NCBI GenBank assembly: GCA_918797485.1 | Contig: CAKKNE010000005.1 | Coordinates: forward strand, 2,356,001 to 2,420,000 | Direction of reading: 5' to 3' | Source of the DNA: Pelagomonas calceolata | Taxonomy: Eukaryota | DNA: 64,000 nt | Shown here: in pieces, positions 1-64,000 of the stretch | Position numbering within the stretch: the stretch's first letter is position 1 | Layout of the letters: each line of letters opens with the position of its first letter | Notes under the pieces: model-generated | Database searches by the model: none | Told to the model about the DNA's origin: nothing | Seen by the model: only the letters and a program-made list of their open reading frames with translations | Position numbers and translations under genes: made by a program

Positions 1-666
1 GAACGCCATACCTCTACTTCTTTTCGTCTTCGCGTCCGTTAACAGTCGCACCTTCAGGGTCCCCTCGACGCCCTGGCTCCGGAAGAACTGCTCGATGCGC
101 TCCTTGGTGGTGGAGTAGTGGAGCTGGCCGACGAAGGCCACGAGCGGCGCGCGCTTCGGTGGTTGTGAGGCCCGCTTCGGCGGCGGCGCGGCGGGGCCCT
201 CGCCGCGCGCGGCGGCGCGCTTCGCGAGGCGGCGCTCCTTGGCCGTCGTCGGCGCCGCCGCCGGCGCCTGCGGCGCCTGCGCCGCCGCGGGCGCCGCCTC
301 TCCGCGCGCGGCGGCGCGTTTTGCTAGTCGCCGCTCCTTGGCCGTCGTGCGGCCGGCCGGCGCCGGCGCCGACGACGTCGCCGCGCCGCGCGGCACCGGC
401 GCCGGTGCCGGCGCCTCGGCCGCGCGCGCTGCGGCTCGTTTCGCTAGGCGGCGCTGTTTCGCAGTCATGCCGTCGCTTGCGTCGCTCGACGGGGCCTTCG
501 CAGTCATGCTGTCGCTTGCGTCGCTTGACGGGGCCGCGCTCGCGGGCGCTGGCACTGCTGCAGCAGCAGGGGTGCCATTGCTTGCAGCCGCCCGCGCGGC
601 CGCGCGTTTCGCCAGCCGTCGCTGCTTGGCAGTCATGCCGTCGGTCGCTGTGGCGTCGGCCGACAT
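1..666 (-). CDS. RRM RNA-binding protein (Nop6-like), 3' end runs off the window
   Basis: Frame not in the ORF track: ATG at 666, MSADATATDGMTAKQRRLAKRAAAR..., four TAK(Q/E)RRLAKRAAAR repeats, then RNP2 AFVGQL and RNP1 RGMAF at the window edge. Confidence 0.8.
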   Translation of the reverse strand, partial: MSADATATDGMTAKQRRLAKRAAARAAASNGTPAAAAVPAPASAAPSSDASDSMTAKAPSSDASDGMTAKQRRLAKRAAARAAEAPAPAPVPRGAATSSAPAPAGRTTAKERRLAKRAAARGEAAPAAAQAPQAPAAAPTTAKERRLAKRAAARGEGPAAPPPKRASQPPKRAPLVAFVGQLHYSTTKERIEQFFRSQGVEGTLKVRLLTDAKTKRSRGMAF

Positions 667-784
667 GGCTCAGTGAGGATCTGTGCGAACTGCTGCGGCC
701 CGGAGACGGCAATGTCGCCCGAGAGCAGCGCAAGTGACCTGTCTTAAACTCCGCCGTCGAGGCCAAATTTCGCTAGAAATCGCA

Positions 785-1870
785 ATGCTGCGCATCACTG
801 ATCTACCAAACGACTGCTTGCTCGCGTGTCTCGCGAGGTGCCCGTACGCCGACCTGCGCAATGCTGTCCCCTCGACATGCAAGCAATTGCGTGATGCCGT
901 CGCGTCGTCGGCGTTCCGGAAGACGCGAGAGGCGTCGGGTTGGGTGGAGTGGGGCGTCTTCGCGACGGCACGAGGGGCTTCGACTGACGCCTGTTTTCTG
1001 ATCACCGAATCGGGCACACGCCGTACGGCGCCACGTCCACCATACCAATCAGGCTACTATGTCGAGCGCCCTCAAAACGAGGTCATCGTCATGAGTGGCC
1101 TGGAGCCTATGCGCGCTCGCGCCTATAACCCCAGCGAGAATACATGGCGGGACATCGCACCGCTGGTGCGAATGTATGGCGGCAGGAATTACGATTCTCT
1201 TGACTATCAAGCTTCATTAGGCTGCGTTGGCGGCCATCTTGTGGTCCTCGGTGGCGGGATTGATGAAAGCCGCGAGCCTTTGATGAGGCGCATGGATGCG
1301 TACGATCCAGCTGAGGACACGTGGTCGAGGCTGCCGGATGTGCCATTTACTAGCGACATGAACGGCTTGGTTGAAGTCGGCGGGAAGTTGTATTGCTTTG
1401 GTGGCTATCAAGGGCATCAAGGGCCCGGAAGTCAGCACGAAGATGCACGGCGGACGTTTGTCTATGATCCAGCGACCCGCGCCTGGACGGACGGGCCGCG
1501 GCTTCCACACGAGCCACTGGTCAATGAATATGGTCTTAAATACATTTCAGCCTTCGAGCGATCAAAGCGTCTCTGTATCATGGGCACCTTTAGTCTGAAT
1601 GACGGCCCCTTTAGTCCCTCTCTTTTCTTGGCTTTCGTGTGGGACCCGACGAGAGAGACTTGGGACGCGTTTCCTACGCCGCCGGTCGTGCCCGAATACA
1701 GGAGCGTTAGCCAGGTGGACGGTCATGTTGTTGCTTACGGTTATGATTCTGCCGGGGAGCACATCTTCGTGCTGCGTCCGGGCAGCAGAAACTGGGCCGA
1801 GTGGGACATCCCCGCCGTGGTCGACAACGCAATACCGTTGCCTCACTTCCACGCGGTCCGCATCGGCTAG
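785..1870 (+). CDS. F-box/Kelch-repeat protein
   Basis: N-terminal ITDLPNDCLLACLARCP F-box-like segment; Kelch repeats (LVVLGG...AYDPAEDTWSRL, LYCFGG...VYDPATRAW). Confidence 0.8.
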   Translation: MLRITDLPNDCLLACLARCPYADLRNAVPSTCKQLRDAVASSAFRKTREASGWVEWGVFATARGASTDACFLITESGTRRTAPRPPYQSGYYVERPQNEVIVMSGLEPMRARAYNPSENTWRDIAPLVRMYGGRNYDSLDYQASLGCVGGHLVVLGGGIDESREPLMRRMDAYDPAEDTWSRLPDVPFTSDMNGLVEVGGKLYCFGGYQGHQGPGSQHEDARRTFVYDPATRAWTDGPRLPHEPLVNEYGLKYISAFERSKRLCIMGTFSLNDGPFSPSLFLAFVWDPTRETWDAFPTPPVVPEYRSVSQVDGHVVAYGYDSAGEHIFVLRPGSRNWAEWDIPAVVDNAIPLPHFHAVRIG

Positions 1871-1922
1871 GAATGTGTGTATTGTAGTAAGTGTGTAGTA
1901 TACAAACAAGGGATCTTATACA

Positions 1923-3641
1923 TCAGGCGGCCGGCTGGCTGTAGTGCACGTACGCGCGCATCGGCTCGTCCCTCAGATGAGCTTGCAATTTCCGCCGGTT
2001 GAAGCGGAACGGCGCGAGCGACTGGAGCTCCCGCGCGAGCTGGCGACGCAGCCGCCCCCGCGCCTCCTGGACGAGCGAGTCGTGCTCCGCACCTAATGAA
2101 GCGGCCGCGTCCAACAATCTTTTCCGCCTTTCTGTAACGTCCGCCGCGGGCGCCGTCGTCGCGGCCTTCTCCGTTGAAGGCCGCGGCAGCCGGCACCGCG
2201 CGTAGCGTGCCAGACGACGCCAGCCCTTCGAAGGCCCGTCGCAGTCGAATTCCTCCTTCACCTCGGACGCCTCTTGTACAACGAGCGGCGCCTCGGGAGG
2301 TGAGCACTCGACGAGCCACCGCCCCAAGTCAAAGGCCAGGGACTCGGGCGCCGTCGGTAGGGCTTTTCTCACTTCATCGTCCATCGAATCAGAAAACACG
2401 GGAAATGGGACCGAGGCCGCGTCCGCGTCCTCGCCGACGAGTGCCGTACTTGTTAATCGCGGCAGACTCCCGTCAAAGGCCGCGGCCAGATGCTCGAGAA
2501 AGGGATAGTCCTCCGACAGCTCCACGGCCACTAATAGAGTAGACGGAGACAGTTGCGCGTCCTCGAACACAGCGCCTATTCTTGGAAGGCCGAACTTCGC
2601 GAACCGACCCCTCAGTTCTAGATCTAAAGTCAGGAAGGCTTGCGTGTCGATGGACCACGCTTCCAGGTCCACGGCGAAGGCTAGCGTCGGTTTCTGAGTA
2701 CCACTTCGCTGTTCCAGAGCTTCTACTAAAAAGGAAGGCGTCTCGACGAGTCGACGCATCTCCTTGATACGAGGCGGCCTGAGCCCGAAGTCCACGACCG
2801 CTTCCTTGACTTCAAAAGAAGCGTCGAGCGTTTTCAGCGCTCGTCGCAATTCACCAGTAGCCCTCCGACTGAAGTAGGCGCCCAATCCAGAGCGCCAGAC
2901 GGCCGCCATGTTGTACTCTATCAAGTCGGCGGTCTTGGCGTGCGAACTCAGACCGGGCAGCGCCGGTTCTGCATTAACTTCGACGCGCGTCCGGTTGAGG
3001 GACGGGTCCCGCAACACGGCTCTTAACGAAAACACGACGCAGAGCCACTTCAATAGTAGGTATAACAGCGCCGACCAGCGGCGCTTTTTGTGAAACGGGT
3101 CCCGCTTTGTCGGCGAGAGCGTCGCCCTCCCAAGCGCAAAAGCTAAGACGAGCATGCCCAGCAGGCTCCGCTCCCGCAACAGATTGAAGCGCCGCCAGAG
3201 CTCCGCCGCGACGCCCAGACATCGGAAGACGAGGCTTTGGGTCGATTGGCGCAGGACGTCGCGCTTCCTATGCCGCGTCGTAGCGTTGTAGCTCGGCGTC
3301 GGCCGCGGCGACGGCCAGAAGCGCTTCCGCCGCGTTGTAGACAGGGTGTCCTTCTTCTTCAGCGTCTTGAGTAATTGCCGGGCGCCCTCCGCGCGCGTCG
3401 CGGTGCCATCGAGGTAGTTCGAGGCTCTTTGTAAACCCTCGCTCGTCCGTCGCGACGCGTAGGTCACGGCCTTCAGGGCCGTCCGGGCGAGCTTCCCTCT
3501 TAATGAATCGTCGCGCGGGACCTTCGCGGGCCGCGCGCGGGCCGGGGGCACCGGCTCGCCCTGGAAGTGGACGGAGACGGGCTCCGAGAAGAGGCTCGCG
3601 GGCGCCGCGGCGGCGGTTGCTACCACGAGGAGGCGGAGCAT
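1923..3641 (-). CDS. Membrane protein with signal peptide, two TM helices and a possible SMP-like lipid-binding domain
   Basis: 572-aa ORF, hydrophobic N-terminus, two hydrophobic stretches followed by a beta-rich region. Confidence 0.55.
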   Translation of the reverse strand: MLRLLVVATAAAAPASLFSEPVSVHFQGEPVPPARARPAKVPRDDSLRGKLARTALKAVTYASRRTSEGLQRASNYLDGTATRAEGARQLLKTLKKKDTLSTTRRKRFWPSPRPTPSYNATTRHRKRDVLRQSTQSLVFRCLGVAAELWRRFNLLRERSLLGMLVLAFALGRATLSPTKRDPFHKKRRWSALLYLLLKWLCVVFSLRAVLRDPSLNRTRVEVNAEPALPGLSSHAKTADLIEYNMAAVWRSGLGAYFSRRATGELRRALKTLDASFEVKEAVVDFGLRPPRIKEMRRLVETPSFLVEALEQRSGTQKPTLAFAVDLEAWSIDTQAFLTLDLELRGRFAKFGLPRIGAVFEDAQLSPSTLLVAVELSEDYPFLEHLAAAFDGSLPRLTSTALVGEDADAASVPFPVFSDSMDDEVRKALPTAPESLAFDLGRWLVECSPPEAPLVVQEASEVKEEFDCDGPSKGWRRLARYARCRLPRPSTEKAATTAPAADVTERRKRLLDAAASLGAEHDSLVQEARGRLRRQLARELQSLAPFRFNRRKLQAHLRDEPMRAYVHYSQPAA

Positions 3642-4234
3642 GGTTTATGGGCACGCGGGCCGCTGCGCTGCACTGAGCGGGTGCTGCTCTTTTGAACGGC
3701 TACTGCTGGCGCTCTTCGCGTGCCGCAGGCGAGGCGGCTGGGATTTGGTGAGTTTGGTGATTACTTATGAGGCGCGGCAAGGTTCAGAGTCCTGTATCAT
3801 GCTCACCGCCGCGCACTCGGCACGTTCGTACACGTTGGGCAAAATCAACATGCTCTCGATCAATGGGCATGTCAAGGCGGGGCGGACTTGGAGTCCGGTC
3901 GGAGACTGGCCCCACGAACCGGACGCCTCAGTGCAACCGAGCAAGCCTGCCCCAGAAACCGCCGGAAACGCCTCGTCCCGGCCTCCACCACCTGCCTTCC
4001 GGCCCGCACCCGGGAGGCGCCGGCGCGCGAGCCGTCCGGAGCGCCCGGAGAGCCGTCAGGCTGGCCGGCCCGCCCCGAAATCAGGCAGGGCAAGACTTGG
4101 AGACTGGTGTTCGGCTCGACGCTGCCCCCGGGCACGCGCCGCCGCGCAGCGCAATACACGCTGCCCAGGCAACGCGCTACACCCCACTGCGATCGCTGCC
4201 CGCGAAAAAGCGACCGGTGACGGCCGCACCAGGC

Positions 4235-5458
4235 ATGGCCCGCCGCACCATATTAGCAGTAGCCGCCGGGCTCCTGCTCCTGCTGGGCGCGGCCCACGTT
4301 TACCTGCATCCCACCCTACAACCAACTGCACATGAGGACGACACAATAGCGCGCTTGGAAAAGCTGCACCAGGCGCTCGCCGAGAAGACGTCAATGCAGG
4401 AAAAAACGCTCGCGTCGTACAAAGCGACGACACTCGCCGCCCAGGACGCCATGAAGGCGCAGGCGAACCCCACCACCTCTAGAATTGAGGAGGCCGTCGC
4501 GGCGCGCCTGGCCGCGATTCAGCGAGAGGCCGACCTCCACGCCGAGGCGCACCAGGAGCACCATGAAGATCCGTACATCTTGCAGAAGCACAACGGTCAT
4601 ATACCTTTCGTGTTTGTCGCCGGTCTGGAGGGCACGGGGCACCACTGGTGGAAGGCCTTTTGGGAACAGTGCGGTAGTAAGGCGCGGCCTTCACTACTAG
4701 GACCGCTGGCCTGGCAAAGGGCAGCTGCCGTTTTCAACGCGAAGATGGCCCTGGACCTGCCCGCCTCCAAGTTAATGACGGAGGCCGCGCGGGCCGAGAC
4801 CAACACTGGCGGAACTGTCTACGCCCTGAATACCCTAGGAGGCCGCAACGACGAGGCCATGCGCCTCCTCAAGGCATCAGCCCCTGGCCAACAACTCCCC
4901 TGGGGCGAGGGCGAGGGCATGGGTTCGTATCCAAACTGGTGGGGCACGCCGACGCCGGACCACAAAGCGTTGCAAATGCCCGATCTTACTTATATGGCGG
5001 ATGCGTTGCGAGGCGTCCAGGGCGCCCAACTGCGCATTGTCCTACTCACGCGCGAGGCGTCACAAATCGTGCGAAGCGTCTGCGACAAGCGGAACTTCGC
5101 GAAGAGCGTCGGTGGTTGCGCCGCGGAGGTGCAAATTTTATCACTGGGTGCTGGTATCTTATCAACGCAACTCGAGGCGCTGCCGCCCCCCCCTTCAGTA
5201 ATCTGCGAGCACGTGCGCTTCGGTAAACTGCAAGCCGGCGACGCGGAAACGCTGGAGCGGCTCAGCGTGCTCTCGGGCATCGACGACGCGGCGCGCGTCG
5301 CGAAGCGCGTGCGCGCGCCGCCGTCGCCGCCCGGCGGGGCCGGGCCCAAGACGGAGCGGGCCAAGCGCGATCGGGAGCAGCTGGTGGGTGTGTTGGCGCG
5401 CGCGCAGGAGGCCGCGGTGAGCGCGTGCGCGCGGCAGGCGCTGCGGCGTGGTGCGTAA
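4235..5458 (+). CDS. Type II membrane sulfotransferase-like (P-loop) protein
   Basis: N-terminal TM (MARRTILAVAAGLLLLLG), coiled stem, FVFVAGLEGTGHHWW PAPS-loop-like motif, IVLLTRE. Confidence 0.6.
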   Translation: MARRTILAVAAGLLLLLGAAHVYLHPTLQPTAHEDDTIARLEKLHQALAEKTSMQEKTLASYKATTLAAQDAMKAQANPTTSRIEEAVAARLAAIQREADLHAEAHQEHHEDPYILQKHNGHIPFVFVAGLEGTGHHWWKAFWEQCGSKARPSLLGPLAWQRAAAVFNAKMALDLPASKLMTEAARAETNTGGTVYALNTLGGRNDEAMRLLKASAPGQQLPWGEGEGMGSYPNWWGTPTPDHKALQMPDLTYMADALRGVQGAQLRIVLLTREASQIVRSVCDKRNFAKSVGGCAAEVQILSLGAGILSTQLEALPPPPSVICEHVRFGKLQAGDAETLERLSVLSGIDDAARVAKRVRAPPSPPGGAGPKTERAKRDREQLVGVLARAQEAAVSACARQALRRGA

Positions 5459-5525
5459 GTTTGTGTTTGTGTTTTGACTTAGAGCTATGCCACTTAGCCG
5501 CGGAGTCGACGCAGGGTTTGCGTAT

Positions 5526-6596
5526 TCATCTATCTACGTGTGCGAGGAACCGCATCAGTATCGCGTTCGCGAGGTCGGGCGCGCCTGGCAGATGTCGGTG
5601 GCCCGGGCTGCGGTAAGCATAAGACGAGTGCGGCAGGCGCGCGAGCGGACACTCGAGGTCGAGGAAAAAGACGCCATGCCGTTCCGCGTCGAACCCAGCT
5701 AAGGCCGTCTGCACGGCCCGGCTCCACTTCGAGTCGTGGGAGCAGACGTCGCTGGTCTTCGCGTTTTTGATCGGCGGGAAGCCAAGGAACACCGCGCGTT
5801 GTTTGGTACCAGTCATCCCGTTGGCGAGCTCCCGCGACAGCACGCGCGTCGTCTGCTCGTAGAGCTTGGGACCAGGTGCGATGGGCTTGCCGGCTTTGGA
5901 GTAAAACGAAACGTCCGAGCGCCGAGAGCTGAACCAGTGGCCGTAAATCACGACGTACGTTACATCTTCGCGCCCTTTGAAATCGCGGAGCGCCTCGACC
6001 ACGCCCTCGATAGCCTGCGGCGGCTTGCCCGGTTCGCCCCAGGGCCTCACGACGCTCTTCACGCCCCGGCTCCTCATATGTTTTTTCTTGCCCTTGTCGA
6101 CGAACCATGCGCTGCCGCCCGTCGCCTTGGTCTGGCTGCTGGCGACGCCGAAGCGTGCGTCGACGTGCCTCAGCTCGATGCTATACTCGGGCAGCCTGAT
6201 CGACGCGCCCCCGCCCTTGCGCGCGGCGTCTCCGTCACCGCAGACGAGCAGCGCCGCGAGCGACACGTACGACTGAATACTGAGCGAGTCCCCAATCACA
6301 ACAATGGTATGGTTTTGCAGAGCGCGCCGCGCCGCGGCGGCCGTCGGCACCTCGATCCTCGTTCCTCCCGTCGGCGTCCAGGAGTAGCTCGTGTCCGGGC
6401 GGCGCTTGGGATGGATCCAGTATCTCCGATTACTCGAGATGAAAGACGAGACGCCCGCTCGCTTGAAGCACTTGTCGGCGTCGTAGCGCGGCGTCGCGTC
6501 CGTGTGTTGTTTTATGGTGCCGTCGCGCGTGAGCTCGGGGAAGCTCGCGGCGGCCAGCGTCGCCACGAGGAGCAGGCAGCATCTCGCCCGCGGCAT
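5526..6596 (-). CDS. Secreted SGNH/PC-esterase (TBL-like) acyl-esterase/transferase
   Basis: Signal peptide, IVVIGDSLSIQSYVSL GDS motif, C-terminal His motif. Confidence 0.6.
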   Translation of the reverse strand: MPRARCCLLLVATLAAASFPELTRDGTIKQHTDATPRYDADKCFKRAGVSSFISSNRRYWIHPKRRPDTSYSWTPTGGTRIEVPTAAAARRALQNHTIVVIGDSLSIQSYVSLAALLVCGDGDAARKGGGASIRLPEYSIELRHVDARFGVASSQTKATGGSAWFVDKGKKKHMRSRGVKSVVRPWGEPGKPPQAIEGVVEALRDFKGREDVTYVVIYGHWFSSRRSDVSFYSKAGKPIAPGPKLYEQTTRVLSRELANGMTGTKQRAVFLGFPPIKNAKTSDVCSHDSKWSRAVQTALAGFDAERHGVFFLDLECPLARLPHSSYAYRSPGHRHLPGAPDLANAILMRFLAHVDR

Positions 6597-7097
6597 CACG
6601 CGTCGCGCGAAAAAAATTCAAGAGCGAATTGCGCCATGGGCCACGCCACGAAAACGACGACGAGGGCGACAAAAAATACGCCCGCTACGTCTACGTTAAG
6701 CGAGGGCGACGGCTGCTGAGCTCGCCCTCCCCTAGATCCCCTGCTGGAGAGTGTAGTTAAGCGGCTTGGTACCGTCCCTGTTACTACTGCCACCGGTGGG
6801 TCTTGCTTGAACTTGAGGCCGCCCGCTTTCCTAGATGGCATTAGACCGCTATGAATTTGGGTTGAATCGCCCCGTGAGCAACAAATTAGCGCGTTGCGCG
6901 AGAGTCCGAGCAGGGCTCGACTCGAGTGCCAAATCGGGTTTTACGAGATCTCTATCGTAGTATCGACGCTATCGACGCGCAAGGAGCCCGAGGATACCGG
7001 GGGGACTAGTAAACGGATAAATCTACGCCGGCCTTAGACCTTGGTACCAAACCCACCACACAGATGTGGGAGGCGCCGGCGCGTAAAGGAAGGAGCT

Positions 7098-7181
7098 CTA
7101 CTTCTTGCCCTTCTTGCCCTTCTTCTTCTTCTTGCCCGAGCCCGAGTCCTGGGACCCCTTCCGCTTCTTCTCGCTCGACTT

Positions 7182-7212
<31 letters not shown>

Positions 7213-8119
7213 TCCTCGCTCGAGTCGTCGTCGCTGTCGTCGTCGTCGGCCGCGCCGCCGAAGTTGAAGAACGACGGCTGGCCACCGCCCATGTCCTCGT
7301 CATCATCATCGTCGTCCGAATCGTCATCGTCGTCGCCGCCCGGAACCTCCCCGAACTCGTCGTCGTCCTCGTCATCATCCGAATCGTCGTCGTCGCCGAA
7401 CCCGTCGTACGTCTCCTCGAGGACCTCGTAGCCCGTGATGTGCACCTTCGCGCTGCCTCCGGTAACACTGAATTTGACGGTCTCGTTGCCCGTGCCGATC
7501 AACAAGTCGATCTGCGCGTGGTCCGTGACGCCCGGTCGCAAGACGCAGAGCGCGAACTTCGGGCCTGTGCGTTGTACCGTCAACCCACAACTCCGACGGG
7601 ACTCGAACCCGCAACCCCCAGATTCGAAGTCTGATACGCTATCCATTGCGCCACGGAGTTTGGACGCGGGGCGCGGCACCGTCGTCGGCCGCCGCGTACA
7701 CCACATAGGTCTCGCCCTTCTTGGCCTTGGCGTCCGCGAAGGAGACCATCGTGAGCTGGAGGTTGAGGTCGCCGTCCTGGTCCGCCTCGTAGGTGTGGGT
7801 CTCGCCTGCGGTCGCGGCGGCGGCGTCAGGGCTTGTGTGTTGCCCACGGGCGCGGCGGCGGGTCGACGGCGCGCGCGAGGGTTTCATGCGTAAAGCGGCA
7901 GTGCGGGCGGCGGCGCCGCAGCGGCGCGCATGCGGCGCGCACGCTCGCCGGCTCTTGCGCGCCCGACGCGCGCCTCCTTGCCATTAGGTGCAGCGGGAGA
8001 AAGTGTCAGCGAGGCGGCGTCGCAGCGCGTCAAGAGCCATGAAACGGATCGTACTGATGCAGGACGCTGCGGCGCGGACCACTGTGGATTTCACAGCCCC
8101 ATAGCTGTGTGACCGCCAT
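7098..8119 (-). CDS. Nucleoplasmin-like (NPL/HD-tuin-type) histone chaperone, 3 exons (8080-8119, 7680-7805, 7098-7564)
   Basis: GT-AG splicing gives MAVTQLWGCEIHSGETHTYE...AADDGPKFALCVLRPG...VHITGY, then an acidic D/E tract and a basic K-rich tail. Confidence 0.85.
7588..7660 (-). tRNA. trnR-TCG: tRNA-Arg(TCG), located inside intron 2 of the nucleoplasmin-like gene
   Basis: 73-nt cloverleaf AACTCCG TG GCGC AATGGATA GCGT A TCAGA CTTCGAA TCTGG GGGTT GCGGG TTCGAGT CCCGT CGGAGTT G; all four stems pair; intact A and B boxes. Confidence 0.95.
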
Positions 8120-8168
8120 GATTGCAGAGCTGTTTAGGACTCTCTCGCCGCCACTAATCCCGGCGTGG

Positions 8169-8190
8169 CTAGAGGCCTGTAAGACACTAG
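8169..8190. promoter_or_regulatory. CTAG-box motif copy
   Basis: CTAGAGGCCTGTAAGACACTAG, 50 bp upstream of the nucleoplasmin-like ATG. Confidence 0.65.
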
Positions 8191-8318
8191 CAATCGCAGC
8201 TTCTCGACGTTTACGCGACCTGCGCCGTGGCGACACAGAAAGATCACAACCGCCAACGGCCGAAACAGGAAGTCACAACCGATAAACTTACGAACACACG
8301 ACGACGAGCGCATCGGCA

Positions 8319-9047
8319 TCACGTCGCGACGAACGCCACAAAGACCGCCGCCGACGCGCCCAGGGCCAGCACCGAGTTCACGGGCTTGAGCTCGTCGAGG
8401 AGCGGCGCCCAGGCCTGCCGCCCCCGCAGCAGCGCGACGAAGGGCACGCCCGAGGTCTTCGCCTCGCGCTCCACGGAGAGCGACCCGCCCATGCCGCGCC
8501 GGTGCCGCGAGTCGAGGTGCGTGCCGTTGACGAGCGCCACGAGCGGGAAGCCGAGGGCCGCCGCCGCCGTGCCGGCGAAGGGCGTCATCGCCGCGCAGCC
8601 CAAGCCCAGAAAGCCCAAACTCCAGAACTGCGGGTGCCGCGTGACGCGCTCCAGTCCCACGACGTCCGTCGGCTTTTCCGCGCGCGCCGCCTTCAAGTCC
8701 AGCGGGCAGCCCGTGAAGTCGTCGGACATGGGGTTCGCGAGCGCCGGGGCCAGGTTGAACGCGCCGACCAGTCCTACACAAGTAAGCGCCGATCCTAATG
8801 CTAAAGACGGCGGGCCGACGGTCCGCACCCGCGGCCCCGGCCCGTGGCGCCACAGGCCGTACGCCACCGACGCCAGGGAGCAGGTCGACAGCAGGCCGTA
8901 GCAGGACTTGTAGCCGCGGTCGCCCAGGCGGTCGATGAAGACCTGCCGGTTCTCGGACAGGACCGCGTTCTCGGCGACGAAGAAGAGCCAGCCGCCGCCG
9001 CAGAGGTAGACGCTCGGGTGGGCGAGGACCTGGGCTGGCGGGAGCAT
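8319..9047 (-). CDS. NnrU-family membrane protein
   Basis: TRHPQFWSLG and TSGVPFVALLRGRQ motifs, several TM segments; start uncertain. Confidence 0.75.
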   Translation of the reverse strand: MLPPAQVLAHPSVYLCGGGWLFFVAENAVLSENRQVFIDRLGDRGYKSCYGLLSTCSLASVAYGLWRHGPGPRVRTVGPPSLALGSALTCVGLVGAFNLAPALANPMSDDFTGCPLDLKAARAEKPTDVVGLERVTRHPQFWSLGFLGLGCAAMTPFAGTAAAALGFPLVALVNGTHLDSRHRRGMGGSLSVEREAKTSGVPFVALLRGRQAWAPLLDELKPVNSVLALGASAAVFVAFVAT

Positions 9048-9331
9048 CGCTTCGAGCTGGTTATTTCGAGCAATTGCGCGCAGCGAAGCCTGATCGCGGT
9101 GCTGCACGTCAGGAGACTGTGCTGGTCAGCAATTTTAGAGAATGCGCCGCAGCGACGGCGTGATCGCTGTGCTGTCAGGAGCTGTGCTTAGGTCAGCACC
9201 CTCTGCCAGAGTCTGGGCAACTTCGGACGCTGCTGCCGGGTAATGACGAACCGAATCAATGGCAACGAGGGCAGGCACCGCTATTTTGGTGCTGTTTTGG
9301 CTCCGTATGAGCTCTAGCAAACTCGCCCTGG

Positions 9332-9353
9332 CTAGCGTAGAGTAACATACTAG
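9332..9353. promoter_or_regulatory. CTAG-box motif copy
   Basis: CTAGCGTAGAGTAACATACTAG in a divergent intergenic region. Confidence 0.55.
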
Positions 9354-9484
9354 ACTCCATCTCGCAAATCAGGCTGTAGGGTGAAGAGCCGATTCCGGTG
9401 TGTCGTGGGGGAAGTGGGAGCCACGACTCGCACCTCGAGGCTGCCCGGACCAGCGGAAGGCACCAACGCACAGTTACAGGGACC

Positions 9485-10162
9485 ATGCAGCGCTGGCTCT
9501 CGCGGACGTCGAGCCTCTTCTCGGTGCGGACGCACCGCCGCAACTGGACGCAGCGGGCCGGTGGTTTGGTGGAGGCCGAGCTGCCGGCGAACCCCATGCT
9601 GTTACTCGACGAGTGGCTGGCCGCGGCCCTGCAGGATGGCCACATCATCGAGCGCGGTTTTGTGCTGGCGACGTCTTCTGCTGAAGAGGGCCCGACGGCG
9701 CGGACCGTGGTCTGCCGCGACGTCTGCGAGGACGGGTCGATCACGTTTGGTACCAACCCTAACTCTCTCAAGGGCCGGAGTTTACGGGACGAGCCGCGCT
9801 GCGAGGCCGTGTTCCGGTGGGGCACGCGGCAGGTTCGGTTGAGAGGCACGTGTGCCGTCGACAATGACAATACAGAGGAGATGTTCCGGACGCTGCCCCG
9901 GCCGGCCAGGGTCTCGCTGGAGCTCCTCCACCCCATCGGTCAGGGGAACGACGTGTCCGAGGCAAAACATCAGGAGCTCCTCGCCGATGTCGAGGCGTCT
10001 TCCTTAGATCCGCAGACGCCGCCCGCCACGTTCACGGCGTACCGCATCACGGCCTCGACCCTCGAGTTCTACCAGTCGCTGCGCGAGGACTTTATTGTGG
10101 ACCGCTTCCTCTACGTGCGCGACGGCGCGGCCTGGAGCCCGCCGGTGCGTTTGGCCGGCTAG
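9485..10162 (+). CDS. Pyridoxamine 5'-phosphate oxidase-like FMN-binding protein
   Basis: LATSSAEEGPTARTV, SLKGRSL, RQVRLRG, EFYQ...DRFLY motifs. Confidence 0.8.
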   Translation: MQRWLSRTSSLFSVRTHRRNWTQRAGGLVEAELPANPMLLLDEWLAAALQDGHIIERGFVLATSSAEEGPTARTVVCRDVCEDGSITFGTNPNSLKGRSLRDEPRCEAVFRWGTRQVRLRGTCAVDNDNTEEMFRTLPRPARVSLELLHPIGQGNDVSEAKHQELLADVEASSLDPQTPPATFTAYRITASTLEFYQSLREDFIVDRFLYVRDGAAWSPPVRLAG

Positions 10163-10393
10163 AAGAAGCCCGTGCAATTGGACCAGCTGATGTACATACT
10201 GCAGCAAGCTCCTCCACCGCTTTGCGTCGCGCGCGCCGTCGCTCGGGCGCGCACGACGCCTCCCGTCGCTCCACCCTTCGCTCAATTCGCTCTCAAGGCT
10301 GGCTCACGCGCTCGCTCCGCACATGTCCGTGCTGAACGACGCGCCCTCTCCGTACATTCGCGTGCACATATCTATGCCTAAAAAACCAGTTAG

Positions 10394-11323
10394 CTAGAGG
10401 CTCGACGTCGGCGCCGCGTAGTTGCCGCGATTCGTATCGAAGACCTTGTTCCGGTCGCCGTACGGGTCGTTCTGCACGAAACTACCGGTGTCGCTCCACA
10501 TCCAGGCGCCCTCCTGGCCGTTGTACTCGAAGACGCCCGAGTGGCCGAAGCTCCGCCGCCGCGACGGCTTTTTGCTGGTCGCGCAGCGGTTCTTCGTCGA
10601 GGGCAGGGGCTCGAGCGCGGCCTCGCGCGCGGCCGCCATCTCGGGCGTCCAGTCGTCAAACCGCCGTTTATACGTAGGCGGTAATCGACGCAGAGGCAGC
10701 TTGTGGATCTTTGTGTAGTTATCTAAGCGCTGCGAGACTTTTGCGGTGTTCGCGCGAGCCCTCGTAAGCAACAGGTTCTGCCTATCCTCTCTTATTTTTT
10801 CATGCTCGGCCAATCCGGAACAGAACTGCTCGATGTTCCACCTAGCTTTGCCTCGTAACTTGGTAGACACCGGCATCTCGAGGTTACAAGTCTTGAAGTT
10901 GTAGGACGGATCGTCGATGGCCGCTTGCCTTATCGTTTGTTTTCTCGATTCGGGCATGACGTCGATCTTGAACTTGTGGGTTTTCGGTAGAGGTTCGAAG
11001 TTCTTTGGGGGCAGTTCTTCGGCTCGGAAATTGTAGGCGTATCTCGCCCTATCATGATCAGCGTTGATCCGAGTCCGCAGCCCAAATTTCTTGGAATACA
11101 AATGACCGGCGGAAGACGCGTTCCATAATGATTTCTCGCCAGGAAAGGTACCACCTCTAGCCCACTTTAACGAGGCGGCCTTGCTTGCTTTCTTCGAGGC
11201 TGGTATATCATCGGGGTGGAAGGTGGGTTCAGACGCAGCATAATTAATAGGGCCCTTGCAGGAGCCGATCTGGAAGCGGGCCTTGAGGAAGGGGTGCTTC
11301 TTTCTAGCGGGGTCGGCGCCCAT
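10394..11323 (-). CDS. Hypothetical basic protein
   Basis: 309-aa ATG-initiated ORF with protein-like composition; no motif recognised. Confidence 0.6.
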   Translation of the reverse strand: MGADPARKKHPFLKARFQIGSCKGPINYAASEPTFHPDDIPASKKASKAASLKWARGGTFPGEKSLWNASSAGHLYSKKFGLRTRINADHDRARYAYNFRAEELPPKNFEPLPKTHKFKIDVMPESRKQTIRQAAIDDPSYNFKTCNLEMPVSTKLRGKARWNIEQFCSGLAEHEKIREDRQNLLLTRARANTAKVSQRLDNYTKIHKLPLRRLPPTYKRRFDDWTPEMAAAREAALEPLPSTKNRCATSKKPSRRRSFGHSGVFEYNGQEGAWMWSDTGSFVQNDPYGDRNKVFDTNRGNYAAPTSSL

Positions 11324-11586
11324 GGCTGTAGTTGCTGCAGGGCTGCCCCCGGTGCGTCCGCTGCAGCGTCTTCTGGGCTGCTGGTTGCCGGGCGTCTAGA
11401 TGATGGGTTCCGAGTGCCTCGCGTGCAATGGGGCTTTGTGCGCCGCTTGCTCCCCGCGTAAATGGCCTGTGCTCCCCGCGTTAGAGTTCGGGTTCCAATC
11501 CCCGATGGCGGTGGCTGGGCGGCGCCGACGAGGTATGCGACCAGTCGCCGCCGCAACTATAGTTCTCGCGTGAAACGTAGCGCTTG

Positions 11587-11608
11587 CTAGTATCTTACAG
11601 CCCGCTAG
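11587..11608. promoter_or_regulatory. CTAG-box motif copy
   Basis: CTAGTATCTTACAGCCCGCTAG in a divergent intergenic region. Confidence 0.65.
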
Positions 11609-11709
11609 CTGTGGTTTCTTGTTTTAGCTTACGAGTCGCCTTGTGCTCCAATTGGTGCACCGCCATAGCTGATTGTTGCAGAAAAGGACCTTCAAGATCC
11701 TTATCCGCC

Positions 11710-13951
11710 ATGTCCAAGCGCCAAAAGACCGATGAAGCATGCCCTTGCTGCGAATTGAGAGCACGCCAGGCCTCGAGCTGGCAATTCCTACCGCCGAACA
11801 TGGCGCCAAAAGGCGCCTGCCAGCAGTGCGTGCTGCCGCCGCCGCCGCCGCTAAGTGACTACCTGCCGCCCTTCGTCTGGCCGCGCACGGCGGCGGAGAT
11901 CGAAGGGCTCGCCCAAGGAGTGGAAATAGACTTCACGTCGACGATGGACCGCGTCGCCGCCGTCTCGGACGCGGACGCGTCCGTGGAGACGGTGTTAAGA
12001 CCGCTCATGGGCGCGCCGCACTACAAGACGAACAAGGCCGTCGTCGAAGCAAAGTTCCTCCAGCACTGCTCGACGGATTCTGCCGTGAGAGAGGCCGCGG
12101 ACAAGGCCGGCGCGCGATTCGCGGCGCTCAAGGCGAAGGGCCGAACGGACCCGCGCATCTACGGCCGCGTCTGCGCGCTGGCGGCGAAGAACACCGTCTC
12201 CGGTCGCGACGCGCACTTCGTGCAAGCATTGAAAGCTGGCTTCGAGCGCAGCGGCCTCAACTTGTCGCCGGCCGACCAGAAGAAGTTGCAGGAACTGCGC
12301 GACGCCGACGCCAAGGTCTGCGGCCTCTTCAAGAAGAACCTCGCCGAGGACAAAACCGAGCTCCTGTTCGACAAGAATGAACTCGAAGGGTGTTCTGATG
12401 CCTGGATCGCGGAGCGGACGAGGGACGGGAAAGTCGTCGTTACGCTCAAATACCCCGATTTGATCCCTGTGCTGCAGCAGTGCTCCGTCGCTGCGACGCG
12501 GCGGCGCGTCTCGCGGGCGCGGGAATGCGAGGCGTACGGCGCGAATTTGGACTACGTGGCGGAAGGCGTCGCGATCCGGAAGCAAATCGCCGACCTGCTG
12601 GGCTACAAGAGCTGGGCGCATCTCAGTACCGAGACGAGGATGAGCGGCTCGCCCGAGGCCGTCACGGCCTTCATGGACCCGCTGCTGGCCAAGGTCAAGG
12701 AGGGCGCGGCGCGGGACCTCGAACGCTTGAAATCTCTGAAGGGTGGGGCCCTCGAGGCCTCCGACGTCAGCTTCTACTCCGCTAAATTATTGAAGGAACA
12801 GTATGGTGTAGATCACGAGGCGGTACGCGCCTACTTTCCTCTCGATCATGTGGTGGCGACGACGCTCGAGATCTACCAGGAGCTGCTAGGCTTAGAGTTC
12901 ATCGAGATCGAGAAGTGTGGACGCGGCGTCGCGAAGCGTCTTCCGATCGTCGCGTCGATGGCGTGGAGGGGATCACGCCGTCACGCCGTCGCAGGTTCGA
13001 CACGTGGCACCCCGCGGTGCGCCTCTTCCGCGTCATTGATGTGGCGACGAAGCAGAAGCAGGGGTTCTTCTACCTCGACTTACATCCCCGCGACGGCAAG
13101 TACGGCCACGCGGCCATCTTCCACCTCCTAAAAAGATGGGGCGACCAGGTGCCGGTGGACTGCATGCTTTGCAACTTACCAGCTCCCTCGGCCGACGGCA
13201 AGCCGGCGTTGTTACGGCACTCGAACTGCGTCACGTTCTTCCACGAGTTCGGACATATTATGCACGGTTTATGTGCTTCCGGTGATGGCAACTCGACGAC
13301 GCTGGCGAAATGCCCGCGCGACTTCGTCGAGGCGCCGTCGCAGATGCTCGAGAACTGGTGCTGGACCGTCGAAGGGTTGAAGCGCCTGTCGAAGCACCAC
13401 GAGACCGGGGCGACGCTGCCGCGCGATTTGCTGGATAAAATGCTCGACGCTAAAAATGTCAACGTCGGGTTGAACATGGCGCGGCAGATCTATCTGTCTA
13501 CTTTGGATTTGGAGATCCACGGCACCGATCCGCCGACGACGGCGGAAGGTCTGCAGGCGCTCGTCGATCGGTTGCGGCCGGAGATCTCGCTCATCGAGAA
13601 CCCGCCGGGCGCGAACATGCTACGCTCGTTCGGTCACCTCATGAATCAATACAGCGCCGCGCTGTGTGGAAATCAAAATTTTACGGCGCGTTCGCGTCGA
13701 CTCCATGCCATCGACGCGCCGATTTCGACACAGGTGCCGCGTATTATGGCTATCTGTGGGCGGAAGTGCTCTCGGCGGATATGTTTAGCCAGTGTTTCGA
13801 GAAGGACCCCTTCGACGCGAAGGCGGGCCGGCGCTACCGGGACCTCGTCCTTGCGCCGGGCGGCGTCGGAAAGATCCTCGACCACCTCACCACGTTCCTC
13901 GGCCGGCCGCCGTCGCAGGAGGCGTTCCTCAAAAGCCGCGGCATCGCGTAA
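11710..13951 (+). CDS. M3-family metallopeptidase (thimet oligopeptidase/neurolysin), 3 exons (11710-12914, 12995-13653, 13734-13951)
   Basis: FYLDLHPRDGKYGHAA, HEFGH zinc motif, DFVEAPSQMLENW, YSAAYYGYLWAEV; removing two 80-nt introns gives a continuous 693-aa ORF. Confidence 0.92.
12915..12994 (+). mobile_element. Degenerate introner-derived intron (80 nt)
   Basis: GT...CAG intron restoring EIEK/FDTWH; starts GTGTGGA like the family TIR and contains the core CGTCGCGTCGATGGCGTGGAG. Confidence 0.7.
13662..13733. mobile_element. Introner element (MITE-like); intron 13654-13733 with GC donor
   Basis: TIRs CTGTGTGGAAATC / GATTTCGACACAG; 8-bp TSD GCGCCGCG (13654-13661) and GTGCCGCG (13734-13741). 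Confidence 0.9.
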
Positions 13952-13964
13952 ACATTAGTTCTAC

Positions 13965-16900
13965 TTAGTCCTCAAAATCGTCATCCCCGTACCCATCGTC
14001 GTCCGAGTCATCGTTCTCCAGTGGTTGCGTCGACGTATCGGCAGGAGAAGGCCGGTGCGGCTCCGCGGCCCGCTTCAGCGCCGCGTCGAAGGCGTCCATG
14101 GCCCCATCGTCGAACTCGACGTCCGGCGTGTGCGGCCGCTGCTCGAGCAGCTCGTCGTACTTGTCGAGCGCGCAATCTAGTAAAGCAGCGACGGCATCCA
14201 CTATATTGGGAGGCCGCTTCAGGGGCGACTCGTCGATCTTCTTCAGGTGCCGCTCCAACCTTCTTTTGAGTTTCTCGAGGCCACTCATCACATGCGCGTG
14301 TTCTTCACTCATCTCCCGCCGCACCTCCGCGACGCGCGCCTCGACGTCCTGCCTTTCCGTCAAAACCCCGCGCATGTTGTTTGCTTCCCTCTCTTTATAC
14401 GCCTCGACTTGTTCTTGCGCATCTGTTAACTCATCCCTCGCATCGTTCAGCTGCTCCGTCAGCCGGACGTAGCCGTCCATGCCGTCGTCTCGTTCTTCCA
14501 CAACTCTCTCAAGTTCATAAGTCAAGCGCTCCTCGGCACCACGCGCGGCGTCGCGCTCCTCCTCGGCCACGGCCAGCGCTAATCTAGTTTGCTCGGCGAC
14601 GTCGGCCGCGGCCTCGCCCTCGGCGCGCGCATCATCTAATTCCTGGGCGAGCTGCACGCACTGGTCGTCGCGTTTCGCGAGTTCATCGTCGCCCTCCTCT
14701 AATCGAGAGCGCACGGCCTCGAGCTCCGATCGTAATTGTCTTTCTGAATCGCGCGCGGCGGCCAGTTCCGAATCAACTTGAGCGGCGCGGCCCTCCGCCT
14801 CCTTGACCAAATCTTCGGCCGCGGCCGCGTCTACTTTAAGACGCCTTAACTCGTTCTGCACTTCATCACTCTGGCGTCTCGATTCCTCAACCTCCTTCGA
14901 GGCCTCATCTGAAGCCATCTGCGCGGCGTCGTACGCGCCTTGCAATTTGAGGAGCTCGAGCTCGGCCTGCTTCTGGGAGGACTTGAAGGCGTCTCTCTCC
15001 GACTCCGCGGCGATCAACGCCTCCTTGGCGCTCTGGAGCTCCGTCCGCGCGTCGTCCAGCTCCGTCGACAGGCGCTGCACGTCCTGTAAAGCTTTTGTAC
15101 GAGCCTCCCACAACCCTTTCTCCTTGTCGTCACTTTCCGTCTTCGCCACTCTCAGTGATTCTTGGGCCGCCACGACCTCGCTCCGCGCCGCGTCGAGTTG
15201 TGTCCGGAGGTCGTCCGCGACCGTGTCGGCCTCCTTCAATCGTGCAGCGTCGGCCTCGCGCATCTTCTCCTGAGCCTCCCTTGCACTCTCGAGGGCAGCC
15301 GTCAGCTCGGCGATCTCGCCGGACTGCTGCCCGTCGTTTGTCCGCAGCGACTCCAAACGCGCGTCCCGGTCCCTTACCTGAGCCTCCGCCTCCCTTAATG
15401 AATCTTCGGCCGCCCGTGTCTTCGTTTGTAGTTCAATTTCGTGCGCCTGGGCCTGGGTCACCTTGCCCTGGGCCTCCTGGAGCTTCTCGCGGACCTCTCT
15501 CAGAGATGCTTCTGTGGAAGATAAAGCCTTCTTCGCGTCATTCAATTCCGAAGTCACTTGATCAACCTTCTGCTGGACCGTGGCTAGCTCCGTGGACGCG
15601 CCCTCGAGCTTGCGCGTTAGATCGTCGGACTTCGTTTGAGCTAACTTAGCTTGCGTTTCCAGCTCGCGCTGTCTGCCTTCGCTATCTCGTAATTTCTCCG
15701 TCGCCTTCGAGGCCTCCTCCCTTAACAGTTTCTCCCGCTCGACGGCCTCGCTTTGTATTGACAAATGCTTCTTCTCGGCGGCCCTCAGTCTGGACACCTC
15801 GGCCTCCAAATCCGCGAGTCGCTGGGACTCGCTGGCGCGCCGCTGGGCCTCGCCCCGCGTCGCTTTGCGAGCTGCACTTTGCGCCGCCCTTGCCACGACC
15901 TCGGCCGTCGCTCGCATGCATCGCGCGAGCTTGTCGGCGTCCGCGTCTAGGGCGGACGCGGCTTCTCCCGCGTTCATGGCGGATTCCGATAATGAAGGGC
16001 CGCTCGTTCCTGTTTCTAACCCTAATTTGCACGCTCCACTATTACCAGTCTCCCATTTTACAATGGAGACGCGCCATCTTTCCGCTTTCTGATTAACAGG
16101 AGCGCGACCATCAGTAACTCGCACCTCCGTGGCCTCCCAAGTATTCTGACGAAGCGCCTCCACTTTCAATGTATGAGGCGTCGACGCCACGTTGGACGTC
16201 GGTACGGCTTTCGCCGCCGCTAATTGCAGTAAAGCATTGGTCCCGTCCACACCACTGCCAGCTAATATGTTGTCGCTCGAACACGACGGACAATCGATAA
16301 TTTTGAGCCACGCGTCAAAGTGGCTTTGTTTCACATCATTAGGAGCCTTCGGATCTAATGGTTGAGGTGCATCGGTCCACCCGGCTTTCGTGGAGATGGC
16401 TTGCAAAGCATCGGCGACGAAGCGCACCGGCGGCCTCTGGAGTAATTTCAGGGCCTTCTCTGGCGTTAATCGCAGGGTCTTCCAGTCTAATGCAGAGGAG
16501 AGGCGTGCGATCGTGATTTTGGCGTCGGCGCCGTCGATTTGAGGAGTGACGGTGCCGGGCGCTATTTTCACGCTGGAAACGTGGGCGTCTCCCACATCGA
16601 ACTCAGCATACTCAGAAGGTGTGTTCATCCAACCGTCGCCCCGTCCTAAACAAGCAGTCTTGACGTCTCCGGACGAGACGGCGACGGGTCTCGCGGGCGG
16701 CCTTGCGGGCGCGTCGGACTCGGCCCTGGACGCGACGGCTTCCAATGCATGTCGTACATTATGGGCGGACGCCGATGCTCGTGAAGAGGCCTCCTGCAAC
16801 GCATCGCTTGCGGCTCGCAACGCTTCAGCATCGTCAGCATTTTCCGACGCGCGCTCGGCCTCCTGGACCAATTGTTGCGCCGCCTTCACCAGGTCCGACC

Positions 16901-18835
16901 CGCCGTCATCAGAAGACACCAGAGCCGCTCGTTCGGAAGCGAGCGATGCTCTCAGAGCGCCGCGCCGCGCCTTGCACTGATCTAAGACAAGTTCGACCCT
17001 TGCTTTCTTCGTCCGGTCCTGCTGCGTCACGAAATCACTTAACGATGCCTCGACGTCCGCTATCAACGCGTCGGCGCCCTTGAGTAGCGACGTTTCCCCC
17101 TCGCGCATCTTGTCGAGCTCGCCGCTGAGTTGTTGCCTGCGTGGTGTTCGCGCGTTTTGTTTGGCCCTTCCCCCTCGTCGCCGGCGCGCGGCGTGTGGAT
17201 CACTTACGCCATCGCCGCGACGCCCCGCAAAAAAAAGGACGCCGCGCCGCACAGCCGGCCCTGCGCAGAATCAGCGGCGGCCTTGGCCGACCGCGCTCGC
17301 TCGACGGGGTCCTCGTCGTCATAAGAAGACCCTAAATCAGCTAATAAAGCGTCCCGCAACACGTTCAAGTGCGCTCTCCTATCACCGACCCGAGCCTTCA
17401 GCCCGTCCAACCGTCGAGCCTGGTCGGCCCAAGAAGAAGGTAGATTGAGCTCCCGCACACTCAACTCGACGTCGCCCTTCTCCCTCAACAACTGAAAGCG
17501 CTTCCTCCGCTCCGATTCGGCCCTCTTGGCCGCATCTCGAGTAGCCTTCCGTAACCGCTGCATCTCGCTTTCGTGTTTCTTGGACTGCTCCTGCTTCTCG
17601 GCCCAGGTTTGTTTTGTCAACATTTCCATCTCTCGTATTTGGTCCTGGATCTGAGTTTGGGCTTTGGACAAAGCCTCATCGTCTTGGACGACACCTGATG
17701 GCGCAGCTTTCTCGGCGAGCATCTTCTTGAGGCGGGCGACCTCCTCATTTAATTTATCGATCTGGCCGGACTCCTCGTTCTTGGTGACCGTCTTCTTGAT
17801 CGTCTTCGCGCGCGCGGCGTATCTCAATGTCGACAGCGTTTCCTTGCCATTCAACAAGGCGGGACTGAGCGTAGCCAGCATGGTGCACAACGCATTACCG
17901 CCCAGCGACTCTTGTAAAACTCGCGTTAATTTACTGTTGCGATATTGAATGAAGACGCCCTTCTTGCCCCGGGCTTGTTCCACCAACGCATTAATAACTG
18001 AACCAAGCGTCGTCAGCGACTTGTTGATGTTCGCGCCCTCCTTGAGGCGCTTGCCGGACGCGCCGGTCCGGTCCGCCCTCTCGGAGCCGGCCAAATCCAC
18101 GAGATTCAATTTCGCGTAACACGACTTCGATTCATTTTCCGTATCTTTTTGATGTACAGTAACTAAACAAACAGAGTGCGACCTCGAGGATTCGGCGTTC
18201 ATGTCCGTGCTACCAACACTCCTATTCTTCTGACCGAGGTCCATGAGTTCTTGGACTTTGGCCGCGTCGTTGGCCACGATCTGCTGCAGGCCCTGCACGT
18301 GGATGCCCAATACCGGGTGCTCCTTGATCTGCAGGCCGCCCGATCTTTCTTTATCCTTGCGCGGCCGCGGGTCCAATAAGTCATACACGATCTCGTTATA
18401 GATCTCAAAGTACGAACACTGTACTAAGTATAGTTTTTCCTCCGACGAATTTTCGATCCTCTCGAAGATCTCCGCGTTGATGCGCGGGATCAATCCTCTG
18501 TTATCGCCAGACGCACCAGTCATGGACCAGGACTTGCCACTACCAGTCTGGCCATATGCGAAGACCGTCGTGTTAAACCCAGCGAAGGCCGCATCGACGA
18601 CCGGTTTACCGACGTCCTCATAGACTTGTAACTGGGTAGAGTCCGCATCATAGACGTGATCAAAACCGAATTCAATGGGATTGCCGCCGTTCTGGCGGCC
18701 GTCGGGATCTTGGAGTCTGGCAACATTGCCGTCCTTCGTGAAGATCGACCGGTCACCTTCGCTCAGTTCTTTCTTTGATAACGGTCTACATCTTAGGGCT
18801 ACTTTCACGTTGACGGCGTCGCCGGTGGCCGGCAT
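13965..18835 (-). CDS. Giant N-terminal kinesin with internal IFT54/TRAF3IP1-like CH domain and long coiled coil, 2 exons (17253-18835, 13965-17136)
   Basis: Motor motifs GQTGSGKS, NAESSRSH, LVDLAGSE; a GT-AG intron 17137-17252 joins two ORFs into about 1584 aa. Confidence 0.85.
17137..17252 (-). mobile_element. Degenerate introner-derived intron (116 nt)
   Basis: Begins CT|GTGCGG, ends CCACGCAG and contains the core CGTCGCGGCGATGGCGT; restores RL/QQLSGEL. Confidence 0.65.
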
Positions 18836-19088
18836 CGTTGCTCCCTTGTGTGGATGTGAGCGCAGCGGTCGATGGGGCAGCGGTTCGCGGCTGCCTTTTT
18901 GTGCGCTGCCGTGCGTGCGCGCGGGTGCTGGAACGACTGTCTTTCGCGCGCCGCTGCAGCGCTTTGCGCAGCGCCGTGTCGGTTGGCCCAGCCCCAGGCT
19001 CATGCTAGTGTTCCCTAGCTATCTGCTTTTCCCCGCACGAGACGTCGTCGAGGCGGCCTGCGCGTTCTTTTCTCGCAATTGCTGCTTT

Positions 19089-19111
19089 CTAGTGTCTTTA
19101 CATGCCGCTAG
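19089..19111. promoter_or_regulatory. CTAG-box motif copy
   Basis: CTAGTGTCTTTACATGCCGCTAG between kinesin and GNAT. Confidence 0.65.
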
Positions 19112-19331
19112 CTAAGCTCGTGTTGTGGTAGCAACGAGTCAGAACCACTGCATAGGCTGGTTTGGGAGCTATTCGTTGATTCCAGGAGTTGTAAGCACTC
19201 ATACACTATAACGAGTGCGCATAGACAGCAACACTTGCATTGTCTGGCACCCCAGGCTGATTGTTGCAGCCCACCTCAGCGTGCAGCCTGGTGATTAGCG
19301 TGCACCCTCCACGCCAACGACGCGGCCCATC

Positions 19332-20063
19332 ATGCATCGCATCATCACATTACTCGCATGCACAACTGCAGCTGCACTCACGCCGTCGGGCGTCCGCACG
19401 CGTGACGCGGCCCTCACCCAGACGAGGGTCCGCACGCGCGTCATGTCCGACGGCGAGATCTTGCGACGGAGCGCCGAGGTGGGCCCCCTCGTGCGCGCCT
19501 TCTCGGTCGGGCAAAGGGGCCGGGGCAGCGGCGTGTCTACGTTAAACGTGGCCGAGGCGTCGGCGCTGCAAGCGGCTACTGATGAACTCATCGCGAAGCG
19601 CAAGAAGTGCGACGGAAGCGTCATCGTCGCCCAGAAAAACAAGCAATTAGTGGGTTTCGCGCTCGTGAACGACGATGTCCTGGAGACGGTCGCGGTGGCG
19701 GTCGACGAGCGCGGGCGGGGCGTCGGCGCGCAGCTCGTCGACGCCGCGGGGGCGTTGGCGAGCTCCGGTGGCAATGACGAGTTGCTGGTCGAGGTCGAGC
19801 CGCAAAATGGCCGGGGCAGAAACTTCTTCGAAGGTTTGGGCTTCGAGAGCACGGGCGAACGCCGAGGGACGCTGGCGGTCCTCTCCAAGCCGCTGCCCTG
19901 GCGGCCGCCGCCGCTGGTGGTTTCATTCGTGATCGGGCTGCCGATTGTCGTTGCGCTCGCCGGGATGGCGGCGTCGGGCGACGCGTTTGATGTGGAGGGT
20001 GTGGTCGCGGCGGTCACGGGGCTCGCCGATGGGCTCGCCGATAGGCTCCCCGTGCCGATCTAA
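19332..20063 (+). CDS. GNAT-family acetyltransferase, probably plastid-targeted, with C-terminal TM
   Basis: Signal peptide; VAVDERGRGVGAQLV acetyl-CoA motif; N...NFFEGLGF. Confidence 0.8.
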   Translation: MHRIITLLACTTAAALTPSGVRTRDAALTQTRVRTRVMSDGEILRRSAEVGPLVRAFSVGQRGRGSGVSTLNVAEASALQAATDELIAKRKKCDGSVIVAQKNKQLVGFALVNDDVLETVAVAVDERGRGVGAQLVDAAGALASSGGNDELLVEVEPQNGRGRNFFEGLGFESTGERRGTLAVLSKPLPWRPPPLVVSFVIGLPIVVALAGMAASGDAFDVEGVVAAVTGLADGLADRLPVPI

Positions 20064-20201
20064 GCTTGTGTTGTTTTCATGTGCGTGCGCGGTGGAGCGT
20101 AGCCGCTTGGGCACGCGCCGGTGTCCGACGCCTGCGGCGCTCCTTTCGTTGCCCGGAGTTTGGAGGGCTAGTACGTTTGTGGAGACGAGTCGTGGGACCT
20201 A

Positions 20202-20816
20202 GTGCCGCCGGAGGACGAGCCGAGGACCTTGCTTTGCATGCTCTTTGTGGACCGCCGCGCGGCGCTCACACGCCAATACGTGACATATCAACCTCGTCAG
20301 GAGTTTGTCGTGACCTATCCTGTCCTACGCTCAGGACGGCGCGGCAAATCTCGTCTCAGGAAGTGTGACCAGGCATTCCCAGTCGACCATCGGAGACGTT
20401 CTCGTCCTGCAGCTGCTCGGCGAAAAGACGTGGTCCATCGACGGCCGCGACGACGACGTCACGCTCAAGCCGGGCGACGCGCTCTGGATTCCGCAGGGCG
20501 TCTCGCACTCGGCGGTCGCGCAGTCGACGCTCTCTGGTCACGTAACTATTCACGGAATCACGCCGGAGCACGTCGCAGGGCCCAGAGCTGCTGCCGTTGG
20601 ACCGCAGCCAAGACTTGCGTTTGGATTGACTACGAATGGTCCGAGTGCAGAACAGGGGGGACCCGCCTCGACGTCACCGCGGCGGACGCCCGCGGCGCCT
20701 CGGCGTTCTCGACGCTCCTCCTCGTCGGCGCATTGCTCCTGATCGCTGGGTTCATCGTCGGCCGAAAGGCCACGCGCGCCGCCGAGTCGGAGCCGCTCCT
20801 CGCCACGACGGCCTAG
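20202..20816 (+). pseudogene. Frameshifted JmjC/cupin-4 oxygenase fragment
   Basis: DVLVLQLLGEKTW and VTLKPGDALWIPQGVSHSA lie in one frame while flanking protein-like segments lie in another; no clean start. Confidence 0.5.
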
Positions 20817-20904
20817 GCCAAGCCCCCCGATCCCGCGACATCCCACGCGGTCGCCCTACGCGGGCGAGAACCCTGTCCCCCTAGTTAACCTCTCGTATTT
20901 AAGA

Positions 20905-22032
20905 TTAGAACCGCGGCGCGAACCCCATCGCCGCCTTGGCCGCGTCTAAGGTTCGAGTAGCGGTCTCGTCCGCCCGCTCGGCACCGCTCTTCAGCACGCC
21001 ACTCAGGTACGCCTTGTCCGCAGACACTTCGGCGTACTTGAGCTGGATCGGCTCCAAGTGCGCCACAACAGCATCAGCCAGGCGCGGCTTGAAGCCGCCC
21101 CAGGACAAATCACCCACTTCGGCTAAGATAGCGTCGCGCTCCATGCCGGTCACCGCTTGGTAAATATTCAGCAGGTTCGTGGCTTCCGGCCGCTCGGGGT
21201 TGTCCCACTCGAGTCCCGTGAACTCGTCGGACTTGCACTTTTTTATTTTACGAGCAATTGTAGCGGGGTCATCATTTAAGTTGATGCGCGAGTTGTCGAG
21301 CTCCGCGGATTTGCTCATCTTCGCGCGACCGTCCGTGAGAGACATCACGCGAGCACCCTCCTTCACGATCAGCGCCTTCGGCTCCCTGAAAACACGCTTT
21401 TTTCTTTTGCAGTACAAGTCGTGGAACCGCCTGGCTATGTCTCTCGTGAGTTCTAGGTGCTGCCGCTGATCTTCTCCCACAGGAACTAAACCAGCTTGAT
21501 ATAATAAAATGTCGGCGGCCATCAATACGGGATAATCGAACAACCCCACACCCACGTTCTCGCCCTGCTTCTGTTTTTTTTCCTTGTACTGGATCATCCG
21601 CTCGAGCCAATTGATCGGCGTCATGCAATTCAATAACCAACATAATTCCGCGTGCGCCGTCACGTGGGACTGGACGAAGATCGGCGACTTCTCCGGATCA
21701 ATACCCGCCGCAATATACAAAGCCGCGGCGTCCAGCGTTTCCTGCTGCAGTAATTTCGGATTGTGCGGCGCCGTGATCGCGTGCAAATCGACGACACAGA
21801 AAAAGCTGTCGTAGTCGTCCTGGAACTGCACCCATTGCCGGATCGCGCCCAAGTAGTTGCCCAAGTGCAGCGTGCCCGTCGGCTGCACGCCACTGAGGAC
21901 GCGCTCGCGCCGCTCCTCGGCGGGTGCTGCACTCTCAGCCAGTGTCGTGAGTGGCCGCAGCGGCCGCGCCCGGGGGACGAGCGCACTGCAGCGCGCTGCA
22001 ACCGCTAACATGAGAGCGCTTCGTCGTGGCAT
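20905..22032 (-). CDS. trpS: Organellar (bacterial-type) tryptophanyl-tRNA synthetase
   Basis: SGVQPTGTLHLGNYLGAI, YPVLMAADILLY, VPVGEDQRQHLE, KMSKS; N-terminal targeting leader. Confidence 0.95.
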   Translation of the reverse strand: MPRRSALMLAVAARCSALVPRARPLRPLTTLAESAAPAEERRERVLSGVQPTGTLHLGNYLGAIRQWVQFQDDYDSFFCVVDLHAITAPHNPKLLQQETLDAAALYIAAGIDPEKSPIFVQSHVTAHAELCWLLNCMTPINWLERMIQYKEKKQKQGENVGVGLFDYPVLMAADILLYQAGLVPVGEDQRQHLELTRDIARRFHDLYCKRKKRVFREPKALIVKEGARVMSLTDGRAKMSKSAELDNSRINLNDDPATIARKIKKCKSDEFTGLEWDNPERPEATNLLNIYQAVTGMERDAILAEVGDLSWGGFKPRLADAVVAHLEPIQLKYAEVSADKAYLSGVLKSGAERADETATRTLDAAKAAMGFAPRF

Positions 22033-22213
22033 CGATGCTGGCGTGCAGACCAGCGCTGTCAGCAGCCCTGGCGACAGACAGCCTCGTGTGCTTTAGCGAT
22101 GCGGCGCGTCGATGGCGTCTGGCCGTGCTGTGTGTCTGTACCGCAGCCAGCGAAGCTGTGGAGCGTCTCTGGACGGCACGGCTGCGAGTTTGCACCGCAA
22201 CCTCAGTCGCTTC

Positions 22214-22235
22214 CTAGTGGCTTGCACGACGCTAG
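22214..22235. promoter_or_regulatory. CTAG-box motif copy
   Basis: CTAGTGGCTTGCACGACGCTAG between trpS and TRM112. Confidence 0.55.
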
Positions 22236-22422
22236 CTTGCTATAGCGGCAAAAACGCAGCGGCGACTTAGACTGATACAAGAAATCGCAACAAACGCTCA
22301 CGTTTCAACACTACGACTCGCCAAGATCTGCGGCCGCAGTCGTTGGCATCGCTGCTGGCTCAGCTGGCTCCTAACCCAGCACCTCTGCAGCAGTGCAACA
22401 CGCCGGCGACGCGACGCCAGCA

Positions 22423-22791
22423 ATGGTGAACCTCCTCACATTAAACACGCTGCGCTGCAGCCGCAAGGACGTCACCGAGGGCCGCCTCACTCTGACAACA
22501 TCAAGGGTAGAGGTCCGGCCGACGAGCGACTACGACGCGGCCTTCCTGCAGCACCTGCTCCCGTCGCTCGAGTGGGACCAGCTCGTCGCCATGGCGTTGG
22601 TGGTTGGCGTGACGCTGCCCGCGGAATTAAACGAGACGCTGCGCGGCGACGACGCCTTCCTCCGCGCGCTGCACCACGTCCTCTTCGACGTCCAGGTCCT
22701 CGAGGGCTCGCTCTGTTGTGCGGAGTCGGGCCAGATATTTCAAATCGCCGAGGGCATCGCGGACATGATGCTGCCCGAGGCGGTGGTTTAG
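22423..22791 (+). CDS. TRM112: Trm112 methyltransferase activator
   Basis: MVNLLTLNTLRC...FLRALHHVLFDVQVLEGSLCCAESGQIFQIAEGIADMML. Confidence 0.9.
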   Translation: MVNLLTLNTLRCSRKDVTEGRLTLTTSRVEVRPTSDYDAAFLQHLLPSLEWDQLVAMALVVGVTLPAELNETLRGDDAFLRALHHVLFDVQVLEGSLCCAESGQIFQIAEGIADMMLPEAVV

Positions 22792-22816
22792 GTTTTATAG
22801 TAACATTGTGATAGTC

Positions 22817-24094
22817 TTAGTGAAATGTGTACAAAACGTGGCGCCCCGCGGGGCACTTCTTCTGGTGCTCGGCCCAATGCGCGCGCTGGCACGCCTCAGA
22901 ACAGTAACGCGCCTCGCCACACCCGCTACAGACGAGGTAGCGCGGCTCCGAAAGGTCGGCTCGCTTGAAACAGTGGGCACAGACGCGTCGTCGGACCCTA
23001 TGCCAGTAAGGCCGGAAGCGGGGCCAATTTTCGATGGCCTTTAACGCACCCAGAAGGCCCGCGGCCCTAAAGCGCGGGAGTATTATCATGTTCGAATACT
23101 CTTGAAAAGCCTTTCTGACATCGGGGTATGTAATTTCTAACTCCTGTCGGATCGACGCCGTCGCCTCGTTAAGCCTATCCATATCAGCCGGTGATATAGG
23201 CCTCCCGCCGGCGACGGACGACATACGGGGAATTTCCCGCTCGTCCCGAGACATATCCTCGTGGCGGGTCCTCCAGTTCTCCGCATCAGCCACGACGTAG
23301 CTCCGCTTTGCCGCGCGCCTCGCTGCGCGGGCATCACCGCAGATCCGCCAGCGGAGCTCGCGGAGCGACAGCGTTTCGCCGCCCAGCTTCATGTCGTCGA
23401 AGACGACGTGGTACGCCAGCGCGTCCACATCAAGCTCTGGGTTCATTTCGAGTATGGACAGGACGCGCCCGAGGCCGCGGCCGCCCTCGCGGGCGTCGCG
23501 GAAGAACTGGCCTACTAATAATTCTCCGGACATCGAACAGATGCGGCGGTGGCACGCGTACAAGGCCTGCTCCTTCGTAGCACCGTCGTGCCAGCGGATC
23601 TTGAAGGCGTCGGGCATAGCTTCAAATTGGGCGGCGAGAGTTGCCGCGTCATATTTCACGGCCGCGCGCGATGTTTGCGCCCGTATAGCCGTCGTGAAGA
23701 GCTCGTAGGCGGAGAGCGGCTTTGGGGGTGGCACGTCGTGCATGGGCAGCTGGCGGCCCGCCCGCTTCTTCTCTCGCTCGCGCATTATGAATGGTTCCTT
23801 GTTTGCGCCTGATTCAATGTACTCGTCGACAGTCACGTGATCAGGCACCTCTATCTCACCACCCAACAGTTTGTCCTGTCGAGTGAGGGCCTGCCTAGCG
23901 ACGGGCACGCCCGTCGATGCCTCGAGCTTGACCTTCACGTCTCTGATAGTCTTGCCACGTGCCATATCCAGACCTAGAGTTTGTTTTTTTGTGTCTCCGT
24001 CCATCCATGCAACGAGTGTGTTCACTTGCACATATTTCGGTTTGCTCGCAGGCGTAGCACCAGCACCTCGCACCCTCCGGCTTTTCTTACCCAT
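22817..24094 (-). CDS. Ubiquitin-like + HMG-box-like + MYND zinc-finger protein
   Basis: TIRDVKVKLEASTGVPVARQAL (Ubl), PPKPLSAYELF (HMG), CAHC...CSGCGEARYCSEACQRAHWAEHQKKC (MYND). Confidence 0.75.
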   Translation of the reverse strand: MGKKSRRVRGAGATPASKPKYVQVNTLVAWMDGDTKKQTLGLDMARGKTIRDVKVKLEASTGVPVARQALTRQDKLLGGEIEVPDHVTVDEYIESGANKEPFIMREREKKRAGRQLPMHDVPPPKPLSAYELFTTAIRAQTSRAAVKYDAATLAAQFEAMPDAFKIRWHDGATKEQALYACHRRICSMSGELLVGQFFRDAREGGRGLGRVLSILEMNPELDVDALAYHVVFDDMKLGGETLSLRELRWRICGDARAARRAAKRSYVVADAENWRTRHEDMSRDEREIPRMSSVAGGRPISPADMDRLNEATASIRQELEITYPDVRKAFQEYSNMIILPRFRAAGLLGALKAIENWPRFRPYWHRVRRRVCAHCFKRADLSEPRYLVCSGCGEARYCSEACQRAHWAEHQKKCPAGRHVLYTFH

Positions 24095-24226
24095 TATTGA
24101 TGATCGAGAGCGCAGCGCTGTGATATAGACGGTGGGCAACTGGCGCCTGCCCTGGCGTGCCTCGCAGTCACGTGTGCGTCGTGCGCCAGAGAGCAAAAGG
24201 AGGGTCAAGGCGACGAGCAAGCGGAG

Positions 24227-24248
24227 CTAGCGGCCAGTAAGACACTAG
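24227..24248. promoter_or_regulatory. CTAG-box motif copy
   Basis: CTAGCGGCCAGTAAGACACTAG upstream of the MYND gene. Confidence 0.65.
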
Positions 24249-24325
24249 CTCCGCAGTGAGTCCGCACTTAGCACCTAACAGACAGGACGGACACAATCTT
24301 CTTTCTTACGCACAAATATCAGGAA

Positions 24326-27300
24326 CTAGCACCACGGCGACCACCCCGGGAACAGCACGCACAGGTTGTCCCGGTCCGTCGCCTCCGCTATCAAATGCGT
24401 CACTTGGCCCTCGACGCTCAATGCATCATGAGTCGTATCGGAATACCCCTGGAGCTTCTGCTTCACTCTAAATAATGCTCGTTCGGCCGCCTGGTTGTCC
24501 GGCGGCGCCGCGGACTCCCGGTCCGCCTGCGAGTCGCCCTCGCGTTGGAACCGAGACGCGTCGCCTGGGGTCAACATCCACCGGTAGAGAGGATCATGTA
24601 TTAACACATCCAAAATAGTCGTGAGGGCCTGGTAGTTCTGCCGCAACTCGCTCATGCAGTCGACAGATGAAGAAAAGAACGCGCCGCGCGTACCAGCACA
24701 GCCCATCCCGTCGATGACATCCCGCGACAGCCGAAAGGGAATGACCTCGGGCATCGTCAATGTCTTGCCCTGGTCGAAGGCGATGCCGAAATCAATGTGG
24801 ACCTGTTCTCCCGTTTTACTATCAATAAGTATATTCTGGACGTGTCGGTCGCCGATCCCGAGGACATGTCCCACCATCGCATTGGCTGCCACGGATCGCG
24901 TATACGCATCTCTATGCCTTAACCATGTTTTGGCGTCCGCACACGTTTCTAAAAAGAAAAATCTAAAGGCCGGCCGGAATCTACTACAAACTTCGTCAAA
25001 CGCTTTTCGTTTTCTAGCTTGGGTGGTATTCACAGGTTTCCGTTGGGTAGAAGACGCAGATTGCGACGTGTGCTTGATGGCATCTAACCGTTGTCGACAC
25101 TGCGTGTGTTTTAAATCCTCGGGAAAGTACCTCTCGTGCGCGCCTTTCGGCTCGTTGCGAGGTACGAGGTACATGCCAAAGGGCAAGGTGTGCTCGACCC
25201 ATTCTATCACACCCGCTTGAGGAGCTAACGGTACGATGGCGTAGGTCCTCACTCGCAGACCGTGCGGTCTCCGTTTCCTCTCTAGTAGGTTATTCACGGC
25301 GTCGAAGACCTGCTGCATCACGGCATCCTGCCGCACGTCATCGTTGCCCTTGACTAACTGCCTTCTCTTCAGACCGTCACTCCCAACACAGGACACGATC
25401 TTCGGTCGATGAATACCCGAATCGGTCAGCTTGAAGGTCTGCACGACACTCGAGAGAGAGGGAGCATCACTACCGGAAGACGTAGACGACCCTAATGCCG
25501 TAATTACTGGAGGAGGTTCAGATCTTTGTAATTTCTTAGCTACGGTGTCGAGAGCACAATTCGCCTTAAAAACACTGAAGGGTATAGGATTTGTCTGATA
25601 CGTCTGCTGGATCTTCTTGGTGTCGGCCATGGCGAGGTCCACGTAGCACTGCGCTAACAAGTCTAGGGAGTTCGCAACGGCGCCCTGTTCGCTTCGTAGT
25701 AATCCATCCAATAGTTTCCTTGCGACTCGAACCCTCTCGCTACCCTCAACATTTTTAGCGAAAGCTGTCGAGCCCTTGCCGGCGTCGACTCGCGAACCGT
25801 TCGCAAGAGCTATCAACTGTAAGATGGTCTTGGCCGGTGCGGCTTTTGCGAGTTGTAGGAGTAAGGCTTCCAGCGTTTTCTGGAAATTGTTGCCGTGTGA
25901 GGCTAGTCTAGAAGACAGCTGGTAGAGTAGCGGCGCAAAAGCTAATAACCTCGACAACGGTGCTTTTCTCACCACTTTCATGAGTTGTTCATTCGAAGCG
26001 TCCACATCAGGGTTGCCGAGCCACAAACTCACTAACGTGGACGCCGCTCGTCTAGCTAAATCGTCGCAGGCGCCCTCGCCCATCAAAACGCCACAAAGAG
26101 CCTCGATACTTTCGACGAGGGCCGCTTCCGTCCGGCCCGTCAACGCATCTAGTTGATCCGAGTCCATCTTGCACTCCCTCTTCAGTATTGTGACTTGCCG
26201 CCACAAATGGTCGCGCCCGCCCGCCTCCGACGCGATCTTTTTCGCTTCCGCCGTGTCCGCCAATGACAAATGACCACTACCTCTAGGTGTTTTTCTACCA
26301 ACAGAATCAACAGCAGCATACAAACGCTCTAGTCTTTCGAGTTCTCTTTTCCGCTCCGAGGCGACTTTGCGAGCCTGGCGCCACTCCGGCGTTTTACTTC
26401 GAGTCACTAGCGACGCATGCATGTCCGCGACGTACTCGCCTAACGCTAGGAGTGCTTTCCTCCTCTCAGATGCTTCCTTGACGGCCGGTCTCAGGTAGGC
26501 TTCTAGGACTCGTGATGAAGATTCGGACGCGTTCTGCGTCGCCCAATCAGAACATAATGACAAAGCGTCCTTTCTAACAGAAGCCATGCGCTTGTCTGAG
26601 GGTGGTATGGTCTCGACGGCCCGACGCGCGACGGCGAGAGCCGCATGAGACTCCCCTCTACTCCAGGCGACCCTAGCTTTCAGTAGCTTGATGCGGCCCG
26701 GCGCGCTCGCATGTTGTGCCTTTCCAATGCGTTGGAGGCTCTTGCAGACGACTTTTGCTCTAGCTGTCGCGGCGACGGCCGTGCCGACGCTGTTTCTAGA
26801 TGAAGCGAGCGACACGACCGACGCCAAGTGGTCCAATAAAGCCGCATCTAGATCGCATGACGTCCGCTCATCATCGCCCAAAGCTACCGAGAGAGCCCTC
26901 AAAGAAGCCTCGCGCGCGGCTAAAGCAGGTTCCGCGTTCGACGAAAAGGCACCTTGAGAGCACCCCAGCGCCGACGCGTCCCGTTGGGACCACCTCTGGA
27001 GCATGTCGTCCAGACCACCGCCATCGTGAGACACCTGGGCCGCTTCTCGAACTTCACAAATACTGACCAACTTCGAACGCGCGTCGTCTATGATTGGTTG
27101 CACCGCGACTCTATGCAGAGGCGCCAACGCCAAGCGACGGGCGTTCTCCAGCCGCTTAAGAGCCGCAGCCTGGTCCCTCGAAGCTACCGCAGCGAGCGCC
27201 CCATGTAAAGCGCCATCGTAATCGACGTCAGTCGCCCCATCGGCGGGCGCCCACGCCCAGTCCGCACTGCGCCAGGCGGCTTCCGCTCCTAACGTCGTCG

Positions 27301-30300
27301 TGGCGTCGATGTAGCCGTCGGCGACGTGGTGCAGGCCCAGTCTTCTCAGGGCTGAAGCGACTGCGGGCTTGTGTTGACTGCCGAGGGACGCATCTAAGTC
27401 TGTGAGGACGTCGCGCCACGTGCCTCGCGCTCGACCTCTCGCTAGCGTGGCGTCCTCATCGTCATCATCCTCGACATTTTCTTGCGCCGCATCCAACGCG
27501 TCGGCGTCGCCTAACAACGCGTGGGCCTTGACCAGCGCTTGGTCGCACCTAGTATTTTCATCGATCGCCAGTTCTCCATGTAACACAGCTGTCCAGGGCG
27601 CGTCCGTTTGCGACGCCGCCTGCGCTATCAATGACGCCGCAATATTGAGAGGGGCACCGTAGGGTAGATTTCCACGACCATTCGAGGATTGTACAATAGT
27701 TAGAGGGTCGAGCTTGGCTTTTTTTCTAGGTCTCTCTTCAGAAGTGCTTCTGACAAACAATTCTAATTCGCATCTTCGTGTAAACGACGCAATATCACAG
27801 GCGAGCTTCCTCTGACAACCGCTCTCGAGCGCGTCCGACAGGTGATCACTAAGAGCGTCTCGAGCTAGATCCCTCGCGGCTTTCCTGCCTTTCGCCGAGT
27901 CGCCCGCCCTTGCGCACACGACATCGTACACCACACCAGGCAATATGAGCGCGGCGAACGGTACCGATTCTGAAGCGAGTGAAGCACAGGCCCCCCACAG
28001 CGCGTCATTACCGGTAGACGGGTAGCATCCCCTCAGTAACGCACCGGCCACTCGACAACTCCACTTTTCATCTTTTTGATTCCAAATCTCTCCATCGAAG
28101 GGCCCCGCGTCCATGTCCATATCGTCCTGACGTCTCTGGCGGTCCTGATGTCGGTCTTCGTCCATCAAAGCTGCTGCTCTAATAGATGCGTCGCTGAGGA
28201 AGGGCAATACTAGTGCGGAGTGGGCGTCGTCGCCGCAGCTCCTTCTCACGTCTTCGTCGCTCGCCGCCGATAGATGGCGCATCGTTTCTAAGGCGGCCTT
28301 CGCGATCGTTGGGTCGTCATCCACCAGCGCGCGCGCGACGGCGCGGCAGCTCCTCAATCTTAGCGTCGCTAGTGACTGAGGGAATCTTGAATCTTCTTCT
28401 TGCAGCGGGGGCTCGTCATTCATAGTACTCTGCGCACCGCCCAATTCTCCTAAACAGTCCGCTGCTAATGATCGTTCCCGCTCGTTTGTAGTAGAGGCGC
28501 AGATCGTCGCTAGGGATGCCGTCGAGACATGTCCTCCTTCCAGTCTTAGTTGTTTAAGTAGCGATGCCAACGCGAAGGCTCTTCTAGGTCTCTCTAACGG
28601 TCCGGGGTCTGTCCGGTGTATGTCCCCAAATAAAGCGAGCCAGTCCCAGTCGTTGTGATGGCCCGCGCTCGCGAAGCGCTGGGACGGTAATAACGCTGAT
28701 GCTCGCGCGAGGTCGGGGTGCGGCCTCATTACTAATGCTTCCACAACCTTCCGGGCCTTGTCCCTTCCAGATACACTGCACCTTTTGATGGACATCCAGC
28801 CGCCGTCCTCTTCATTGTCAGAGCGCGCTATCGACCCGGCTAGAACCGCAATGGTAGCTACTAATGGTTGGAGCGCTCGACGGCCCGCGTCCGTACTTAG
28901 GCACCGCAGGACGACCTTATTTAGTAAATCACTCACTTCTTCAGGTTCCGTCGCGACACTTCTCACGAAATGACTCAAAGCCGCCGTGACGACGCCCGCG
29001 ATCGCTACCGTATCTTCAGTATCATCATTAGTACCTTCTAACAAACACGCGCCGCGGAGGATCGCTCCCACGGATTGGAGCGAAGTGCTCCTCAGCACCA
29101 ATTCGGTCGCGTTGCACCTCTGTAAAAGCATCTTGACTGTAGTGCTGTGGTCTGATGAAGCTAACTCCGCCAGAGCTTCGGACACCCGCTCACTATGAGT
29201 ATCTTCCAGTATAGCTGAAGCGACGAAGTGAACTCGTGACCCGATGAACTGGTTGCACCGCTCCGAACCACCTAACTCTCTATCCAAAAATTCGCGCATG
29301 CGTTGGGAGGCGTTCTTCCTCGCCAATTTTATGGACTCCTTCTCGTCTTCCCTCGATGCCGCTCTACGTAATAAAACGCCGGCGACAACTTGGGGCGCCA
29401 CGTTGCCCACTAAGTGTCGGCGCCCGGCGTCGTCTCCACCTAACCCACTCAGATCGGCCAGGGTGCTGAACGCGGCAAATCGCAAGGACGCGTCCTGCGC
29501 GGCCGCGAGCGGTGCCGCGGCTTGCCGCGACGCCATCACCGCGAAGGCTCGCTTTGTGGGGGCGAGTCCACAGAATGCATAGGGAAATTCGGCCAACGTG
29601 TGGGCTTGTTTACCCGTAGAAGCACCCGTCGTCGCGTCGATGCCGCACCACTCGGCGACGACAGCGCCCAATCTTCTATGTAGTAACTCAGCCGCACTCG
29701 CGAGGCCTTGCGCTTTCGCAGCTCTCGCGCAGGCCGCGCCGGCGACGCTCACCATGGTGTCGCGCGTCGCCGCACGCACTAACGCTCCCAAAGCTCTGTC
29801 AGTAGCCCCACCATTCACGACCCCGGCGACGACACCGACGCACCTCGCGCACGTCGCTTCTAATGCCCTCCAATGAGCAGCGTTCGCCGAGATCGATTGA
29901 TCGTCGTCGTCGTCCGAATCCACGCCGATGCCTCGATCAGGATCGTTATTCTCATCAGATGGCAGGTTGACTTCGTTGTTGGGACCCATCACTAGTAATG
30001 ATTTCTTGGCACAGACGGCGGCGTCGTGCTCCCGATCTTGATCTAAGGACGGTAAATGAGAACAGAGCGTCTGCCAGACCTTGGCGTGGTTCTTCGCGGG
30101 GTAGGCTTCGAAGAGCGCCGCGACGCCGTCCGCCGCCGCCTGCCGGCAAACTTGCGCGTCATCGACAAGAGCGTCGACCACGGTGCGAACACACGACTGC
30201 TTGAGTCTTTTCGCAGCGTCTCCGGACTTGTCGCCCCATGTACTAAATGCGGTCGCGGCGGCCCGGACCTGCGCCGCCCTTGCTGTACCTTTTCTTGATA

Positions 30301-33300
30301 GGGCCACGGCCAATGGGGATGTACTATTAGGGTCCTTGGCGACTAATAAGAGATCGGTACAGGGCGCGACGACCTCGTCGACCTCGTCTTGCGCGCACCT
30401 CGACGTCGCGAGCTGCCCCAACAAAACCCCCAGTGCCTCAAAGGCCTCCGGGGCCGCGGCGTTCGAACTTTTAACGTCATCGTCATCAACGGACTCCACG
30501 ACTAACGCTTGGTTCGGCGCGAGCCAGCCCTTGGACAAGAGACCTAAAGCACACGCGCGCGCGCGCGGCGCCTTGGCCTGGCCGCACCTTTCTAGGATAG
30601 CCCTCGCCACGCGGCCCGCATCTCTTCTATCCCGCATGCACGCTCTAGCACCTCTTCTCGTTCTCACTCGTCGATAGGCCTGGGCCAGCGCTTCGGCCGT
30701 CGAACCGACTTCCGAATCGGACGCCAGGTCCAACGCCGCCCTACTAAGCCACACGGCACAAGCTCGAGAACGCGACGGAATCCGCGCCTCGGAGTCGCGC
30801 TCGACCGTCTTCACGGGCTGCGGGAGGAAGCCGTCGTCGCTGTCGGAATCCATCAAATCGTCCTTCTCTCTCGTTTGTTGCACCGGAGCATCCCGCGACG
30901 CCCTAGCTGCCCCGTAGTTGTCGACCTGGTCTGTGACCTTGTCTCCTAAGTTGCTCAGGTTCGTCTTCAATAATTGGGAAGGGGCCGTCTCTCTTATTGT
31001 AGACGCGACGCTCGCTAATACTCTCGCTGAATCAGCGTACGTGTCCAATTCTAGCAGTGAATCTTCATCACCATAATCCCAGGCCTTTTCTAGATCCTGT
31101 AACGCTCGTCCGACGTCCAGATCCAGATTCCGCGCCCTCTGAGCGTCGCCGCCACACACTCTTAGTTTTCGCAACCGAGCCAGCGCGAACGCGTTCCGGT
31201 GCCTACTAGAAGCCTTGGCCGCGGCCATGGCTCGACGCTTCCCTCTATCGCGGGGCACCTGCGCGCCCCGCATGGAATGCGCCGCTTTTGCAGATTTGAG
31301 CTTGGTCAGGACCTCGTCGACCAACAGGCCGGCCTCGCGCGCGCCGGGGGCGTGCGGCGGCTCGCCTTGGCCCGGAGTGACTTCTTCAATGGTAGGCAGG
31401 GCCCAGGCGTCTTCTTCATGCTCGTCAGACCCTCTCAAGAGCTCGGGCGCCCGCGGCGGCTTTGTCAGAGGTTGTCTCGGTGCAATCAGCGACGCGACGG
31501 TGTCGACGGCCCGGGATAATGCTACAGACGATAACGCGTCGTCGCCGTAGCACCGCTCGATGACCCGACATAGGAACCGGACTAGGCGCTGGCGCCGGTT
31601 CCGCGGCGGCGCCTCGCGCTCCTCGTCGTCCTCCATCGCATCGTCGTCCTCCTCCTCCACATCATCACTCCCACCAACTAACGACACATCTAAGCGCGTC
31701 TTCGCCGCGAAGCCGTTCACAATGGAACACGCACACGCTGTTGTACGAGCGTCGCCCGTCTCAGTAAAAAGTGGAGAGCTCCACAGCGATGATGCCGCTT
31801 GCTGATCACTTAGACCCTGGGCATCCACTAAACCCAGGCCCAGGCAGCCCGCCGCGGCCGACGTCGCCGCCGCTAAATCCCTTTGAGAAAAGCGCGACCG
31901 CCGTTTTTCACCTAACGCTCGCGCGACGCTTTTCCAGGCCGACCGCCACGCTTCTATCAGTGGAGACGACTCGGCCACATCTAACGCTTGCCGCGACGCT
32001 TCTGCGAGTCGTCGTAAAGCAACTAAAGACCAGGCCCGTTCGTCGGACCGCTGCGTGCCGGCCGACGACGCGTCCAGAGCCGATGACGCCGCTTGGACAC
32101 AATCAGCTAAAACGCGGCACCACTCCACACGCGCTTGCAGCACGTCGTCCGTCGATACGTTTTGTGATGCGGACACGACGGCTACATCACAATCCCACGG
32201 CACACGTTCATCATCATTCGTGGCGGCCGACGCCTCCAGAGCCGCAGCTAACAGTTGCAGGGGCGGCGCCGTCGACGTCAGCGACGCCTTCAGGGCGCGT
32301 TCGGGGCCCGGCTTTTGTGAGGCGTCGTCCCTTCTGGCGGCCGAAGTGATCTCCGCCGCCAACGATGTGAGAGCAGCGCCGTCGACGGGCCAGCCCGGCG
32401 GGGCCCTTGCTGCACACAACGACCCGAAGAGGGCGACGTGGGACCTCATCACAGGTCGGAGAGGGGGCGCCTCGGGCCACCTCCGGTCAATCTGCGGCTC
32501 CGCGCCGAGGTTCGCGGCGGCCCTAGCTTTGGCGTTGCTCGCCGCTAAACGAGCGAGGCGCGGCAGCAGCTTCTTGAGCTCGGGGCCGGCCCTTGAAGCG
32601 GCCGCGGCGACGTAGTCGAAGACCGCGCTCTGCACGGACCGAATGCCCGCCTCGCCTCTACTGGGATCCGTGAGGCGCGCGACGCAGGCCGCGGCGACGT
32701 GGCCGAGACCGTGGCAGCCCCGCGCCGCGAGGCGCGCCGCGTCCGCCGGGGCCCTCGAATGGAGCGCGGCGAGCGCCTGGAAGACCTCTACGGCCGGCGC
32801 CTCATCATCTAATTTCTCCTCGACGTAGAGGTTCCGCAAACACCCAGCGCAGGCCCGCGCGAGCGCCTCGCGCGCGTAGCGGTCGTCCGCCAAGTCCGCG
32901 CCCCGCTCCGCTAATCTACGTAACGCCGCGGCGGCGGCCTTCCGCGCGCCCGCGCGCTCGTGCGGCGGCGGCGCCGGGTCCGGAAATCTACCTCGGGCGA
33001 TGCGCGCCGCCGGCGCGCAGATCCGGCGCGCGGCCTGGCGCCCATCGAGGTTCCGCCCGGCCAAGGCCACGGCCGCCGCTTCAATGGCCTCCGGCTCTCC
33101 TAATAATCTTTCGAGGACGCGGCCGTAGGAGATGCACCAGACCTCGCCGGCCTCGCCATAAGCCGCTGATGAAAAGTTGAGCAGGTCCTCTGCACAGCCC
33201 GCCAACCTTCGCCCGGAAGGTCCGTCCGCGCACCACGACGTGATGCGCTCCACCAGATCGCCTACTTCTCGTCTCGGCGCGCGCCGCGTCTTCTTCGCGG

Positions 33301-33481
33301 CGAGCAAATCGAGCTTGGCGCTTTCGATGCTCTTCTTCACTAACCCGACCCAGCTCGCGTCGGAGAGTTGATTGCGCTTCGCGGGCTCGTCCAACAAAGT
33401 CGGGAGCGCGTCGACGGCCTTCTTTCTTGCGTTCGCTTTGCTATTTTCCAGGTCCTCGATGACGGCATAGACGTTGGCCAT
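24326..33481 (-). CDS. ATM: ATM/Tel1 PIKK serine/threonine kinase (single exon, 3051 aa)
   Basis: N-terminal TAN-like LENSKANARKKAV; QLVKGNDDVRQD, GIGDRHVQNIL, HIDFG, PEVIPFRL; FATC LFPGWSPWC. Confidence 0.93.
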   Translation of the reverse strand: MANVYAVIEDLENSKANARKKAVDALPTLLDEPAKRNQLSDASWVGLVKKSIESAKLDLLAAKKTRRAPRREVGDLVERITSWCADGPSGRRLAGCAEDLLNFSSAAYGEAGEVWCISYGRVLERLLGEPEAIEAAAVALAGRNLDGRQAARRICAPAARIARGRFPDPAPPPHERAGARKAAAAALRRLAERGADLADDRYAREALARACAGCLRNLYVEEKLDDEAPAVEVFQALAALHSRAPADAARLAARGCHGLGHVAAACVARLTDPSRGEAGIRSVQSAVFDYVAAAASRAGPELKKLLPRLARLAASNAKARAAANLGAEPQIDRRWPEAPPLRPVMRSHVALFGSLCAARAPPGWPVDGAALTSLAAEITSAARRDDASQKPGPERALKASLTSTAPPLQLLAAALEASAATNDDERVPWDCDVAVVSASQNVSTDDVLQARVEWCRVLADCVQAASSALDASSAGTQRSDERAWSLVALRRLAEASRQALDVAESSPLIEAWRSAWKSVARALGEKRRSRFSQRDLAAATSAAAGCLGLGLVDAQGLSDQQAASSLWSSPLFTETGDARTTACACSIVNGFAAKTRLDVSLVGGSDDVEEEDDDAMEDDEEREAPPRNRRQRLVRFLCRVIERCYGDDALSSVALSRAVDTVASLIAPRQPLTKPPRAPELLRGSDEHEEDAWALPTIEEVTPGQGEPPHAPGAREAGLLVDEVLTKLKSAKAAHSMRGAQVPRDRGKRRAMAAAKASSRHRNAFALARLRKLRVCGGDAQRARNLDLDVGRALQDLEKAWDYGDEDSLLELDTYADSARVLASVASTIRETAPSQLLKTNLSNLGDKVTDQVDNYGAARASRDAPVQQTREKDDLMDSDSDDGFLPQPVKTVERDSEARIPSRSRACAVWLSRAALDLASDSEVGSTAEALAQAYRRVRTRRGARACMRDRRDAGRVARAILERCGQAKAPRARACALGLLSKGWLAPNQALVVESVDDDDVKSSNAAAPEAFEALGVLLGQLATSRCAQDEVDEVVAPCTDLLLVAKDPNSTSPLAVALSRKGTARAAQVRAAATAFSTWGDKSGDAAKRLKQSCVRTVVDALVDDAQVCRQAAADGVAALFEAYPAKNHAKVWQTLCSHLPSLDQDREHDAAVCAKKSLLVMGPNNEVNLPSDENNDPDRGIGVDSDDDDDQSISANAAHWRALEATCARCVGVVAGVVNGGATDRALGALVRAATRDTMVSVAGAACARAAKAQGLASAAELLHRRLGAVVAEWCGIDATTGASTGKQAHTLAEFPYAFCGLAPTKRAFAVMASRQAAAPLAAAQDASLRFAAFSTLADLSGLGGDDAGRRHLVGNVAPQVVAGVLLRRAASREDEKESIKLARKNASQRMREFLDRELGGSERCNQFIGSRVHFVASAILEDTHSERVSEALAELASSDHSTTVKMLLQRCNATELVLRSTSLQSVGAILRGACLLEGTNDDTEDTVAIAGVVTAALSHFVRSVATEPEEVSDLLNKVVLRCLSTDAGRRALQPLVATIAVLAGSIARSDNEEDGGWMSIKRCSVSGRDKARKVVEALVMRPHPDLARASALLPSQRFASAGHHNDWDWLALFGDIHRTDPGPLERPRRAFALASLLKQLRLEGGHVSTASLATICASTTNERERSLAADCLGELGGAQSTMNDEPPLQEEDSRFPQSLATLRLRSCRAVARALVDDDPTIAKAALETMRHLSAASDEDVRRSCGDDAHSALVLPFLSDASIRAAALMDEDRHQDRQRRQDDMDMDAGPFDGEIWNQKDEKWSCRVAGALLRGCYPSTGNDALWGACASLASESVPFAALILPGVVYDVVCARAGDSAKGRKAARDLARDALSDHLSDALESGCQRKLACDIASFTRRCELELFVRSTSEERPRKKAKLDPLTIVQSSNGRGNLPYGAPLNIAASLIAQAASQTDAPWTAVLHGELAIDENTRCDQALVKAHALLGDADALDAAQENVEDDDDEDATLARGRARGTWRDVLTDLDASLGSQHKPAVASALRRLGLHHVADGYIDATTTLGAEAAWRSADWAWAPADGATDVDYDGALHGALAAVASRDQAAALKRLENARRLALAPLHRVAVQPIIDDARSKLVSICEVREAAQVSHDGGGLDDMLQRWSQRDASALGCSQGAFSSNAEPALAAREASLRALSVALGDDERTSCDLDAALLDHLASVVSLASSRNSVGTAVAATARAKVVCKSLQRIGKAQHASAPGRIKLLKARVAWSRGESHAALAVARRAVETIPPSDKRMASVRKDALSLCSDWATQNASESSSRVLEAYLRPAVKEASERRKALLALGEYVADMHASLVTRSKTPEWRQARKVASERKRELERLERLYAAVDSVGRKTPRGSGHLSLADTAEAKKIASEAGGRDHLWRQVTILKRECKMDSDQLDALTGRTEAALVESIEALCGVLMGEGACDDLARRAASTLVSLWLGNPDVDASNEQLMKVVRKAPLSRLLAFAPLLYQLSSRLASHGNNFQKTLEALLLQLAKAAPAKTILQLIALANGSRVDAGKGSTAFAKNVEGSERVRVARKLLDGLLRSEQGAVANSLDLLAQCYVDLAMADTKKIQQTYQTNPIPFSVFKANCALDTVAKKLQRSEPPPVITALGSSTSSGSDAPSLSSVVQTFKLTDSGIHRPKIVSCVGSDGLKRRQLVKGNDDVRQDAVMQQVFDAVNNLLERKRRPHGLRVRTYAIVPLAPQAGVIEWVEHTLPFGMYLVPRNEPKGAHERYFPEDLKHTQCRQRLDAIKHTSQSASSTQRKPVNTTQARKRKAFDEVCSRFRPAFRFFFLETCADAKTWLRHRDAYTRSVAANAMVGHVLGIGDRHVQNILIDSKTGEQVHIDFGIAFDQGKTLTMPEVIPFRLSRDVIDGMGCAGTRGAFFSSSVDCMSELRQNYQALTTILDVLIHDPLYRWMLTPGDASRFQREGDSQADRESAAPPDNQAAERALFRVKQKLQGYSDTTHDALSVEGQVTHLIAEATDRDNLCVLFPGWSPWC

Positions 33482-33659
33482 CTTCTTTTTGCGCTGGCTC
33501 TGTGGCTCCCGAATTTGAAATCTATGTGGTCTCGCGGCGCCGCGGGCCGCAGCGCTGGAGCTCTGCCGTCGCTGCGAGTTCTGCTGTGAGTCCGCTTCGC
33601 TGGCGCGACCTCAGGTGCGCGGCTCGGCGCGGTCTCGGGATCGTCCTTGGCGCGGCTTG

Positions 33660-33681
33660 CTAGCGTCCTGTAAGACACTAG
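33660..33681. promoter_or_regulatory. CTAG-box motif copy
   Basis: CTAGCGTCCTGTAAGACACTAG between ATM and DnaJ. Confidence 0.65.
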
Positions 33682-33828
33682 CAAGCCAAGCAAGCAGCCA
33701 AAACCACCCAGGCCTTGGCGCGCGAGCACGCTTGCGGCCTGCGGATAGTTTTAAGAAGCATCCTACAGCTATACGCCACTGGTGTGTGGAGCGGACAGCG
33801 GCACGCGTGGGCAGCACCCAAAAGGCAG

Positions 33829-34971
33829 ATGGCTAGCAGCCTCTTTGCGCTGCTCGTGGCCGGCGCGGCAGGCTTCGTCGCGCCACCACGCCGCCGCTGC
33901 GCCGCCGCTCCATCCCTGATGCCGCGCCGCAGCTTCGAGGGCGACCCCTTCGAGATCCTGGGCGTCGGCCCGGACGCGACAAAAACGGAACTCAGGAAAG
34001 CGTTCCGCAAGAAGGCGCTGAAGACGCACCCGGACGTGAACGACTCGCCGGAGGCCGCCGCGGAGTTCGCCAAGATCCAGGGCGCCTACGACACGCTGAG
34101 CGATCCCGACCGGCGCCGCGCCTGGGAGCGGGCCAAGCGGTCGGGCGCGCCGCCGCCCCGGAGTAGTGGTCGCCGGCCCCCGCCGGGCTACAAGCCTCGA
34201 TCGGAGCGGTCGAAGGATTCGTACTGGTCGGGTCCGCCGCCGGGCTACTCGCAGACGCCGTACGGCTACGACGACGCGGGCGGCGACTCCTGGGGCTCTA
34301 TTTTCGGTGATTTACTAAGGGGCGTGGCCTCGAACCCGAAGGGTACGATCCGAGGCGCGGTGAGCGATCTGTTGGATGTGCTGGAGGCTACCGCGGATTC
34401 ATCAATAAACACGGAGTTTGCTACGGAGAAGGAGTGGGCCGCCGCCGTCGCCGACGCCGAGAAGCTCGGGGATAGGCTGGAGAAGATGCTCCGCGACGAC
34501 CTCATTCCGAATTTAGCGGCGGCCAAGGCCGAAGAAAAGGCGGCGCGCGTCGACAAGTCGGCAGATATTGATTTTCTGCTTGAGAAGACGGCTGAGGCCG
34601 CGGGTCTCGACGCGAAGAAGCGCGCGTGCGAAAAGCAGATACGCAATGCTCGTCGCGAGGTCGAGGCGCTGCGGCGCGCCGGGCCGCCCACGGGCTCGTC
34701 GTCTTCGTACCGCTCATCGTCGTCTTCGTCGTCGACGTATCGCTCTTCGCGGCCGTCGTCCTCGTCGACGTACCGCTCGGCGCCGCGGCCGCGCGCGACG
34801 GCGCCGCCGCCGCCGTCAAGCGCTGACAAGCAACGCCGGCTCGATGACGAACTTGAGGAACTAAAAAAGGTGCCGCCGCACAAGCGGCGGCGACCACCGC
34901 CGTCGCCGTCGAAGGAGCGCCGCGTCGACGACGAGCTCGATGCCCTCAAGAAGAAATTAGGCAAGAAGTAA
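33829..34971 (+). CDS. DnaJ-domain protein, probably plastid-targeted
   Basis: Signal peptide plus AGFVAP cleavage motif; J-domain with HPD; C-terminal coiled coil. Confidence 0.85.
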
Positions 34972-34992
34972 CTGTGATAATGCAACATACAC

Positions 34993-37120
34993 TTACGCCA
35001 CCGAGCAGAGGGAGGGGGCACTGGCCGGCGCCGGGGCCGGGGTCTCCGGCGCGTTGGCCTCGGCGATGCGCGCCCTGAGCCAGTCGACCGGCGACAGCCC
35101 CGTTTCCATTGTAATTGGCCCCTGTTGTAATGCATCGAAGAATGCCTGAACGCACGCCGCGGCCGTCTCGTCGTCCAAATCTAAGAGGGACTGCTTAACG
35201 TCGTCGGCCAGCTCGTTACGGTTATAATGAAACGTCTGCTCGAGCGGCTCGAAGGCGGCCGCCAGCAGCGGCCCGCAGGCCATCTCGTGCTCCGACTCGG
35301 CGTCCGAATCCGACTCCGAGTCGCTGGCCAGCTCCATCGCCCAGTGCGGATCGAGAGGGTCGATCGTCTGGCCCGCGTACTGCGGGTCTCCTCCAGCGTC
35401 GCCCTTGTCGCCCACGCACCAACAGACGCAACGCCCCCCTCTCACGGCGTGGTGCAGTTCCAAGCGTAGGTCAGGGAGCGCTCGCGAGATCGCCATCAGC
35501 GCCGCGCGACGGCGGTTTAGCTCTTCCGTCGACACTTCTTCGAGCGGCATAGTCCCCTCCTGCGTCAACAGGCAGACCCTGCCTTCCAACGAGTTCTCGT
35601 CCTCGTCGTCCGCCTCGAAACTGGGGGCGTACGGACCGGAGAGGCACGTGAGCCGGAGCTTTATGAGGCGCAGCGTGCGACACGACTGCATCGACAGAGG
35701 CAAGTCCTCGAGCCCGTAGTTCGCCGTCAGGTCCAACACGACGAGCGGCAACTCCCCGATCCACTCGGGTAGCACCTGGATCTCGCATTTGTCCAAATCT
35801 AGCTTTCGTAGCAGACGGCAGTCGCGGAGGGCCCGCGGGAACGCGTCGATGCCCAACAAGTGGTGGCCGTGGAGATCGAGGGACTGGAGCGTCGCGCTCG
35901 CCGACGAGAGCAATCGTTCTAACGGGTCTGCGAACTCGTACTCCTCGTGCGAGGCCACGAAGTCCTCGTGCTCGAAGGGAATTTGCAGGGTGAAGACCTC
36001 GAGTGCGACGCCCTGTAACGCGTCCGCGTAGGAGTGGATGGGCGCTAAGTAACCGTGCACGCGCTTCAGATTCGGGAGCTGTCCAAGCCAGCTCGGGCAG
36101 TGCGCGGACCCCAGATGCACTTCCTCCAATTGCGTCAGCTGCCGCAGGCACGCGAGCGAGGCGTTGCAGTTTCTATCGTCGTGGCGAAATATCCTCAGCG
36201 AGCGCGGGAGGCAGTCCTCGTCCCGATCCCATGGATACGCGTTCGCTTGGAAGTCTGTGGTCGAGACTTGTAGCTCTTCTAGAGGCAGGGACCGCAGCCA
36301 GTCGGGCATGTGCTTGATGTCGCACTCGTCGAGACTTAGCACGCGCAGCCGCGGCATGGACGCGATCGCTCGGTGCAGCGTGTCGGCGCCCGCGACTGTC
36401 TCAATGGTGCTCGCCCTCGTCGTCGAGCCTAAACTTTTCGGACGTGACGTTCAGCCGCTCGACGCCGCAGAAGCGCTGGCCGAAGTCGGCCGGCAAGTCC
36501 CAGTCCGTTCGCACGGTGATGCACTTCAGGGAGCTGTAGGGGGCGGCGTCGCGCCACGCCGACGAGACCTGGCGGACCAGCGCGAGCGTCTCGAGGCGGT
36601 CCCGCGTCCATCCCGCGCCGCAGTCAGCGAATCGCCGCGGCTGCGCCACGAGCGCGGCGTCCTGCTCGATGGAAAGACCTTCGTGGTTGATGTGGTACGC
36701 CGTCCTCCCGTCCCAGCCCTCGAGGAGGAAACCGAAGATCAGTCTAAGGATGTCCGCCGACGCGTGATGGTGCAGCCGGGCGGCGCGCGCGGACGGCAGC
36801 GCCGCGTCGTCGACGGCGACGTGCAGCGTACGAGCGTCGGGCGGCGGCGGGCGGCGGCGCGCGCTCTTGGCGCCCGCGTAGGCCTCGAGGTAAGTCTTGA
36901 GCGCCCTGGCGGTTTCGCGCGCGCCGTGCCAGTCCGGCCAATTGCCAATCGCCGCCTGGCACTGCGACTCGGCGGTGACCCAGTCTTCGCGGTCGAGCGC
37001 GTCGTTAATCTCCTCGAGGGCCTCGACCATCGCGGAGCGCTCGCGGGCGTCGCTGCGCCAGGAGTTGATGTCCTCCCGCATCATCTGTGCCTCAAAGAAG
37101 TCGTCGTCACCAGGGTCCAT
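34993..37120 (-). CDS. Leucine-rich-repeat protein interrupted by an apparent frameshift near 36405-36425
   Basis: LRR consensus (LRKLDLDKCEIQVLPEWIGELPLVVLDL); the upstream ORF stops at 36401 while the +1 frame (TIETVAGADTLHRAIASMPRL) continues. Confidence 0.65.
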
Positions 37121-37651
37121 AATGTGGGTGTGGGGGTTACTACGTTGTTCCGGCGCCTCAGCCGCACGCGCTGCGCCAGCGTTTCGGTTATCGCTGCGAG
37201 TTGTAGTTGGACGACTTGTAACTTGACTTGCACAGCTATGTGGCTCCGCACACAGTCCAAAAAAGCGGCGCCGCACCCGCTTGTCCTAGTGTGTCTAGGC
37301 CGCTCTCGGTCGCCTGCGGGAAGTCGCGGGACAAGTTGATTGAACGGGCGAACGTTGCACATTGTTCGGGGGGGTTTGCCGAGGCGGTTCTGCTTAGAAG
37401 GAGGTACGCTGTTATGAAAGAAGCGGCCCGCGCCCGCCGCCGATGAATCGGCGACGCGCGGTGTCTCCCCCCCAGGGGCTCCGCCCACTAGTCCTAGTAC
37501 CGTAACATCGACTAATAATCGTGCCGTAATTACGTAAAAAATAGTTATCAACACATCTACATTCCCACCGCAGCTCATCTCTTCGCCGCCGCCGTCGCCG
37601 CGCGCGTCCGCAGCCAGCCCGGCGGCCACTCGTCAGAGCCGCCACGGCCAC

Positions 37652-38940
37652 TTATGTCCGCGTATAATAGACATACGCGCCCGACAGCATAACACAGAAC
37701 GCACACAGTACGAAGACGGAATTCGGGAAGATCCACTTCTCGCCGAGGTCGTCGTCCCGGGTCGCGTAGAACAATATCAGACCGAAGGCCCAGACCAACA
37801 CCGTTCGAAAGTTCTTCCAGACGTTGCGCGTCATGGACGAGGTGACGCTCGTCGCCATGATGTTGAAGACGCCCGTGAGCGTGAACAGCAACGTGAGCCC
37901 GACCATGGCTCCCGCCTTCGACGGCGACGCCGCGATCGCGTCCCTCGTGGCGGACGGCGACTCGCCGAAGCGACGCGCGAAAAGCAAGTACAGCGGCACG
38001 CCGAAGAGGAGCCCGAACAAACCTTCCATGCCCAACAGCAGCGTCGCGGGGAACGCGGCCTCGTGCATGAAGAGCTCCTCGGTCCTGTGTGGAAATTAAA
38101 TTTCAGGCGCCACGCCATCGACGCAATGTCGTTCCCGTGACTGCGTCTGCTCGATGACGAGGAGATTGATTTCCACACTGCCTCTGACATGTCCTGAATC
38201 ACCGACATGACGCATTGGCCGACGATAAGGACGTCGCCGATCCACGCGTGGCGACCCTTTTCTTCTTTAGCAGAATTACGATTCGCGAGCCGCACCAGGA
38301 CCAAGCCAAGAGCCACCACAACTACACCGACCCAGCGCGACCAGGAAATGCGCCGCTTGCGGATGCAGCGCGCCGCGACGACGCTCAGGAGCAGTTCGAG
38401 ACCGCTGATGAGCATCTCGGCCATCGATGCGGCGACGTAGATGAGCGAGCCCCAGCGCATGGCCGAATTGCAGAGGTTGAAGAAGCCCGGAACGACGGGT
38501 TTGAGGTACCAGGGTATCGCGTGGACCCACGTCACCGTCGCCGCGTTGTGCGACTCGGTGGTCAGACCCGTGGGCGACCCGCTTCGACGTCTCTCTGGTG
38601 TTTTCTCTTCGTCCTTGGCTTCTACTACAGGCGCCTTCACCTCGTCCTCCATGGCGCCGGGGCACTCGTCGTCCGCGTGCATAGGATTCGGGACCACGTT
38701 TCGCGTCGGGAGCTCGATCGAGACTTTTTTGTAGCGCGGCCGTCGTCGCGCGGGCGGCGGCGACGACCGTCGAGAGACCAGGTACACGACCAGGGACAGA
38801 CCCTGACCCGTCAAGTAGAGTAGCGTGACGAACAGCGGATTCCGGAAGCCCAGATCATAGAACAGCTTCACGGCTACACTGCGGCTGGCGCCGGTGATGA
38901 CCATGCACGCCAAGACCAACGAGACGCGCAGGGAATACAT
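37652..38940 (-). CDS. DMT/SLC35F6-like nucleotide-sugar transporter, 2 exons (38189-38940, 37652-38084)
   Basis: About 10 TM segments; splicing gives QDMTEELFMHE...GMEGLFG and TRNVWKNFRTVLVW. Confidence 0.85.
38085..38180. mobile_element. Introner element; intron 38085-38188 with GT donor taken from the TSD
   Basis: TIRs CTGTGTGGAAAT / ATTTCCACACTG; 8-bp TSD CCTCGGTC (38077-38084) and CCTCTGAC (38181-38188); family core present. Confidence 0.88.
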
Positions 38941-39192
38941 TTTTCAATCAGAAATCAACGCAGCATCCGCATACTGCCATCCGCAGCGCTTGTGAGCCCT
39001 AGTCCGCGCGCGCACAGCGCGCAGCGCTGCATGAGTTGCAGTGCAGCAGCTGGCAGCGCTGATTTTGCTCGCCGAGAGCTGGGCTGGTCACGTGTAACCA
39101 CTGCGCACTGCTCACCAGGATGTGCTATAACACAGATAGCACAGCAGGGCGATAGGATCGCTGCGACACGTGCAGTTCGTCGGCTAGACATC

Positions 39193-39214
39193 CTAGTGTC
39201 TTTACAGACGCTAG
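39193..39214. promoter_or_regulatory. CTAG-box motif copy
   Basis: CTAGTGTCTTTACAGACGCTAG upstream of the transporter. Confidence 0.65.
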
Positions 39215-39262
39215 CAAGTCAAAGGTAGTACGTCAAACAATTACACAACTCCCCTCGACAGC

Positions 39263-41236
39263 TCACCGCTTCGCCGCCGTCAGCGCCGCGCGCGTCCGCA
39301 GCCGGTCCGGCGGCCGCTCGTCCCGGATCAGGCACAGGAGCAGGTCCCGCTCGTCCATTGTGAGCTCGCCGTCGGCCACGGGCAGCGAGTGCCGATCCAG
39401 ATTGATCAGCCGCCGGTCCGCCGGCAGGTGCTCTCTTTTCCTCAACCAGAGCGCCCCGCCCGCCTCGACCGCGGCCTCGTAGCGGTGCCGGTCCGACCCG
39501 TACGCCGCCTCCGCGCCGGGTCTAGGTAAAACGGCAAACCCCGCCAGCACGCCGGGCTTCCGCGGCCGCAGCACGTCCCCCAAATCGACGCCGAACGTCT
39601 TCTCGAATACAGCATCGCGCGCGAGCGTCGCCGCGTCGAAGTCGTCGAGCTGCGACGCGAAGCCCCGCGACCGCGCCCGCAACCAGTCCGCCGACACGAT
39701 GGGCAGCCCCGCCGCGCGCGCGAGGGCCAGCGACGTCTTCGGCTCGATCTGCGGGCCCACGACCAGGACGTTCGCGTCCGCCGCCTCCCGTACCAACTGG
39801 CAGCCGGCCGCGTCGCACAACTGGCTCAATTTCTGAATTTGCTCGAGGTCCCGATCTCCACTCGCGCAGGACACGACGACGCGGGGCTTGCCCTGGGACG
39901 CGCTGCGCGCCGCGCCGAGCGACGACCGCCGCTTCCGCGGCGCGTCCGGCGGGCCCGTCTCGTCCACCTCATCGTCCGACGCCGCGCCGTTCTGGAGCCG
40001 CCAGGGCCGCGCGCGCGGCAGCGGCCGCGTCTCCCGCTGCAAATCCGGGTGGGGCTCGAGCGACGCGCGCCGGTTCTTCTTGGGCGGCGGCGGCGGCGGC
40101 GCGTTTTCCGGCGGTGTGATTTCCGCGTCGTCGTCGTCCTCACCGTCGTCGCCCGCGCCGTCCTGTGCACCAACACAGGTCCGCTCGTGCACGCCGCGGC
40201 CGCGCGCCGTCGCGAAGGCCCGGCCGCAGCCCTTCTGGCACACGAAGTCCCGGGCGGCCGCCGGCGCGTCGCCGTCGGACGAGTCGCCGTCTATTAGCTC
40301 ATCCTCGGCCGGCGGCGCCCACTGGTCCGCCGTGGGAAAGGCCTCGCGCACGCGCCTGATTTCCTCGGTCTCCAGGTCCGCCGCGTAGACCTCGTCCACC
40401 GCCTCCGCCGGCACGAGCGTCGCGGGGCACGGCACGGACCGCCGGCCGCACTCCTCGCGCAGCAGTTGCAGCGCAAAGTCCTCGTAGCACAAATCGCCCT
40501 CGGGCTCCTCTGGGACCGGCTCCGGCGACGGCGACCGGGGACGCGCCGGCTGCTGCGCCAGGACGGCCTCGCGCGCGCGCGCGCCGCGCGTCCCCGCGCC
40601 CCGCGCCGCCACGCCCTGCGGCGCGTCGAAGAAGGCCAGCTGGCTCTCGTCGCGCTGGCGCCGTCGAGCCGTTTCCAGATCGCGACACGCCGTCGCGAAA
40701 TCATTCGACGAGCAGCCCGCCGCGGCGCACAGCCGCTGCGCGTCCAGATCCAGGATCTGCCCCGCGGCCGCGACGCAGGCGGCGCGCTGCGCGCCGTCGG
40801 GGTGCGCGCCCCGCCGCAACATCGTCTGCAGGCCCCGCGCCGCGTCGGCGACGGCCGCGGCCGACGCCTCGTCCGCCACGACGGCCCGCGCCAGCTGCTC
40901 GATCGTGTCGACGACTGCCGCCGAGCCCCCGGAACTCATGGTCCGCGCGCCGAGCGCCGACTCGGCGTGCCGCAGGACTCGGTCGTAGGCCGCCGGCCGC
41001 GACGAGCACGCCGTCAGCAGCGCTTCTCGTCTTAAGTTGGCGCCGCCCGCTTCTCTAGCAGCAAGCTCGAGCGCCACGGCGCGCCGGCAGCACTCGCCCT
41101 TGCCGAAGACGCCCGGCGGGCACTTGATCGCGAGCCGCCGCAGCATCTGCGCGCCGGCCCGCGCGAGCGCCGACGCCCGGGCCTCGTGGACGCCGCACCG
41201 CTTTACGACGTCGAGGAGCCAGGCCTCGTCGTTCAT
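39263..41236 (-). CDS. ORC6-like N-terminal domain + small Zn finger + tandem BRCT
   Basis: GKGECCRRAVALELAA...AYDRVL resembles plant ORC6; CQKGCGRAF...HERTC; ALARAAGLPIVSADWL BRCT motif. Confidence 0.7.
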   Translation of the reverse strand: MNDEAWLLDVVKRCGVHEARASALARAGAQMLRRLAIKCPPGVFGKGECCRRAVALELAAREAGGANLRREALLTACSSRPAAYDRVLRHAESALGARTMSSGGSAAVVDTIEQLARAVVADEASAAAVADAARGLQTMLRRGAHPDGAQRAACVAAAGQILDLDAQRLCAAAGCSSNDFATACRDLETARRRQRDESQLAFFDAPQGVAARGAGTRGARAREAVLAQQPARPRSPSPEPVPEEPEGDLCYEDFALQLLREECGRRSVPCPATLVPAEAVDEVYAADLETEEIRRVREAFPTADQWAPPAEDELIDGDSSDGDAPAAARDFVCQKGCGRAFATARGRGVHERTCVGAQDGAGDDGEDDDDAEITPPENAPPPPPPKKNRRASLEPHPDLQRETRPLPRARPWRLQNGAASDDEVDETGPPDAPRKRRSSLGAARSASQGKPRVVVSCASGDRDLEQIQKLSQLCDAAGCQLVREAADANVLVVGPQIEPKTSLALARAAGLPIVSADWLRARSRGFASQLDDFDAATLARDAVFEKTFGVDLGDVLRPRKPGVLAGFAVLPRPGAEAAYGSDRHRYEAAVEAGGALWLRKREHLPADRRLINLDRHSLPVADGELTMDERDLLLCLIRDERPPDRLRTRAALTAAKR

Positions 41237-41376
41237 CTTTGCTCCGGGCGCGCGCGGCGCAGTCTTATAGATGGAGAGCTTGCACTACTGACTGGTGCGG
41301 CACTTATGTGAGTGTGGCCTGGTCGCAGCACTGCGTTGCTGCGGCGGACAATGCGCGCGCGTCGCGGCCACTCTAG

Positions 41377-41398
41377 CTAGCGGCATGTAAGATACTAG
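41377..41398. promoter_or_regulatory. CTAG-box motif copy
   Basis: CTAGCGGCATGTAAGATACTAG between ORC6-like and ankyrin genes. Confidence 0.65.
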
Positions 41399-41425
41399 GA
41401 AGCCTTGGTCAAACTTCACGCGAGT

Positions 41426-42223
41426 ATGGAACGGGTCCCAGAGGCCGTCGCGGAGGACGCAAAGTCCGGTGATATCAGCGCGGTTCGCACGTGGCTGAAC
41501 ACGGTCAAAGACGACGTTAATAGATATGTGATAAATGACCCCAGCAATTTGCCAGGACAGGAAGATTATCCGCTCCTTATATGGACGGTGGCATGCGGAA
41601 TTACCACTCCCGAAAAGGTGGAGCTAGCGCGCGAACTCCTGGCGCGCGGCGCGGAAGTCGACAAGACCGACTACGTCGACCGAACCGCTTTGCACTGGGC
41701 CTGTCGCGGAGTAGGCGACGCTTCCCCAGCGTTGGTATCGTTGTTGCTGAGCGCTGGGGCCGACGTCCACGCTCGAACGAAACACACCAGAACAATCCCA
41801 ATCGCTTACACTGTGGATACGTGGTCCTTAAGTGCACAAATGCGATATCTCTCGCGATTGTCGACAGAGACTCTCTTGGTAATCTTCGAGCGCTTACTGC
41901 GTGCTGGGTCGGAGCTAGACAATATCTCGGAATGGCCTAATGATTCACTTGGATCAATCAGCGCGAGTAGCGAATCCGCGTTTGAGGCTTTGGCAACCGA
42001 TGCCAGTTTCCAGGAAATCAAGAGCATCACCGCGAACGTGCTCGCCGCCGGTAGCTATGGCGCGTACCTCCACGAGCAGCGCAAACAGGTGCTGAGTCTG
42101 CGGAGCCTCGCCAATCGCGGTCGCGCGGCGACGGCCGAGCCCGTCATGAATTTCCTCGTAAGACTTGGCGACAACGGCGTCGTCTGGAACGTGCTGAGTC
42201 ACTGGCCGCCGCCGAGGCGCTAG
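41426..42223 (+). CDS. Ankyrin-repeat protein
   Basis: ELLARGAEVDKTDYVDRTALHWAC, LLLSAGADVHAR. Confidence 0.85.
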   Translation: MERVPEAVAEDAKSGDISAVRTWLNTVKDDVNRYVINDPSNLPGQEDYPLLIWTVACGITTPEKVELARELLARGAEVDKTDYVDRTALHWACRGVGDASPALVSLLLSAGADVHARTKHTRTIPIAYTVDTWSLSAQMRYLSRLSTETLLVIFERLLRAGSELDNISEWPNDSLGSISASSESAFEALATDASFQEIKSITANVLAAGSYGAYLHEQRKQVLSLRSLANRGRAATAEPVMNFLVRLGDNGVVWNVLSHWPPPRR

Positions 42224-42322
42224 ACTGCATACGAGTGACAGAACAAATAACTTAGGTCATAATAGAGTCGTATCGAGGCAAGCTCCACCAACACGCCGTC
42301 GAGCAAACGCACCACAAAGAAG

Positions 42323-43246
42323 TCAAAAGCCCCAGTACGCCCCGCCCTCGACGACCTCCGCGCGCGGCGGCGTCTCCGCGGGCGACGGCCAGACCCACGA
42401 CTCCCGCGCCACCTTCATAATTTCGGCGCGGTCGGCCCAGCGCTTTCCCATAATTCCGAAGAGGAGCTGCAGGCCGCCGCCGACGTAGATCGCGGATGCT
42501 CCCCTACTCACGACGTGCGCGGCGAGGGGCAGGCCGTACGCGCCGCAGCCCAGCAACGCGGCATCAACTGGAAAGGCGCCGTCGATCGCGGCTTTAGTAT
42601 CAAGCAGCGCTTGCGACCACGTGCCGTTCGCGTCCCTTCCTAATGATGACGGCGCCTTGACTACGACCAAATCCAGGTCGCGCGGGAGCACGGCCTCGGG
42701 CCAGAGCAGGTCGCCGCGCGCATGCTTCGCGTACTGGTCTCTTATGGTAGCCGCGAAGGGGTGGACGATCAAGACGCGCCGCCCGCGCAGCGCGGCCGTC
42801 CACGCGTGTTCCCCAAAGTAGAACGGCTCCACGGCGCGGTGCTCGACGAAGGCCGCCCGCGGCGCCAGCGTTCTGGCCACGCGGGCCTCGGCCTCTCCCC
42901 CAAACCCGGCGACGACGGCGGACGCGTTGAGGGCCGAGGCGTACTCGTCCGCGAAGACCAAGGCCTCCTCGTCAGGACCGTGCACGCCCGCGTGGCTCGC
43001 GAGCAGTGGTCGCGCCGCGAAGTCTTCACGACGTCCGTCTGCGTACTCCGCTGCCACGGAGAGTTCGGCTCCGAGCGACAGCCGCGCCACGAGGAACGGC
43101 CGCCGTCTTCCATTAAATACCTCGGCGAGGCGCCGGCGGATCAGGCCGTTGGCCGTGAGCGCATCGATGCGGTGCGGCGGGCGGCCGGGCTGCGGCGCGG
43201 TCCAGGGGGCGGCCGCCGCGACGGTACAGACGAGAGTACAGCGCAT
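42323..43246 (-). CDS. Glycosyltransferase-like protein of a family usually seen in bacteria and giant viruses
   Basis: RVLIVHPF, DAALLGCGAYGLPLA, GGGLQLLFGIMGKRW, VEGGAYW motifs; signal peptide. Confidence 0.65.
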   Translation of the reverse strand: MRCTLVCTVAAAAPWTAPQPGRPPHRIDALTANGLIRRRLAEVFNGRRRPFLVARLSLGAELSVAAEYADGRREDFAARPLLASHAGVHGPDEEALVFADEYASALNASAVVAGFGGEAEARVARTLAPRAAFVEHRAVEPFYFGEHAWTAALRGRRVLIVHPFAATIRDQYAKHARGDLLWPEAVLPRDLDLVVVKAPSSLGRDANGTWSQALLDTKAAIDGAFPVDAALLGCGAYGLPLAAHVVSRGASAIYVGGGLQLLFGIMGKRWADRAEIMKVARESWVWPSPAETPPRAEVVEGGAYWGF

Positions 43247-43542
43247 CACACCGTCATCGCATCACTACGGGCGTGGCTTTGGCAGCCCATATCCGCCGTC
43301 GTCGCATCGCTACGCCGAGTTGGGCAGCCTGCCATGCCTCTGCTGCTGGGCTCTCTGCCAGGAAGTCAAATCGCAGAAACCTCCGCGCAGCCCTGCGAGC
43401 CATCGAAGCACCTCTACGTGTCGGTTTCAGGACCTGTCCGTAAGTTGATCCCGGGCCCCGGGCCCGGGCCGCGGCGATCTCGACTGTTTTCAGACACTTC
43501 GAGGCAATCGGAAGATTGCTGTTTTTGCAGCAGATTTGGCAC

Positions 43543-45505
43543 ATGGCAGCATCTAGCAGCGCGGCGCGGCGTCCCTATATCCACCTTGCACTCGTGCAGC
43601 AGCGGCAGCGCATGCGCGTTGCATCGGGACGGCGCGCGAGGCCCTGCAATTGGGGCTGCCCTGTGAACGCCCCACCGCGCAGGCACGCTGCGGCTCCTCG
43701 CGCTCGCGCTGTCCGCGGCGACAGCGCGGGCCGCCTGCCCGGCGGCCACGCTGGACTTCGTCATCAACGAGGGCGACGCGGCCCACGAGGCCTACGCCGC
43801 GGACATCGCCGCCGAACTCACCAAGCTCGGCCTGGCGGTCAACATGAGGCCCCTCGACAAAGACGCGAAGAACGCGGCCATGGTCAACGGCGACTACGAC
43901 CTCGTCTTCTCGGAGACGTGGGGCGCGCCCTACGACCCGCACTCGTACGTCAAATCGTGGGCCTCCCCCGACGAGGCGCACTACAGCGCGCTGCCGACCG
44001 CGGGCATCGACCGGGTCGCCTTCGAGGCCCAGGTCGACGCCGTGCTCTCGGAGATGGACGAGACGGAGCGCCAGAGCAAGTGGACGGCGCTCCTCTCGGA
44101 GATCCACTACGACGTCCTGCATTTACCCCTCTGGGGCAAGCGCATTCCCTCCCTGGTCAACAACGCGCGCCTCTCGGGCTACGTGCCCGGCGCGCAGCAG
44201 TACGACTACCCGCTCCACAAGGTGACCGTCCTCGACGCCGACAAGACCGTGAAGGTGGCGCCGGGCGCCCAGACGGGCCTGTTCGCGTCCGTCGGCCGCC
44301 TCGACCCGCACAGCTACCGGCCGAACGAGTTCTTCGCGAACAACTGGGTCTACGAGGGCCTCATCGCCTACGGCGTAGGCGGTACGCTGGAGCCGGCGCT
44401 CGCGACGGCGTGGACGTCGACGGTGAACTCCGACGGCGGCGAGACGGTCCGCTTCACGCTTCGCACGGGCGTCAAGTTCCACGACGGCGCGGACTTCGAC
44501 TGCGCGGCCGTGAAGCTCAACTTCGACCACGTCTTCGCGGAGGAGCTCACGACCGGTGACTGGCACGGGTGGTACGGCCTGCCGGAAGTGTACAAGGACT
44601 GTTCGTGCGACGGCGAGACGTTTGTGCTGAACACGAAGAAGGCCTACTACCCGCTCCTGCAGGAGCTCTCGTACATCCGCCCGCTGCGCATGCTCTCGCC
44701 GACGGCGTTCGTCGGAGGCGCCGCCAGTGACCCCGTGACGCAGAACTCGTGCCCGACGGGCTGGGACGCCGACCTTTCGACGATCACGTGCGCCGGCACG
44801 ACGGCCATCGCCGGCACGGGCCCGTGGAAGTTCGAGTCGCGCACGGCGAGCGCCGACAGCACCGACGACGACGTACAAGATGATCTGGTCGTCTTCGCGG
44901 CGAACGCGGACTACTGGGGGACCACGGGGGACATCGAGAAGCTGCACGTCGTGAAGTACGCCGACTCGGCGGCCGTCAAGGCCGCGCTCGAAGCCGGGAC
45001 CCTCGACGCCGTGGTCGGCGCCGGGGTGCTCGCGCCCGCGGACGAGGAGGCGCTCGGGGCCCAGGCCGGCTTCGACCTCGCGTACGGCGAGCTGTCGCAG
45101 AACTCGGTGATCATCATGAACATCGCCGACGCGGACATGCGGCAGGCGGTGGTCCAGGCCATCGACAGCGACCCGATCATCGCCAGCGAGCTGAACGACG
45201 CGTACCAGCCCACGGGCCGGCTGTTCCCGGCGACGCTGCCGTACTGCGACGTGACGCTGGCCGAGGTCGACTACGACCTCGAGAAGGCCAAGCGGGTCAT
45301 CGACATCGACCTCCTCTGCCCCGCCGACAGCAAGAAGAAGGGCGACGACGGCCTGAGCGGCGGCATCGTCGCGCTCATCGTGATCCTCGTGGTCGTCCTC
45401 GCCCTCGTCGTCGCGTTCGTCGGCTACGTCGTGATGAAGGAGAAGGCCGGCGAGCCCCTCTTCATGGAGGTGACGACCAAGACGCCCCTCCAGGAGAAAG
45501 TCTGA
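43543..45505 (+). CDS. Circularly permuted NikA/CntA-type (SBP family 5) metal-binding protein with signal peptide and C-terminal TM (ZCRP-B-like); probable intron 43571-43682
   Basis: TWGAPYDPH motif precedes LDPHSY/VYEGL/LRTGVKFHDG/GTGPW/YDLEKAK; C-terminal IVALIVILVVVLALVVAFVGYVV; first exon is inferred. Confidence 0.85.
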
Positions 45506-45640
45506 TCTCCCCGCGGTCACGCGACTCACGCCCTCCTTCCCCCCCCGCTTGCAAGCTAGCGTAAAGTTCTGAGGGTCATTGCCATGCGTCTTTTATGATA
45601 GCATACTTGCTTCTGAGTACTCTAAGAACCAAAAATCCAG

Positions 45641-45661
45641 CTAGCGGCAGTGAGACACTAG
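45641..45661. promoter_or_regulatory. CTAG-box motif copy
   Basis: CTAGCGGCAGTGAGACACTAG. Confidence 0.6.
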
Positions 45662-45790
45662 CAAGTAGACAAACTAATCCAAGCGCTGCACGGACGAAAC
45701 ACGGCCAACGGCTGCCCCCGGACCACGCCGCAAAAGGCAGAGACTGCTCCCGTCGTGACGAAGGCAGCCCCGCCCCACGGACACAGAGCT

Positions 45791-46555
45791 ATGGCCTCCT
45801 TCGAACCCACCGACGCCGACGCGGCAGCCCTCGGCAAGTCCGAGGCCCTCAAGGCGCGCTTCGAGGCCATTGCGGGGGAATGTACGGAAGATAATTTGGA
45901 CCTGGACGCGGCGAGCGCCAAGCTGGAAGAGATGTCCGCGGAGCTCGACTCGTTTTTAGCCGAGCTCGAGAGGGACCTGCCGGCGGACGTGAAGGCGCAG
46001 TTCGACGCCGCGGAATTAAAAGTTGAGGAGGAGGAGAACGAAAACATCCGGAGGGACCCGGCCGAGGCCTTTGGTGAACTGCAATCTAGAGCTTCGCGCG
46101 CGACAAAGGCCGCGGGAGATACGCTGCAGGAAGCCCAAGCCTTGGAGAAACAACAACGGAAGCTGCAACTCGAAGGCATCGAGGCGCACAAGGACCTCGA
46201 ACAGGCGGCCAAAGAATTACAGGAGCTGCGAGACGCGTTCGAGCTCTGCACCGGTGGCAGCGAAGGCGAGTCCGAGGTCGAGAAAGAGTTAAGAAGGATG
46301 CAGGAGAAGAAATATGGGCATGAGGAGTCGAAATCCGAGAAGGCAGATGACTTAGATCCCGCGCACCGGCAACTTATTGACGACGCGACACCTAACAATG
46401 CACTGGAGGCCGGCCACATGGAGCTCGTCATGAACAAGATGCGCTACGCGTCGCTGGGCGTGGAGAACGAGCAGCTCCGGGCGCAGATCGCGGAGCTCAA
46501 GGCGATGAACCGGCTCGCGGAGGAAGGAGGCGTGCCGCGCGACGCTCCGGAGTAA
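45791..46555 (+). CDS. Hypothetical coiled-coil protein
   Basis: E/K/A-rich heptad ORF. Confidence 0.65.
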   Translation: MASFEPTDADAAALGKSEALKARFEAIAGECTEDNLDLDAASAKLEEMSAELDSFLAELERDLPADVKAQFDAAELKVEEEENENIRRDPAEAFGELQSRASRATKAAGDTLQEAQALEKQQRKLQLEGIEAHKDLEQAAKELQELRDAFELCTGGSEGESEVEKELRRMQEKKYGHEESKSEKADDLDPAHRQLIDDATPNNALEAGHMELVMNKMRYASLGVENEQLRAQIAELKAMNRLAEEGGVPRDAPE

Positions 46556-46621
46556 GTTGTCTCGACTTCACCAGGTCCTTTGCGGCCGCCGCGGCGGCGG
46601 CGTGTGGCTTCACGCGTCCGT

Positions 46622-46732
46622 GTTGCTGAGGCTGAGGCTAGTTACGTCGCAGGGTTCCCCGTACCCCTCCCGCTCCCCCCGGTTGCTGAGGCTGAGGCTA
46701 GTTACGTCGCAGGGTTCCCCGTACCCCTCCCG
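46622..46732. repeat. Tandem duplication, two identical 51-bp copies with 60-bp period
   Basis: GTTGCTGAGGCTGAGGCTAGTTACGTCGCAGGGTTCCCCGTACCCCTCCCG at 46622 and 46682. Confidence 0.95.
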
Positions 46733-46740
46733 GTTGCTTG

Positions 46741-46762
46741 CTAGTGTGTTACATGCCGCTAG
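46741..46762. promoter_or_regulatory. CTAG-box motif copy
   Basis: CTAGTGTGTTACATGCCGCTAG. Confidence 0.65.
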
Positions 46763-46977
46763 CTTGTGGAGCTCGACGCCATTTTTTTGCGCGGCGCGTT
46801 TTTCCGCTCACGCTGCCTCGCAATTCAACCGCCGAGACCGCTGCTTGATCGCTGTGGAACGGAGAGGCCTTGCGCAGCCACAGACAGCTGTCAAAAGGAA
46901 GCGCCTTTTGACCACAGCACACTCCGCGGCCGAGCACGCTGGCGACCGAAGAGGAGAACCCAGCGAAGAAGCAGAGG

Positions 46978-47445
46978 ATGGCCGACGACGTGCACGGCAA
47001 GCCGGCCGAGGGCATGGAGTGCCTCGCCATGTTCGAGCCCATCGACGAGACGAATTACGTCGAGTACCAGGCCGCGCCGACGGGCAAGTGGCGGCCCTGT
47101 TTGTACGGGGCGGAGATGATCGAGGGGTTGCGGACGTCGCAGTACAAGAACTACATGGAGCGCATCCAGAAATCGGACTGCAAGGCCGAGATGAAGCGCC
47201 TCATGGAGAGCGGGCCGCCGGTCTGGGTCACGGACAAGCACGCGTGCCCGCTCGAGGAGGGCGAGACCCACGTCTGCAAGTTGTGGTTCATGAGCGACAA
47301 CCGGGAGGTCTCGGCCATGCTCGAGGGCGCCTGCGACGGGGAGGAGCGCCAGAAGCTCTGGGACGAGCTCAAGTCCGTGCACGCGGCGTCCGAGGAGGCA
47401 GACGCCGCGGAGAAATCTGAGGAAGCAGCGGCGGCGCCGGCCTAA
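46978..47445 (+). CDS. Hypothetical protein (Cys-containing, strong codon bias)
   Basis: 155-aa ORF with very high GC3. Confidence 0.75.
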   Translation: MADDVHGKPAEGMECLAMFEPIDETNYVEYQAAPTGKWRPCLYGAEMIEGLRTSQYKNYMERIQKSDCKAEMKRLMESGPPVWVTDKHACPLEEGETHVCKLWFMSDNREVSAMLEGACDGEERQKLWDELKSVHAASEEADAAEKSEEAAAAPA

Positions 47446-47459
47446 GTGTGGGGTACAAG

Positions 47460-48332
47460 TTAGCTACTACCACTGGAGGGGGACCGGCCGCGCCGCGCCA
47501 GGCCCTTGCGGCGCGGCGTCGGCGGAGGCTTCGGCGACCGGGAGCGGGACCGCGACCGGGACCGGGAAGCCACGTCGTCCAGCAGGGGGTCGTCCTCGTA
47601 CGCGAGCATGGGCCGGAAGTCGGTCAGGTCGCACTTCAGGAGCACGCGCTTCGGGAGCGGCGGCTGGCCGCGGGGGGATTTGTGCGTGAGTCCGCTGCCT
47701 TTGATCCCGGGCCACGCGTCGCCCTTCATCAATAGAACAGCGTTCGTGGGAATTTCATGGCATGACGAGACGACGTGCTCGTTGTCCTCCTCGCCCATGG
47801 ACGCCTCGAATGCGTCCCAATCGACCTGTGCGTCGTCCGCGGCCAAGGTCCCGGGCCCGACGTAGCACACGAGGGTCCGCCCGCAGTAGCCGTCCTGGTG
47901 CCAGCGCCAACACGCTTCCTCGTGCAGGATCTCGATGCGCAGCGTGAGCCACGGCGTGGCCGGCGAGAGCCGCCGCGACAGGCGCACGAGCGCCGCCGCG
48001 TCGTCGCGGACGGCCGCGCGGAACGAGTCTGGGAGTTCGGACACTAGCTGGTCCAGCGCGGCCTCGACGTCCTCCTCCGTCGCGAGCTCGTGGTCGTCGT
48101 CGCAATCGCTGTCTTCACAGGGCGGCGGCGCGACGAGTAATTGTGCAGACGCGAACTCGCCGAACATCAAGTCTTCTTCCTCCTGGCCATTCAGCCACGT
48201 CGCGATCTGCGCCGCCTTGGTGTGCGGTCCGCGTTCGATGTAGACACCCTTGGCGTTTTGACGGCGGGCGGCTTTCTCGAGGCCCGCGAATGTTGCCGGT
48301 GATGCGCGGACGACGGTTCCGCGGCGGCTCAT
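47460..48332 (-). CDS. DUF1826 family (2OG-Fe dioxygenase-like) protein
   Basis: CWRWHQD...RTLVCYVGPGT, LLMKG, GLTHKSP, RVLLKCD motifs. Confidence 0.8.
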   Translation of the reverse strand: MSRRGTVVRASPATFAGLEKAARRQNAKGVYIERGPHTKAAQIATWLNGQEEEDLMFGEFASAQLLVAPPPCEDSDCDDDHELATEEDVEAALDQLVSELPDSFRAAVRDDAAALVRLSRRLSPATPWLTLRIEILHEEACWRWHQDGYCGRTLVCYVGPGTLAADDAQVDWDAFEASMGEEDNEHVVSSCHEIPTNAVLLMKGDAWPGIKGSGLTHKSPRGQPPLPKRVLLKCDLTDFRPMLAYEDDPLLDDVASRSRSRSRSRSPKPPPTPRRKGLARRGRSPSSGSS

Positions 48333-48545
48333 CGTCAGCAATTGCGCGTACGCTGCGTTTGCACTGAGAGTATTGACAGCCTTGTGTTTGTTTGCAATGG
48401 CTGCAGCACGAGGAGCACAAACGGTCGCTTGCGTCAATGGTGACGGTCAATGGCTATCACGTAACGTACAACAATACGCTCGTGCGGCCTCCTGCGACGG
48501 GTGCAAGACGCCACAAGACGCCACAAAGCCGAAGGCTCTCACGAC

Positions 48546-48566
48546 CTAGTGTCAATGAGGCACTAG
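48546..48566. promoter_or_regulatory. CTAG-box motif copy
   Basis: CTAGTGTCAATGAGGCACTAG upstream of DUF1826. Confidence 0.5.
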
Positions 48567-48676
48567 AAGTTTGTCCGCGTGACACGCACCGTATCAATAT
48601 AGCCCGCGTTGATACCAGTCCTACACCGCAACAATAGACACGATAGAACAAGCAAACATGTAAAGACAGACAAATA

Positions 48677-50191
48677 CTAGAAGCTCTTCCACGCCGGAAA
48701 CACGAGCTCCTCCTTCGTCAGGCGCCACCGCGTGTGGCGCCTCAGTTCCGCCAGGAACGCCGGCGACGCGCCGCCGTCGCCTCCTGGTGGCAATTTATTT
48801 GGCAAAGGCACGTCGGCCAGGTCGTCGGGGTGCAGCTCGCCCACGTAAAACTCGCGCAAATATAAAAAGGACTGGCGCGAGACGTGGTACAGCTCGAACA
48901 TCACGGTACTATCACAATTCAAGGCTTGTTGCGGAATAATCGAGTCCCCACCAGGATGCTCCGACAGCCATCTACTAATATCGAGGACCATGCCGTCGAG
49001 CAGCAGCCAGGTCTCGCCGCGCGGCGTCGTCTGGGAACCCTTCGCGTTCCGTCGCCGCACCTCATCCAAACGAATGGGGGACTTTCTCACCCTCTCCTCG
49101 AAGCTCCCGAGCACCTTCCTGCAATCTTCCTCGAGGCCCCGTATTTTGAGAGCGAGGGCCGCTTCTAACAATTCCGGGGCGAGCGTCGGGTCGAAGCGGA
49201 ACGGCGCCCCCCGCCTCTCGTGCTGCAGATACAGTAACACCCGATCAAAAGTGCAGCAGTCGAGCGGCACTCGTATTTCCTCCGCACTCGTGTACTTGCC
49301 CCTGCCGGCCTGCGCGGCCTTGGTCAGGGCGAGGCACGGTCGTAGCAACGCGCGCTTCACGGGGAAGACCTCGTCATCAGAACAGGTCACGTCCACGCAG
49401 TCGACCTGCTGATTTTTCGGGGGCACCTCGACTCCATTCTCCAGTAAAATGCGCGTCCCGGGCGGCGCCGCGCCGTCGGTAATCACGTAGGCGGCCGTCG
49501 AGGCCGTGACCACGCCCCGATACTCGTCGTCGTCATCATTATCCTCGTCGTCATCGTCCTCCCGGTCCGCCCGCACTTCCACGACGCGCGCCACGACAAC
49601 GACATCATCAATCGTCAGGACGTGGACCTCGGGCACCGTCACGACGCACCCGAAGCAGTGCTTCCCGAGCGACGCACTCAACTTGACCGCATCTATTGAA
49701 ACGTCCTTTGACGCGTCGCGGCGCCGCACCTCGAAGACCACCGCCGCGAGCTCCGAGTCGGGCTTGACCACAACGTCCGTGGCGCCGATGGCGGCCTCGC
49801 GCGCGTCCAGCGCCTCGTGCCGCCCGCGATAGAGCGTCATCGACGGCGCGTCGTGGACGCACACGCGGTTATTCAGGCGCTGGACGTCATTTAGAGAGAT
49901 GCAGCCTTCGGGTATGCTGTCGTCAATGACCAGGCGTTGCACGTGCGCCGGGTGCTCATGGAAGTGCACATGCACACAACCGTGCGCGTCGACCGCGTCC
50001 CGGAAGGCCGGTGGTAGGTCCCGGTAGCGCGCATAGGCGCAGGCGGATTGTGTTGGTGCGTCTACTACTTTGAGCGCGCACTGCTCCTCCTCGGTGGCGA
50101 GTTTTTTCGACGACGGCACGAGGAACTCCTTCACGTGGCCCTTGCGTATGGCGCCGGCTTGCTGGTTTTGGGTGCCGCGGCGCCAGGCCAT
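48677..50191 (-). CDS. NSF/CDC48-N-like + BTB-like + cytochrome b5 heme-binding protein
   Basis: EGCISLNDVQRLN; LDCCTFDRVLLYL...LLEAALALKIRGL; WLLLDGMVLDISRWLSEHPGG. Confidence 0.75.
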   Translation of the reverse strand: MAWRRGTQNQQAGAIRKGHVKEFLVPSSKKLATEEEQCALKVVDAPTQSACAYARYRDLPPAFRDAVDAHGCVHVHFHEHPAHVQRLVIDDSIPEGCISLNDVQRLNNRVCVHDAPSMTLYRGRHEALDAREAAIGATDVVVKPDSELAAVVFEVRRRDASKDVSIDAVKLSASLGKHCFGCVVTVPEVHVLTIDDVVVVARVVEVRADREDDDDEDNDDDDEYRGVVTASTAAYVITDGAAPPGTRILLENGVEVPPKNQQVDCVDVTCSDDEVFPVKRALLRPCLALTKAAQAGRGKYTSAEEIRVPLDCCTFDRVLLYLQHERRGAPFRFDPTLAPELLEAALALKIRGLEEDCRKVLGSFEERVRKSPIRLDEVRRRNAKGSQTTPRGETWLLLDGMVLDISRWLSEHPGGDSIIPQQALNCDSTVMFELYHVSRQSFLYLREFYVGELHPDDLADVPLPNKLPPGGDGGASPAFLAELRRHTRWRLTKEELVFPAWKSF

Positions 50192-50313
50192 TTTTGCTGG
50201 CGCAGCGATGGCGTGCAGCGCAACGAGGCGTTGCAGCTGCAGTAAACGTGCGTTATGTTGCGTGGGCAGAGCCGTTTCGCACCGATTTTTGTCAAATCTC
50301 GCGTCGAAAATAG

Positions 50314-50335
50314 CTAGCGTTCTGTAAGATACTAG
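50314..50335. promoter_or_regulatory. CTAG-box motif copy
   Basis: CTAGCGTTCTGTAAGATACTAG. Confidence 0.65.
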
Positions 50336-50384
50336 CAGATGTAGTCGAGATGGAAGATACCCTTAGCAGAGGTAGTCGAGAATG

Positions 50385-51496
50385 CTAGATACCCTTAGTA
50401 GAGAGTCGTCGCTGCCGCCGACGCCGTAGGGCGCAACAACACGCGGCCGCGATCCAGACGAACGACGAGACCACCGGCACGACGAGGACGTTCTTCTTGG
50501 GCCGCCCCGCGAAGGCGTCGCGCTCGTGCCACGACCGACCTCTCAGATGACCCACGAGCTTGAGCGGCGTCACTTTTCCGGTGTAGTAGCCGTCGCCGAT
50601 GATGATGACATTTCCCGCGGCGAAGGCGTGCGCGGACCGGTACTCGAGGAAGCTCTCCGTGAGGTGGACCGGTCCTGTCGTCGTCAGCACGGAGAGGAAG
50701 GGCCCGAGGAGCCGCCGCGGGAGGCTCGTCGCCTTCGCCGGCATCGTCTCCAGGACGTGTTTGAGGAACGGCGACCCCGCGCTCGCCAGCATCGTGTCCG
50801 GCGACAGAAAAGGTCCGAACTGGTCCGCGCGCGCCACTACGAGCTCCGGGCAGAGCGCGCGGACGGGCTCCCAGGACCGCCGCGCCATCACGTCGAGGTC
50901 GGCGTAGAGGCCTGCGTGGAAATCAAATGTCGCGGCGACCTCCACGCCATCGACGCGACGCCTGCGTGCACGCGACACACTTGTTGATTTCCACACAGGT
51001 AGATGCCGCCGTACTTGTGCAGAATCGCGTAGCGCGCCATGTCCGCGCGCTGGACCCAGCGCGGGTAGCTCTTGTACGTCGCCCAGAGGTGCGGATACTC
51101 GGTAAGAATCAACCAGTCGACCGCGTCCTTTGACCAGAGCACGTACTTCCACTCGTTCGCGAGCGCGCCGGGTGCCAATATGATTGGGTCCTCCACCTCG
51201 ACGGCGCGGTGGCGGTTCAGCCACGTCGCCTGCGCGCGGCGCCACGGCGACGGCATTTCTTCGTCGTCGTCCTTGAGTCCGAAAATTTGGTGGACGTACC
51301 GCGGCGGGCATTGCGGTGCGACAAACGCCGCCTCCCGCGGCGGCGTCGGTAGAAGCGCGCCTTCTGCGAAACCAATCCGAGTCCCGACGTACGCCGTAAG
51401 AGTTACGGCCGCCACAAGCGTCGTCGCAATTGCGCAGATCGCGGCGGCGGCGCGCGACCGGTAGTCGACGCGTGACCATTCGTCCGCCCGAGTCAT
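50385..51496 (-). CDS. GT32 (DxD) mannosyltransferase-like glycosyltransferase, 2 exons (51007-51496, 50385-50911)
   Basis: PRYVHQIF, QRADMARYAILHKYGG/LYADLDV after splicing, TTGP, H...RSW. Confidence 0.88.
50912..50998. mobile_element. Introner element; intron 50912-51006 with GC donor taken from the TSD
   Basis: TIRs CTGCGTGGAAATC / GATTTCCACACAG; 8-bp TSD GTAGAGGC (50904-50911) and GTAGATGC (50999-51006); family core present. Confidence 0.92.
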
Positions 51497-51680
51497 CGAT
51501 CACTGTCCTTTATGCTATTATTAGTTTGAGAGAGCCAATTGATTCTCAGACTTGTTATGCGTGGCTGGGTTGAGCGCACGGTCTTTTGTTGATGATTTCT
51601 TTGTTAATTCTGACGTGCCTCGTGCCCCGTACCGTTAACTTACGGGGCACGCATGAAACGCCGCGAGTTAAAAAAGTGAG

Positions 51681-51700
51681 CTAGCGTCCTAAGACACTAG
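51681..51700. promoter_or_regulatory. CTAG-box motif copy
   Basis: CTAGCGTCCTAAGACACTAG. Confidence 0.6.
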
Positions 51701-51900
51701 CCAGCATGGACTTGCGGGCGAGTGGAGCTTCATACGCAGGTGTGCTGCACAAACGCTTTAATTTCCCGTGTATTCGCTGCCCAGCAACCATCCTGCATCT
51801 TCTGCGGACATCAATCGAGGCGTATCGCACATCCAGCAGCCTTTGCAGTCGGTCATACGTACTCGCATCCTGCCCACGCCGTCGCGCATCCGCGGCAGCC

Positions 51901-53034
51901 ATGCAGAGAATGCTGCGCGCCGCCGCGCGCGCCGCGCGACGACGAGAAAACCAGCGCTCCGTCTCCACGCTCATCCTCCTGCGCCACGGCCAGTCGAAGT
52001 GGAACGGCGCGGACGCCATCTTCTCGGGCTGGGTCGACGTGCCCCTGACGGTGAAAGGAAGGGTCGAGGCCGTGGGAGCGGGCCAGTTGTTGAGAGAAAG
52101 AGGCTTCCCCGCGAAAAGGGTGGACGTCGCCTTCACGTCCAATCTACAAAGAGCGCACGAGACGTGCGAGCTGGCCCTGGCGTCGATGGCCGGCGCGCAG
52201 CAGGACACGTGGCACTCCGATCGTATTAGAAGGGACGCGCGCCTTAACGAAAGGCATTATGGGAGCTTGCAGGGCTGGCGCAAGGCCGACCCGGAGCTGG
52301 TCCAGGGTTTTGGGTCTGACATGCTCCTGAGTTGGAGAAGGACGATGGACGCCAAGCCGCCGCCCATGACGAAGGAGCACCACCACTACGATCCAGATGC
52401 GCCGCGCACGGAGACTCTGCGAGACTGCCAGAAGCGCGTCGTCGCGTGCTGGGAGACGACGATCGCGCCTGCATTATTCGAGGAGGAAAACTTACCGACG
52501 GAGATCGAGAACCGCACGATTTTGGTGGCGGCCCACTCCAATACTCTAAGGATGCTCATGGCCTACTTCGACGAGGTCGCCGACGAGAAGGTGCCGGAGC
52601 TCTACGTGCCGAACGCCGTGCCCATCATCTACCGCTTCGATCCTAGGACAAGGAAGCCGCTCTCGCGCAAGCTGGACACGCAGAGCGGCGGCTCGCACGC
52701 GCGGTGGCTCCTGTCCCCCTCAAATCACGCCCAGGTCCAGGAGGCGCTGCAAAGTGGCGGCATGCTCACGCGGGCGCTGTTCGAGTCGATCGACGTCGAG
52801 CGGAAGGGCCGGCTGACGGCGGCGGAGTTCGACGCCGGCATCAAGACGCTGATGGCCGACGCGGAGCACGTTGACTGCGTCGTCGTCGGCGTCGCGAAGA
52901 AGATCGCGCGCGAGTCCGTGACGCCGAACTGCTCCGTGTCGCTCGCCGAGTTCGAGGAGCTCGCGCAGGCGGCCGTGAGCGAGCTGCACGCCGAGGAGCA
53001 CATCGACTACGACGCGGAGCACCGGTGGGACTGA
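51901..53034 (+). CDS. gpmA: 2,3-BPG-dependent phosphoglycerate mutase with C-terminal EF-hand-like pair
   Basis: LLRHGQSKWN...FSGWVDVPLT, RLNERHYGSLQG, AAHSNTLR; FESIDVERKGRLTAAEF and SVSLAEF. Confidence 0.88.
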   Translation: MQRMLRAAARAARRRENQRSVSTLILLRHGQSKWNGADAIFSGWVDVPLTVKGRVEAVGAGQLLRERGFPAKRVDVAFTSNLQRAHETCELALASMAGAQQDTWHSDRIRRDARLNERHYGSLQGWRKADPELVQGFGSDMLLSWRRTMDAKPPPMTKEHHHYDPDAPRTETLRDCQKRVVACWETTIAPALFEEENLPTEIENRTILVAAHSNTLRMLMAYFDEVADEKVPELYVPNAVPIIYRFDPRTRKPLSRKLDTQSGGSHARWLLSPSNHAQVQEALQSGGMLTRALFESIDVERKGRLTAAEFDAGIKTLMADAEHVDCVVVGVAKKIARESVTPNCSVSLAEFEELAQAAVSELHAEEHIDYDAEHRWD

Positions 53035-53368
53035 CGGATTTTATATATGAGTAAAATAATTGTATCAAAATCCCTGCTGCTTTTTTTTTCTCCTGGGGGA
53101 GGAGACGCCCACCGCGACCGCGACGCGCCCGGATTCTGCCATTTTGCACGGAGGCGTCGTCGGGGGCGTCTAAGGGCTCCCTCGCGAGTCTTGCGTCGCG
53201 CGAAGCCTGTCCGTGCGGGTTCGATGGGTTTTTGCCTCGGAGGCCACTTCCTTTTTGGAGCTGCATTCGACGCCACGCAACGCGTTCGCTGTCACGAGCG
53301 AGACTCGGGACGCGTTCCACTACCGCTACCTCCGGGCTGCCTAAAAAAGCGCCGCCGCCGCACCAAAT

Positions 53369-54838
53369 ATGGCCACGCAGACCATCTTAGCAGAGCAGCT
53401 CAGTAAAGCGCCGCCCTCGGACCCGGTTGGGATGTACTATACGGGCAGCGAGTGGCTCCCCGGCCCGCCGCCCGCCAAAGTAACGCCCACCTCCGTGCCC
53501 GTGAAGCTCTGGCCCACGGCCGCGGCGCCGCCGCCGCGGCACCCGCGCGCGGCGCGGCGCGTCGTCTTCCGCAGCCAGTGCGCGCGCCTCGACTGGCGCG
53601 CGAAGTGGGCCGCCTCGACCAAGGCCGCGCCCTCGCTGCAGATCCAGAGCCCGAAGGCCTACGTCGAGCCCGCGAAGGACGATCTAGAAGAGAAGCTGCG
53701 CCGCGAGGCCGCCGAGGAGCTGCCGGCCGGCGCCGAGGAGGTCGTGATCGACGGCGCGCCCTACGTCCAGTACGGCGCCGACCTCGGCGGCCGCAAGCTC
53801 GAGGCCGGCCCGCTCCGGGGCAAGGTGGTCAGCGCCATCGACGTGCCGCCGCTCGCGCGCGTCGCCCGGGCGCCGGACGTCATGCCGCTCTACGACGTCG
53901 AGGGGAACCTCAAGTTACCTGGAGATGCGCCGCTCGGCGTGGCCTACGACGCGGAAGGCTTACCGGTCCCGGACTGGGACGTCGTCGAGGAGTGCGATGG
54001 CCAAGGCCGGGCGTTCATCGACGGTCGCGGCCAGCGCCATGCGAAGGTCGAGGTCCGCGGTTCCTTAGAAGATGCGGTGTTGTTAGATACGAAGCGGGCG
54101 TTCCCGGTCTGGGGCAAGCGCTTTGGTTTAGTGACACGGAAGCGCGTCGGCCGCGTCGGCACCCTTAAAGTCGACGAGGCCAAGGAGTGCTTAGAAAAGG
54201 AGTCCTTCGGCTTCCGCATGGCCGAAGCCGTCAACGTGCCTCCGTTAATTGAACTGCGCTACGGCGAGGTCCACAACGAGTGCTCTTCCGTCACGATCGT
54301 CGCGGGCCTGTCCGAGTTGCATTTATCACACAAAGAAAACATACAAGACGTGCACTACATGCTCATGGGTCTAGGATATGTCTCCTATACGCCCGTCGAT
54401 CAAGATCAGACCGGAGAGGAGGTCCCGCGGTTCTGGGGCGAGGGTATTTCTACCTCACCGTCTAAGCATTACGCCGGCGACGGCGGCGCCGTCTCCATCA
54501 AACAGCAGGGCCCGACCTACTACACGTGGCACTACCGCCTGCCGCCCTTCGTCGAGGGTTTAGCTCTGGAAGGTGAGGCCGGCGACCCGCGCGGCGGCCC
54601 CGAGGCGCTACTTAGAGCTGCTCGTCTGAAAAAGCTCGAGCTCCAACAGGAGCAATTACACGAAGAACGCGCGACGGCGCTGCGGGCGCGCGTCGCCGAG
54701 GCGGCCCAACAGCCCTGGTACCGGGACTACTTCCCGGACGGCGAGGTCGACCCGACGACGGGCGAGGTCGTCAACGCGCCGGGGACGCTGCCCGGCGAGG
54801 TCGCGATCGCGCCGTGCGACGCCGACGACAAGGAGTAG
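53369..54838 (+). CDS. Hypothetical protein
   Basis: 489-aa ORF with coding-like codon usage; no motif recognised. Confidence 0.7.
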   Translation: MATQTILAEQLSKAPPSDPVGMYYTGSEWLPGPPPAKVTPTSVPVKLWPTAAAPPPRHPRAARRVVFRSQCARLDWRAKWAASTKAAPSLQIQSPKAYVEPAKDDLEEKLRREAAEELPAGAEEVVIDGAPYVQYGADLGGRKLEAGPLRGKVVSAIDVPPLARVARAPDVMPLYDVEGNLKLPGDAPLGVAYDAEGLPVPDWDVVEECDGQGRAFIDGRGQRHAKVEVRGSLEDAVLLDTKRAFPVWGKRFGLVTRKRVGRVGTLKVDEAKECLEKESFGFRMAEAVNVPPLIELRYGEVHNECSSVTIVAGLSELHLSHKENIQDVHYMLMGLGYVSYTPVDQDQTGEEVPRFWGEGISTSPSKHYAGDGGAVSIKQQGPTYYTWHYRLPPFVEGLALEGEAGDPRGGPEALLRAARLKKLELQQEQLHEERATALRARVAEAAQQPWYRDYFPDGEVDPTTGEVVNAPGTLPGEVAIAPCDADDKE

Positions 54839-54874
54839 ACGAACCCCCTCCCCCTCCCTTCCCCCCTAAGTGTA

Positions 54875-55447
54875 TTACTTCTGCCCCGCGGGGAGGAGCG
54901 TGTTCTTCTTCGCGAGTTCTGGGACCAATTGCTTGGCCAGGCCCGTCGTCGGCCACAGGTTGGCCAAGCACCACGACAACGTGAACGTGGGAATGATGTC
55001 CGTGAAGGGTAATAACTCCTCCGCAAACCCAAAAGCCGCGATCGCGTTCGAGGCAAATAATGCTTTGAGGAGCCCCGCCTCGACGGGCGCATACACCACA
55101 TCCGTCAATTCACCGAGCCCCGGTATCAATTCGGAAGCGTCACCCGCGAGGTCGAGAAGTAAACACCCGACGAGCTTGGCCCAGCCTTCCGCCGTCACGT
55201 CGGCGGGCTCCGGTTTGAGGCCGGAAGCGACGCGTCGCCCGAATTCGTCCATGACCGGTTTTTCTACTCTTCGTCGCACCTCGTTGATGGCGATTTTCGT
55301 GGCTATTGCGAGGCCGACGCCCTCGAGGAACGTGTGGTCCCCCGAGAGGACGTCTAATGATCTTGCCGTGGGTGGCCTCGTCTGTTTCGTCGGTGCGAGG
55401 AAACCGGTTGCACATTGTGCGAGCAGCAGGCCCGCGGTGAGTCTCAT
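54875..55447 (-). CDS. Plastid-targeted small membrane protein
   Basis: Signal peptide plus ATGFLAP motif; IPGLGELTDVVYAP and EELLPFTDIIPTFT motifs. Confidence 0.7.
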   Translation of the reverse strand: MRLTAGLLLAQCATGFLAPTKQTRPPTARSLDVLSGDHTFLEGVGLAIATKIAINEVRRRVEKPVMDEFGRRVASGLKPEPADVTAEGWAKLVGCLLLDLAGDASELIPGLGELTDVVYAPVEAGLLKALFASNAIAAFGFAEELLPFTDIIPTFTLSWCLANLWPTTGLAKQLVPELAKKNTLLPAGQK

Positions 55448-55870
55448 CTTGGCTGTGGATGCAGCCAAATATGGCTGAGCGATGCGGTTATTGCAACGAA
55501 TCAGTCCCAACGCAGCACAGGTTCAAAAAATATACTGCTGCGCCAGTCAATAGCAACGCTTAACGATTTATGCGGTCACACGAGTTGATTTGCGGAGGCT
55601 ACGCCATTGCCTATCCCAAGCACGCGGCTCTAGCCATGGCACCGCAGCACGCCCGTGACAAGTCGAAGAACGCTCGAATGATGTCCTGGAGGAACCCTCC
55701 GCTGCTGGGACTGCGTGCGGGTTGCTTGCAGGCTGTGCCAACATTTCAGGACCGATTGCGAGCGCACTGGCAACGTTCAGGCAGCGCAGGCTCGATCACA
55801 GCAGTGCGGCACAGTGCACCTCCCGCTTCAAAGCGGAAAATTGATCGCTGGCGTGCCCAAGAGCTCAAAA

Positions 55871-57586
55871 ATGCAAGCCACCCTAGTTGCAGCCCTGCTG
55901 GCACAAGCCACCGCAGCCGTGCATCCGCAAAGATCGTTGCCACGCGTCGGTTGCACGACCGCGGTGACGCCCGCCGCCGTGCAATCGCGCCGATCGCTGC
56001 TGCGCATCGGCTGCACGACCACAGTAACGCCGTTCGCATCGGCAGCGGCGTGCAAGGGCGACGAATGCCTCATGCAGAAGCGGCGCACCTTCGAGCGCGC
56101 CGGGCGGACGCTCGTCGTCGACCAGGAGTTCAGCACCGCGAAGCAGCGGAGCACCGGCGCGGGCGTCTGGGAATGCGGTGAGCTTTTGTCAGCAAAGCTC
56201 GCGGCGGAGCCCGGTCTCTGCAAGGGCAAGACGGTGCTCGAGCTCGGTGCAGGATGTGGCTTGGTGGCGATGACGGCTGCTCTATGCGGCGCGACGCGCG
56301 TCGTCGCCTCGGACGGCGACGAGGGGTCGTGCGCCCATCTCGAGGACATTCTAGCCACGAACGGTCTACGAGAAACGGTGGCGGTGCCGCCGCCCCTGCG
56401 CTGGGAGGCGGCCTCGGCCGCGAGCGCCAAGGCCCTCGGTTCGTTTGATGTGGTGCTCGGCGCCGACGTCACCTACAATCCTGCGAACGCCGACGCTCTC
56501 GCGAACGCTTTAGTGGCCCACGCGTCGCCTTCGACGAAGATCCTCCTCGCGCATAAACGGAGGCAGCCCGCCGACGACGCTACGATAAAACGGCTGGGCG
56601 AGTTCTTTTCGATCACCACGCTGGCGACGGGCGGGAGCACGGCCGAGCCCGTCAGCACCTTGGAATTGAGGAAGACGACGGCGCGTCTTGATTTAGATCT
56701 GGCCGGCGCGTCGGCGGCGAACTGCGCGGACGGCTACGTCCGGCGGAACGGCGCGTGCTGGCTCGCGCGGCGGTCTTTGGGTGGGCTGGTCGCGGCGCTG
56801 CCGGCGGTCGCCGTCGCGTCCGTGCCGAACGGCGTGGCATCTCGTTTTGAGTCCGACGCCTTGGTCCAGCCGGCCGTGGACCAGGGCCGGTCCGAGTTCT
56901 CCGGCGTGGCCAATTTGTATTATCCGGACTGGATGGCGGGCACGTGGGACGTGGAACAAACTTTGAAACGGGCGGAGGCGCCGCTCGGTCTGAAATTCAT
57001 CGGCGGGCCGCGCGGAGACCTCGCGATCGCCCAGAAGAGCCTCGACGAGCAGCGGTCGCGCATCGGCCAGCCACAGAAGCTCAAATTACGGTTCGTCCGG
57101 ACGAAGTTCGGCGTTGTGGAGGACCGCTTGTACAATACTCGGTCGCGGCTGGACGCGTTCGCCGGGAAGGCCGTGGTCTCGTCGGTCGAATACGCGGAAA
57201 CGGGCGGCAACAATCGCAGGGGCAACGTCGTCCTCGGCGGCTCGGCCGACGATCCACTGATCACCACCGTGACCTACTACAAGGGGCCTGCAGCTCAAAA
57301 AGTGTTCTCGGTCGCGCGGACGACGGAGGCGTCTGACGACCTGTGGCGCGGCAGCGAGGCGACCCGAAGTATTTTCGCGTTAACGAACACCAACGCCGCC
57401 CCACCCATCACGACGGACTCGGAGATCCTCACGGAGCTCCGGAGGACGACCGGAGACGCGGTCGTCGGTCGCTTGCGCCTCGTAGACTATATGAACCCGC
57501 AAGACCCGCTCTACTTCGACGCGCGGCGGAAGGCCGTGTCGATAGCTGATTACGACGTACGTATGACTAAGTGTGATAATGTTTAA
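55871..57586 (+). CDS. METTL21-type lysine methyltransferase fused to a DUF6816-like domain
   Basis: TGAGVW, VLELGAGCGLV, VVLGADVTY; second domain LYYPDWMAGTWDV...LRFV...DRLYN. Confidence 0.75.
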   Translation: MQATLVAALLAQATAAVHPQRSLPRVGCTTAVTPAAVQSRRSLLRIGCTTTVTPFASAAACKGDECLMQKRRTFERAGRTLVVDQEFSTAKQRSTGAGVWECGELLSAKLAAEPGLCKGKTVLELGAGCGLVAMTAALCGATRVVASDGDEGSCAHLEDILATNGLRETVAVPPPLRWEAASAASAKALGSFDVVLGADVTYNPANADALANALVAHASPSTKILLAHKRRQPADDATIKRLGEFFSITTLATGGSTAEPVSTLELRKTTARLDLDLAGASAANCADGYVRRNGACWLARRSLGGLVAALPAVAVASVPNGVASRFESDALVQPAVDQGRSEFSGVANLYYPDWMAGTWDVEQTLKRAEAPLGLKFIGGPRGDLAIAQKSLDEQRSRIGQPQKLKLRFVRTKFGVVEDRLYNTRSRLDAFAGKAVVSSVEYAETGGNNRRGNVVLGGSADDPLITTVTYYKGPAAQKVFSVARTTEASDDLWRGSEATRSIFALTNTNAAPPITTDSEILTELRRTTGDAVVGRLRLVDYMNPQDPLYFDARRKAVSIADYDVRMTKCDNV

Positions 57587-57593
57587 CAACAGA

Positions 57594-58532
57594 TTACTTC
57601 TCATCCTCCTTCTCCCGCCTTCTCCGCCGCACGTTCGCCGACACGTCGTAGACCACGTCCGTCGCCGCCGCGCCGCGCGCCGCCACGAACAGATAATCCG
57701 AGAGCCGGTTCAGGAACTTGGCCACCGCCGCCACGCGCGCGGCGTCGTCCGCCAACTGCTCCTTCCTCAATTCCTCGGCCCGCCGCCAGACGTGGCGCTC
57801 GGCCCTTCTACAGACCACGCGCGCGTCGTGCAACGCAAGACAAGCTAAAGGACCCGTGGCCACGACAAAATTCTTGAGGGGCGGCAGCGCCGCGTCCAGG
57901 GCGTCGACCTCCTCCTCGAGGGCCGCGATCTCGGCATCATCAAACGCGTCCCGCGCCGCGCTCGCGTACGCGCCGTCGCCGCTCCGGTCCACGACTGTTA
58001 AAGTCGCGCCGGCATCCAACAACAGCGCCTGCGTTTTTAGGAGACGCGACCGCACATCCACACCGCCCTCTTCAACAGTCGTGTGGAAGGCCGCGATACC
58101 CAATTTGACGCCCAACTCATCGACGTCGCCGACGGCCTCGTAGACCGTGGCGAACTTTGGGGTCTCCGCGTCTCGCGACCCGACCAACCGCGCGCGGCCG
58201 CCGTCGCCCTTGCGCGTGTAGACGCGCGACGCTCTCGTCGGCTTCTCGGTGGCAAAGGCGCGGACATTGTCCGTCGTCTTCTCTGTGGAGAAGCCGCGGA
58301 CGTTGCGCCAGCCGTAGCAGCAGTGCCGGCACATCCTACCGCAGCAGCCGCCGCGCGCTCGATGGGCCAGCTCCGTGAAGACCGTGTAGCCCGTGGTCGG
58401 GTCGTCGTAGGTCTGGAGGCCTCGTGCCACGGCGGCGGCGTGGGCTTCGACCGCGGCCGGCGGGATGTCCGGTCTCGCTATTCGTGTGGTGCGCGCTGCT
58501 GTCCTCGCTAGTCGGGCAGCGCGGGCGGCCAT
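57594..58532 (-). CDS. DUF5522 Cys-rich domain fused to PduO-type ATP:cob(I)alamin adenosyltransferase (MMAB-like)
   Basis: YDDPTTGYTVFT...CCGRMCRHCCYG; VYTRKGDGG, GDVDEL, RVVCRRAER, FLNRLSDYLFVAAR. Confidence 0.88.
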   Translation of the reverse strand: MAARAARLARTAARTTRIARPDIPPAAVEAHAAAVARGLQTYDDPTTGYTVFTELAHRARGGCCGRMCRHCCYGWRNVRGFSTEKTTDNVRAFATEKPTRASRVYTRKGDGGRARLVGSRDAETPKFATVYEAVGDVDELGVKLGIAAFHTTVEEGGVDVRSRLLKTQALLLDAGATLTVVDRSGDGAYASAARDAFDDAEIAALEEEVDALDAALPPLKNFVVATGPLACLALHDARVVCRRAERHVWRRAEELRKEQLADDAARVAAVAKFLNRLSDYLFVAARGAAATDVVYDVSANVRRRRREKEDEK

Positions 58533-58730
58533 CTGTTACGCCGGCGCGTCGGCGCGTTTGTCGCTGTGACGTAAATTGCCTGAAGTGACAATGCAGCACC
58601 GGAGGCGCCTGGACGCGCGCTTTTTTGGTCTAGAAGTCCCCAACCAATTTTATGGGTAGAGCGGCTGCGCGGCGTCAATTTGTAACCGCAACAGCGCGGA
58701 CAAGCACGCCAACAAATGCATCGATGTTTG

Positions 58731-58750
58731 CTAGTGTCTTACGCCGCTAG
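58731..58750. promoter_or_regulatory. CTAG-box motif copy
   Basis: CTAGTGTCTTACGCCGCTAG. Confidence 0.6.
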
Positions 58751-58758
58751 GTCACGTG

Positions 58759-58837
58759 CCTCGGAGGAGCCCACAGAAGTACCAAAAACTCCCTTAGCCT
58801 CTGGAGCAGCCCAGAGAAGTACCAAAATCTCCCTTAC
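58759..58837. repeat. Imperfect tandem duplication (about 40-bp unit, two copies)
   Basis: GCCCACAGAAGTACCAAAAACTCCCTTA and GCCCAGAGAAGTACCAAAATCTCCCTTA. Confidence 0.85.
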
Positions 58838-58856
58838 GCCAGTCGCCGCGACCAAA

Positions 58857-59714
58857 CTAACGGATCCCCGGCGCCCGCATGCCCCCCGAGATGCCCTGGA
58901 GCGAGTTCTTGAGGGCCTTCGTGTCCGCCCACGCGCTGTGTAGATAATCATCATCATCCGCTTCCGCCAAAGCCTTCAGCTCCTCCTGTCTTTTGAAATA
59001 GTGGGCCATCATCGCCTTGCGCTCGCCCTCGGAGACGCACGGCTCGCGCGCGGGCGCGCCGTGGCCCGGCTTCTGGAGCTTGGCGACGACTTTGGTCTTT
59101 TCATTTTTGCCTACACGATCGCGCACGAGCTCCTCCCGGACAAATTCCTTCCCGGCGCACCACAACTGAGCCGTGGCCGGGTCAAGCAACCCCTGCTGGG
59201 CCTGCGTCCCATCCAAGCCCTCTTCACCCTCCAACGCACTATACACGGGATCGTGCTTCGGCAGGCCCATGGGGAAGGCCATGGTCACGGCTCCTTTCAT
59301 TGTAGTTAGTTTCTCCATCATACCTTCCTTGGTCAACGCTTTCCTCGCTAATGCGCGATCCTTCGAGATGTAGGCCTCGGCGTCCCGACAGACGTCGTTG
59401 AACACGTTCGTCATCTGCTCGCCGATGCCATTGCCCGTCCTGCTACCGCTCGGATCCTCCTTATAGTTATCAGCCTTCTCGACGAACGTACCACCGTTCA
59501 ACTGTTGGATGTGGTCGATGCCTTCTTCCCCATGTGGTTTACTCGGACCATGTTCTGCTAATTCAGACATGGCCCCACACAGGTACGCGATGCGGACGCG
59601 CGTGTTGTTTATGTCGACGAGTTCTCTCAGCAAAGTGTCATTGCTTGTATCACCCGTCGTCTCGTACAAGAACTGGTCCTCGCCGCCCTGGAACTTGACG
59701 TGGATGACGACCAT
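58857..59714 (-). CDS. CFAP298: Cilia- and flagella-associated protein 298 (C21orf59/Kurly)
   Basis: MVVIHVK...QFLYET, DPSGSRTG, GAVTMAFPMGLP, LWCAGKE, GKNEKTKVVAKLQK...APAREP. Confidence 0.92.
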   Translation of the reverse strand: MVVIHVKFQGGEDQFLYETTGDTSNDTLLRELVDINNTRVRIAYLCGAMSELAEHGPSKPHGEEGIDHIQQLNGGTFVEKADNYKEDPSGSRTGNGIGEQMTNVFNDVCRDAEAYISKDRALARKALTKEGMMEKLTTMKGAVTMAFPMGLPKHDPVYSALEGEEGLDGTQAQQGLLDPATAQLWCAGKEFVREELVRDRVGKNEKTKVVAKLQKPGHGAPAREPCVSEGERKAMMAHYFKRQEELKALAEADDDDYLHSAWADTKALKNSLQGISGGMRAPGIR

Positions 59715-60135
59715 CTTCTTTGGCTTTGCGGCGCTACGGCTGTTTCACGGCTTTAGCTGGGGCGCGTCGACAGCGTCTACGCGTCGCAAGTCTTGCGCTC
59801 GCTGCTAGATGGCTGTCGACGGCTTCGTGCAGAAATTTTGGGGGCGAGTGGCAGGGTTTGCGGCGTAGCGCCAAAAAGACTTCGATAAATCCGAGCCAGC
59901 TAGCGTATACATACTAGCTGGTACTCTAGGTGTTACGATAGTATCGGCACTATCGGCCCGCGCCAGCCGCCGGACGAATTGGCGACGCGACGCGCGCCAC
60001 TCGTCCTAGCACCGTGCGAGCTTGTAACCACAACCCACGCTCCCGTCGTCGCTCTACGTCGTCGCCACCGACTAGTTCCTCCTGCTCAAATGGAATACTT
60101 ATTGACCTCCGCGAAGGAAGAGAACGACGAACCAA

Positions 60136-60888
60136 CTAGAGGTCCGCCGTCGACGGCTGCGCCGCCGGCGAGAACGCCGCGTCGTCCACATCATACCCCG
60201 CCGCGGCGAACTGCGGCCCCGCGTCGCCGCCGCCGTCGCGCTGCATACTTTCAGGAGACGTCACGGCCACGTAGCCGTTCAGCGCGAGCGTGCAGAGTAA
60301 TATGATGGCCATCACGACGCCAAAAGTGCCCATCGCGAAGAGGAAGAGCACGCCCAGCACGGCCACAAAAGCCTCGCCTCGCAGGGTCGTGACAAAGGGC
60401 ACGACGCTCCTTAAAATGGACAGGGGCGGATCTAATTGTAACTCGACGCACGCTAGAGCTGCCGCAAAAAACGCCGTCTCCAACCCAATAATGACGCTCA
60501 AATACGAGCCTTCTTCACTCATGAAAGCGATGGCGCAGGCCACGCACAAAATGCTCACCAGTAAATTGAGGCCCTTGGCCAAGGCGGGGACGTCCAGCCC
60601 GCCCGTGACGGCGTCCATCCTCAACCCAGGTGAGGGCTGGCTGTAGAAGTTGTCGTCGTAGTTCCGCGACGGGAGCGTTGTACTAGGAGGCGCGTCGGGC
60701 TCGAAGGCCGCGTAGGGGGCGCTTTGGGAGTCCTCCAGCTTTGCGTAGACGCCGAAAGTGGCGCCTCGGCGTCCGCGTGACCCGTGCTTCGAGACGCGCT
60801 GTGGAGGTTGCGGTGTTGCGTACAGCCTAGGATCTGGTATGTCTCCAGCAGCCGAGGAACAGGCGCGCAGACGAAAAGCGGGATACAT
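60136..60888 (-). CDS. COPI-associated/Tvp15-like multi-TM protein (start uncertain)
   Basis: Four hydrophobic helices, PFVTTLRGEAFVAVLGVL. Confidence 0.6.
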   Translation of the reverse strand: MYPAFRLRACSSAAGDIPDPRLYATPQPPQRVSKHGSRGRRGATFGVYAKLEDSQSAPYAAFEPDAPPSTTLPSRNYDDNFYSQPSPGLRMDAVTGGLDVPALAKGLNLLVSILCVACAIAFMSEEGSYLSVIIGLETAFFAAALACVELQLDPPLSILRSVVPFVTTLRGEAFVAVLGVLFLFAMGTFGVVMAIILLCTLALNGYVAVTSPESMQRDGGGDAGPQFAAAGYDVDDAAFSPAAQPSTADL

Positions 60889-60889
60889 G

Positions 60890-60911
60890 CTAGTATGTCT
60901 TGGTGCGCTAG
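60890..60911. promoter_or_regulatory. CTAG-box motif copy
   Basis: CTAGTATGTCTTGGTGCGCTAG. Confidence 0.5.
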
Positions 60912-61020
60912 CTTGGCGTTTTGCAGGGTGCGCTCTGTTGGGGCAGTAGTTGCGCTTTTTTTGTTTGTCTTGCAAGCTGATCGACGTGTTGAAGCGCGGA
61001 GGTAGCGGCGGCAACGAAAA

Positions 61021-61803
61021 ATGGCAGCGATGCGACCAATGCGAGCCGTGCGCATTTTGCTCCTCATCGCAGCATGCGCAGTCGACGGCCTCAAACCTGC
61101 TGCACGCAAGGTCATGCTAATACGCCACGCCGAGAGCGAGCACAACGAGGCGGAACGCAACTGGGACCTGCGAGGGCTTTTACTGAAGCGCGACCACGGC
61201 ATAACGACTGCAGGCTACGCCCAATGCGACGCGCTGCAGGCGTACGTCGCCGAGCAGCGCGCGGACGCGGCGTCGCCTTGGGCCGACGCGAGGCTGGAGC
61301 TCTACGCCTCGCCGCTCACGCGCGCGATCCAAACCGCGTTGATCGCTACTGACGGAATCGACAAACCGCTCGTGCTGCTGCCCGACGCGCGCGAACTGGG
61401 CGCTGGGCCGATCGCCGGGCGCGACTCGTTAGGCGCTGCGGTGGGTGTGTTGGAGATCTTGGACCGCGTGAGCGACGAGTCGGCGCGGCCCCTGGCAATC
61501 GAGCGAGTCGATGCGGCGCGGTGCGAGGCGCGATGGTGGTCGCGGTGGGAGCCGCACGTCCGCGCGCGGCGCCGCGTGGACCGGTTCCTCGGCGAGCTGG
61601 CCGACGGCGGCGACGGGCCGGCGGCCGTGGTCTGCCACTCGCTCCTGATCCGATCTATTTTAAGGCGGCACTGCCCCGACGACGGGGACCTCGCGCGCGG
61701 ATTGATCCCGAACTGCTCCGTGCTTTCGATTGATGTGGGCCGCGACGGCGACGGCGCGCTCCGGCTCGCGAATCCAGCGCTCGCGTTCAGTCCCACCGAA
61801 TAA
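61021..61803 (+). CDS. Histidine phosphatase (PGM superfamily)
   Basis: LIRHAESEHN, SPLTRAIQTA, VVCHSLLI, NCS. Confidence 0.85.
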   Translation: MAAMRPMRAVRILLLIAACAVDGLKPAARKVMLIRHAESEHNEAERNWDLRGLLLKRDHGITTAGYAQCDALQAYVAEQRADAASPWADARLELYASPLTRAIQTALIATDGIDKPLVLLPDARELGAGPIAGRDSLGAAVGVLEILDRVSDESARPLAIERVDAARCEARWWSRWEPHVRARRRVDRFLGELADGGDGPAAVVCHSLLIRSILRRHCPDDGDLARGLIPNCSVLSIDVGRDGDGALRLANPALAFSPTE

Positions 61804-61832
61804 TAACAAGTTTTAATCATTTCAGTGCGCAG

Positions 61833-61920
61833 CCGTGTGGAAATCAACCAGTGCGCCGGGTACGCCATCGAGCAGGCGTCGCGTCGATGGCGTTGAGGTC
61901 CACGCGACGATTCAAATCAG
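61833..61920 (+). mobile_element. Introner-family remnant in the convergent 3' region
   Basis: One TIR CCGTGTGGAAATC plus core GCAGGCGTCGCGTCGATGGCGT; right TIR decayed. Confidence 0.75.
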
Positions 61921-63273
61921 TCCGGTGACGAGCGGCATCGGCTCGTGCTTGATGCGCACCTGGTCCAAGCCGACGCGCGCCTGCTCCAACGTCGAATCCA
62001 GGTCGAGCGCGTCGCGATACCGGTCCATCGCTAACAACCACTGGCGCTCGCACGCGTGGACCCGCCCCAGCAGAGCGCAGCGCGTCGCGTTGGGCTCGAT
62101 CTGCGCGCCTTCCGTGAGCCGCGCGACGGCCGCCGACCAGTTCCGGTTGCAGCCGCGGGCCGCACCCAACAGCGTTAACGCCCGGGCGCGCTGGTTCGCC
62201 AGGTCCGCCTCCTCGCGCGAGTGCGCCCGCATCTTGGACGGCGGCGGTAATTCCGGAGGCGCATATTCCAGGTACTTCTCGAAGTCGACCTCCGCACCCC
62301 TCCAGTCGCTCAGCTTCGCGCGCACGCAGCCCCGCAGGAAGCGCGCGTGCGCGAAGGGCGCGTCCGCGCCGGCGACTGCTCTCCTCCGCCGCGTCTCGCG
62401 GAGCGCGCGCGCCGCGTCCTGCGTCCTGCGCCCGCCGTCGTCCCGCCGGCGCGGCGCGTCGTCGGCGGCGTCGCCGTGCGCCGTCGTCGAGGCCGTGAGC
62501 GCGCGCCGCTTGCTGCCGCGCGTCGACTTGTGTCGACTCGCGGCCGTCGCGGGCGGCGCCGGCGCGTCCTCGGGCAAGGCCATCTCGGCCTCGGCCTCCT
62601 CGCCCGTCAGGCTCGCGCGAAACCGCCGCTCGGCCGCGTCGAGGTCCGCGGGCTTGCGGTGCGTGTGCTCCTTCTCGAGCATGAGGCCCAAAATGTCGTT
62701 CGCTCCACTATAATCGCCCATGGCCGCCGCGCAGCGGGCCTCGCCCAGCTGGCACACGGGCCGTCGTCGTTCCGGCAACAAGTCAAAGGCCGTCGCGAAG
62801 GCCTCCCTCGCCTTCCGGAACTCGCCCAATGCATACCTCGCCTCGCCCCGCAGGCTCCAGATCTCGCCACACCTATGATCCTTGCGCCCCGCAAATTTTA
62901 AAAGTTCCAGACATTCTTTCAATTCGGCGGGGTCCCTTCGCTCCAGAATGACGCGCGCCTGCGTCATGAACTTGAGGGCCTCTCTCCTTTGATCCCGCGC
63001 GTCTTTCCTAACTTCGCCGTACCACCTTTGTCGAAAGCCGCGCCAGCAGCGCTGCACGTCGGTGGCGTACTTCTGCCACTTCTCGACGTTGGCCCGCTGG
63101 CCCCAGGTCATCTCGAGGCGCGCCATGGCCAAATGCGGCTTCGAGAGGCTCCGCAAAAAGTCGCCCGTCAGCGGCTCGTCCGGGTCGAGGATGAGGCCCG
63201 GGTCGCGCACCAGCGACTCCGCCGCCATGGGCTGGTAGGACTCCTCCTCCTCCTCCGCGTCGGCGGCACCCAT
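61912..63273 (-). CDS. IQ-motif and TPR-repeat protein
   Basis: VQRCWRGFRQR (IQ); WSLRGEARYALGEFRKAREAFATA and similar TPR helices. Confidence 0.8.
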   Translation of the reverse strand: MGAADAEEEEESYQPMAAESLVRDPGLILDPDEPLTGDFLRSLSKPHLAMARLEMTWGQRANVEKWQKYATDVQRCWRGFRQRWYGEVRKDARDQRREALKFMTQARVILERRDPAELKECLELLKFAGRKDHRCGEIWSLRGEARYALGEFRKAREAFATAFDLLPERRRPVCQLGEARCAAAMGDYSGANDILGLMLEKEHTHRKPADLDAAERRFRASLTGEEAEAEMALPEDAPAPPATAASRHKSTRGSKRRALTASTTAHGDAADDAPRRRDDGGRRTQDAARALRETRRRRAVAGADAPFAHARFLRGCVRAKLSDWRGAEVDFEKYLEYAPPELPPPSKMRAHSREEADLANQRARALTLLGAARGCNRNWSAAVARLTEGAQIEPNATRCALLGRVHACERQWLLAMDRYRDALDLDSTLEQARVGLDQVRIKHEPMPLVTGLI

Positions 63274-63637
63274 TGTTGTTGTGTTTCCTTTGTATTTGTG
63301 TTTTGTGTTTTTGTGTTCAGGGGCAGCCAGACAGTGCCAGGCAGAAGATGTGACGGCGCGAACACCCGCGCACGAGTTCCTACAGATGTCCTACAGATGT
63401 AGCACGCTGCCCTTCGTGTCGTCCGCGCACGGAGCGGCTGATTTAGCGCGTCGAGGGCTGCCCCGCCGCCACCCCGCACCTGGAACAAAAGACCACCGAC
63501 GGCTGCCAAAAGGATATTTCACACGTCCAGGCATGGTAGGCGACTCTGGCACAACGGCGCGCGCTCAAGTTAAGTGCGGCATCAAGGAAATTTGCCGGGA
63601 TGCTCTCGATCTCAGGCTGCCTCTCTGCGTGGGGTGC

Positions 63638-64000
63638 ATGGCTTCTAGCTTGGGCAGCAGCGCGAGCTCCCAGCGCGGCAACAGCGCGAGCGCCCAGCGC
63701 GGCACGCTGCGCGGCAACGTCATCCGTCTGAGCAACGTGCATTCATTCGTGATTTCCGACTGTATAACTCCGTGGGACGGTGAAATTGAAGGCGCGACCG
63801 GTCTCAAATGCCACTGGCACGACCAAGGCTGGGGCAATCGGAAGGGCATGGTGTTCGCGCGCACCGCTGGCGGCGCGTGGCATCCCCTCTCTCGGAGCGT
63901 TGCCCCGCATGCGACCGCACGCCTGACGGTCCAACTGCCGCCGTCGCTCCGTGGTCGTCGCGTTCAATTCGGCTACCGCGTGGGCGGCGGCGGCGGTCAC
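63638..64000 (+). CDS. Partial hypothetical protein with WxDQGWGNRKG and YRVGGGGGH motifs (runs off the window)
   Basis: Open frame from ATG 63638 to the window end; not in the ORF track. Confidence 0.65.
   Translation, partial: MASSLGSSASSQRGNSASAQRGTLRGNVIRLSNVHSFVISDCITPWDGEIEGATGLKCHWHDQGWGNRKGMVFARTAGGAWHPLSRSVAPHATARLTVQLPPSLRGRRVQFGYRVGGGGGH

What the first reader, a model, noticed from the sequence alone, without database searches (positions are those of the whole stretch)
7565..7679. A spliceosomal intron that is essentially a tRNA gene, with no Pol III terminator
Seen: intron 2 (GT at 7679, AG at 7565, 115 nt) of the nucleoplasmin-like gene contains a full tRNA-Arg(TCG) on the same strand, with only 19 nt of 5' flank and 23 nt of 3' flank, the latter holding the branch-point-like TTGAC and the acceptor. 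No run of four or more T follows the tRNA; the first on that strand is about 900 nt downstream (6671-6676). Known: nuclear tRNAs are normally Pol III units ending in an oligo-dT tract, whereas snoRNAs and mirtrons are released from introns. Inference: this tRNA may be matured from the excised Pol II intron by RNase P/Z, coupling tRNA supply to host-gene expression, or tRNA processing may compete with splicing.
Basis: partly seen in the sequence, partly recalled or inferred. Interest (0 to 1): 0.8.

Follow-up and report, generated by a model that had tools for sequence, protein, structure and literature searches.

The report
Algal tRNAs hosted in spliced introns
In this marine alga an intact arginine tRNA gene fills most of a spliced-out intron, and nearly all copies sampled from its lineage sit the same way in introns of about 20 host genes without the usual stop signal, so these tRNAs are likely cut out of messenger-RNA precursors rather than made by the polymerase that normally transcribes tRNA genes.

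Summary
Observation confirmed. The 115-nt intron 7565-7679 is spliced (310 and 108 junction reads, none in a DNA run). It holds an intact sense tRNA-Arg(UCG) with no T-run for about 910 nt. It is not a one-off. Among 64 metagenome loci of the same high-GC, probably pelagophyte, lineage, 58 of the 59 with enough upstream DNA place this tRNA just behind a same-strand splice donor: 23 distinct sites in 20 host genes (cyclophilins, tubulin, histone H2A, ClpP and others), often as arrays of 2-7 tRNAs. None of 49 distinct copies has T>=5 within 25 nt, against 30 of 43 in other organisms from the same scan. The region where TFIIIB would bind is GC-rich coding exon. No TFIIIC subunit is annotated in the 88% of a published pelagophyte proteome table that I could search, whereas Pol III and TFIIIB are. 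Best reading (0.65): snoRNA-style release from Pol II introns by RNase P and RNase Z. Not shown: mature tRNA from this locus, which polymerase makes it, or the layout of isotypes I did not sample. My searches found no report of such a system.

The parts
7565..7679 (-). Spliceosomal intron 2 of the nucleoplasmin-like gene (115 nt, GT..AG, phase 1)
   Evidence: Junction reads 310 and 108, absent from DNA run X3; spliced frame
7661..7679 (-). 5' splice site and 19-nt leader, with the extended donor motif (GTRCCGCG..CGCGTCC type) that also starts the tRNA-free intron 1
7588..7660 (-). tRNA-Arg(UCG), 73 nt, no encoded CCA, A and B boxes intact
   Evidence: ARAGORN; Rfam; 73/73 identical in 4 and 72/73 in 1 of 5 orthologous introns
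7579..7583 (-). Predicted branch site TTGAC, branch A at 7580, only 7 nt after the tRNA 3' end
   Evidence: Sequence; a GAC motif is kept in 5 of 5 orthologues; not mapped experimentally
7574..7579 (-). Six bases predicted to pair with intron nt 1-6, leaving the branch A bulged
   Evidence: MFE fold (z -1.68, weak alone); pairing across introns
7565..7587 (-). 23-nt 3' flank with the acceptor CAG; no T>=4
7680..7805 (-). Exon 2 of the host; supplies the tRNA's -50..-20 region (12.5% A+T at -35..-20)
7098..7564 (-). Exon 3 coding part: C-terminal half of the NPL domain, acidic tract, lysine-rich tail, stop
   Evidence: Pfam PF17800 E 4.6e-9
7806..8079 (-). Intron 1 (274 nt, no tRNA, no Rfam hit)
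   Evidence: 353+2 and 109 junction reads
8080..8136 (-). Exon 1 (ATG at 8119; many read ends at 8136, probable transcript start)
   Evidence: table 6; N-terminus of P0009
6671..6676 (-). First T>=4 run downstream of the tRNA, about 910 nt away and beyond the host gene

Best explanation
The tRNA-Arg(UCG) gene lies in sense inside a spliced intron and is likely made from the host's Pol II transcript, being cut out of the intron by RNase P and RNase Z the way intronic snoRNAs are released; this is likely the standard source of at least the Arg-UCG, Arg-UCU, Ala-UGC, Ser-UGA, Leu-UAG, Leu-UAA and Trp-CCA tRNAs in this lineage. Shown: the intron is spliced; the tRNA is intact and conserved; the same layout recurs in about 20 host genes, singly or as arrays with short spacers; Pol III flank signals are missing; poly(A)-selected reads run through several tRNAs on the host strand. 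Inferred: Pol II is the source; release happens from the lariat (19-nt leader, 7-nt trailer before the branch A) or the debranched intron; CCA is added afterwards; tRNA output follows host-gene transcription; weakening or loss of TFIIIC is the reason for the arrangement.
For: (1) Splicing. (2) Of 64 loci with this lineage's acceptor stem, 55 have a same-strand donor motif upstream by regex and 3 more by spliced reading frame; 5 lack upstream DNA; 1 (L090, half a tRNA in 48% GC DNA) has none. Regex background in the window is 19-27% per 140 nt, or 3% per 70 nt for GT donors. (3) Removing the GT..AG segment restores contiguous Pfam positions: Pro_isomerase 1-33, 36-59, 70-105, 107-158; CLP_protease 65-144 then 146-181; DJ-1 1-69 then 73-145; CSD 12-23 then 24-64; Tubulin_C 60-100 then 105-125; DUF3611 67-134 then 143-173 (27 of the 42 exon pieces had some hit at E<=0.05). 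(4) All 61 Rfam tRNA hits in 12 array loci lie on the host strand; no antisense signature in any locus. C. elegans intronic tRNAs are only 56% sense (PMC4999229, passages). (5) T>=5 within 25 nt: 0 of 49 distinct copies versus 30 of 43 in other organisms (Fisher p 2e-14); T>=4 between the last tRNA and the acceptor in 2 of 30 complete introns. (6) The TFIIIB zone is GC-rich exon. (7) A second tRNA intron (Trp, ABC-F/EF3-like host) is spliced: 138 and 32 reads, while DNA run X1 keeps the intron start. (8) Stranded poly(A) reads over the tRNA: depth 248-425 on the host-sense side, 0 antisense; reads span tRNA-tRNA joints (72+43 Trp-Trp, 29+11 Arg-Arg). (9) Proteome table of Pelagomonas calceolata (PMC9481584 supplement, 14,639 rows held of 16,667 genes): Pol III subunits, Brf1, Bdp1, Maf1, La, SNAP43, RNase P subunits, PRORP and RNase Z are annotated; TFIIIC terms and accessions give 0 hits. 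(10) Engineered intronic tRNA-gRNA arrays are processed from Pol II introns (PMC6912757, passages).
Against: No mature or CCA-added tRNA, no 5' or 3' cleavage product and no polymerase assignment was seen; the copies are identical, so reads cannot be given to this locus. A and B boxes are intact. The sense bias may be inherited: intron ends are alike across hosts and intron positions shift between close relatives, so the 23 sites are not 23 independent trials. T-less tRNA genes presumed to be Pol III units exist in Chlamydomonas and Physcomitrella (PMC3531208, passages). Human intronic nimtRNAs are not processed from Pol II introns (PMC7722341 section 7). The TFIIIC blank comes from an annotation table that is cut, for an organism used as a proxy, and TFIIIA and SNAP50 were not found in it either, so divergence can explain it. 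Some metagenome contigs look chimeric at the repeated tRNA (L070, L076, L108, L109).
Confidence: 0.65

Rival explanations
1. The intronic tRNAs are ordinary Pol III units run from their internal A and B boxes. They terminate late or without oligo-dT and are trimmed by RNase Z; introns of active genes just give open chromatin, as proposed for C. elegans.
For: Intact A and B boxes. Pol III, TFIIIB, Maf1 and La are annotated in a pelagophyte. Polycistronic T-less tRNA genes in Chlamydomonas. Host-promoter licensing of Pol III intronic tRNAs in C. elegans.
Against: No TATA or AT-rich upstream region and no T-run. No antisense or intergenic full-length copy among the testable loci. No TFIIIC annotated. 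Leu and Ser tRNAs in the arrays carry inserts in the D and T loops, which PMC3978253 section 5 links to TFIIIC-independent transcription in C. merolae, where TATA and T-stretch are kept; both are missing here.
Confidence: 0.22
2. The cloverleafs are passengers or structural splicing aids in mobile introns (nimtRNA-like or introner cargo), and the working tRNAs come from other loci.
For: Intron positions differ between close relatives. Arrays contain decayed remnants and a truncated tRNA-like element. nimtRNAs enhance splicing without being processed. P. calceolata has 956 putative introners.
Against: The tRNA is 73/73 or 72/73 conserved in 5 orthologous introns while flanks and third codon positions diverge (36 of the 73 positions were fixed by the search pattern). 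Seven anticodons occur, including Trp-CCA and Arg-UCU, which the cell cannot do without. No alternative free-standing copy was sampled.
Confidence: 0.1
3. Assembly or annotation artefact: the tRNA was joined into the gene through a repeat.
For: Some metagenome contigs do look chimeric at the identical tRNA.
Against: RNA reads skip exactly these 115 nt with GT..AG ends, DNA contigs of X3 join exon 3 to the flank and tRNA, and 5 independent orthologous loci have the same layout with diverged flanks.
Confidence: 0.01

Closest known systems
Intron-encoded snoRNAs (for example the 72 intronic snoRNAs of Ostreococcus tauri; PMC7671301, passages)
   Same: Sense non-coding RNA inside spliced introns of housekeeping genes, sometimes clustered, without own promoter signals.
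   Different: The cargo here is standard cytosolic tRNA, which would need RNase P/Z and CCA addition instead of exonucleolytic trimming under snoRNP proteins; release is not shown here.
Pol II-transcribed tRNA-Sec of Trypanosoma brucei (PMC2943599, abstract and passages)
   Same: A nuclear tRNA made from a Pol II transcript; that paper raises intronic tRNAs as further candidates.
   Different: One special tRNA, between genes of a polycistron, lacking A/B boxes; here seven ordinary anticodons in cis-spliced introns with the boxes kept.
Intronic tRNA genes of Caenorhabditis (PMC4999229, passages)
   Same: tRNA genes in introns, pairing with host conserved, expression tied to the host promoter.
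   Different: Only 56% sense and Pol III-occupied; the authors call excision from pre-mRNA a theoretical possibility. Here all tested copies are sense, the intron is barely larger than the tRNA, and T-runs are absent.
Polycistronic T-less tRNA clusters of Chlamydomonas reinhardtii (seen only as summarised in PMC3531208; the original paper was not held)
   Same: Short-spacer tRNA arrays without poly-T after each gene.
   Different: Described as polycistronic tRNA units, not as residents of spliced introns, in the passage I saw.
TFIIIC-independent tRNA genes of Cyanidioschyzon merolae (PMC3978253 section 5)
   Same: No TFC1/TFC3 found; tRNAs with introns that interrupt the A and B boxes.
   Different: C. 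merolae keeps upstream TATA and downstream T-stretch, so it stays with Pol III; both signals are missing here.
Engineered intronic polycistronic tRNA-gRNA (inPTG; review PMC6912757, passages)
   Same: tRNA units processed by RNase P/Z from a Pol II intron without blocking splicing.
   Different: Artificial; this would be a natural counterpart.
Introner elements of pelagophytes (bioRxiv 2022.06.06.494994 passages; PMC9481584 supplement)
   Same: Recently gained introns, presence/absence between relatives, complementary ends.
   Different: No target-site addition at the one empty site tested; these introns carry intact tRNAs; no tRNA is mentioned in those texts.

Membership tests
tRNA gene (Rfam RF00005) | Full cloverleaf above the gathering score, with anticodon | tested here: met
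   63.8 bits versus 29; model 1-71; anticodon TCG
tRNA gene (Rfam RF00005) | Gives mature, charged tRNA | not testable with these tools
   Only poly(A) libraries were laid; copies are identical
Canonical Pol III type-2 tRNA unit | Internal A and B boxes | tested here: met
   Visible in the alignment; they are also structural parts of any tRNA
Canonical Pol III type-2 tRNA unit | Oligo-dT terminator within about 25 nt | tested here: not met
   First T>=4 about 910 nt away; 0 of 49 lineage copies with T>=5
Canonical Pol III type-2 tRNA unit | AT-rich or TATA-like TFIIIB region upstream | tested here: not met
   12.5% A+T at -35..-20, which is coding exon
Canonical Pol III type-2 tRNA unit | TFIIIC encoded in the genome | tested here: inconclusive
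   0 hits in 14,639 of 16,667 rows of a proxy pelagophyte annotation; table cut; TFIIIA and SNAP50 also unseen
Canonical Pol III type-2 tRNA unit | Pol III occupancy | not testable with these tools
   Needs ChIP or inhibitor data
Intron-hosted non-coding RNA (snoRNA-type hosting) | Inside a spliced Pol II intron | tested here: met
Intron-hosted non-coding RNA (snoRNA-type hosting) | Always sense to the host | tested here: met
   58 of 59 testable loci behind a same-strand donor; 61 of 61 Rfam hits on the host strand
Intron-hosted non-coding RNA (snoRNA-type hosting) | Hosts are housekeeping genes | tested here: met
   Cyclophilins, tubulin, H2A, ClpP, L24e, ABC-F, TPT, cold-shock domain; several hosts unnamed
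Intron-hosted non-coding RNA (snoRNA-type hosting) | Released from the excised intron; depends on host transcription | not testable with these tools
   No small-RNA or lariat data
Introner element | Presence/absence at orthologous sites | tested here: met
   EF3-like introns b and c reciprocal; NPL intron at another site in P0013/P0022/P0023
Introner element | Terminal inverted repeats | tested here: inconclusive
   Donor nt 1-6 pair with the bases after the branch A, 5.0 of 6 versus 4.5 permuted; duplex z below -2 in only 11 of 30
Introner element | Target-site duplication | tested here: not met
   The empty allele of EF3-like intron b joins exactly, no letters between; one site only
nimtRNA (splicing-enhancer tRNA lookalikes) | Mitochondrial origin | not tested
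   No organelle genome was compared
nimtRNA (splicing-enhancer tRNA lookalikes) | Sequence drift from the functional tRNA | tested here: not met
   73/73 or 72/73 identity across 5 orthologues

The most novel reading that the evidence does not exclude
A globally abundant algal lineage has lost TFIIIC-dependent tRNA transcription and makes most or all of its cytosolic tRNAs from Pol II introns of housekeeping genes, and these tRNA-carrying introns are copied as whole units to new positions within and between genes.
Probability: 0.33. Interest if true: 0.93.

Novelty: new variant of a known kind. Interest (0 to 1): 0.8.

Why it matters
Nuclear tRNAs are taught as Pol III products; the tested exception I found in print is trypanosome tRNA-Sec, and excision of tRNA from spliceosomal introns is left as an open possibility in the papers read. 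This lineage offers a compact natural test: a 115-nt intron, 63% of it tRNA, in a culturable alga with public RNA data. If true, tRNA supply is tied to transcription of tubulin, histone, cyclophilin and ribosome-related genes, it gives a reason why an intron-poor genome keeps these introns, and it predicts a eukaryote whose tRNA genes run without TFIIIC, TATA box or terminator. It also offers natural designs for intronic tRNA-guide cassettes.

Tried and rejected
No whole genome is held and the metagenome records cannot be searched by handle, so no genome-wide tRNA count was possible. Viral collection: no relative of the host protein; the tRNA pattern hit one giant-virus tRNA cluster, which shares only the conserved tRNA core and was not pursued; the donor motif hit 5 contigs, none with a tRNA. 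The 430 and 93 reads across EF3-like intron b were first taken as splicing and then rejected, because the joined form also stands in DNA run X1. The 202-aa ORF 7098-7706 that reads through the tRNA, and database proteins of that kind (P0003-P0005, P0008, P0011), are unspliced gene-caller products. Folding alone is weak (z -1.68 and -0.66). Automatic acceptor calling failed on arrays and frame choice by ORF length failed in this GC-rich DNA; anchors were set by eye and frames by GC3. ARAGORN mislabels the array tRNAs that have loop inserts. Intron retention at this locus could not be read from the 41-nt depth bins. The protein atlas did not complete. Pair counting on alignment A1 was not obtained; a script gave the end-helix test instead. 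Earlier-finding look-ups gave nothing on this genome or its relatives and one unrelated Giardia case. Ten paper searches found no report of systematic intronic tRNAs in algae; 'tRNA' does not occur in the main text of PMC9481584 or bioRxiv 2024.10.30.620910, and 'intronic' does not occur in PMC13578239 or PMC13437025. bioRxiv supplements, one picture-only supplement of PMC9481584 and subscription papers were not seen.

Full report
1. The observation. The window holds one tRNA, tRNA-Arg(TCG) at 7588-7660 on the minus strand (ARAGORN; Rfam 63.8 bits). It lies in a 115-nt GT..AG segment, 7679 to 7565, with 19 nt before and 23 nt after it; the first T>=4 run downstream is at 6671-6676. Stranded poly(A) reads skip exactly this segment: 310 reads in X21 and 108 in X22 (one sample), one contig in X7 (another study); DNA run X3 has no such joint and keeps the flank. 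The gene has three exons (ATG 8119; intron 1 7806-8079), encodes a protein of about 210 aa with an NPL domain, and transcript-derived database proteins carry the spliced junction. The organism is probably a pelagophyte: the only hit with a taxon name for a neighbouring protein is a Pelagophyceae sp. at 51% identity, and the window's 63% GC equals the value published for Pelagomonas calceolata. This placement is an inference.

2. Conservation. Five metagenome loci hold the orthologous intron (L007, L047, L049, L082, L111). The tRNA is 73/73 identical in four and 72/73 in one, while the 5' flank matches at 13-16 of 21-22 columns, the 3' flank at 15-20 of 23-28, and 5-10 of 49 third codon positions in exon 3 differ (24 in L047, which probably has an indel). 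The search pattern fixed 36 of the 73 tRNA positions and loci without the tRNA could not be found this way.

3. It is a system, not a single case. They split by acceptor stem into the window's lineage (mostly 60-68% GC) and other organisms. Of 64 lineage loci, 55 have a same-strand splice-donor motif upstream of the tRNA or its array by regex, 3 more by the spliced frame, 5 lack upstream DNA, and 1 (L090, half a tRNA in 48% GC DNA) has none. By my count these are 23 distinct donor sites in 20 host genes. Cutting out the GT..AG segments restores known proteins with contiguous Pfam positions for cyclophilin, ClpP, DJ-1, cold-shock domain, tubulin and DUF3611; H2A, TPT, pterin-binding, L24e and ABC domains hit on one side or on separate domains; 15 of 42 exon pieces had no hit. 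One cyclophilin gene has tRNAs in three introns (L019, L041, L050, L071). Arrays hold up to seven tRNAs with spacers often under 20 nt; all 61 Rfam hits in 12 array loci are on the host strand. Anticodons seen: Arg-UCG, Arg-UCU, Ala-UGC, Ser-UGA, Leu-UAG, Leu-UAA, Trp-CCA. Loose read ends from the window organism's own DNA runs show donor-like or branch-like motifs beside other tRNA copies (read by eye). Some contigs look chimeric at the repeated tRNA (L070, L076, L108, L109), which affects pairing of flanks but not each flank's link to a tRNA.

4. Pol III signals. T>=5 within 25 nt: 0 of 69 lineage copies (0 of 49 distinct) against 38 of 51 (30 of 43 distinct) in other organisms; T>=4: 4 of 49 against 32 of 43, and 17 of 21 among the others with GC of 50% or more; 10 rows were dropped for short flanks or a partial tRNA. 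In 30 complete introns a T>=4 lies between the last tRNA and the acceptor in 2; donor-to-first-tRNA distance is 19-69 nt. For the window tRNA the -35..-20 region is coding exon with 12.5% A+T. In the searchable 14,639 of 16,667 rows of the P. calceolata annotation (supplement of PMC9481584), Pol III subunits, Brf1, Bdp1, Maf1, La, SNAP43, RNase P subunits, PRORP and RNase Z are present, and no TFIIIC name, Pfam or KO term is. TFIIIA and SNAP50 were not found either, the table is cut, and the species is a proxy, so this is a lead. C. merolae also lacks TFC1 and TFC3 but keeps TATA and T-stretch.

5. RNA evidence beyond this intron. Laying reads on L004 showed a second tRNA intron (Trp-CCA, about 211 nt) spliced in 138 and 32 reads, with the intron start present in DNA run X1. 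The 409-nt array intron of the same gene gave 430 and 93 joined reads, but the joined form also stands in X1, so that strain lacks the intron; these reads are not evidence of splicing. Poly(A) reads cross tRNA-tRNA joints (Trp-Trp 72 and 43; Arg-Arg 29 and 11), always on the host-sense side, and depth over the window tRNA is 248-425 sense and 0 antisense, mostly from paralogues. This shows multi-tRNA precursors in poly(A)-selected RNA. It fits retained Pol II introns, but oligoadenylated Pol III read-through products are not excluded. No pile-up of read ends at tRNA boundaries was listed in either call.

6. Mechanism. Most likely (0.65) Pol II transcribes the host, the spliceosome removes the intron, and RNase P and Z release the tRNA from the lariat or debranched intron; in the window the lariat loop would be about 100 nt, 73 of them tRNA. 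Splicing, layout, conservation and missing flank signals are shown; polymerase, release and coupling to host expression are inferred. The Pol III rival keeps 0.22 because A and B boxes are intact, T-less tRNA genes are known, and the sense bias may be inherited by copying of whole introns. That copying has some support: reciprocal presence/absence of two similar array introns 405 nt apart in one gene, an apparently relocated tRNA intron in the NPL gene of a sister species (protein only), and complementary intron ends (5.0 of 6 pairs against 4.5 permuted, p 0.0002 over 30 introns, 0.008 with one per host site, rows not independent; a looser duplex test gave z below -2 in only 11 of 30). No target-site addition was seen at the one empty site tested.

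7. What is known. Papers seen: PMC4999229 (passages): C. elegans intronic tRNAs 56% sense, excision called theoretical. PMC2943599 (abstract, passages): Pol II tRNA-Sec in trypanosomes; intronic tRNAs raised as candidates. PMC7722341 (abstract, section 7): nimtRNAs not processed. PMC3531208 (passages): T-less tRNA genes in Chlamydomonas and moss. PMC3978253 (passages, section 5). PMC13578239 (outline, passages) and PMC13437025 (passages): 2026 surveys of tRNA genes in photosynthetic eukaryotes, stating Pol III transcription, with no 'intronic' in the text. PMC9481584 (passages, supplements 1-4 by search), bioRxiv 2024.10.30.620910, 2022.06.06.494994 and 2025.12.01.691491 (passages; supplements closed): no 'tRNA' in the main texts. 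PMC6912757 and PMC7671301 (passages). Ten searches found no description of a lineage-wide intronic tRNA system; subscription papers, including the Chlamydomonas tRNA paper, were not seen.

8. Verdict. Real, spliced, conserved and systematic in its lineage. It works like snoRNA-type intron hosting, fails two defining tests of a canonical Pol III tRNA unit, and awaits direct proof of polymerase and release. New variant of a known kind; interest 0.8.

Noticed in passing
L004 (EF3-like introns at 989-1397 and the empty site near 585), L025, L062, run X1: Reciprocal presence/absence: L004 and L062 have a tRNA-array intron at site b; L004 lacks it at site c, 405 nt downstream, where L025 has a similar array; DNA run X1 lacks b and appears to have c.
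   Followed up: partly
Proteins P0013, P0022, P0023 (contigs up to 79 kb): In a sister species the NPL frame is continuous at the intron-2 site but ends in a translation that looks like donor motif plus tRNA-Arg start, suggesting the tRNA intron sits near the stop codon there. Read from protein only.
   Followed up: partly
L004, L009, L027, L029, L038, L040, L041, L050, L067, L075, L095, L100: A tRNA-like element with T arm and acceptor 3' strand but no D or anticodon arm recurs in the arrays, with compensatory changes in the T stem; a possible RNase P/Z processing signal or a decaying Trp-like gene.
   Followed up: partly
Arrays in L019, L029, L041, L058, L067, L075: Leu-UAG and some Leu-UAA genes carry inserts in the D loop and Ser-UGA an insert at the T loop, positions known from C. 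merolae; Leu-UAG has a T4 inside its anticodon arm.
   Followed up: partly
All arrays sampled: Six of the seven anticodons seen have U at the wobble position although the genome favours G/C-ending codons; tRNAs for C-ending codons never appeared next to them. May reflect the query.
   Followed up: no
window 7565-7679 and 29 other introns: Intron nt 1-6 tend to pair with the bases right after the branch A, with G.U, A-U and G-C variants at one pair among NPL orthologues.
   Followed up: partly
window 7806-8079: Intron 1 has segments conserved in L007 and L049 and a part (about 7848-7900) that resembles another transcribed locus; no Rfam hit; may host another small RNA.
   Followed up: no
L014, L043: Collapsed remnants of Ala and Leu tRNA genes next to intact tRNA-Arg suggest arrays shrink by internal deletion.
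   Followed up: no
L001:2970-3614: Giant-virus contig with an 8-gene tRNA cluster including a TTA (stop) anticodon call; its Arg-UCU shares the 36-nt core.
   Followed up: no
L003, L005, L011, L021, L042, L054, L063 and similar: Other organisms in the scan have dense clusters of 11-26 tRNA genes within 2-4 kb, with a T-run after the matched tRNA.
   Followed up: no

Follow-up and report, generated by a model that had tools for sequence, protein, structure and literature searches.

A 22-bp element with the consensus CTAGCGGCCTGTAAGACACTAG, based on 161 copies from the window and the metagenome loci listed, is carried by roughly one half to two-thirds of the promoter gaps examined in Pelagomonas calceolata. 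The window is the whole stretch of DNA that was analysed, 64,000 nucleotides of contig CAKKNE010000005.1. This element is real and under selection. In our opinion, it is probably (at a probability of roughly 0.6, judged from sequence) the double-stranded site at which an abundant general regulatory factor would bind upstream of the start, and not a core-promoter box. A literature search found no published description of the 22-bp element.

The element and its copies

The element is built of invariant CTAG arms and a looser 10-bp middle. Distances between CTAG starts in the window peak at 18 (12 pairs), every other distance up to 60 being represented by at most two pairs. The pattern CTAGCG-N9-AYACTAG with one mismatch allowed gave 11 matches in the window against 0.09 expected, a number reached in 0 of 100 shuffles, and a two-arm matrix gave 16 sites scoring at least 18, against 0–1 per shuffle in 10 shuffles. 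Both pattern and matrix were built from the window's own copies; therefore, independent support for the element comes from the metagenome set.

All 17 strong copies claimed by the first-pass annotation were confirmed at the coordinates given for them. One lies in a tandem gap upstream of a nucleoplasmin-like gene (8169..8190, + strand). Copies in divergent gaps are those at 9332..9353 (+, NnrU-like/PNPO-like), 11587..11608 (−, unknown/peptidase M3), 19089..19111 (−, 23 bp, kinesin/GNAT), 22214..22235 (−, TrpRS/122-aa ORF), 33660..33681 (+, PI3K-like kinase/DnaJ), 41377..41398 (+, 657-aa ORF/ankyrin), 51681..51700 (+, 20 bp, glycosyltransferase/His-phosphatase) and 60890..60911 (−); at the latter the left ORF has its first ATG 2 bp off the motif, probably not the true start. 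Further copies in tandem gaps are those at 24227..24248 (+, upstream of a MYND gene and behind a PI3K-like kinase gene), 39193..39214 (−), 45641..45661 (+, 21 bp), 46741..46762 (−, with repeat family a adjoining the CACTAG arm), 48546..48566 (+, 21 bp, a rare TG/TG-armed form), 50314..50335 (+), 58731..58750 (−, 20 bp) and 59900..59917 (+, 18 bp, upstream of CFAP298, its right arm adjoined by a decayed repeat b). Of two further copies described as degenerate, that at about 6831 has no support, being under the matrix threshold with a best score in its gap of 8.1, which is in the shuffle range. The other (37286..37308, −) has one arm only and is borderline, with a score of 12.7–13.8, near the shuffle range. 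The occurrence of a single copy per region in both orientations was borne out, as was, on the gene list, the lack of functional relation between the flanking genes.

Metagenome scanning provided at least 118 usable Pelagomonas-like loci, which together with the window hold the 161 copies among the matches listed. At least 124 stretches were listed, from which L045 and L100 (low-GC chance matches), L012 and L094 (duplicates of L011 and L028) and two others were omitted. Locus L037 belongs to a divergent lineage. Pelagomonas is an abundant ocean alga, and among the protein clusters sought for 10 queries, eight were found, of which three were species-named, all three as P. calceolata. Genes were called with our own Markov model, which missed three ORFs of the window. 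Counts named non-index leave out the copies by which each locus was fetched. In 43 non-index copies the total length is 22 bp (24 copies), 21 bp (9), 23 bp (4), 20 bp (4) or 18 bp (2), so the length of mostly 20–23 bp reported earlier holds; its equation with two helical turns does not, the CTAG centres being 18 bp apart, i.e., about 1.7 turns.

The strict pattern had no match in viruses; the loose one hit 19 viral stretches of 36–50% GC, whose middles lack the consensus and which were judged to be chance matches. Five matches were found in 185,579 genomes of bacteria and archaea, and, judged by motif context and ORFs, they sit on short fragments within marine assembled genomes that look like pelagophyte DNA. 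Four of these genomes contain 1–5 matches each over their whole length, and the element is therefore not prokaryotic. An Rfam search of the window returned tRNA only and no RNA family for the element.

Placement relative to genes and the flanking landscape

No copy out of 161 in the window and the metagenome loci listed lies inside a coding segment, and in the non-index gaps of the same set the motif occurs in 35 of 73 promoter gaps vs 0 of 62 convergent gaps (p = 3e-12), or, at gap lengths of at least 250 bp, in 35 of 70 vs 0 of 21 (p = 7e-6). The absence from coding sequence and convergent gaps, noticed in the first-pass annotation, thus extends to the metagenome loci. A single gap of L028 holds two copies that were called as lying between gene ends. 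In the window alone, 17 of 27 gaps containing a gene start (three of the 27 being uncertain) and 0 of 12 convergent gaps have a copy (p = 2e-4). Outside it, a strict copy is present in 18 of 46 non-index promoter gaps of at least 250 bp, or in 22 of 46 when four relaxed copies are counted, and the initial statement that most promoters carry the element has to be reduced to the share given above. Motif-less promoter gaps mostly show no trace of it (28 of 35 score below 10), and the search for a second motif in these promoters found only A-tracts and GGCTGCCC, the latter being present in motif-bearing gaps too.

Orientation relative to the gene in tandem gaps is free (13:18, p = 0.47), and in divergent gaps the motif occupies the middle half in 34 of 38 cases (p = 3e-7). 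The median distance from motif to ATG is 172–192 bp. Core-promoter boxes (TATA, initiator, oomycete INR-FPR) must be fixed in orientation and no more than about 40 bp from the start, and the motif fails in both respects. The first reading as a general core-promoter or nucleosome-organising element bound by a dimeric factor is retained as to a general, protein-read promoter element, based on position, free orientation, arm constraint and orthologous conservation. It is abandoned as to a core-promoter box, in view of the free orientation, the remote ATG and an initiator-like signal 130–158 bp away.

This signal was found on the gene-start sides. In 151 such sides the CG frequency is 0.083 at 130–158 bp from the motif vs 0.117 at 94–122 bp (p = 3e-5), and that of CA is 0.093 vs 0.074 (p = 2e-3), the 130–158 bp interval having been picked after the data were seen; the words enriched in it are CACTG, GCACT and CACAG. 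The CG-poor, CA-rich zone is absent on 43 gene-end sides and also when the sequences are aligned on the ATG. On 24 sides belonging to the window only, CG falls (p = 0.008) and CA does not rise (p = 0.86). The oscillation around the motif, with a signal on the sides of both arms, is reached by 0 of 200 random-shift controls. Closer to the element, a four-base A or T tract occurs 6–34 bp outside the arms in 78 of 143 copies vs 28 of 143 at 90–118 bp, and there is an AT-rich bump at 65–80 bp. The called ATG is less than 140 bp from the motif on 44 of 146 sides, which means that not every gene can start in the zone, and upstream-ATG avoidance, used as a proxy of the start site, revealed no change of density across it (p = 1.0). 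By the sequence proxy, the zone at 130–158 bp may be the main start-site zone. No nucleosome-length periodicity in CG, AT or GC was detected out to 1450 bp in about 90 sequences, a set of low power.

A mark for replication licensing, or an insulator or roadblock, sharing the promoter gap and not driving transcription would also be single in each gap, free in orientation and indifferent to the function of genes, and in tandem gaps the motif is at a median of 97–120 bp from the upstream stop codon. One site per 3.8 kb is very dense for replication origins, and the density in the window is about that. A roadblock is expected where termination is needed, i.e., in the 62 convergent gaps that lack the motif, and both variants are at odds with the equal occurrence in divergent and tandem non-index gaps (18 of 41 and 17 of 32) and with the confinement of the 130–158 bp signal to gene-start sides. 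We consider this explanation unlikely. Yeast general factors serve as roadblocks as well (PMC5052057).

Even less probable is a methylation boundary or sensor, whose CG arm would be read with or without 5mC and which would shield the promoter from DNMT5. DNMT5a is present in pelagophytes and accompanies linker methylation in Aureococcus (PMC9998398). Such a function agrees with the low CG within 200 bp of the motif and with the CG of the left arm, kept in 39 of 43 non-index copies although the other arm has TG. Against it, TG in the 130–158 bp zone is flat (0.061 vs 0.059), and since TG is not raised where CG falls, the CG trough is not due to deamination.

Constraint on the arms and the origin of the copies

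In hold-out counts on non-index sequence, each of 21 right arms is accompanied by a left one that gives a total length of 20–23 bp, matches to the middle only have both CTAGs in 10 of 10 and 8 of 9 cases, and the right CTAG is present in 24 of 27 left-plus-middle matches. In a scan without the CTAG requirement, which gave 22 distinct sites and 0.4 per shuffled run, only 2 of 52 mismatches fell in the eight CTAG positions vs 19 expected (p = 3e-8); mismatches avoid these positions, and neutral decay is therefore rejected. Two pairs of orthologous promoters could be compared, three of their four copies having been selected by pattern, and both are filled. In the pair L019:8275/L037:1991 the motif differs at positions 7–9 only, and four-fold sites differ at 43 of 110.

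The arms are nearly always unlike, CTAGCG standing opposite CTAGTG or CTAGTA. Among 48 pairs, 30 are CG/TG, seven CG/TA, two TG/TG and none CG/CG, with nine others, mostly chance (p = 5e-5). GCTAGC is the usual sequence of the left arm (among 43 non-index copies, G precedes CTAG in 34 and C follows it in 39), and the right arm reads ACTAGC. A plain homodimer, as the originally proposed dimeric factor might be understood, fits poorly; because the arms differ, the binder would be either a heterodimer or a single chain carrying two DNA-binding domains related to each other.

The view that the element is a neutral relic, left by duplication of a CTAG target or as the footprint of an excision, or else a single-strand hairpin, has already been largely refuted and is the least probable of all explanations considered. 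It is true that CTAG can be read as a direct repeat and equally as an inverted one and that the bottom strand of the consensus with flanks folds weakly (−3.6 kcal/mol). A relic disagrees with the avoidance of CTAG positions by mismatches and with the filled orthologous pairs; a CTAG-targeting MITE or its footprint was likewise rejected, there being no empty orthologous sites (two of two pairs filled) and no uniform decay. As to the hairpin, 10 of the 11 position pairs in 142 22-mers pair as often as expected if the columns are independent (central pair 0.13 vs 0.08), positions 5/18 are mispaired in 141 of 142, no compensatory base-pair change between the arms was seen and the mean predicted fold energies are −0.4 and −1.3 kcal/mol. 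Unlike arms without pairing covariation mean that the element is not a hairpin, and a REP-like structure is ruled out by the absent compensatory changes and the lack of a stable fold.

A more serious possibility, although a doubtful one, is that the motif descends from the termini of a mobile element, rolling-circle (Helitron-like) or CTAG-targeting, was spread by copying and is now selected. The information content of the motif is about 31–33 bits (a partly circular value) vs about 13 needed; this excess over the need of one ordinary factor, like the homogeneous middle, hints at copying. Some copies have CTAG-ended repeats polar to them, and these repeats are young. Family a is represented in the window by two 51-nt copies at 46618..46732 (−), polar to the motif at 46741, and is present too in L007 and L044. 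Family b, with 14-bp hairpin arms and then a CTAG-rich end, lies at 37397..37507 (+), and its decayed copy at 59954..60015 (+) shares the strand of the motif at 59900. Family b adjoins the CACTAG arm in several loci, and its polarity differs at 37397..37507. Of 11 occurrences of families a and b near a site, 10 are on the CACTAG side and the same strand (46741 and 59900 in the window; L007, L035, L044, L052, L092, L095, L104 and L113), the exception being the repeat at 37397, next to the degenerate 37286; a weak match of 21 bp in L051 disagrees too. Family i is on the CTAGCG side and the same strand in nine of nine cases listed. By eye, the end of repeat b resembles the left arm and middle of the motif. 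In L044, a hairpin with 14-bp arms precedes by about 10 nt a CTAG with T after it, and CTAG is joined to TC in five loci or window sites; the hairpin before CTAG-T recalls Helitron termini, and the CTAG-TC joints recall their head-to-tail junctions (PMC4778049), so that repeat b may be Helitron-like. A Helitron would further have an A-T target and an autonomous RepHel partner.

On the other side, 134 of the 161 copies lack flank homology, no information is left beyond positions −1 to 27, family i is joined to a or b in no locus, and the polarity of repeats could equally well be due to oriented insertion beside a bound factor. T follows the right CTAG in only 3% of 118 rows, against the Helitron A-T target, and with no upstream hairpin, no such target and so few shared flanks the motif itself was rejected as a Helitron terminus. 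A repeat terminus, the finding that was to count against the first-pass reading, is thus not recognized in most copies, and is still allowed for by the polar repeats that accompany roughly one in ten. As an account of origin, this explanation is compatible with the site of a general factor.

Comparison with known systems and significance

The site of a general regulatory factor would have these properties, which were seen here: the motif occurs in many unrelated promoters yet is absent from coding sequence and convergent gaps, is orientation-free, constrained and conserved and stands beside poly(dA:dT). The putative factor would bind the element, hold the promoter open and fix the start sites at a roughly constant distance on whichever side the gene lies. 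We only infer that the element organises nucleosomes, acting together with T-tracts as a barrier, as Reb1 does. In this the element is like the yeast sites of Reb1, Abf1 and Rap1, in which one site serves many unrelated promoters, is orientation-free and is found upstream of the start with A/T tracts close by. The Reb1 site forms a unit with a T-tract, and the Abf1 site is bipartite. Membership in this group was rejected, the consensus having no likeness to the motifs of these factors when compared by eye. It also differs in its much greater length of 22 bp, about 30 bits, quasi-palindromic shape with unlike arms, middle flexible by 1–2 bp and presence in about half of the promoters. Reb1 aligns nucleosomes whatever the orientation of its site (10.1101/2020.02.28.969618).

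Long sites of housekeeping promoters are known in animals, such as Drosophila Motif 1/M1BP, the ZNF143/THAP11 site and REST RE1 with its variable spacer. They are likewise long, high in information and widespread, ZNF143 occurring at bidirectional promoters and RE1 having variably spaced half-sites; unlike our motif, Motif 1 has a fixed orientation and sits at the start site itself, and RE1 is a repressor site. In most copies the left arm reads the same as GCTAGC, the Toxoplasma AP2XI-5 element, which is positioned in promoters at 84 bp upstream of the gene start (PMC13734140). That element consists of one 6-mer, occurs in 12% of promoters and shows a bias to the cell cycle (PMC13734140). Ours is a two-armed 22-mer with ACTAGC as the right arm. 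The words enriched 130–158 bp from the motif resemble the initiator YCAYTYY of oomycetes, which are also stramenopiles (PMC3599244). The oomycete INR, FPR and DPEP are oriented and at the start site, unlike the motif, and CTAG is absent from the main text of that paper (PMC3599244).

To our knowledge, almost nothing is known of the promoter logic of pelagophytes. The Pelagomonas genome comprises 32.4 Mb and 16,667 genes (PMC9481584). Extrapolation from the window density gives roughly 8,600 sites genome-wide, or about 5,000–6,000 at the share found in the metagenome loci. If this scaling holds, one long motif marks a large part of all promoters and could be used as an anchor for the annotation of genes and start sites, as a lineage barcode in ocean metagenomes and as a minimal bidirectional promoter part. 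It would also be a direct bait for a general regulatory factor in a stramenopile, and the information excess together with the polar repeats makes the genome-wide spread of such a site testable.

Copies in the window and in metagenomes

All 17 strong copies that the first-pass annotation had listed for a two-armed element of about 22 bp (left arm CTAGCG, right arm of the type CACTAG) are present in the window, which is gene-dense, eukaryotic and of 63% GC, and a one-mismatch pattern gave 11 matches there against 0.09 expected. Of the two degenerate copies proposed with them, that at 6831 received no support in matrix scoring and that at 37286 has a borderline score.

Further copies were obtained by a metagenome scan that left six middle positions of the motif free and matched at least 124 stretches. 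Among the matches listed, 122 loci were delivered, 120 of them at 54–73% GC; two chance matches and two duplicates were dropped and 118 loci kept. In the 118 rows among the matches listed, each of these positions is dominated by one base (G, C, C, T, G and T, at 61–87%), which makes the consensus CTAGCGGCCTGTAAGACACTAG; at lower frequency, AG precedes it and CAAGC follows. The window and these 118 loci among the matches listed contain at least 161 copies, including 43 non-index ones, that is, copies other than those that fetched their loci. Dispersed repeats are common to the window and motif-bearing loci, three loci (3 of the 8 protein clusters found) have proteins that either match named P. 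calceolata proteins exactly or fall into 90% clusters with them, and ribosomal L4 from locus L066 has 68% identity to other pelagophyte genera. The source of the window is taken to be P. calceolata itself or a very close relative. No genuine occurrence was found in the viruses and prokaryotes scanned. Contigs of assembled marine genomes in which motif-bearing pelagophyte-like pieces adjoin prokaryotic DNA (L142–L146; G001–G004) are probably assembly chimeras; L145 and L146 contain one identical piece of this kind.

Selection on one part of the motif recovered the held-out rest in 21/21, 10/10, 8/9 and 24/27 cases. A plain mismatch scan found 22 distinct sites at no more than five mismatches, with 2 of the 52 mismatches at CTAG positions; the CTAG arms are not absolute, the first C being changed in three copies. 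In one orthologous promoter pair, four-fold sites differ at 43 of 110 and the motif is altered solely at positions 7–9; in a second pair the motif differs at four positions, three of them in the middle. The motif is a degenerate palindrome over its whole length and its arms stay unlike (CG with TG/TA in 37 cases, TG/TG in 2, CG/CG in 0). Since they do so, and no pairing covariation was found, the pattern points to recognition of the double strand through a pair of binding surfaces that are related without being the same.

Position relative to genes

Coding segments were called by a model of coding sequence for which the window served as training set. Absence from coding sequence, as claimed earlier, holds for all copies (0/161, window and loci among the matches listed), and the claim that convergent gaps, which lie between two gene ends, are free of the motif was borne out by our own gene list for the window, at 0/12 against 17/27 for start-bearing gaps. 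The 161 copies, again among the matches listed, comprise 38 in divergent gaps, 31 in tandem gaps, 2 between ends, 44 with a start and 8 with an end on the known side, and 38 in unknown contexts; both between-ends copies sit in a single odd gap of L028. Among non-index gaps of the window and listed loci, the motif occurs in 0/62 convergent gaps, in 18/41 divergent gaps, in 17/32 of the tandem gaps that reach 250 bp, and in 0/34 short same-strand gaps, most of which are presumably introns. Its orientation is free, as had been noted (13:18 relative to gene direction). The median distance to the ATG is 192 bp over 79 sides or 172 bp over 70, that from the upstream stop codon 97–120 bp, and in 34 of 38 divergent gaps the motif lies in the middle half.

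The promoter of ribosomal protein L4 in L066 (260–785) contains no clear motif (score 9.7), and from this one case ribosomal-protein genes may use another element. The window also contains a tRNA gene (7588–7660, minus strand) inside an apparent intron of a nucleoplasmin-like gene (7098–7887), and gene-interrupting palindrome-rich inserts at about 12925–12980, 13659–13721, 50911–50996 and 61835–61917, which recur in many loci and are likely introner-type introns. A 9.2-kb single ORF on the minus strand (24326–33481), occupying the lowest-GC stretch, encodes a PI3K-like kinase, which we take to be ATM-like, with FAT, kinase and FATC regions.

Neighbouring repeats

The information content of the motif is about 31–33 bits, a partly circular estimate, against about 13 that would suffice. 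Flank sequence is common to another copy in 27 of 161 cases (window and loci among the matches listed), and sharing between non-orthologues reflects small families of repeats whose polarity relative to the motif is fixed; these may carry the motif, or may insert beside a bound factor. Families a and b occur in the window at 37397–37507, 46618–46732 and 59954–60015, and in L007, L035, L044, L052, L066, L092, L095, L104 and L113. They are young, with a 14-bp-arm hairpin, a CTAG-rich end, tandem sub-units and, in one of the families, ends like those of Helitrons; they lie on the CACTAG side in the orientation of the motif, 37397–37507 being the exception to the usual polarity.

Another repeat of 30–45 bp with the core AGGGCTCC was found in L010, L019, L028, L035, L036 (two), L059, L066, L107 and L112, at 14–80 bp from the CTAGCG arm and always on the strand of the motif; it may be either a co-factor site or a mobile remnant. 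In L028, a small element (3794–4070) with 15-bp perfect inverted ends surrounds a TG/TG variant of the motif and adjoins degenerate TTAGGG repeats. Its inverted-end palindrome recurs in the window at 51596–51640, 40 bp from the motif at 51681.

Flanking composition and proposed action

T-runs, read outward, peak 6–30 bp beyond both arms, and AT content climbs at 65–80 bp. At 130–158 bp, an interval chosen after inspection of the data, CG falls and CA rises on the start sides of both arms, and enriched words resemble the initiator. This shift was not seen on end sides or in ATG-aligned sequences, and the CG drop is present in all three ATG-distance classes beyond 140 bp. Weighing on the other side are this choice of interval and three findings: CA does not rise there in the window-only subset, upstream ATG density is flat across the zone, and the called ATG lies closer than 140 bp on 44 of 146 sides. 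No phasing signal was seen farther out.

In our opinion, the motif is, with a probability of roughly 0.6, the site of a general regulatory factor. A two-part protein would bind both arms and, together with the T-tracts, keep the gap open, and start sites would be set about 140–160 bp away on either side. Reb1/Abf1 sites may be alike in mode of working, and their sequences differ from the motif. The word GCTAGC of Toxoplasma AP2XI-5 occurs in the left arm and offers a lead only.

The motif was not found among the papers listed on P. calceolata, Aureococcus promoters and nucleosomes, stramenopile core promoters and motif strings (work on the chromatin and introners of Aureococcus, by Huff and Zilberman in 2014 and by Huff et al. 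in 2016, which could name a related motif, fell outside this coverage), and 'motif', 'promoter' and 'palindrom' are absent from the main texts, supplements aside, of PMC9481584, 10.1101/2024.10.30.620910 and PMC13284251. It may be concluded that this apparently undescribed motif is a real, constrained, lineage-wide promoter element.

What the first reader, a model, noticed from the sequence alone, without database searches (positions are those of the whole stretch)
43543..45505. Circularly permuted, membrane-tethered NikA/CntA-type metal-binding protein in a eukaryote
Seen: after a signal peptide the protein starts with what is the C-terminal third of bacterial family-5 solute-binding proteins (LGLAVN...DLVFSETWGAPYDPHS...LPLW), then continues into the canonical N-terminal part (LDPHSY, VYEGL, PALATAW, FTLRTGVKFHDG, GTGPW, RQAVVQAID, YDLEKAK), and ends in a TM helix and short tail. 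Known: TWGAPYDP is characteristic of NikA/CntA nickel or metallophore-binding proteins, and diatom ZCRP-B is a NikA-like membrane-tethered Zn/Co-responsive protein. No ABC permease or ATPase is nearby, and codon bias is extreme (almost all G/C third positions), suggesting high expression. Inference: a bacterial gene re-threaded so that a new C-terminus can be anchored as a cell-surface metal or metallophore receptor.
Basis: partly seen in the sequence, partly recalled or inferred. Interest (0 to 1): 0.75.

Follow-up and report, generated by a model that had tools for sequence, protein, structure and literature searches.

The report
Re-threaded bacterial metal receptor in algae
This marine alga expresses a relative of the bacterial nickel-binding protein NikA whose two halves have swapped order, a rearrangement shared by a large algal family, and it is predicted to sit on the cell surface, where it likely captures organically bound zinc or cobalt.

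Summary
The circular permutation is real. The spliced, expressed 612-aa protein (identical to Pelagomonas calceolata CAH0376719.1) carries NikA residues ~334-499 first and ~1-329 second, then a transmembrane helix. Sequence, AlphaFold and structure alignment agree, and reads show no further exons. It is not a one-off: all 120 top homologues examined (pelagophytes, Triparma, dinoflagellates, a diatom) are permuted; none of 62 prokaryotic loci is. Permuted forms make one clade beside unpermuted algal-type relatives, 7 of 10 of which already have a C-terminal anchor. Two cysteines at the new ends occur together (135 of 139) and likely staple the cut. NikA's aromatic/Arg137 pocket is kept but His416 is a conserved Glu: likely a receptor for a metal-chelate, not NikA itself. 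The family is likely that of diatom ZCRP-B (indirect evidence only). In published proteomes the protein rises 3.6-fold with iron under high light, so it is not an iron-starvation protein. Metal and partner are untested. I found no report of the permutation. New variant of a known kind.

The parts
43543..43558 (+). Exon 1, coding part (start codon, first residues of the predicted signal peptide)
   Evidence: Spliced reads and contigs join 43558 to 43683; transcript contigs begin at 43482-43502
43559..43682 (+). 124-base GC-AG intron
   Evidence: Joint in 4 of 4 raw RNA runs and 3 of 4 contig runs laid; spliced product identical to the 612-aa NCBI protein
43683..43735 (+). Rest of the predicted signal peptide (to about residue 23)
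   Evidence: Short hydrophobic stretch ending A-R-A-A before Cys24; read by eye, no signal-peptide program was run
43736..43738 (+). Cys24, at the new N-terminus; predicted disulfide partner of Cys551
   Evidence: A Cys within 12 residues before the first strand and one after the last helix co-occur in 135 of 139 homologues, both absent in 3, one only in 1
43736..44236 (+). Block equal to the C-terminal third of NikA (residues 24-190 = NikA ~334-499), with W85 (=W398), Y89 (=Y402), E103 (=H416), N69 (=Y382)
   Evidence: phmmer; structure alignment Z 13.5; numbering counted from the alignment and checked against the pocket list in PMC11091072
43973..43975 (+). Glu103, in place of the Ni-binding His416 of NikA
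   Evidence: Glu in 138 of 147 family rows; His in 40 of 53 prokaryote-type rows
44228..44254 (+). Short linker joining the old C-terminus to the old N-terminus
   Evidence: Gap between the blocks is 10-16 residues wherever a C block directly precedes the main N block; pLDDT 95-98 there
44240..45319 (+). Block equal to the N-terminal two thirds of NikA (residues 192-551 = NikA ~1-329), with Y217 (=Y22), W302 (=W100), R338 (=R137); ends at Cys551
   Evidence: PF00496 241-545, E 2.4e-45; phmmer; structure alignment Z 27
45365..45436 (+). Predicted transmembrane helix (residues 567-590)
   Evidence: Hydropathy peak 3.7; present in 130 of 137 homologues with a long enough C-terminus
45437..45505 (+). 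Predicted cytosolic tail with EKxGxP[LIV]F motif, and stop codon
   Evidence: Motif in 33 of 146 permuted homologues and in unpermuted relatives P0292, P0325, P0329
45506..45582 (+). 3' UTR and poly(A) sites
   Evidence: Poly(A) loose ends at 45578-45582

Best explanation
The gene encodes a circularly permuted NikA-like (family 5) solute-binding protein, predicted to be a type I cell-surface protein that likely closes its two lobes on an organically chelated divalent metal, most likely zinc or cobalt, and likely passes it to a separate uptake route. Shown: gene structure, expression, swapped order, NikA fold, kept pocket residues, family range. Inferred history: a bacterial nikA-like gene entered algae once in its native order and gained a C-terminal membrane anchor; later one copy was permuted, most simply by tandem duplication and loss of the outer halves, which joined the old ends with a short hairpin and removed the ~20-residue surface loop at NikA 321-340; a disulfide between Cys24 and Cys551 then likely stapled the cut. 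Inferred mechanism: W85, Y89, Y217, W302 and R338 hold the chelator as in NikA, and Glu103 takes the place of His416 at or near the metal; with no NikBCDE partner, release is likely to ZIP-type transporters or by endocytosis through the conserved tail, as proposed for ZCRP-B. The permutation itself is likely functionally near neutral and was not needed for anchoring.
For: Swapped blocks; AlphaFold pLDDT 94.6, pTM 0.91 for the permuted chain. One transcript, protein identical to CAH0376719.1 and detected in proteomes (PMC13284251 Supplementary Data 8). 120 of 120 listed homologues permuted, 0 of 62 GTDB loci. Tree: algal-type clade SH-aLRT 100, permuted forms one clade 96, unpermuted forms outside; each block alone gives the same split (97 and 92). 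7 of 10 unpermuted relatives anchored. Tandem forms exist in both orders (P0248 permuted dimer; P0316 native dimer). Cys co-occurrence 135 of 139; both absent in basal P0250/P0251. Pocket residues. Fusions with a PF01497 siderophore/B12-type binding domain at either end (P0050, P0250, P0251). Peptides read from primers of the P. tricornutum ZCRP-B locus score best against permuted-family members (top 25 rows; best 84 against 57 for native-order prokaryotes and 49 for native-order algal types). ZCRP-B is induced by low Zn/Co and sits in the membrane (PMC9010474).
Against: No binding, localisation or Zn/Co/Ni response data for this protein. ZCRP-B itself could not be retrieved; the primer peptides (23 residues) point to a subclade only 38-39% identical to this protein, so this may be a paralogue with another ligand. 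Kellogg et al. report a single helix near the N-terminus of ZCRP-B, not the C-terminus, and overexpression did not raise Co uptake. In the P. calceolata proteomes three COG0523 (ZCRP-A-like) proteins do not share this protein's pattern (the FASTA searched was cut at about half). Only one unpermuted relative has a eukaryote name in its cluster (Calcidiscus), and that one lacks the anchor. Trees are quick searches without bootstrap.
Confidence: 0.6

Rival explanations
1. One reading: the permutation was selected because it allowed a C-terminal anchor, or because it changed where the tether attaches (from lobe I to lobe II; lobe limits recalled, not from a call) and so how the cleft faces the membrane.
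For: The permuted form dominates the algal hits (120 of 120 listed) and has kept the order and the Cys pair across stramenopiles, dinoflagellates and a green alga, which would fit an advantage.
Against: 7 of 10 unpermuted relatives have a C-terminal anchor, with a tail alignable to this one (47% over 45 residues with P0292), so anchoring did not need it. Some permuted members lack the anchor (P0169; 7 of 137). Searches were seeded with permuted queries, so their dominance is partly by design.
Confidence: 0.12
2. It is a nickel receptor, as in NikA, feeding urease and Ni-superoxide dismutase.
For: Best matches by sequence and fold are NikA; most pocket residues are kept; P. calceolata has urease and non-ferrous (Cu/Zn and Ni) SODs (passages).
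Against: His416, the Ni ligand, is Glu; Tyr382, Arg386 and Arg97 are changed; below the NikA cut-off (256 against 393). Urea transport protein rises at low iron while this protein falls. The only studied family member responds to Zn/Co.
Confidence: 0.16
3. It binds a non-metal organic nutrient (peptide, amino-acid derivative or similar), as many family 5 proteins do.
For: Family 5 includes peptide and opine binders; the direct metal ligand is lost; abundance follows high light plus iron, i.e. general demand, and not the COG0523 proteins seen.
Against: Peptide binders score far lower (E 1e-11 or worse against 5e-76 for NikA); the chelate pocket is nearly invariant; fusion partners are PF01497 metal-chelate binders.
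Confidence: 0.1
4. The order is an artefact of assembly or the remnant of a longer tandem gene with upstream exons.
For: Tandem versions exist in the family (P0248; fragments P0003, P0010, P0065, P0080).
Against: One 1.97-kb transcript, depth near zero at 43343-43469, reads continuous across the block junction; no second copy in the window; same order in 120 homologues.
Confidence: 0.01

Closest known systems
Diatom ZCRP-B (Kellogg et al. 2022, PMC9010474)
   Same: Algal NikA-like protein of about 30% identity to NikA, one membrane helix, no NikB/C partners; homologues in dinoflagellates and diatoms. Primer-derived peptides of the P. tricornutum locus fit the permuted family best.
   Different: The paper does not mention a permutation ('permut' 0 times in the main text) and places the helix near the N-terminus. 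The best-fitting subclade is 38-39% identical to this protein, so orthology is open. Zn/Co induction is untested here.
NikA of E. coli and Brucella (TIGR02294; PDB 1uiu, 4oer)
   Same: Same fold (Z 27 and 13.5 for the two blocks) and pocket residues Y22, W100, R137, W398, Y402.
   Different: Blocks swapped; 321-340 loop gone; His416 to Glu, Tyr382 to Asn, Arg97 and Arg386 lost; conserved cysteines added; C-terminal anchor; no nikBCDE.
CntA of Staphylococcus aureus (NF047575; PDB 5yh5)
   Same: Family 5 binder of a metal-metallophore complex; same fold (Z 26.6).
   Different: Score 168 against a cut-off of 800; native order; bacterial lipoprotein of an ABC system.
FBP1 of diatoms (Coale et al. 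2019, PMC6876252) and phytotransferrin ISIP2a
   Same: FBP1 is a bacterial-type binding protein gained by horizontal transfer and used by algae for chelated-metal uptake without its ABC transporter; ISIP2a is a single-helix anchored surface metal binder.
   Different: Other binding-protein classes, iron substrates, induced by iron starvation; this protein falls at low iron under high light. No permutation described in the passages read.
Natural circular permutations by duplication and deletion (e.g. DNA methyltransferases, swaposins; recalled, no call)
   Same: Adjacent native termini joined, new ends opened in a surface loop, tandem forms found among relatives.
   Different: Not known to me for a family 5 solute-binding protein; here new ends likely carry a disulfide staple.

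Membership tests
Family 5 solute-binding proteins (PF00496) | Profile score above the gathering cut-off | tested here: met
   155.7 bits against 32.4, E 2.4e-45
Family 5 solute-binding proteins (PF00496) | Two-lobed NikA/DppA fold | tested here: met
   AlphaFold pLDDT 94.6; Z 27 over 320 residues and Z 13.5 over 163 residues to NikA
Circularly permuted protein | Each part of the parent present once, in swapped order, in one transcript | tested here: met
Circularly permuted protein | Both parts come from one parent lineage (not a chimera) | tested here: met
   Separate trees of the two blocks give the same three groups
NikA (TIGR02294) | Score above the equivalog cut-off | tested here: not met
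   256 bits against 393; the split order lowers the score
NikA (TIGR02294) | His416 as direct nickel ligand | tested here: not met
   Glu103; Glu in 138 of 147 family rows
NikA (TIGR02294) | Chelate pocket Y22, W100, R137, W398, Y402 | tested here: met
   Y217, W302, R338, W85, Y89; 38-40 of 40 permuted rows each
NikA (TIGR02294) | Encoded with NikBCDE permease and ATPase | tested here: not met
   None in the 64-kb window; the whole genome was not available
CntA (NF047575) | Score above cut-off | tested here: not met
   168 bits against 800
ZCRP-B | Algal protein with about 30% identity to NikA | tested here: met
   31-36% to bacterial NikA-like proteins per block; phmmer E 6e-50 to E. coli NikA
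ZCRP-B | Orthology with P. tricornutum 49168 | tested here: inconclusive
   Full sequence not retrieved; 23 residues read from primers fit a sister subclade of the permuted family
ZCRP-B | Single membrane helix near the N-terminus, as published | tested here: not met
   The helix is C-terminal here and in 130 of 137 homologues; the published call is a prediction whose figure I could not see
ZCRP-B | Induced by low Zn or Co | not testable with these tools
   Only an iron-by-light data set was found
ZCRP-B | Located in the cell membrane | not testable with these tools
   Topology predicted from hydropathy only

The most novel reading that the evidence does not exclude
Most eukaryotic phytoplankton groups share one re-engineered bacterial receptor: permutation moved the tether to the other lobe, a disulfide stapled the cut, and a Glu replaced the nickel His, giving an ABC-independent receptor that takes metallophore-bound zinc or cobalt from seawater and is endocytosed through a conserved tail motif, the zinc counterpart of siderophore piracy by FBP1.
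Probability: 0.2. Interest if true: 0.78.

Novelty: new variant of a known kind. Interest (0 to 1): 0.52.

Why it matters
How algae take up zinc and cobalt that is bound to organic ligands in seawater is open, and ZCRP-B is the main candidate receptor. The permutation explains why it aligns poorly to NikA, maps its pocket correctly for the first time as far as my searches show (Glu for His416), and suggests that its published topology should be rechecked. It also gives a practical marker: ZCRP-B hits in an Antarctic metaproteome all turned out to be bacterial (bioRxiv 10.1101/2023.11.05.565706, passage), whereas the junction between the swapped blocks was found in none of the 62 prokaryotic loci and none of the prokaryote-like single-domain representatives examined. 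As evolution, it is a clean natural permutation with unpermuted relatives, tandem forms and a likely stabilising disulfide all still extant.

Tried and rejected
Whole-genome search for paralogues and partners: no genome held. Retrieval of the ZCRP-B sequence: not among named hits; two exact scans of metagenome contigs with primer sequences found nothing; a paper search for the gene number found only the source paper as relevant; the other four primers were too short to fix block order. ESM Atlas gave only bacterial family 5 clusters. An AU test on the unpermuted algal-type rows did not finish and is not used. Two homologues scored as native order (P0003, P0010) are tandem fragments; one GTDB locus scored as permuted (L056) is a second gene on the other strand; one representative scored as permuted (P0316) is an archaeal native-order tandem. 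Extreme GC3 as proof of high expression: rejected, since neighbours reach 0.90-0.94 and mean transcript level in one study was about 21 CPM. Iron-uptake role: rejected. No complex prediction was sent, as no partner was in hand. Earlier findings of the scan: none returned.

Full report
Gene and organism. The frame 43667-45505 is open for 612 codons. RNA reads join 43558 to 43683 across a 124-base GC-AG intron in 4 of 4 raw runs (58, 14, 26, 54 reads) and 3 of 4 contig runs laid, and the transcript runs from about 43482 to poly(A) sites at 45578-45582 with no further exon. The spliced 612-aa product is identical to NCBI CAH0376719.1 of Pelagomonas calceolata, annotated only as a family 5 solute-binding domain protein. 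It has a signal-like N-terminus (read by eye), one strongly hydrophobic helix at about 567-590 and a 22-residue tail. There is no second copy in the window and no relative of the permease or ATPase genes that flank the bacterial genes (motifs in 47 and 42 of 62 loci; 576 ORFs searched). Neighbours are unrelated: ankyrin, DUF1826, cytochrome b5, glycosyltransferase, histidine phosphatase. The whole genome was not available.

The permutation. phmmer places residues 36-187 on Brucella NikA 347-496 and 208-546 on 11-318. NCBIfam's best model is NikA (E 5e-76, two stretches, 256 bits against a cut-off of 393). AlphaFold folds the ectodomain at pLDDT 94.6. An order-keeping structure aligner matches only model residues 169-532 (protein 192-555) to NikA 1-329 (Z 27; rmsd 2.0 A to the open form 1uiu); the first 167 residues folded alone match NikA 324/334-499 (Z 13.5). 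No solved structure aligned over the whole chain among the 50 rows shown. Both new ends therefore map to NikA 324-337, a loop of about 20 residues in the bacterial proteins that is missing here.

Family range. The first search found 337 homologues; the 120 listed all carry the C block directly before the main N block (script: 118, plus 2 tandem fragments with an extra partial block in front; 217 hits not examined). Named members include Chrysophaeum, Aureococcus, Triparma, Symbiodinium, Thalassiosira, Skeletonema and the green alga Chloropicon. Of 62 GTDB loci, 61 are in native order and one is a fragment. Among the best 150 cluster representatives, 63 are native order, 24 score as permuted (one of them an archaeal native tandem) and 63 are fragments. 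Longer forms include a permuted tandem dimer (P0248) and fusions with a PF01497 binding domain in front (P0050) or behind (P0250, P0251).

Order of events. The representative search also returned native-order proteins with algal-type motifs, one clustering with Calcidiscus leptoporus. In a tree of 103 rows on the two blocks (475 columns, quick IQ-TREE, SH-aLRT only), all 50 algal-type rows form one clade (100), the 40 permuted rows one clade within it (96), and the 10 native-order rows lie outside that. Each block alone gives the same groups (permuted 97 and 92; prokaryotes 100 and 98; 40 rows), so both halves share a history. No single bacterial donor group is resolved. Seven of the 10 native-order rows end in a hydrophobic segment; three match the KEKxGxP[LIV]F tail by pattern and two more by eye, and the anchor of P0292 aligns with this protein's (47% over 45 residues). 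Anchoring therefore came before, or apart from, the permutation. That these rows are eukaryotic is inferred from the tree; only one has a named eukaryote in its cluster and it lacks the anchor. Duplication followed by loss of the outer halves is the simplest route (inference).

Cysteine staple. A Cys just before the first strand and one just after the last helix occur together in 135 of 139 homologues with both ends present, are both absent in 3, and one alone in 1; both are also absent in P0250/P0251, the earliest-branching permuted pair. A disulfide closing the cut is likely; I could not measure it, as no coordinates were returned.

Pocket. NikA's chelate pocket is Y22, M27, W100, Y382, W398, Y402, R137 with H416 on the metal (PMC11091072, passages). 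Counting along the alignments: Y217, F222, W302, N69, W85, Y89, R338 and E103. Y22, W100, R137 and Y402 are kept in 40 of 40 permuted rows and W398 in 38; the H416 site is Glu in 37 of 40 permuted and 8 of 10 native algal-type rows, His in 40 of 53 prokaryote-type rows. So the ligand change also predates the permutation. This fits a carboxylate-bearing metal chelate with a different metal or geometry (inference).

Expression. In four raw runs of one sample label the gene body has depth of roughly 900-4800 against 60-215 for the next genes downstream and under 30 upstream; 1,850-2,420 reads per million records fell on the stretches laid; culture conditions unknown. In PMC13284251 (passages and supplement rows) the gene averages about 21 CPM, and its protein is 3.6-fold higher in iron-replete than iron-limited cells under high light (means 16.8 and 4.7; log2FC 1.78 and 1.59, adjusted p 3e-5 and 2e-4) with no change under low light. 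It is not an iron-starvation protein. The paper says ZIP proteins were also higher when iron was replete. Three COG0523-type proteins found in the part of the FASTA that could be searched do not share the pattern, which does not support, but cannot exclude, a Zn regulon.

Link to ZCRP-B. PMC9010474 (sections 6, 9, 10, 11, 13, 14, 19, 24, passages, supplements 1 and 4 in full text, supplement 2 in passages) describes ZCRP-B as 30.5% identical to NikA, Zn/Co-induced, membrane-located, with one predicted helix near the N-terminus, and never uses 'permut'. Its Fig. 4j and the alignment in Supplementary Fig. 6 are pictures that I could not see and could bear on this. Two primers of the P. tricornutum locus translate to 23 residues that score best against permuted-family members (top 25 of 524 rows are permuted or fragments of that family; best 84, native prokaryote-type 57, native algal-type 49). 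The best-fitting subclade (P0255, P0259) is 38-43% identical to this protein and to diatom and dinoflagellate members, in line with the 41% the paper gives between its own diatom ZCRP-Bs. ZCRP-B is thus likely permuted too, but orthology with this gene is open.

Novelty. Searches for circular permutation with NikA and algae and with substrate-binding protein, eukaryote and horizontal transfer returned 0 papers; circularly permuted solute-binding protein returned 7, none on this family by the 6 listings shown; 'zcrp' returned 21 listings, and the three algal Zn papers I opened lack 'permut'. The library holds only open papers and bioRxiv; bioRxiv supplements were closed. Also seen: PMC6876252 (passages, section 16) and PMC9481584 (passages). 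The kind of system, a bacterial binding protein turned into an anchored algal receptor, is known (ZCRP-B, FBP1). The family-wide permutation, its place after anchoring, the likely disulfide staple and the His-to-Glu change appear unreported. Verdict: real, new variant of a known kind, interest 0.52.

Noticed in passing
P0050, P0250, P0251 (homologue search): Two-receptor fusions: the permuted NikA-like domain joined to a PF01497 (siderophore/B12-type) binding domain, once in front and twice behind; P0250/P0251 end in one membrane helix and lack both terminal cysteines.
   Followed up: partly
P0248, P0003, P0010, P0065, P0080: Tandem repeats of the permuted unit; the junction puts the two terminal cysteines 3-9 residues apart and recreates a native-order unit in the middle. 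P0003 is in its distal part nearly identical to this gene, so a tandem paralogue or an assembly chimera may exist in close relatives.
   Followed up: partly
P0279: Native-order algal-type member that ends in a small Cys-rich segment instead of a membrane helix; it looks ShK-like by eye but Pfam gave no hit.
   Followed up: partly
P0316: Methanophagales archaeal cluster with a native-order tandem duplication of a family 5 domain, the kind of intermediate a duplication route needs, though distantly related.
   Followed up: no
P0249: Permuted domain at the end of a 1715-aa model with RhoGAP, SH3 and copper monooxygenase domains; may be merged gene models.
   Followed up: no
window 46596-46745: A direct repeat of about 55 bases (ggttgctgaggctgaggct...) between two genes, seen by eye; reads show variant letters there.
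   Followed up: no
window 13146-13945 +: Relative of a bacterial M3-type peptidase (HExxH motif in the query; E 5e-27).
   Followed up: no
window 47460-48332 -: DUF1826 protein (E 1e-23), expressed; from memory this family often lies beside COG0523 zinc-homeostasis genes in bacteria, which would be worth checking given its place 2 kb from this gene.
   Followed up: no
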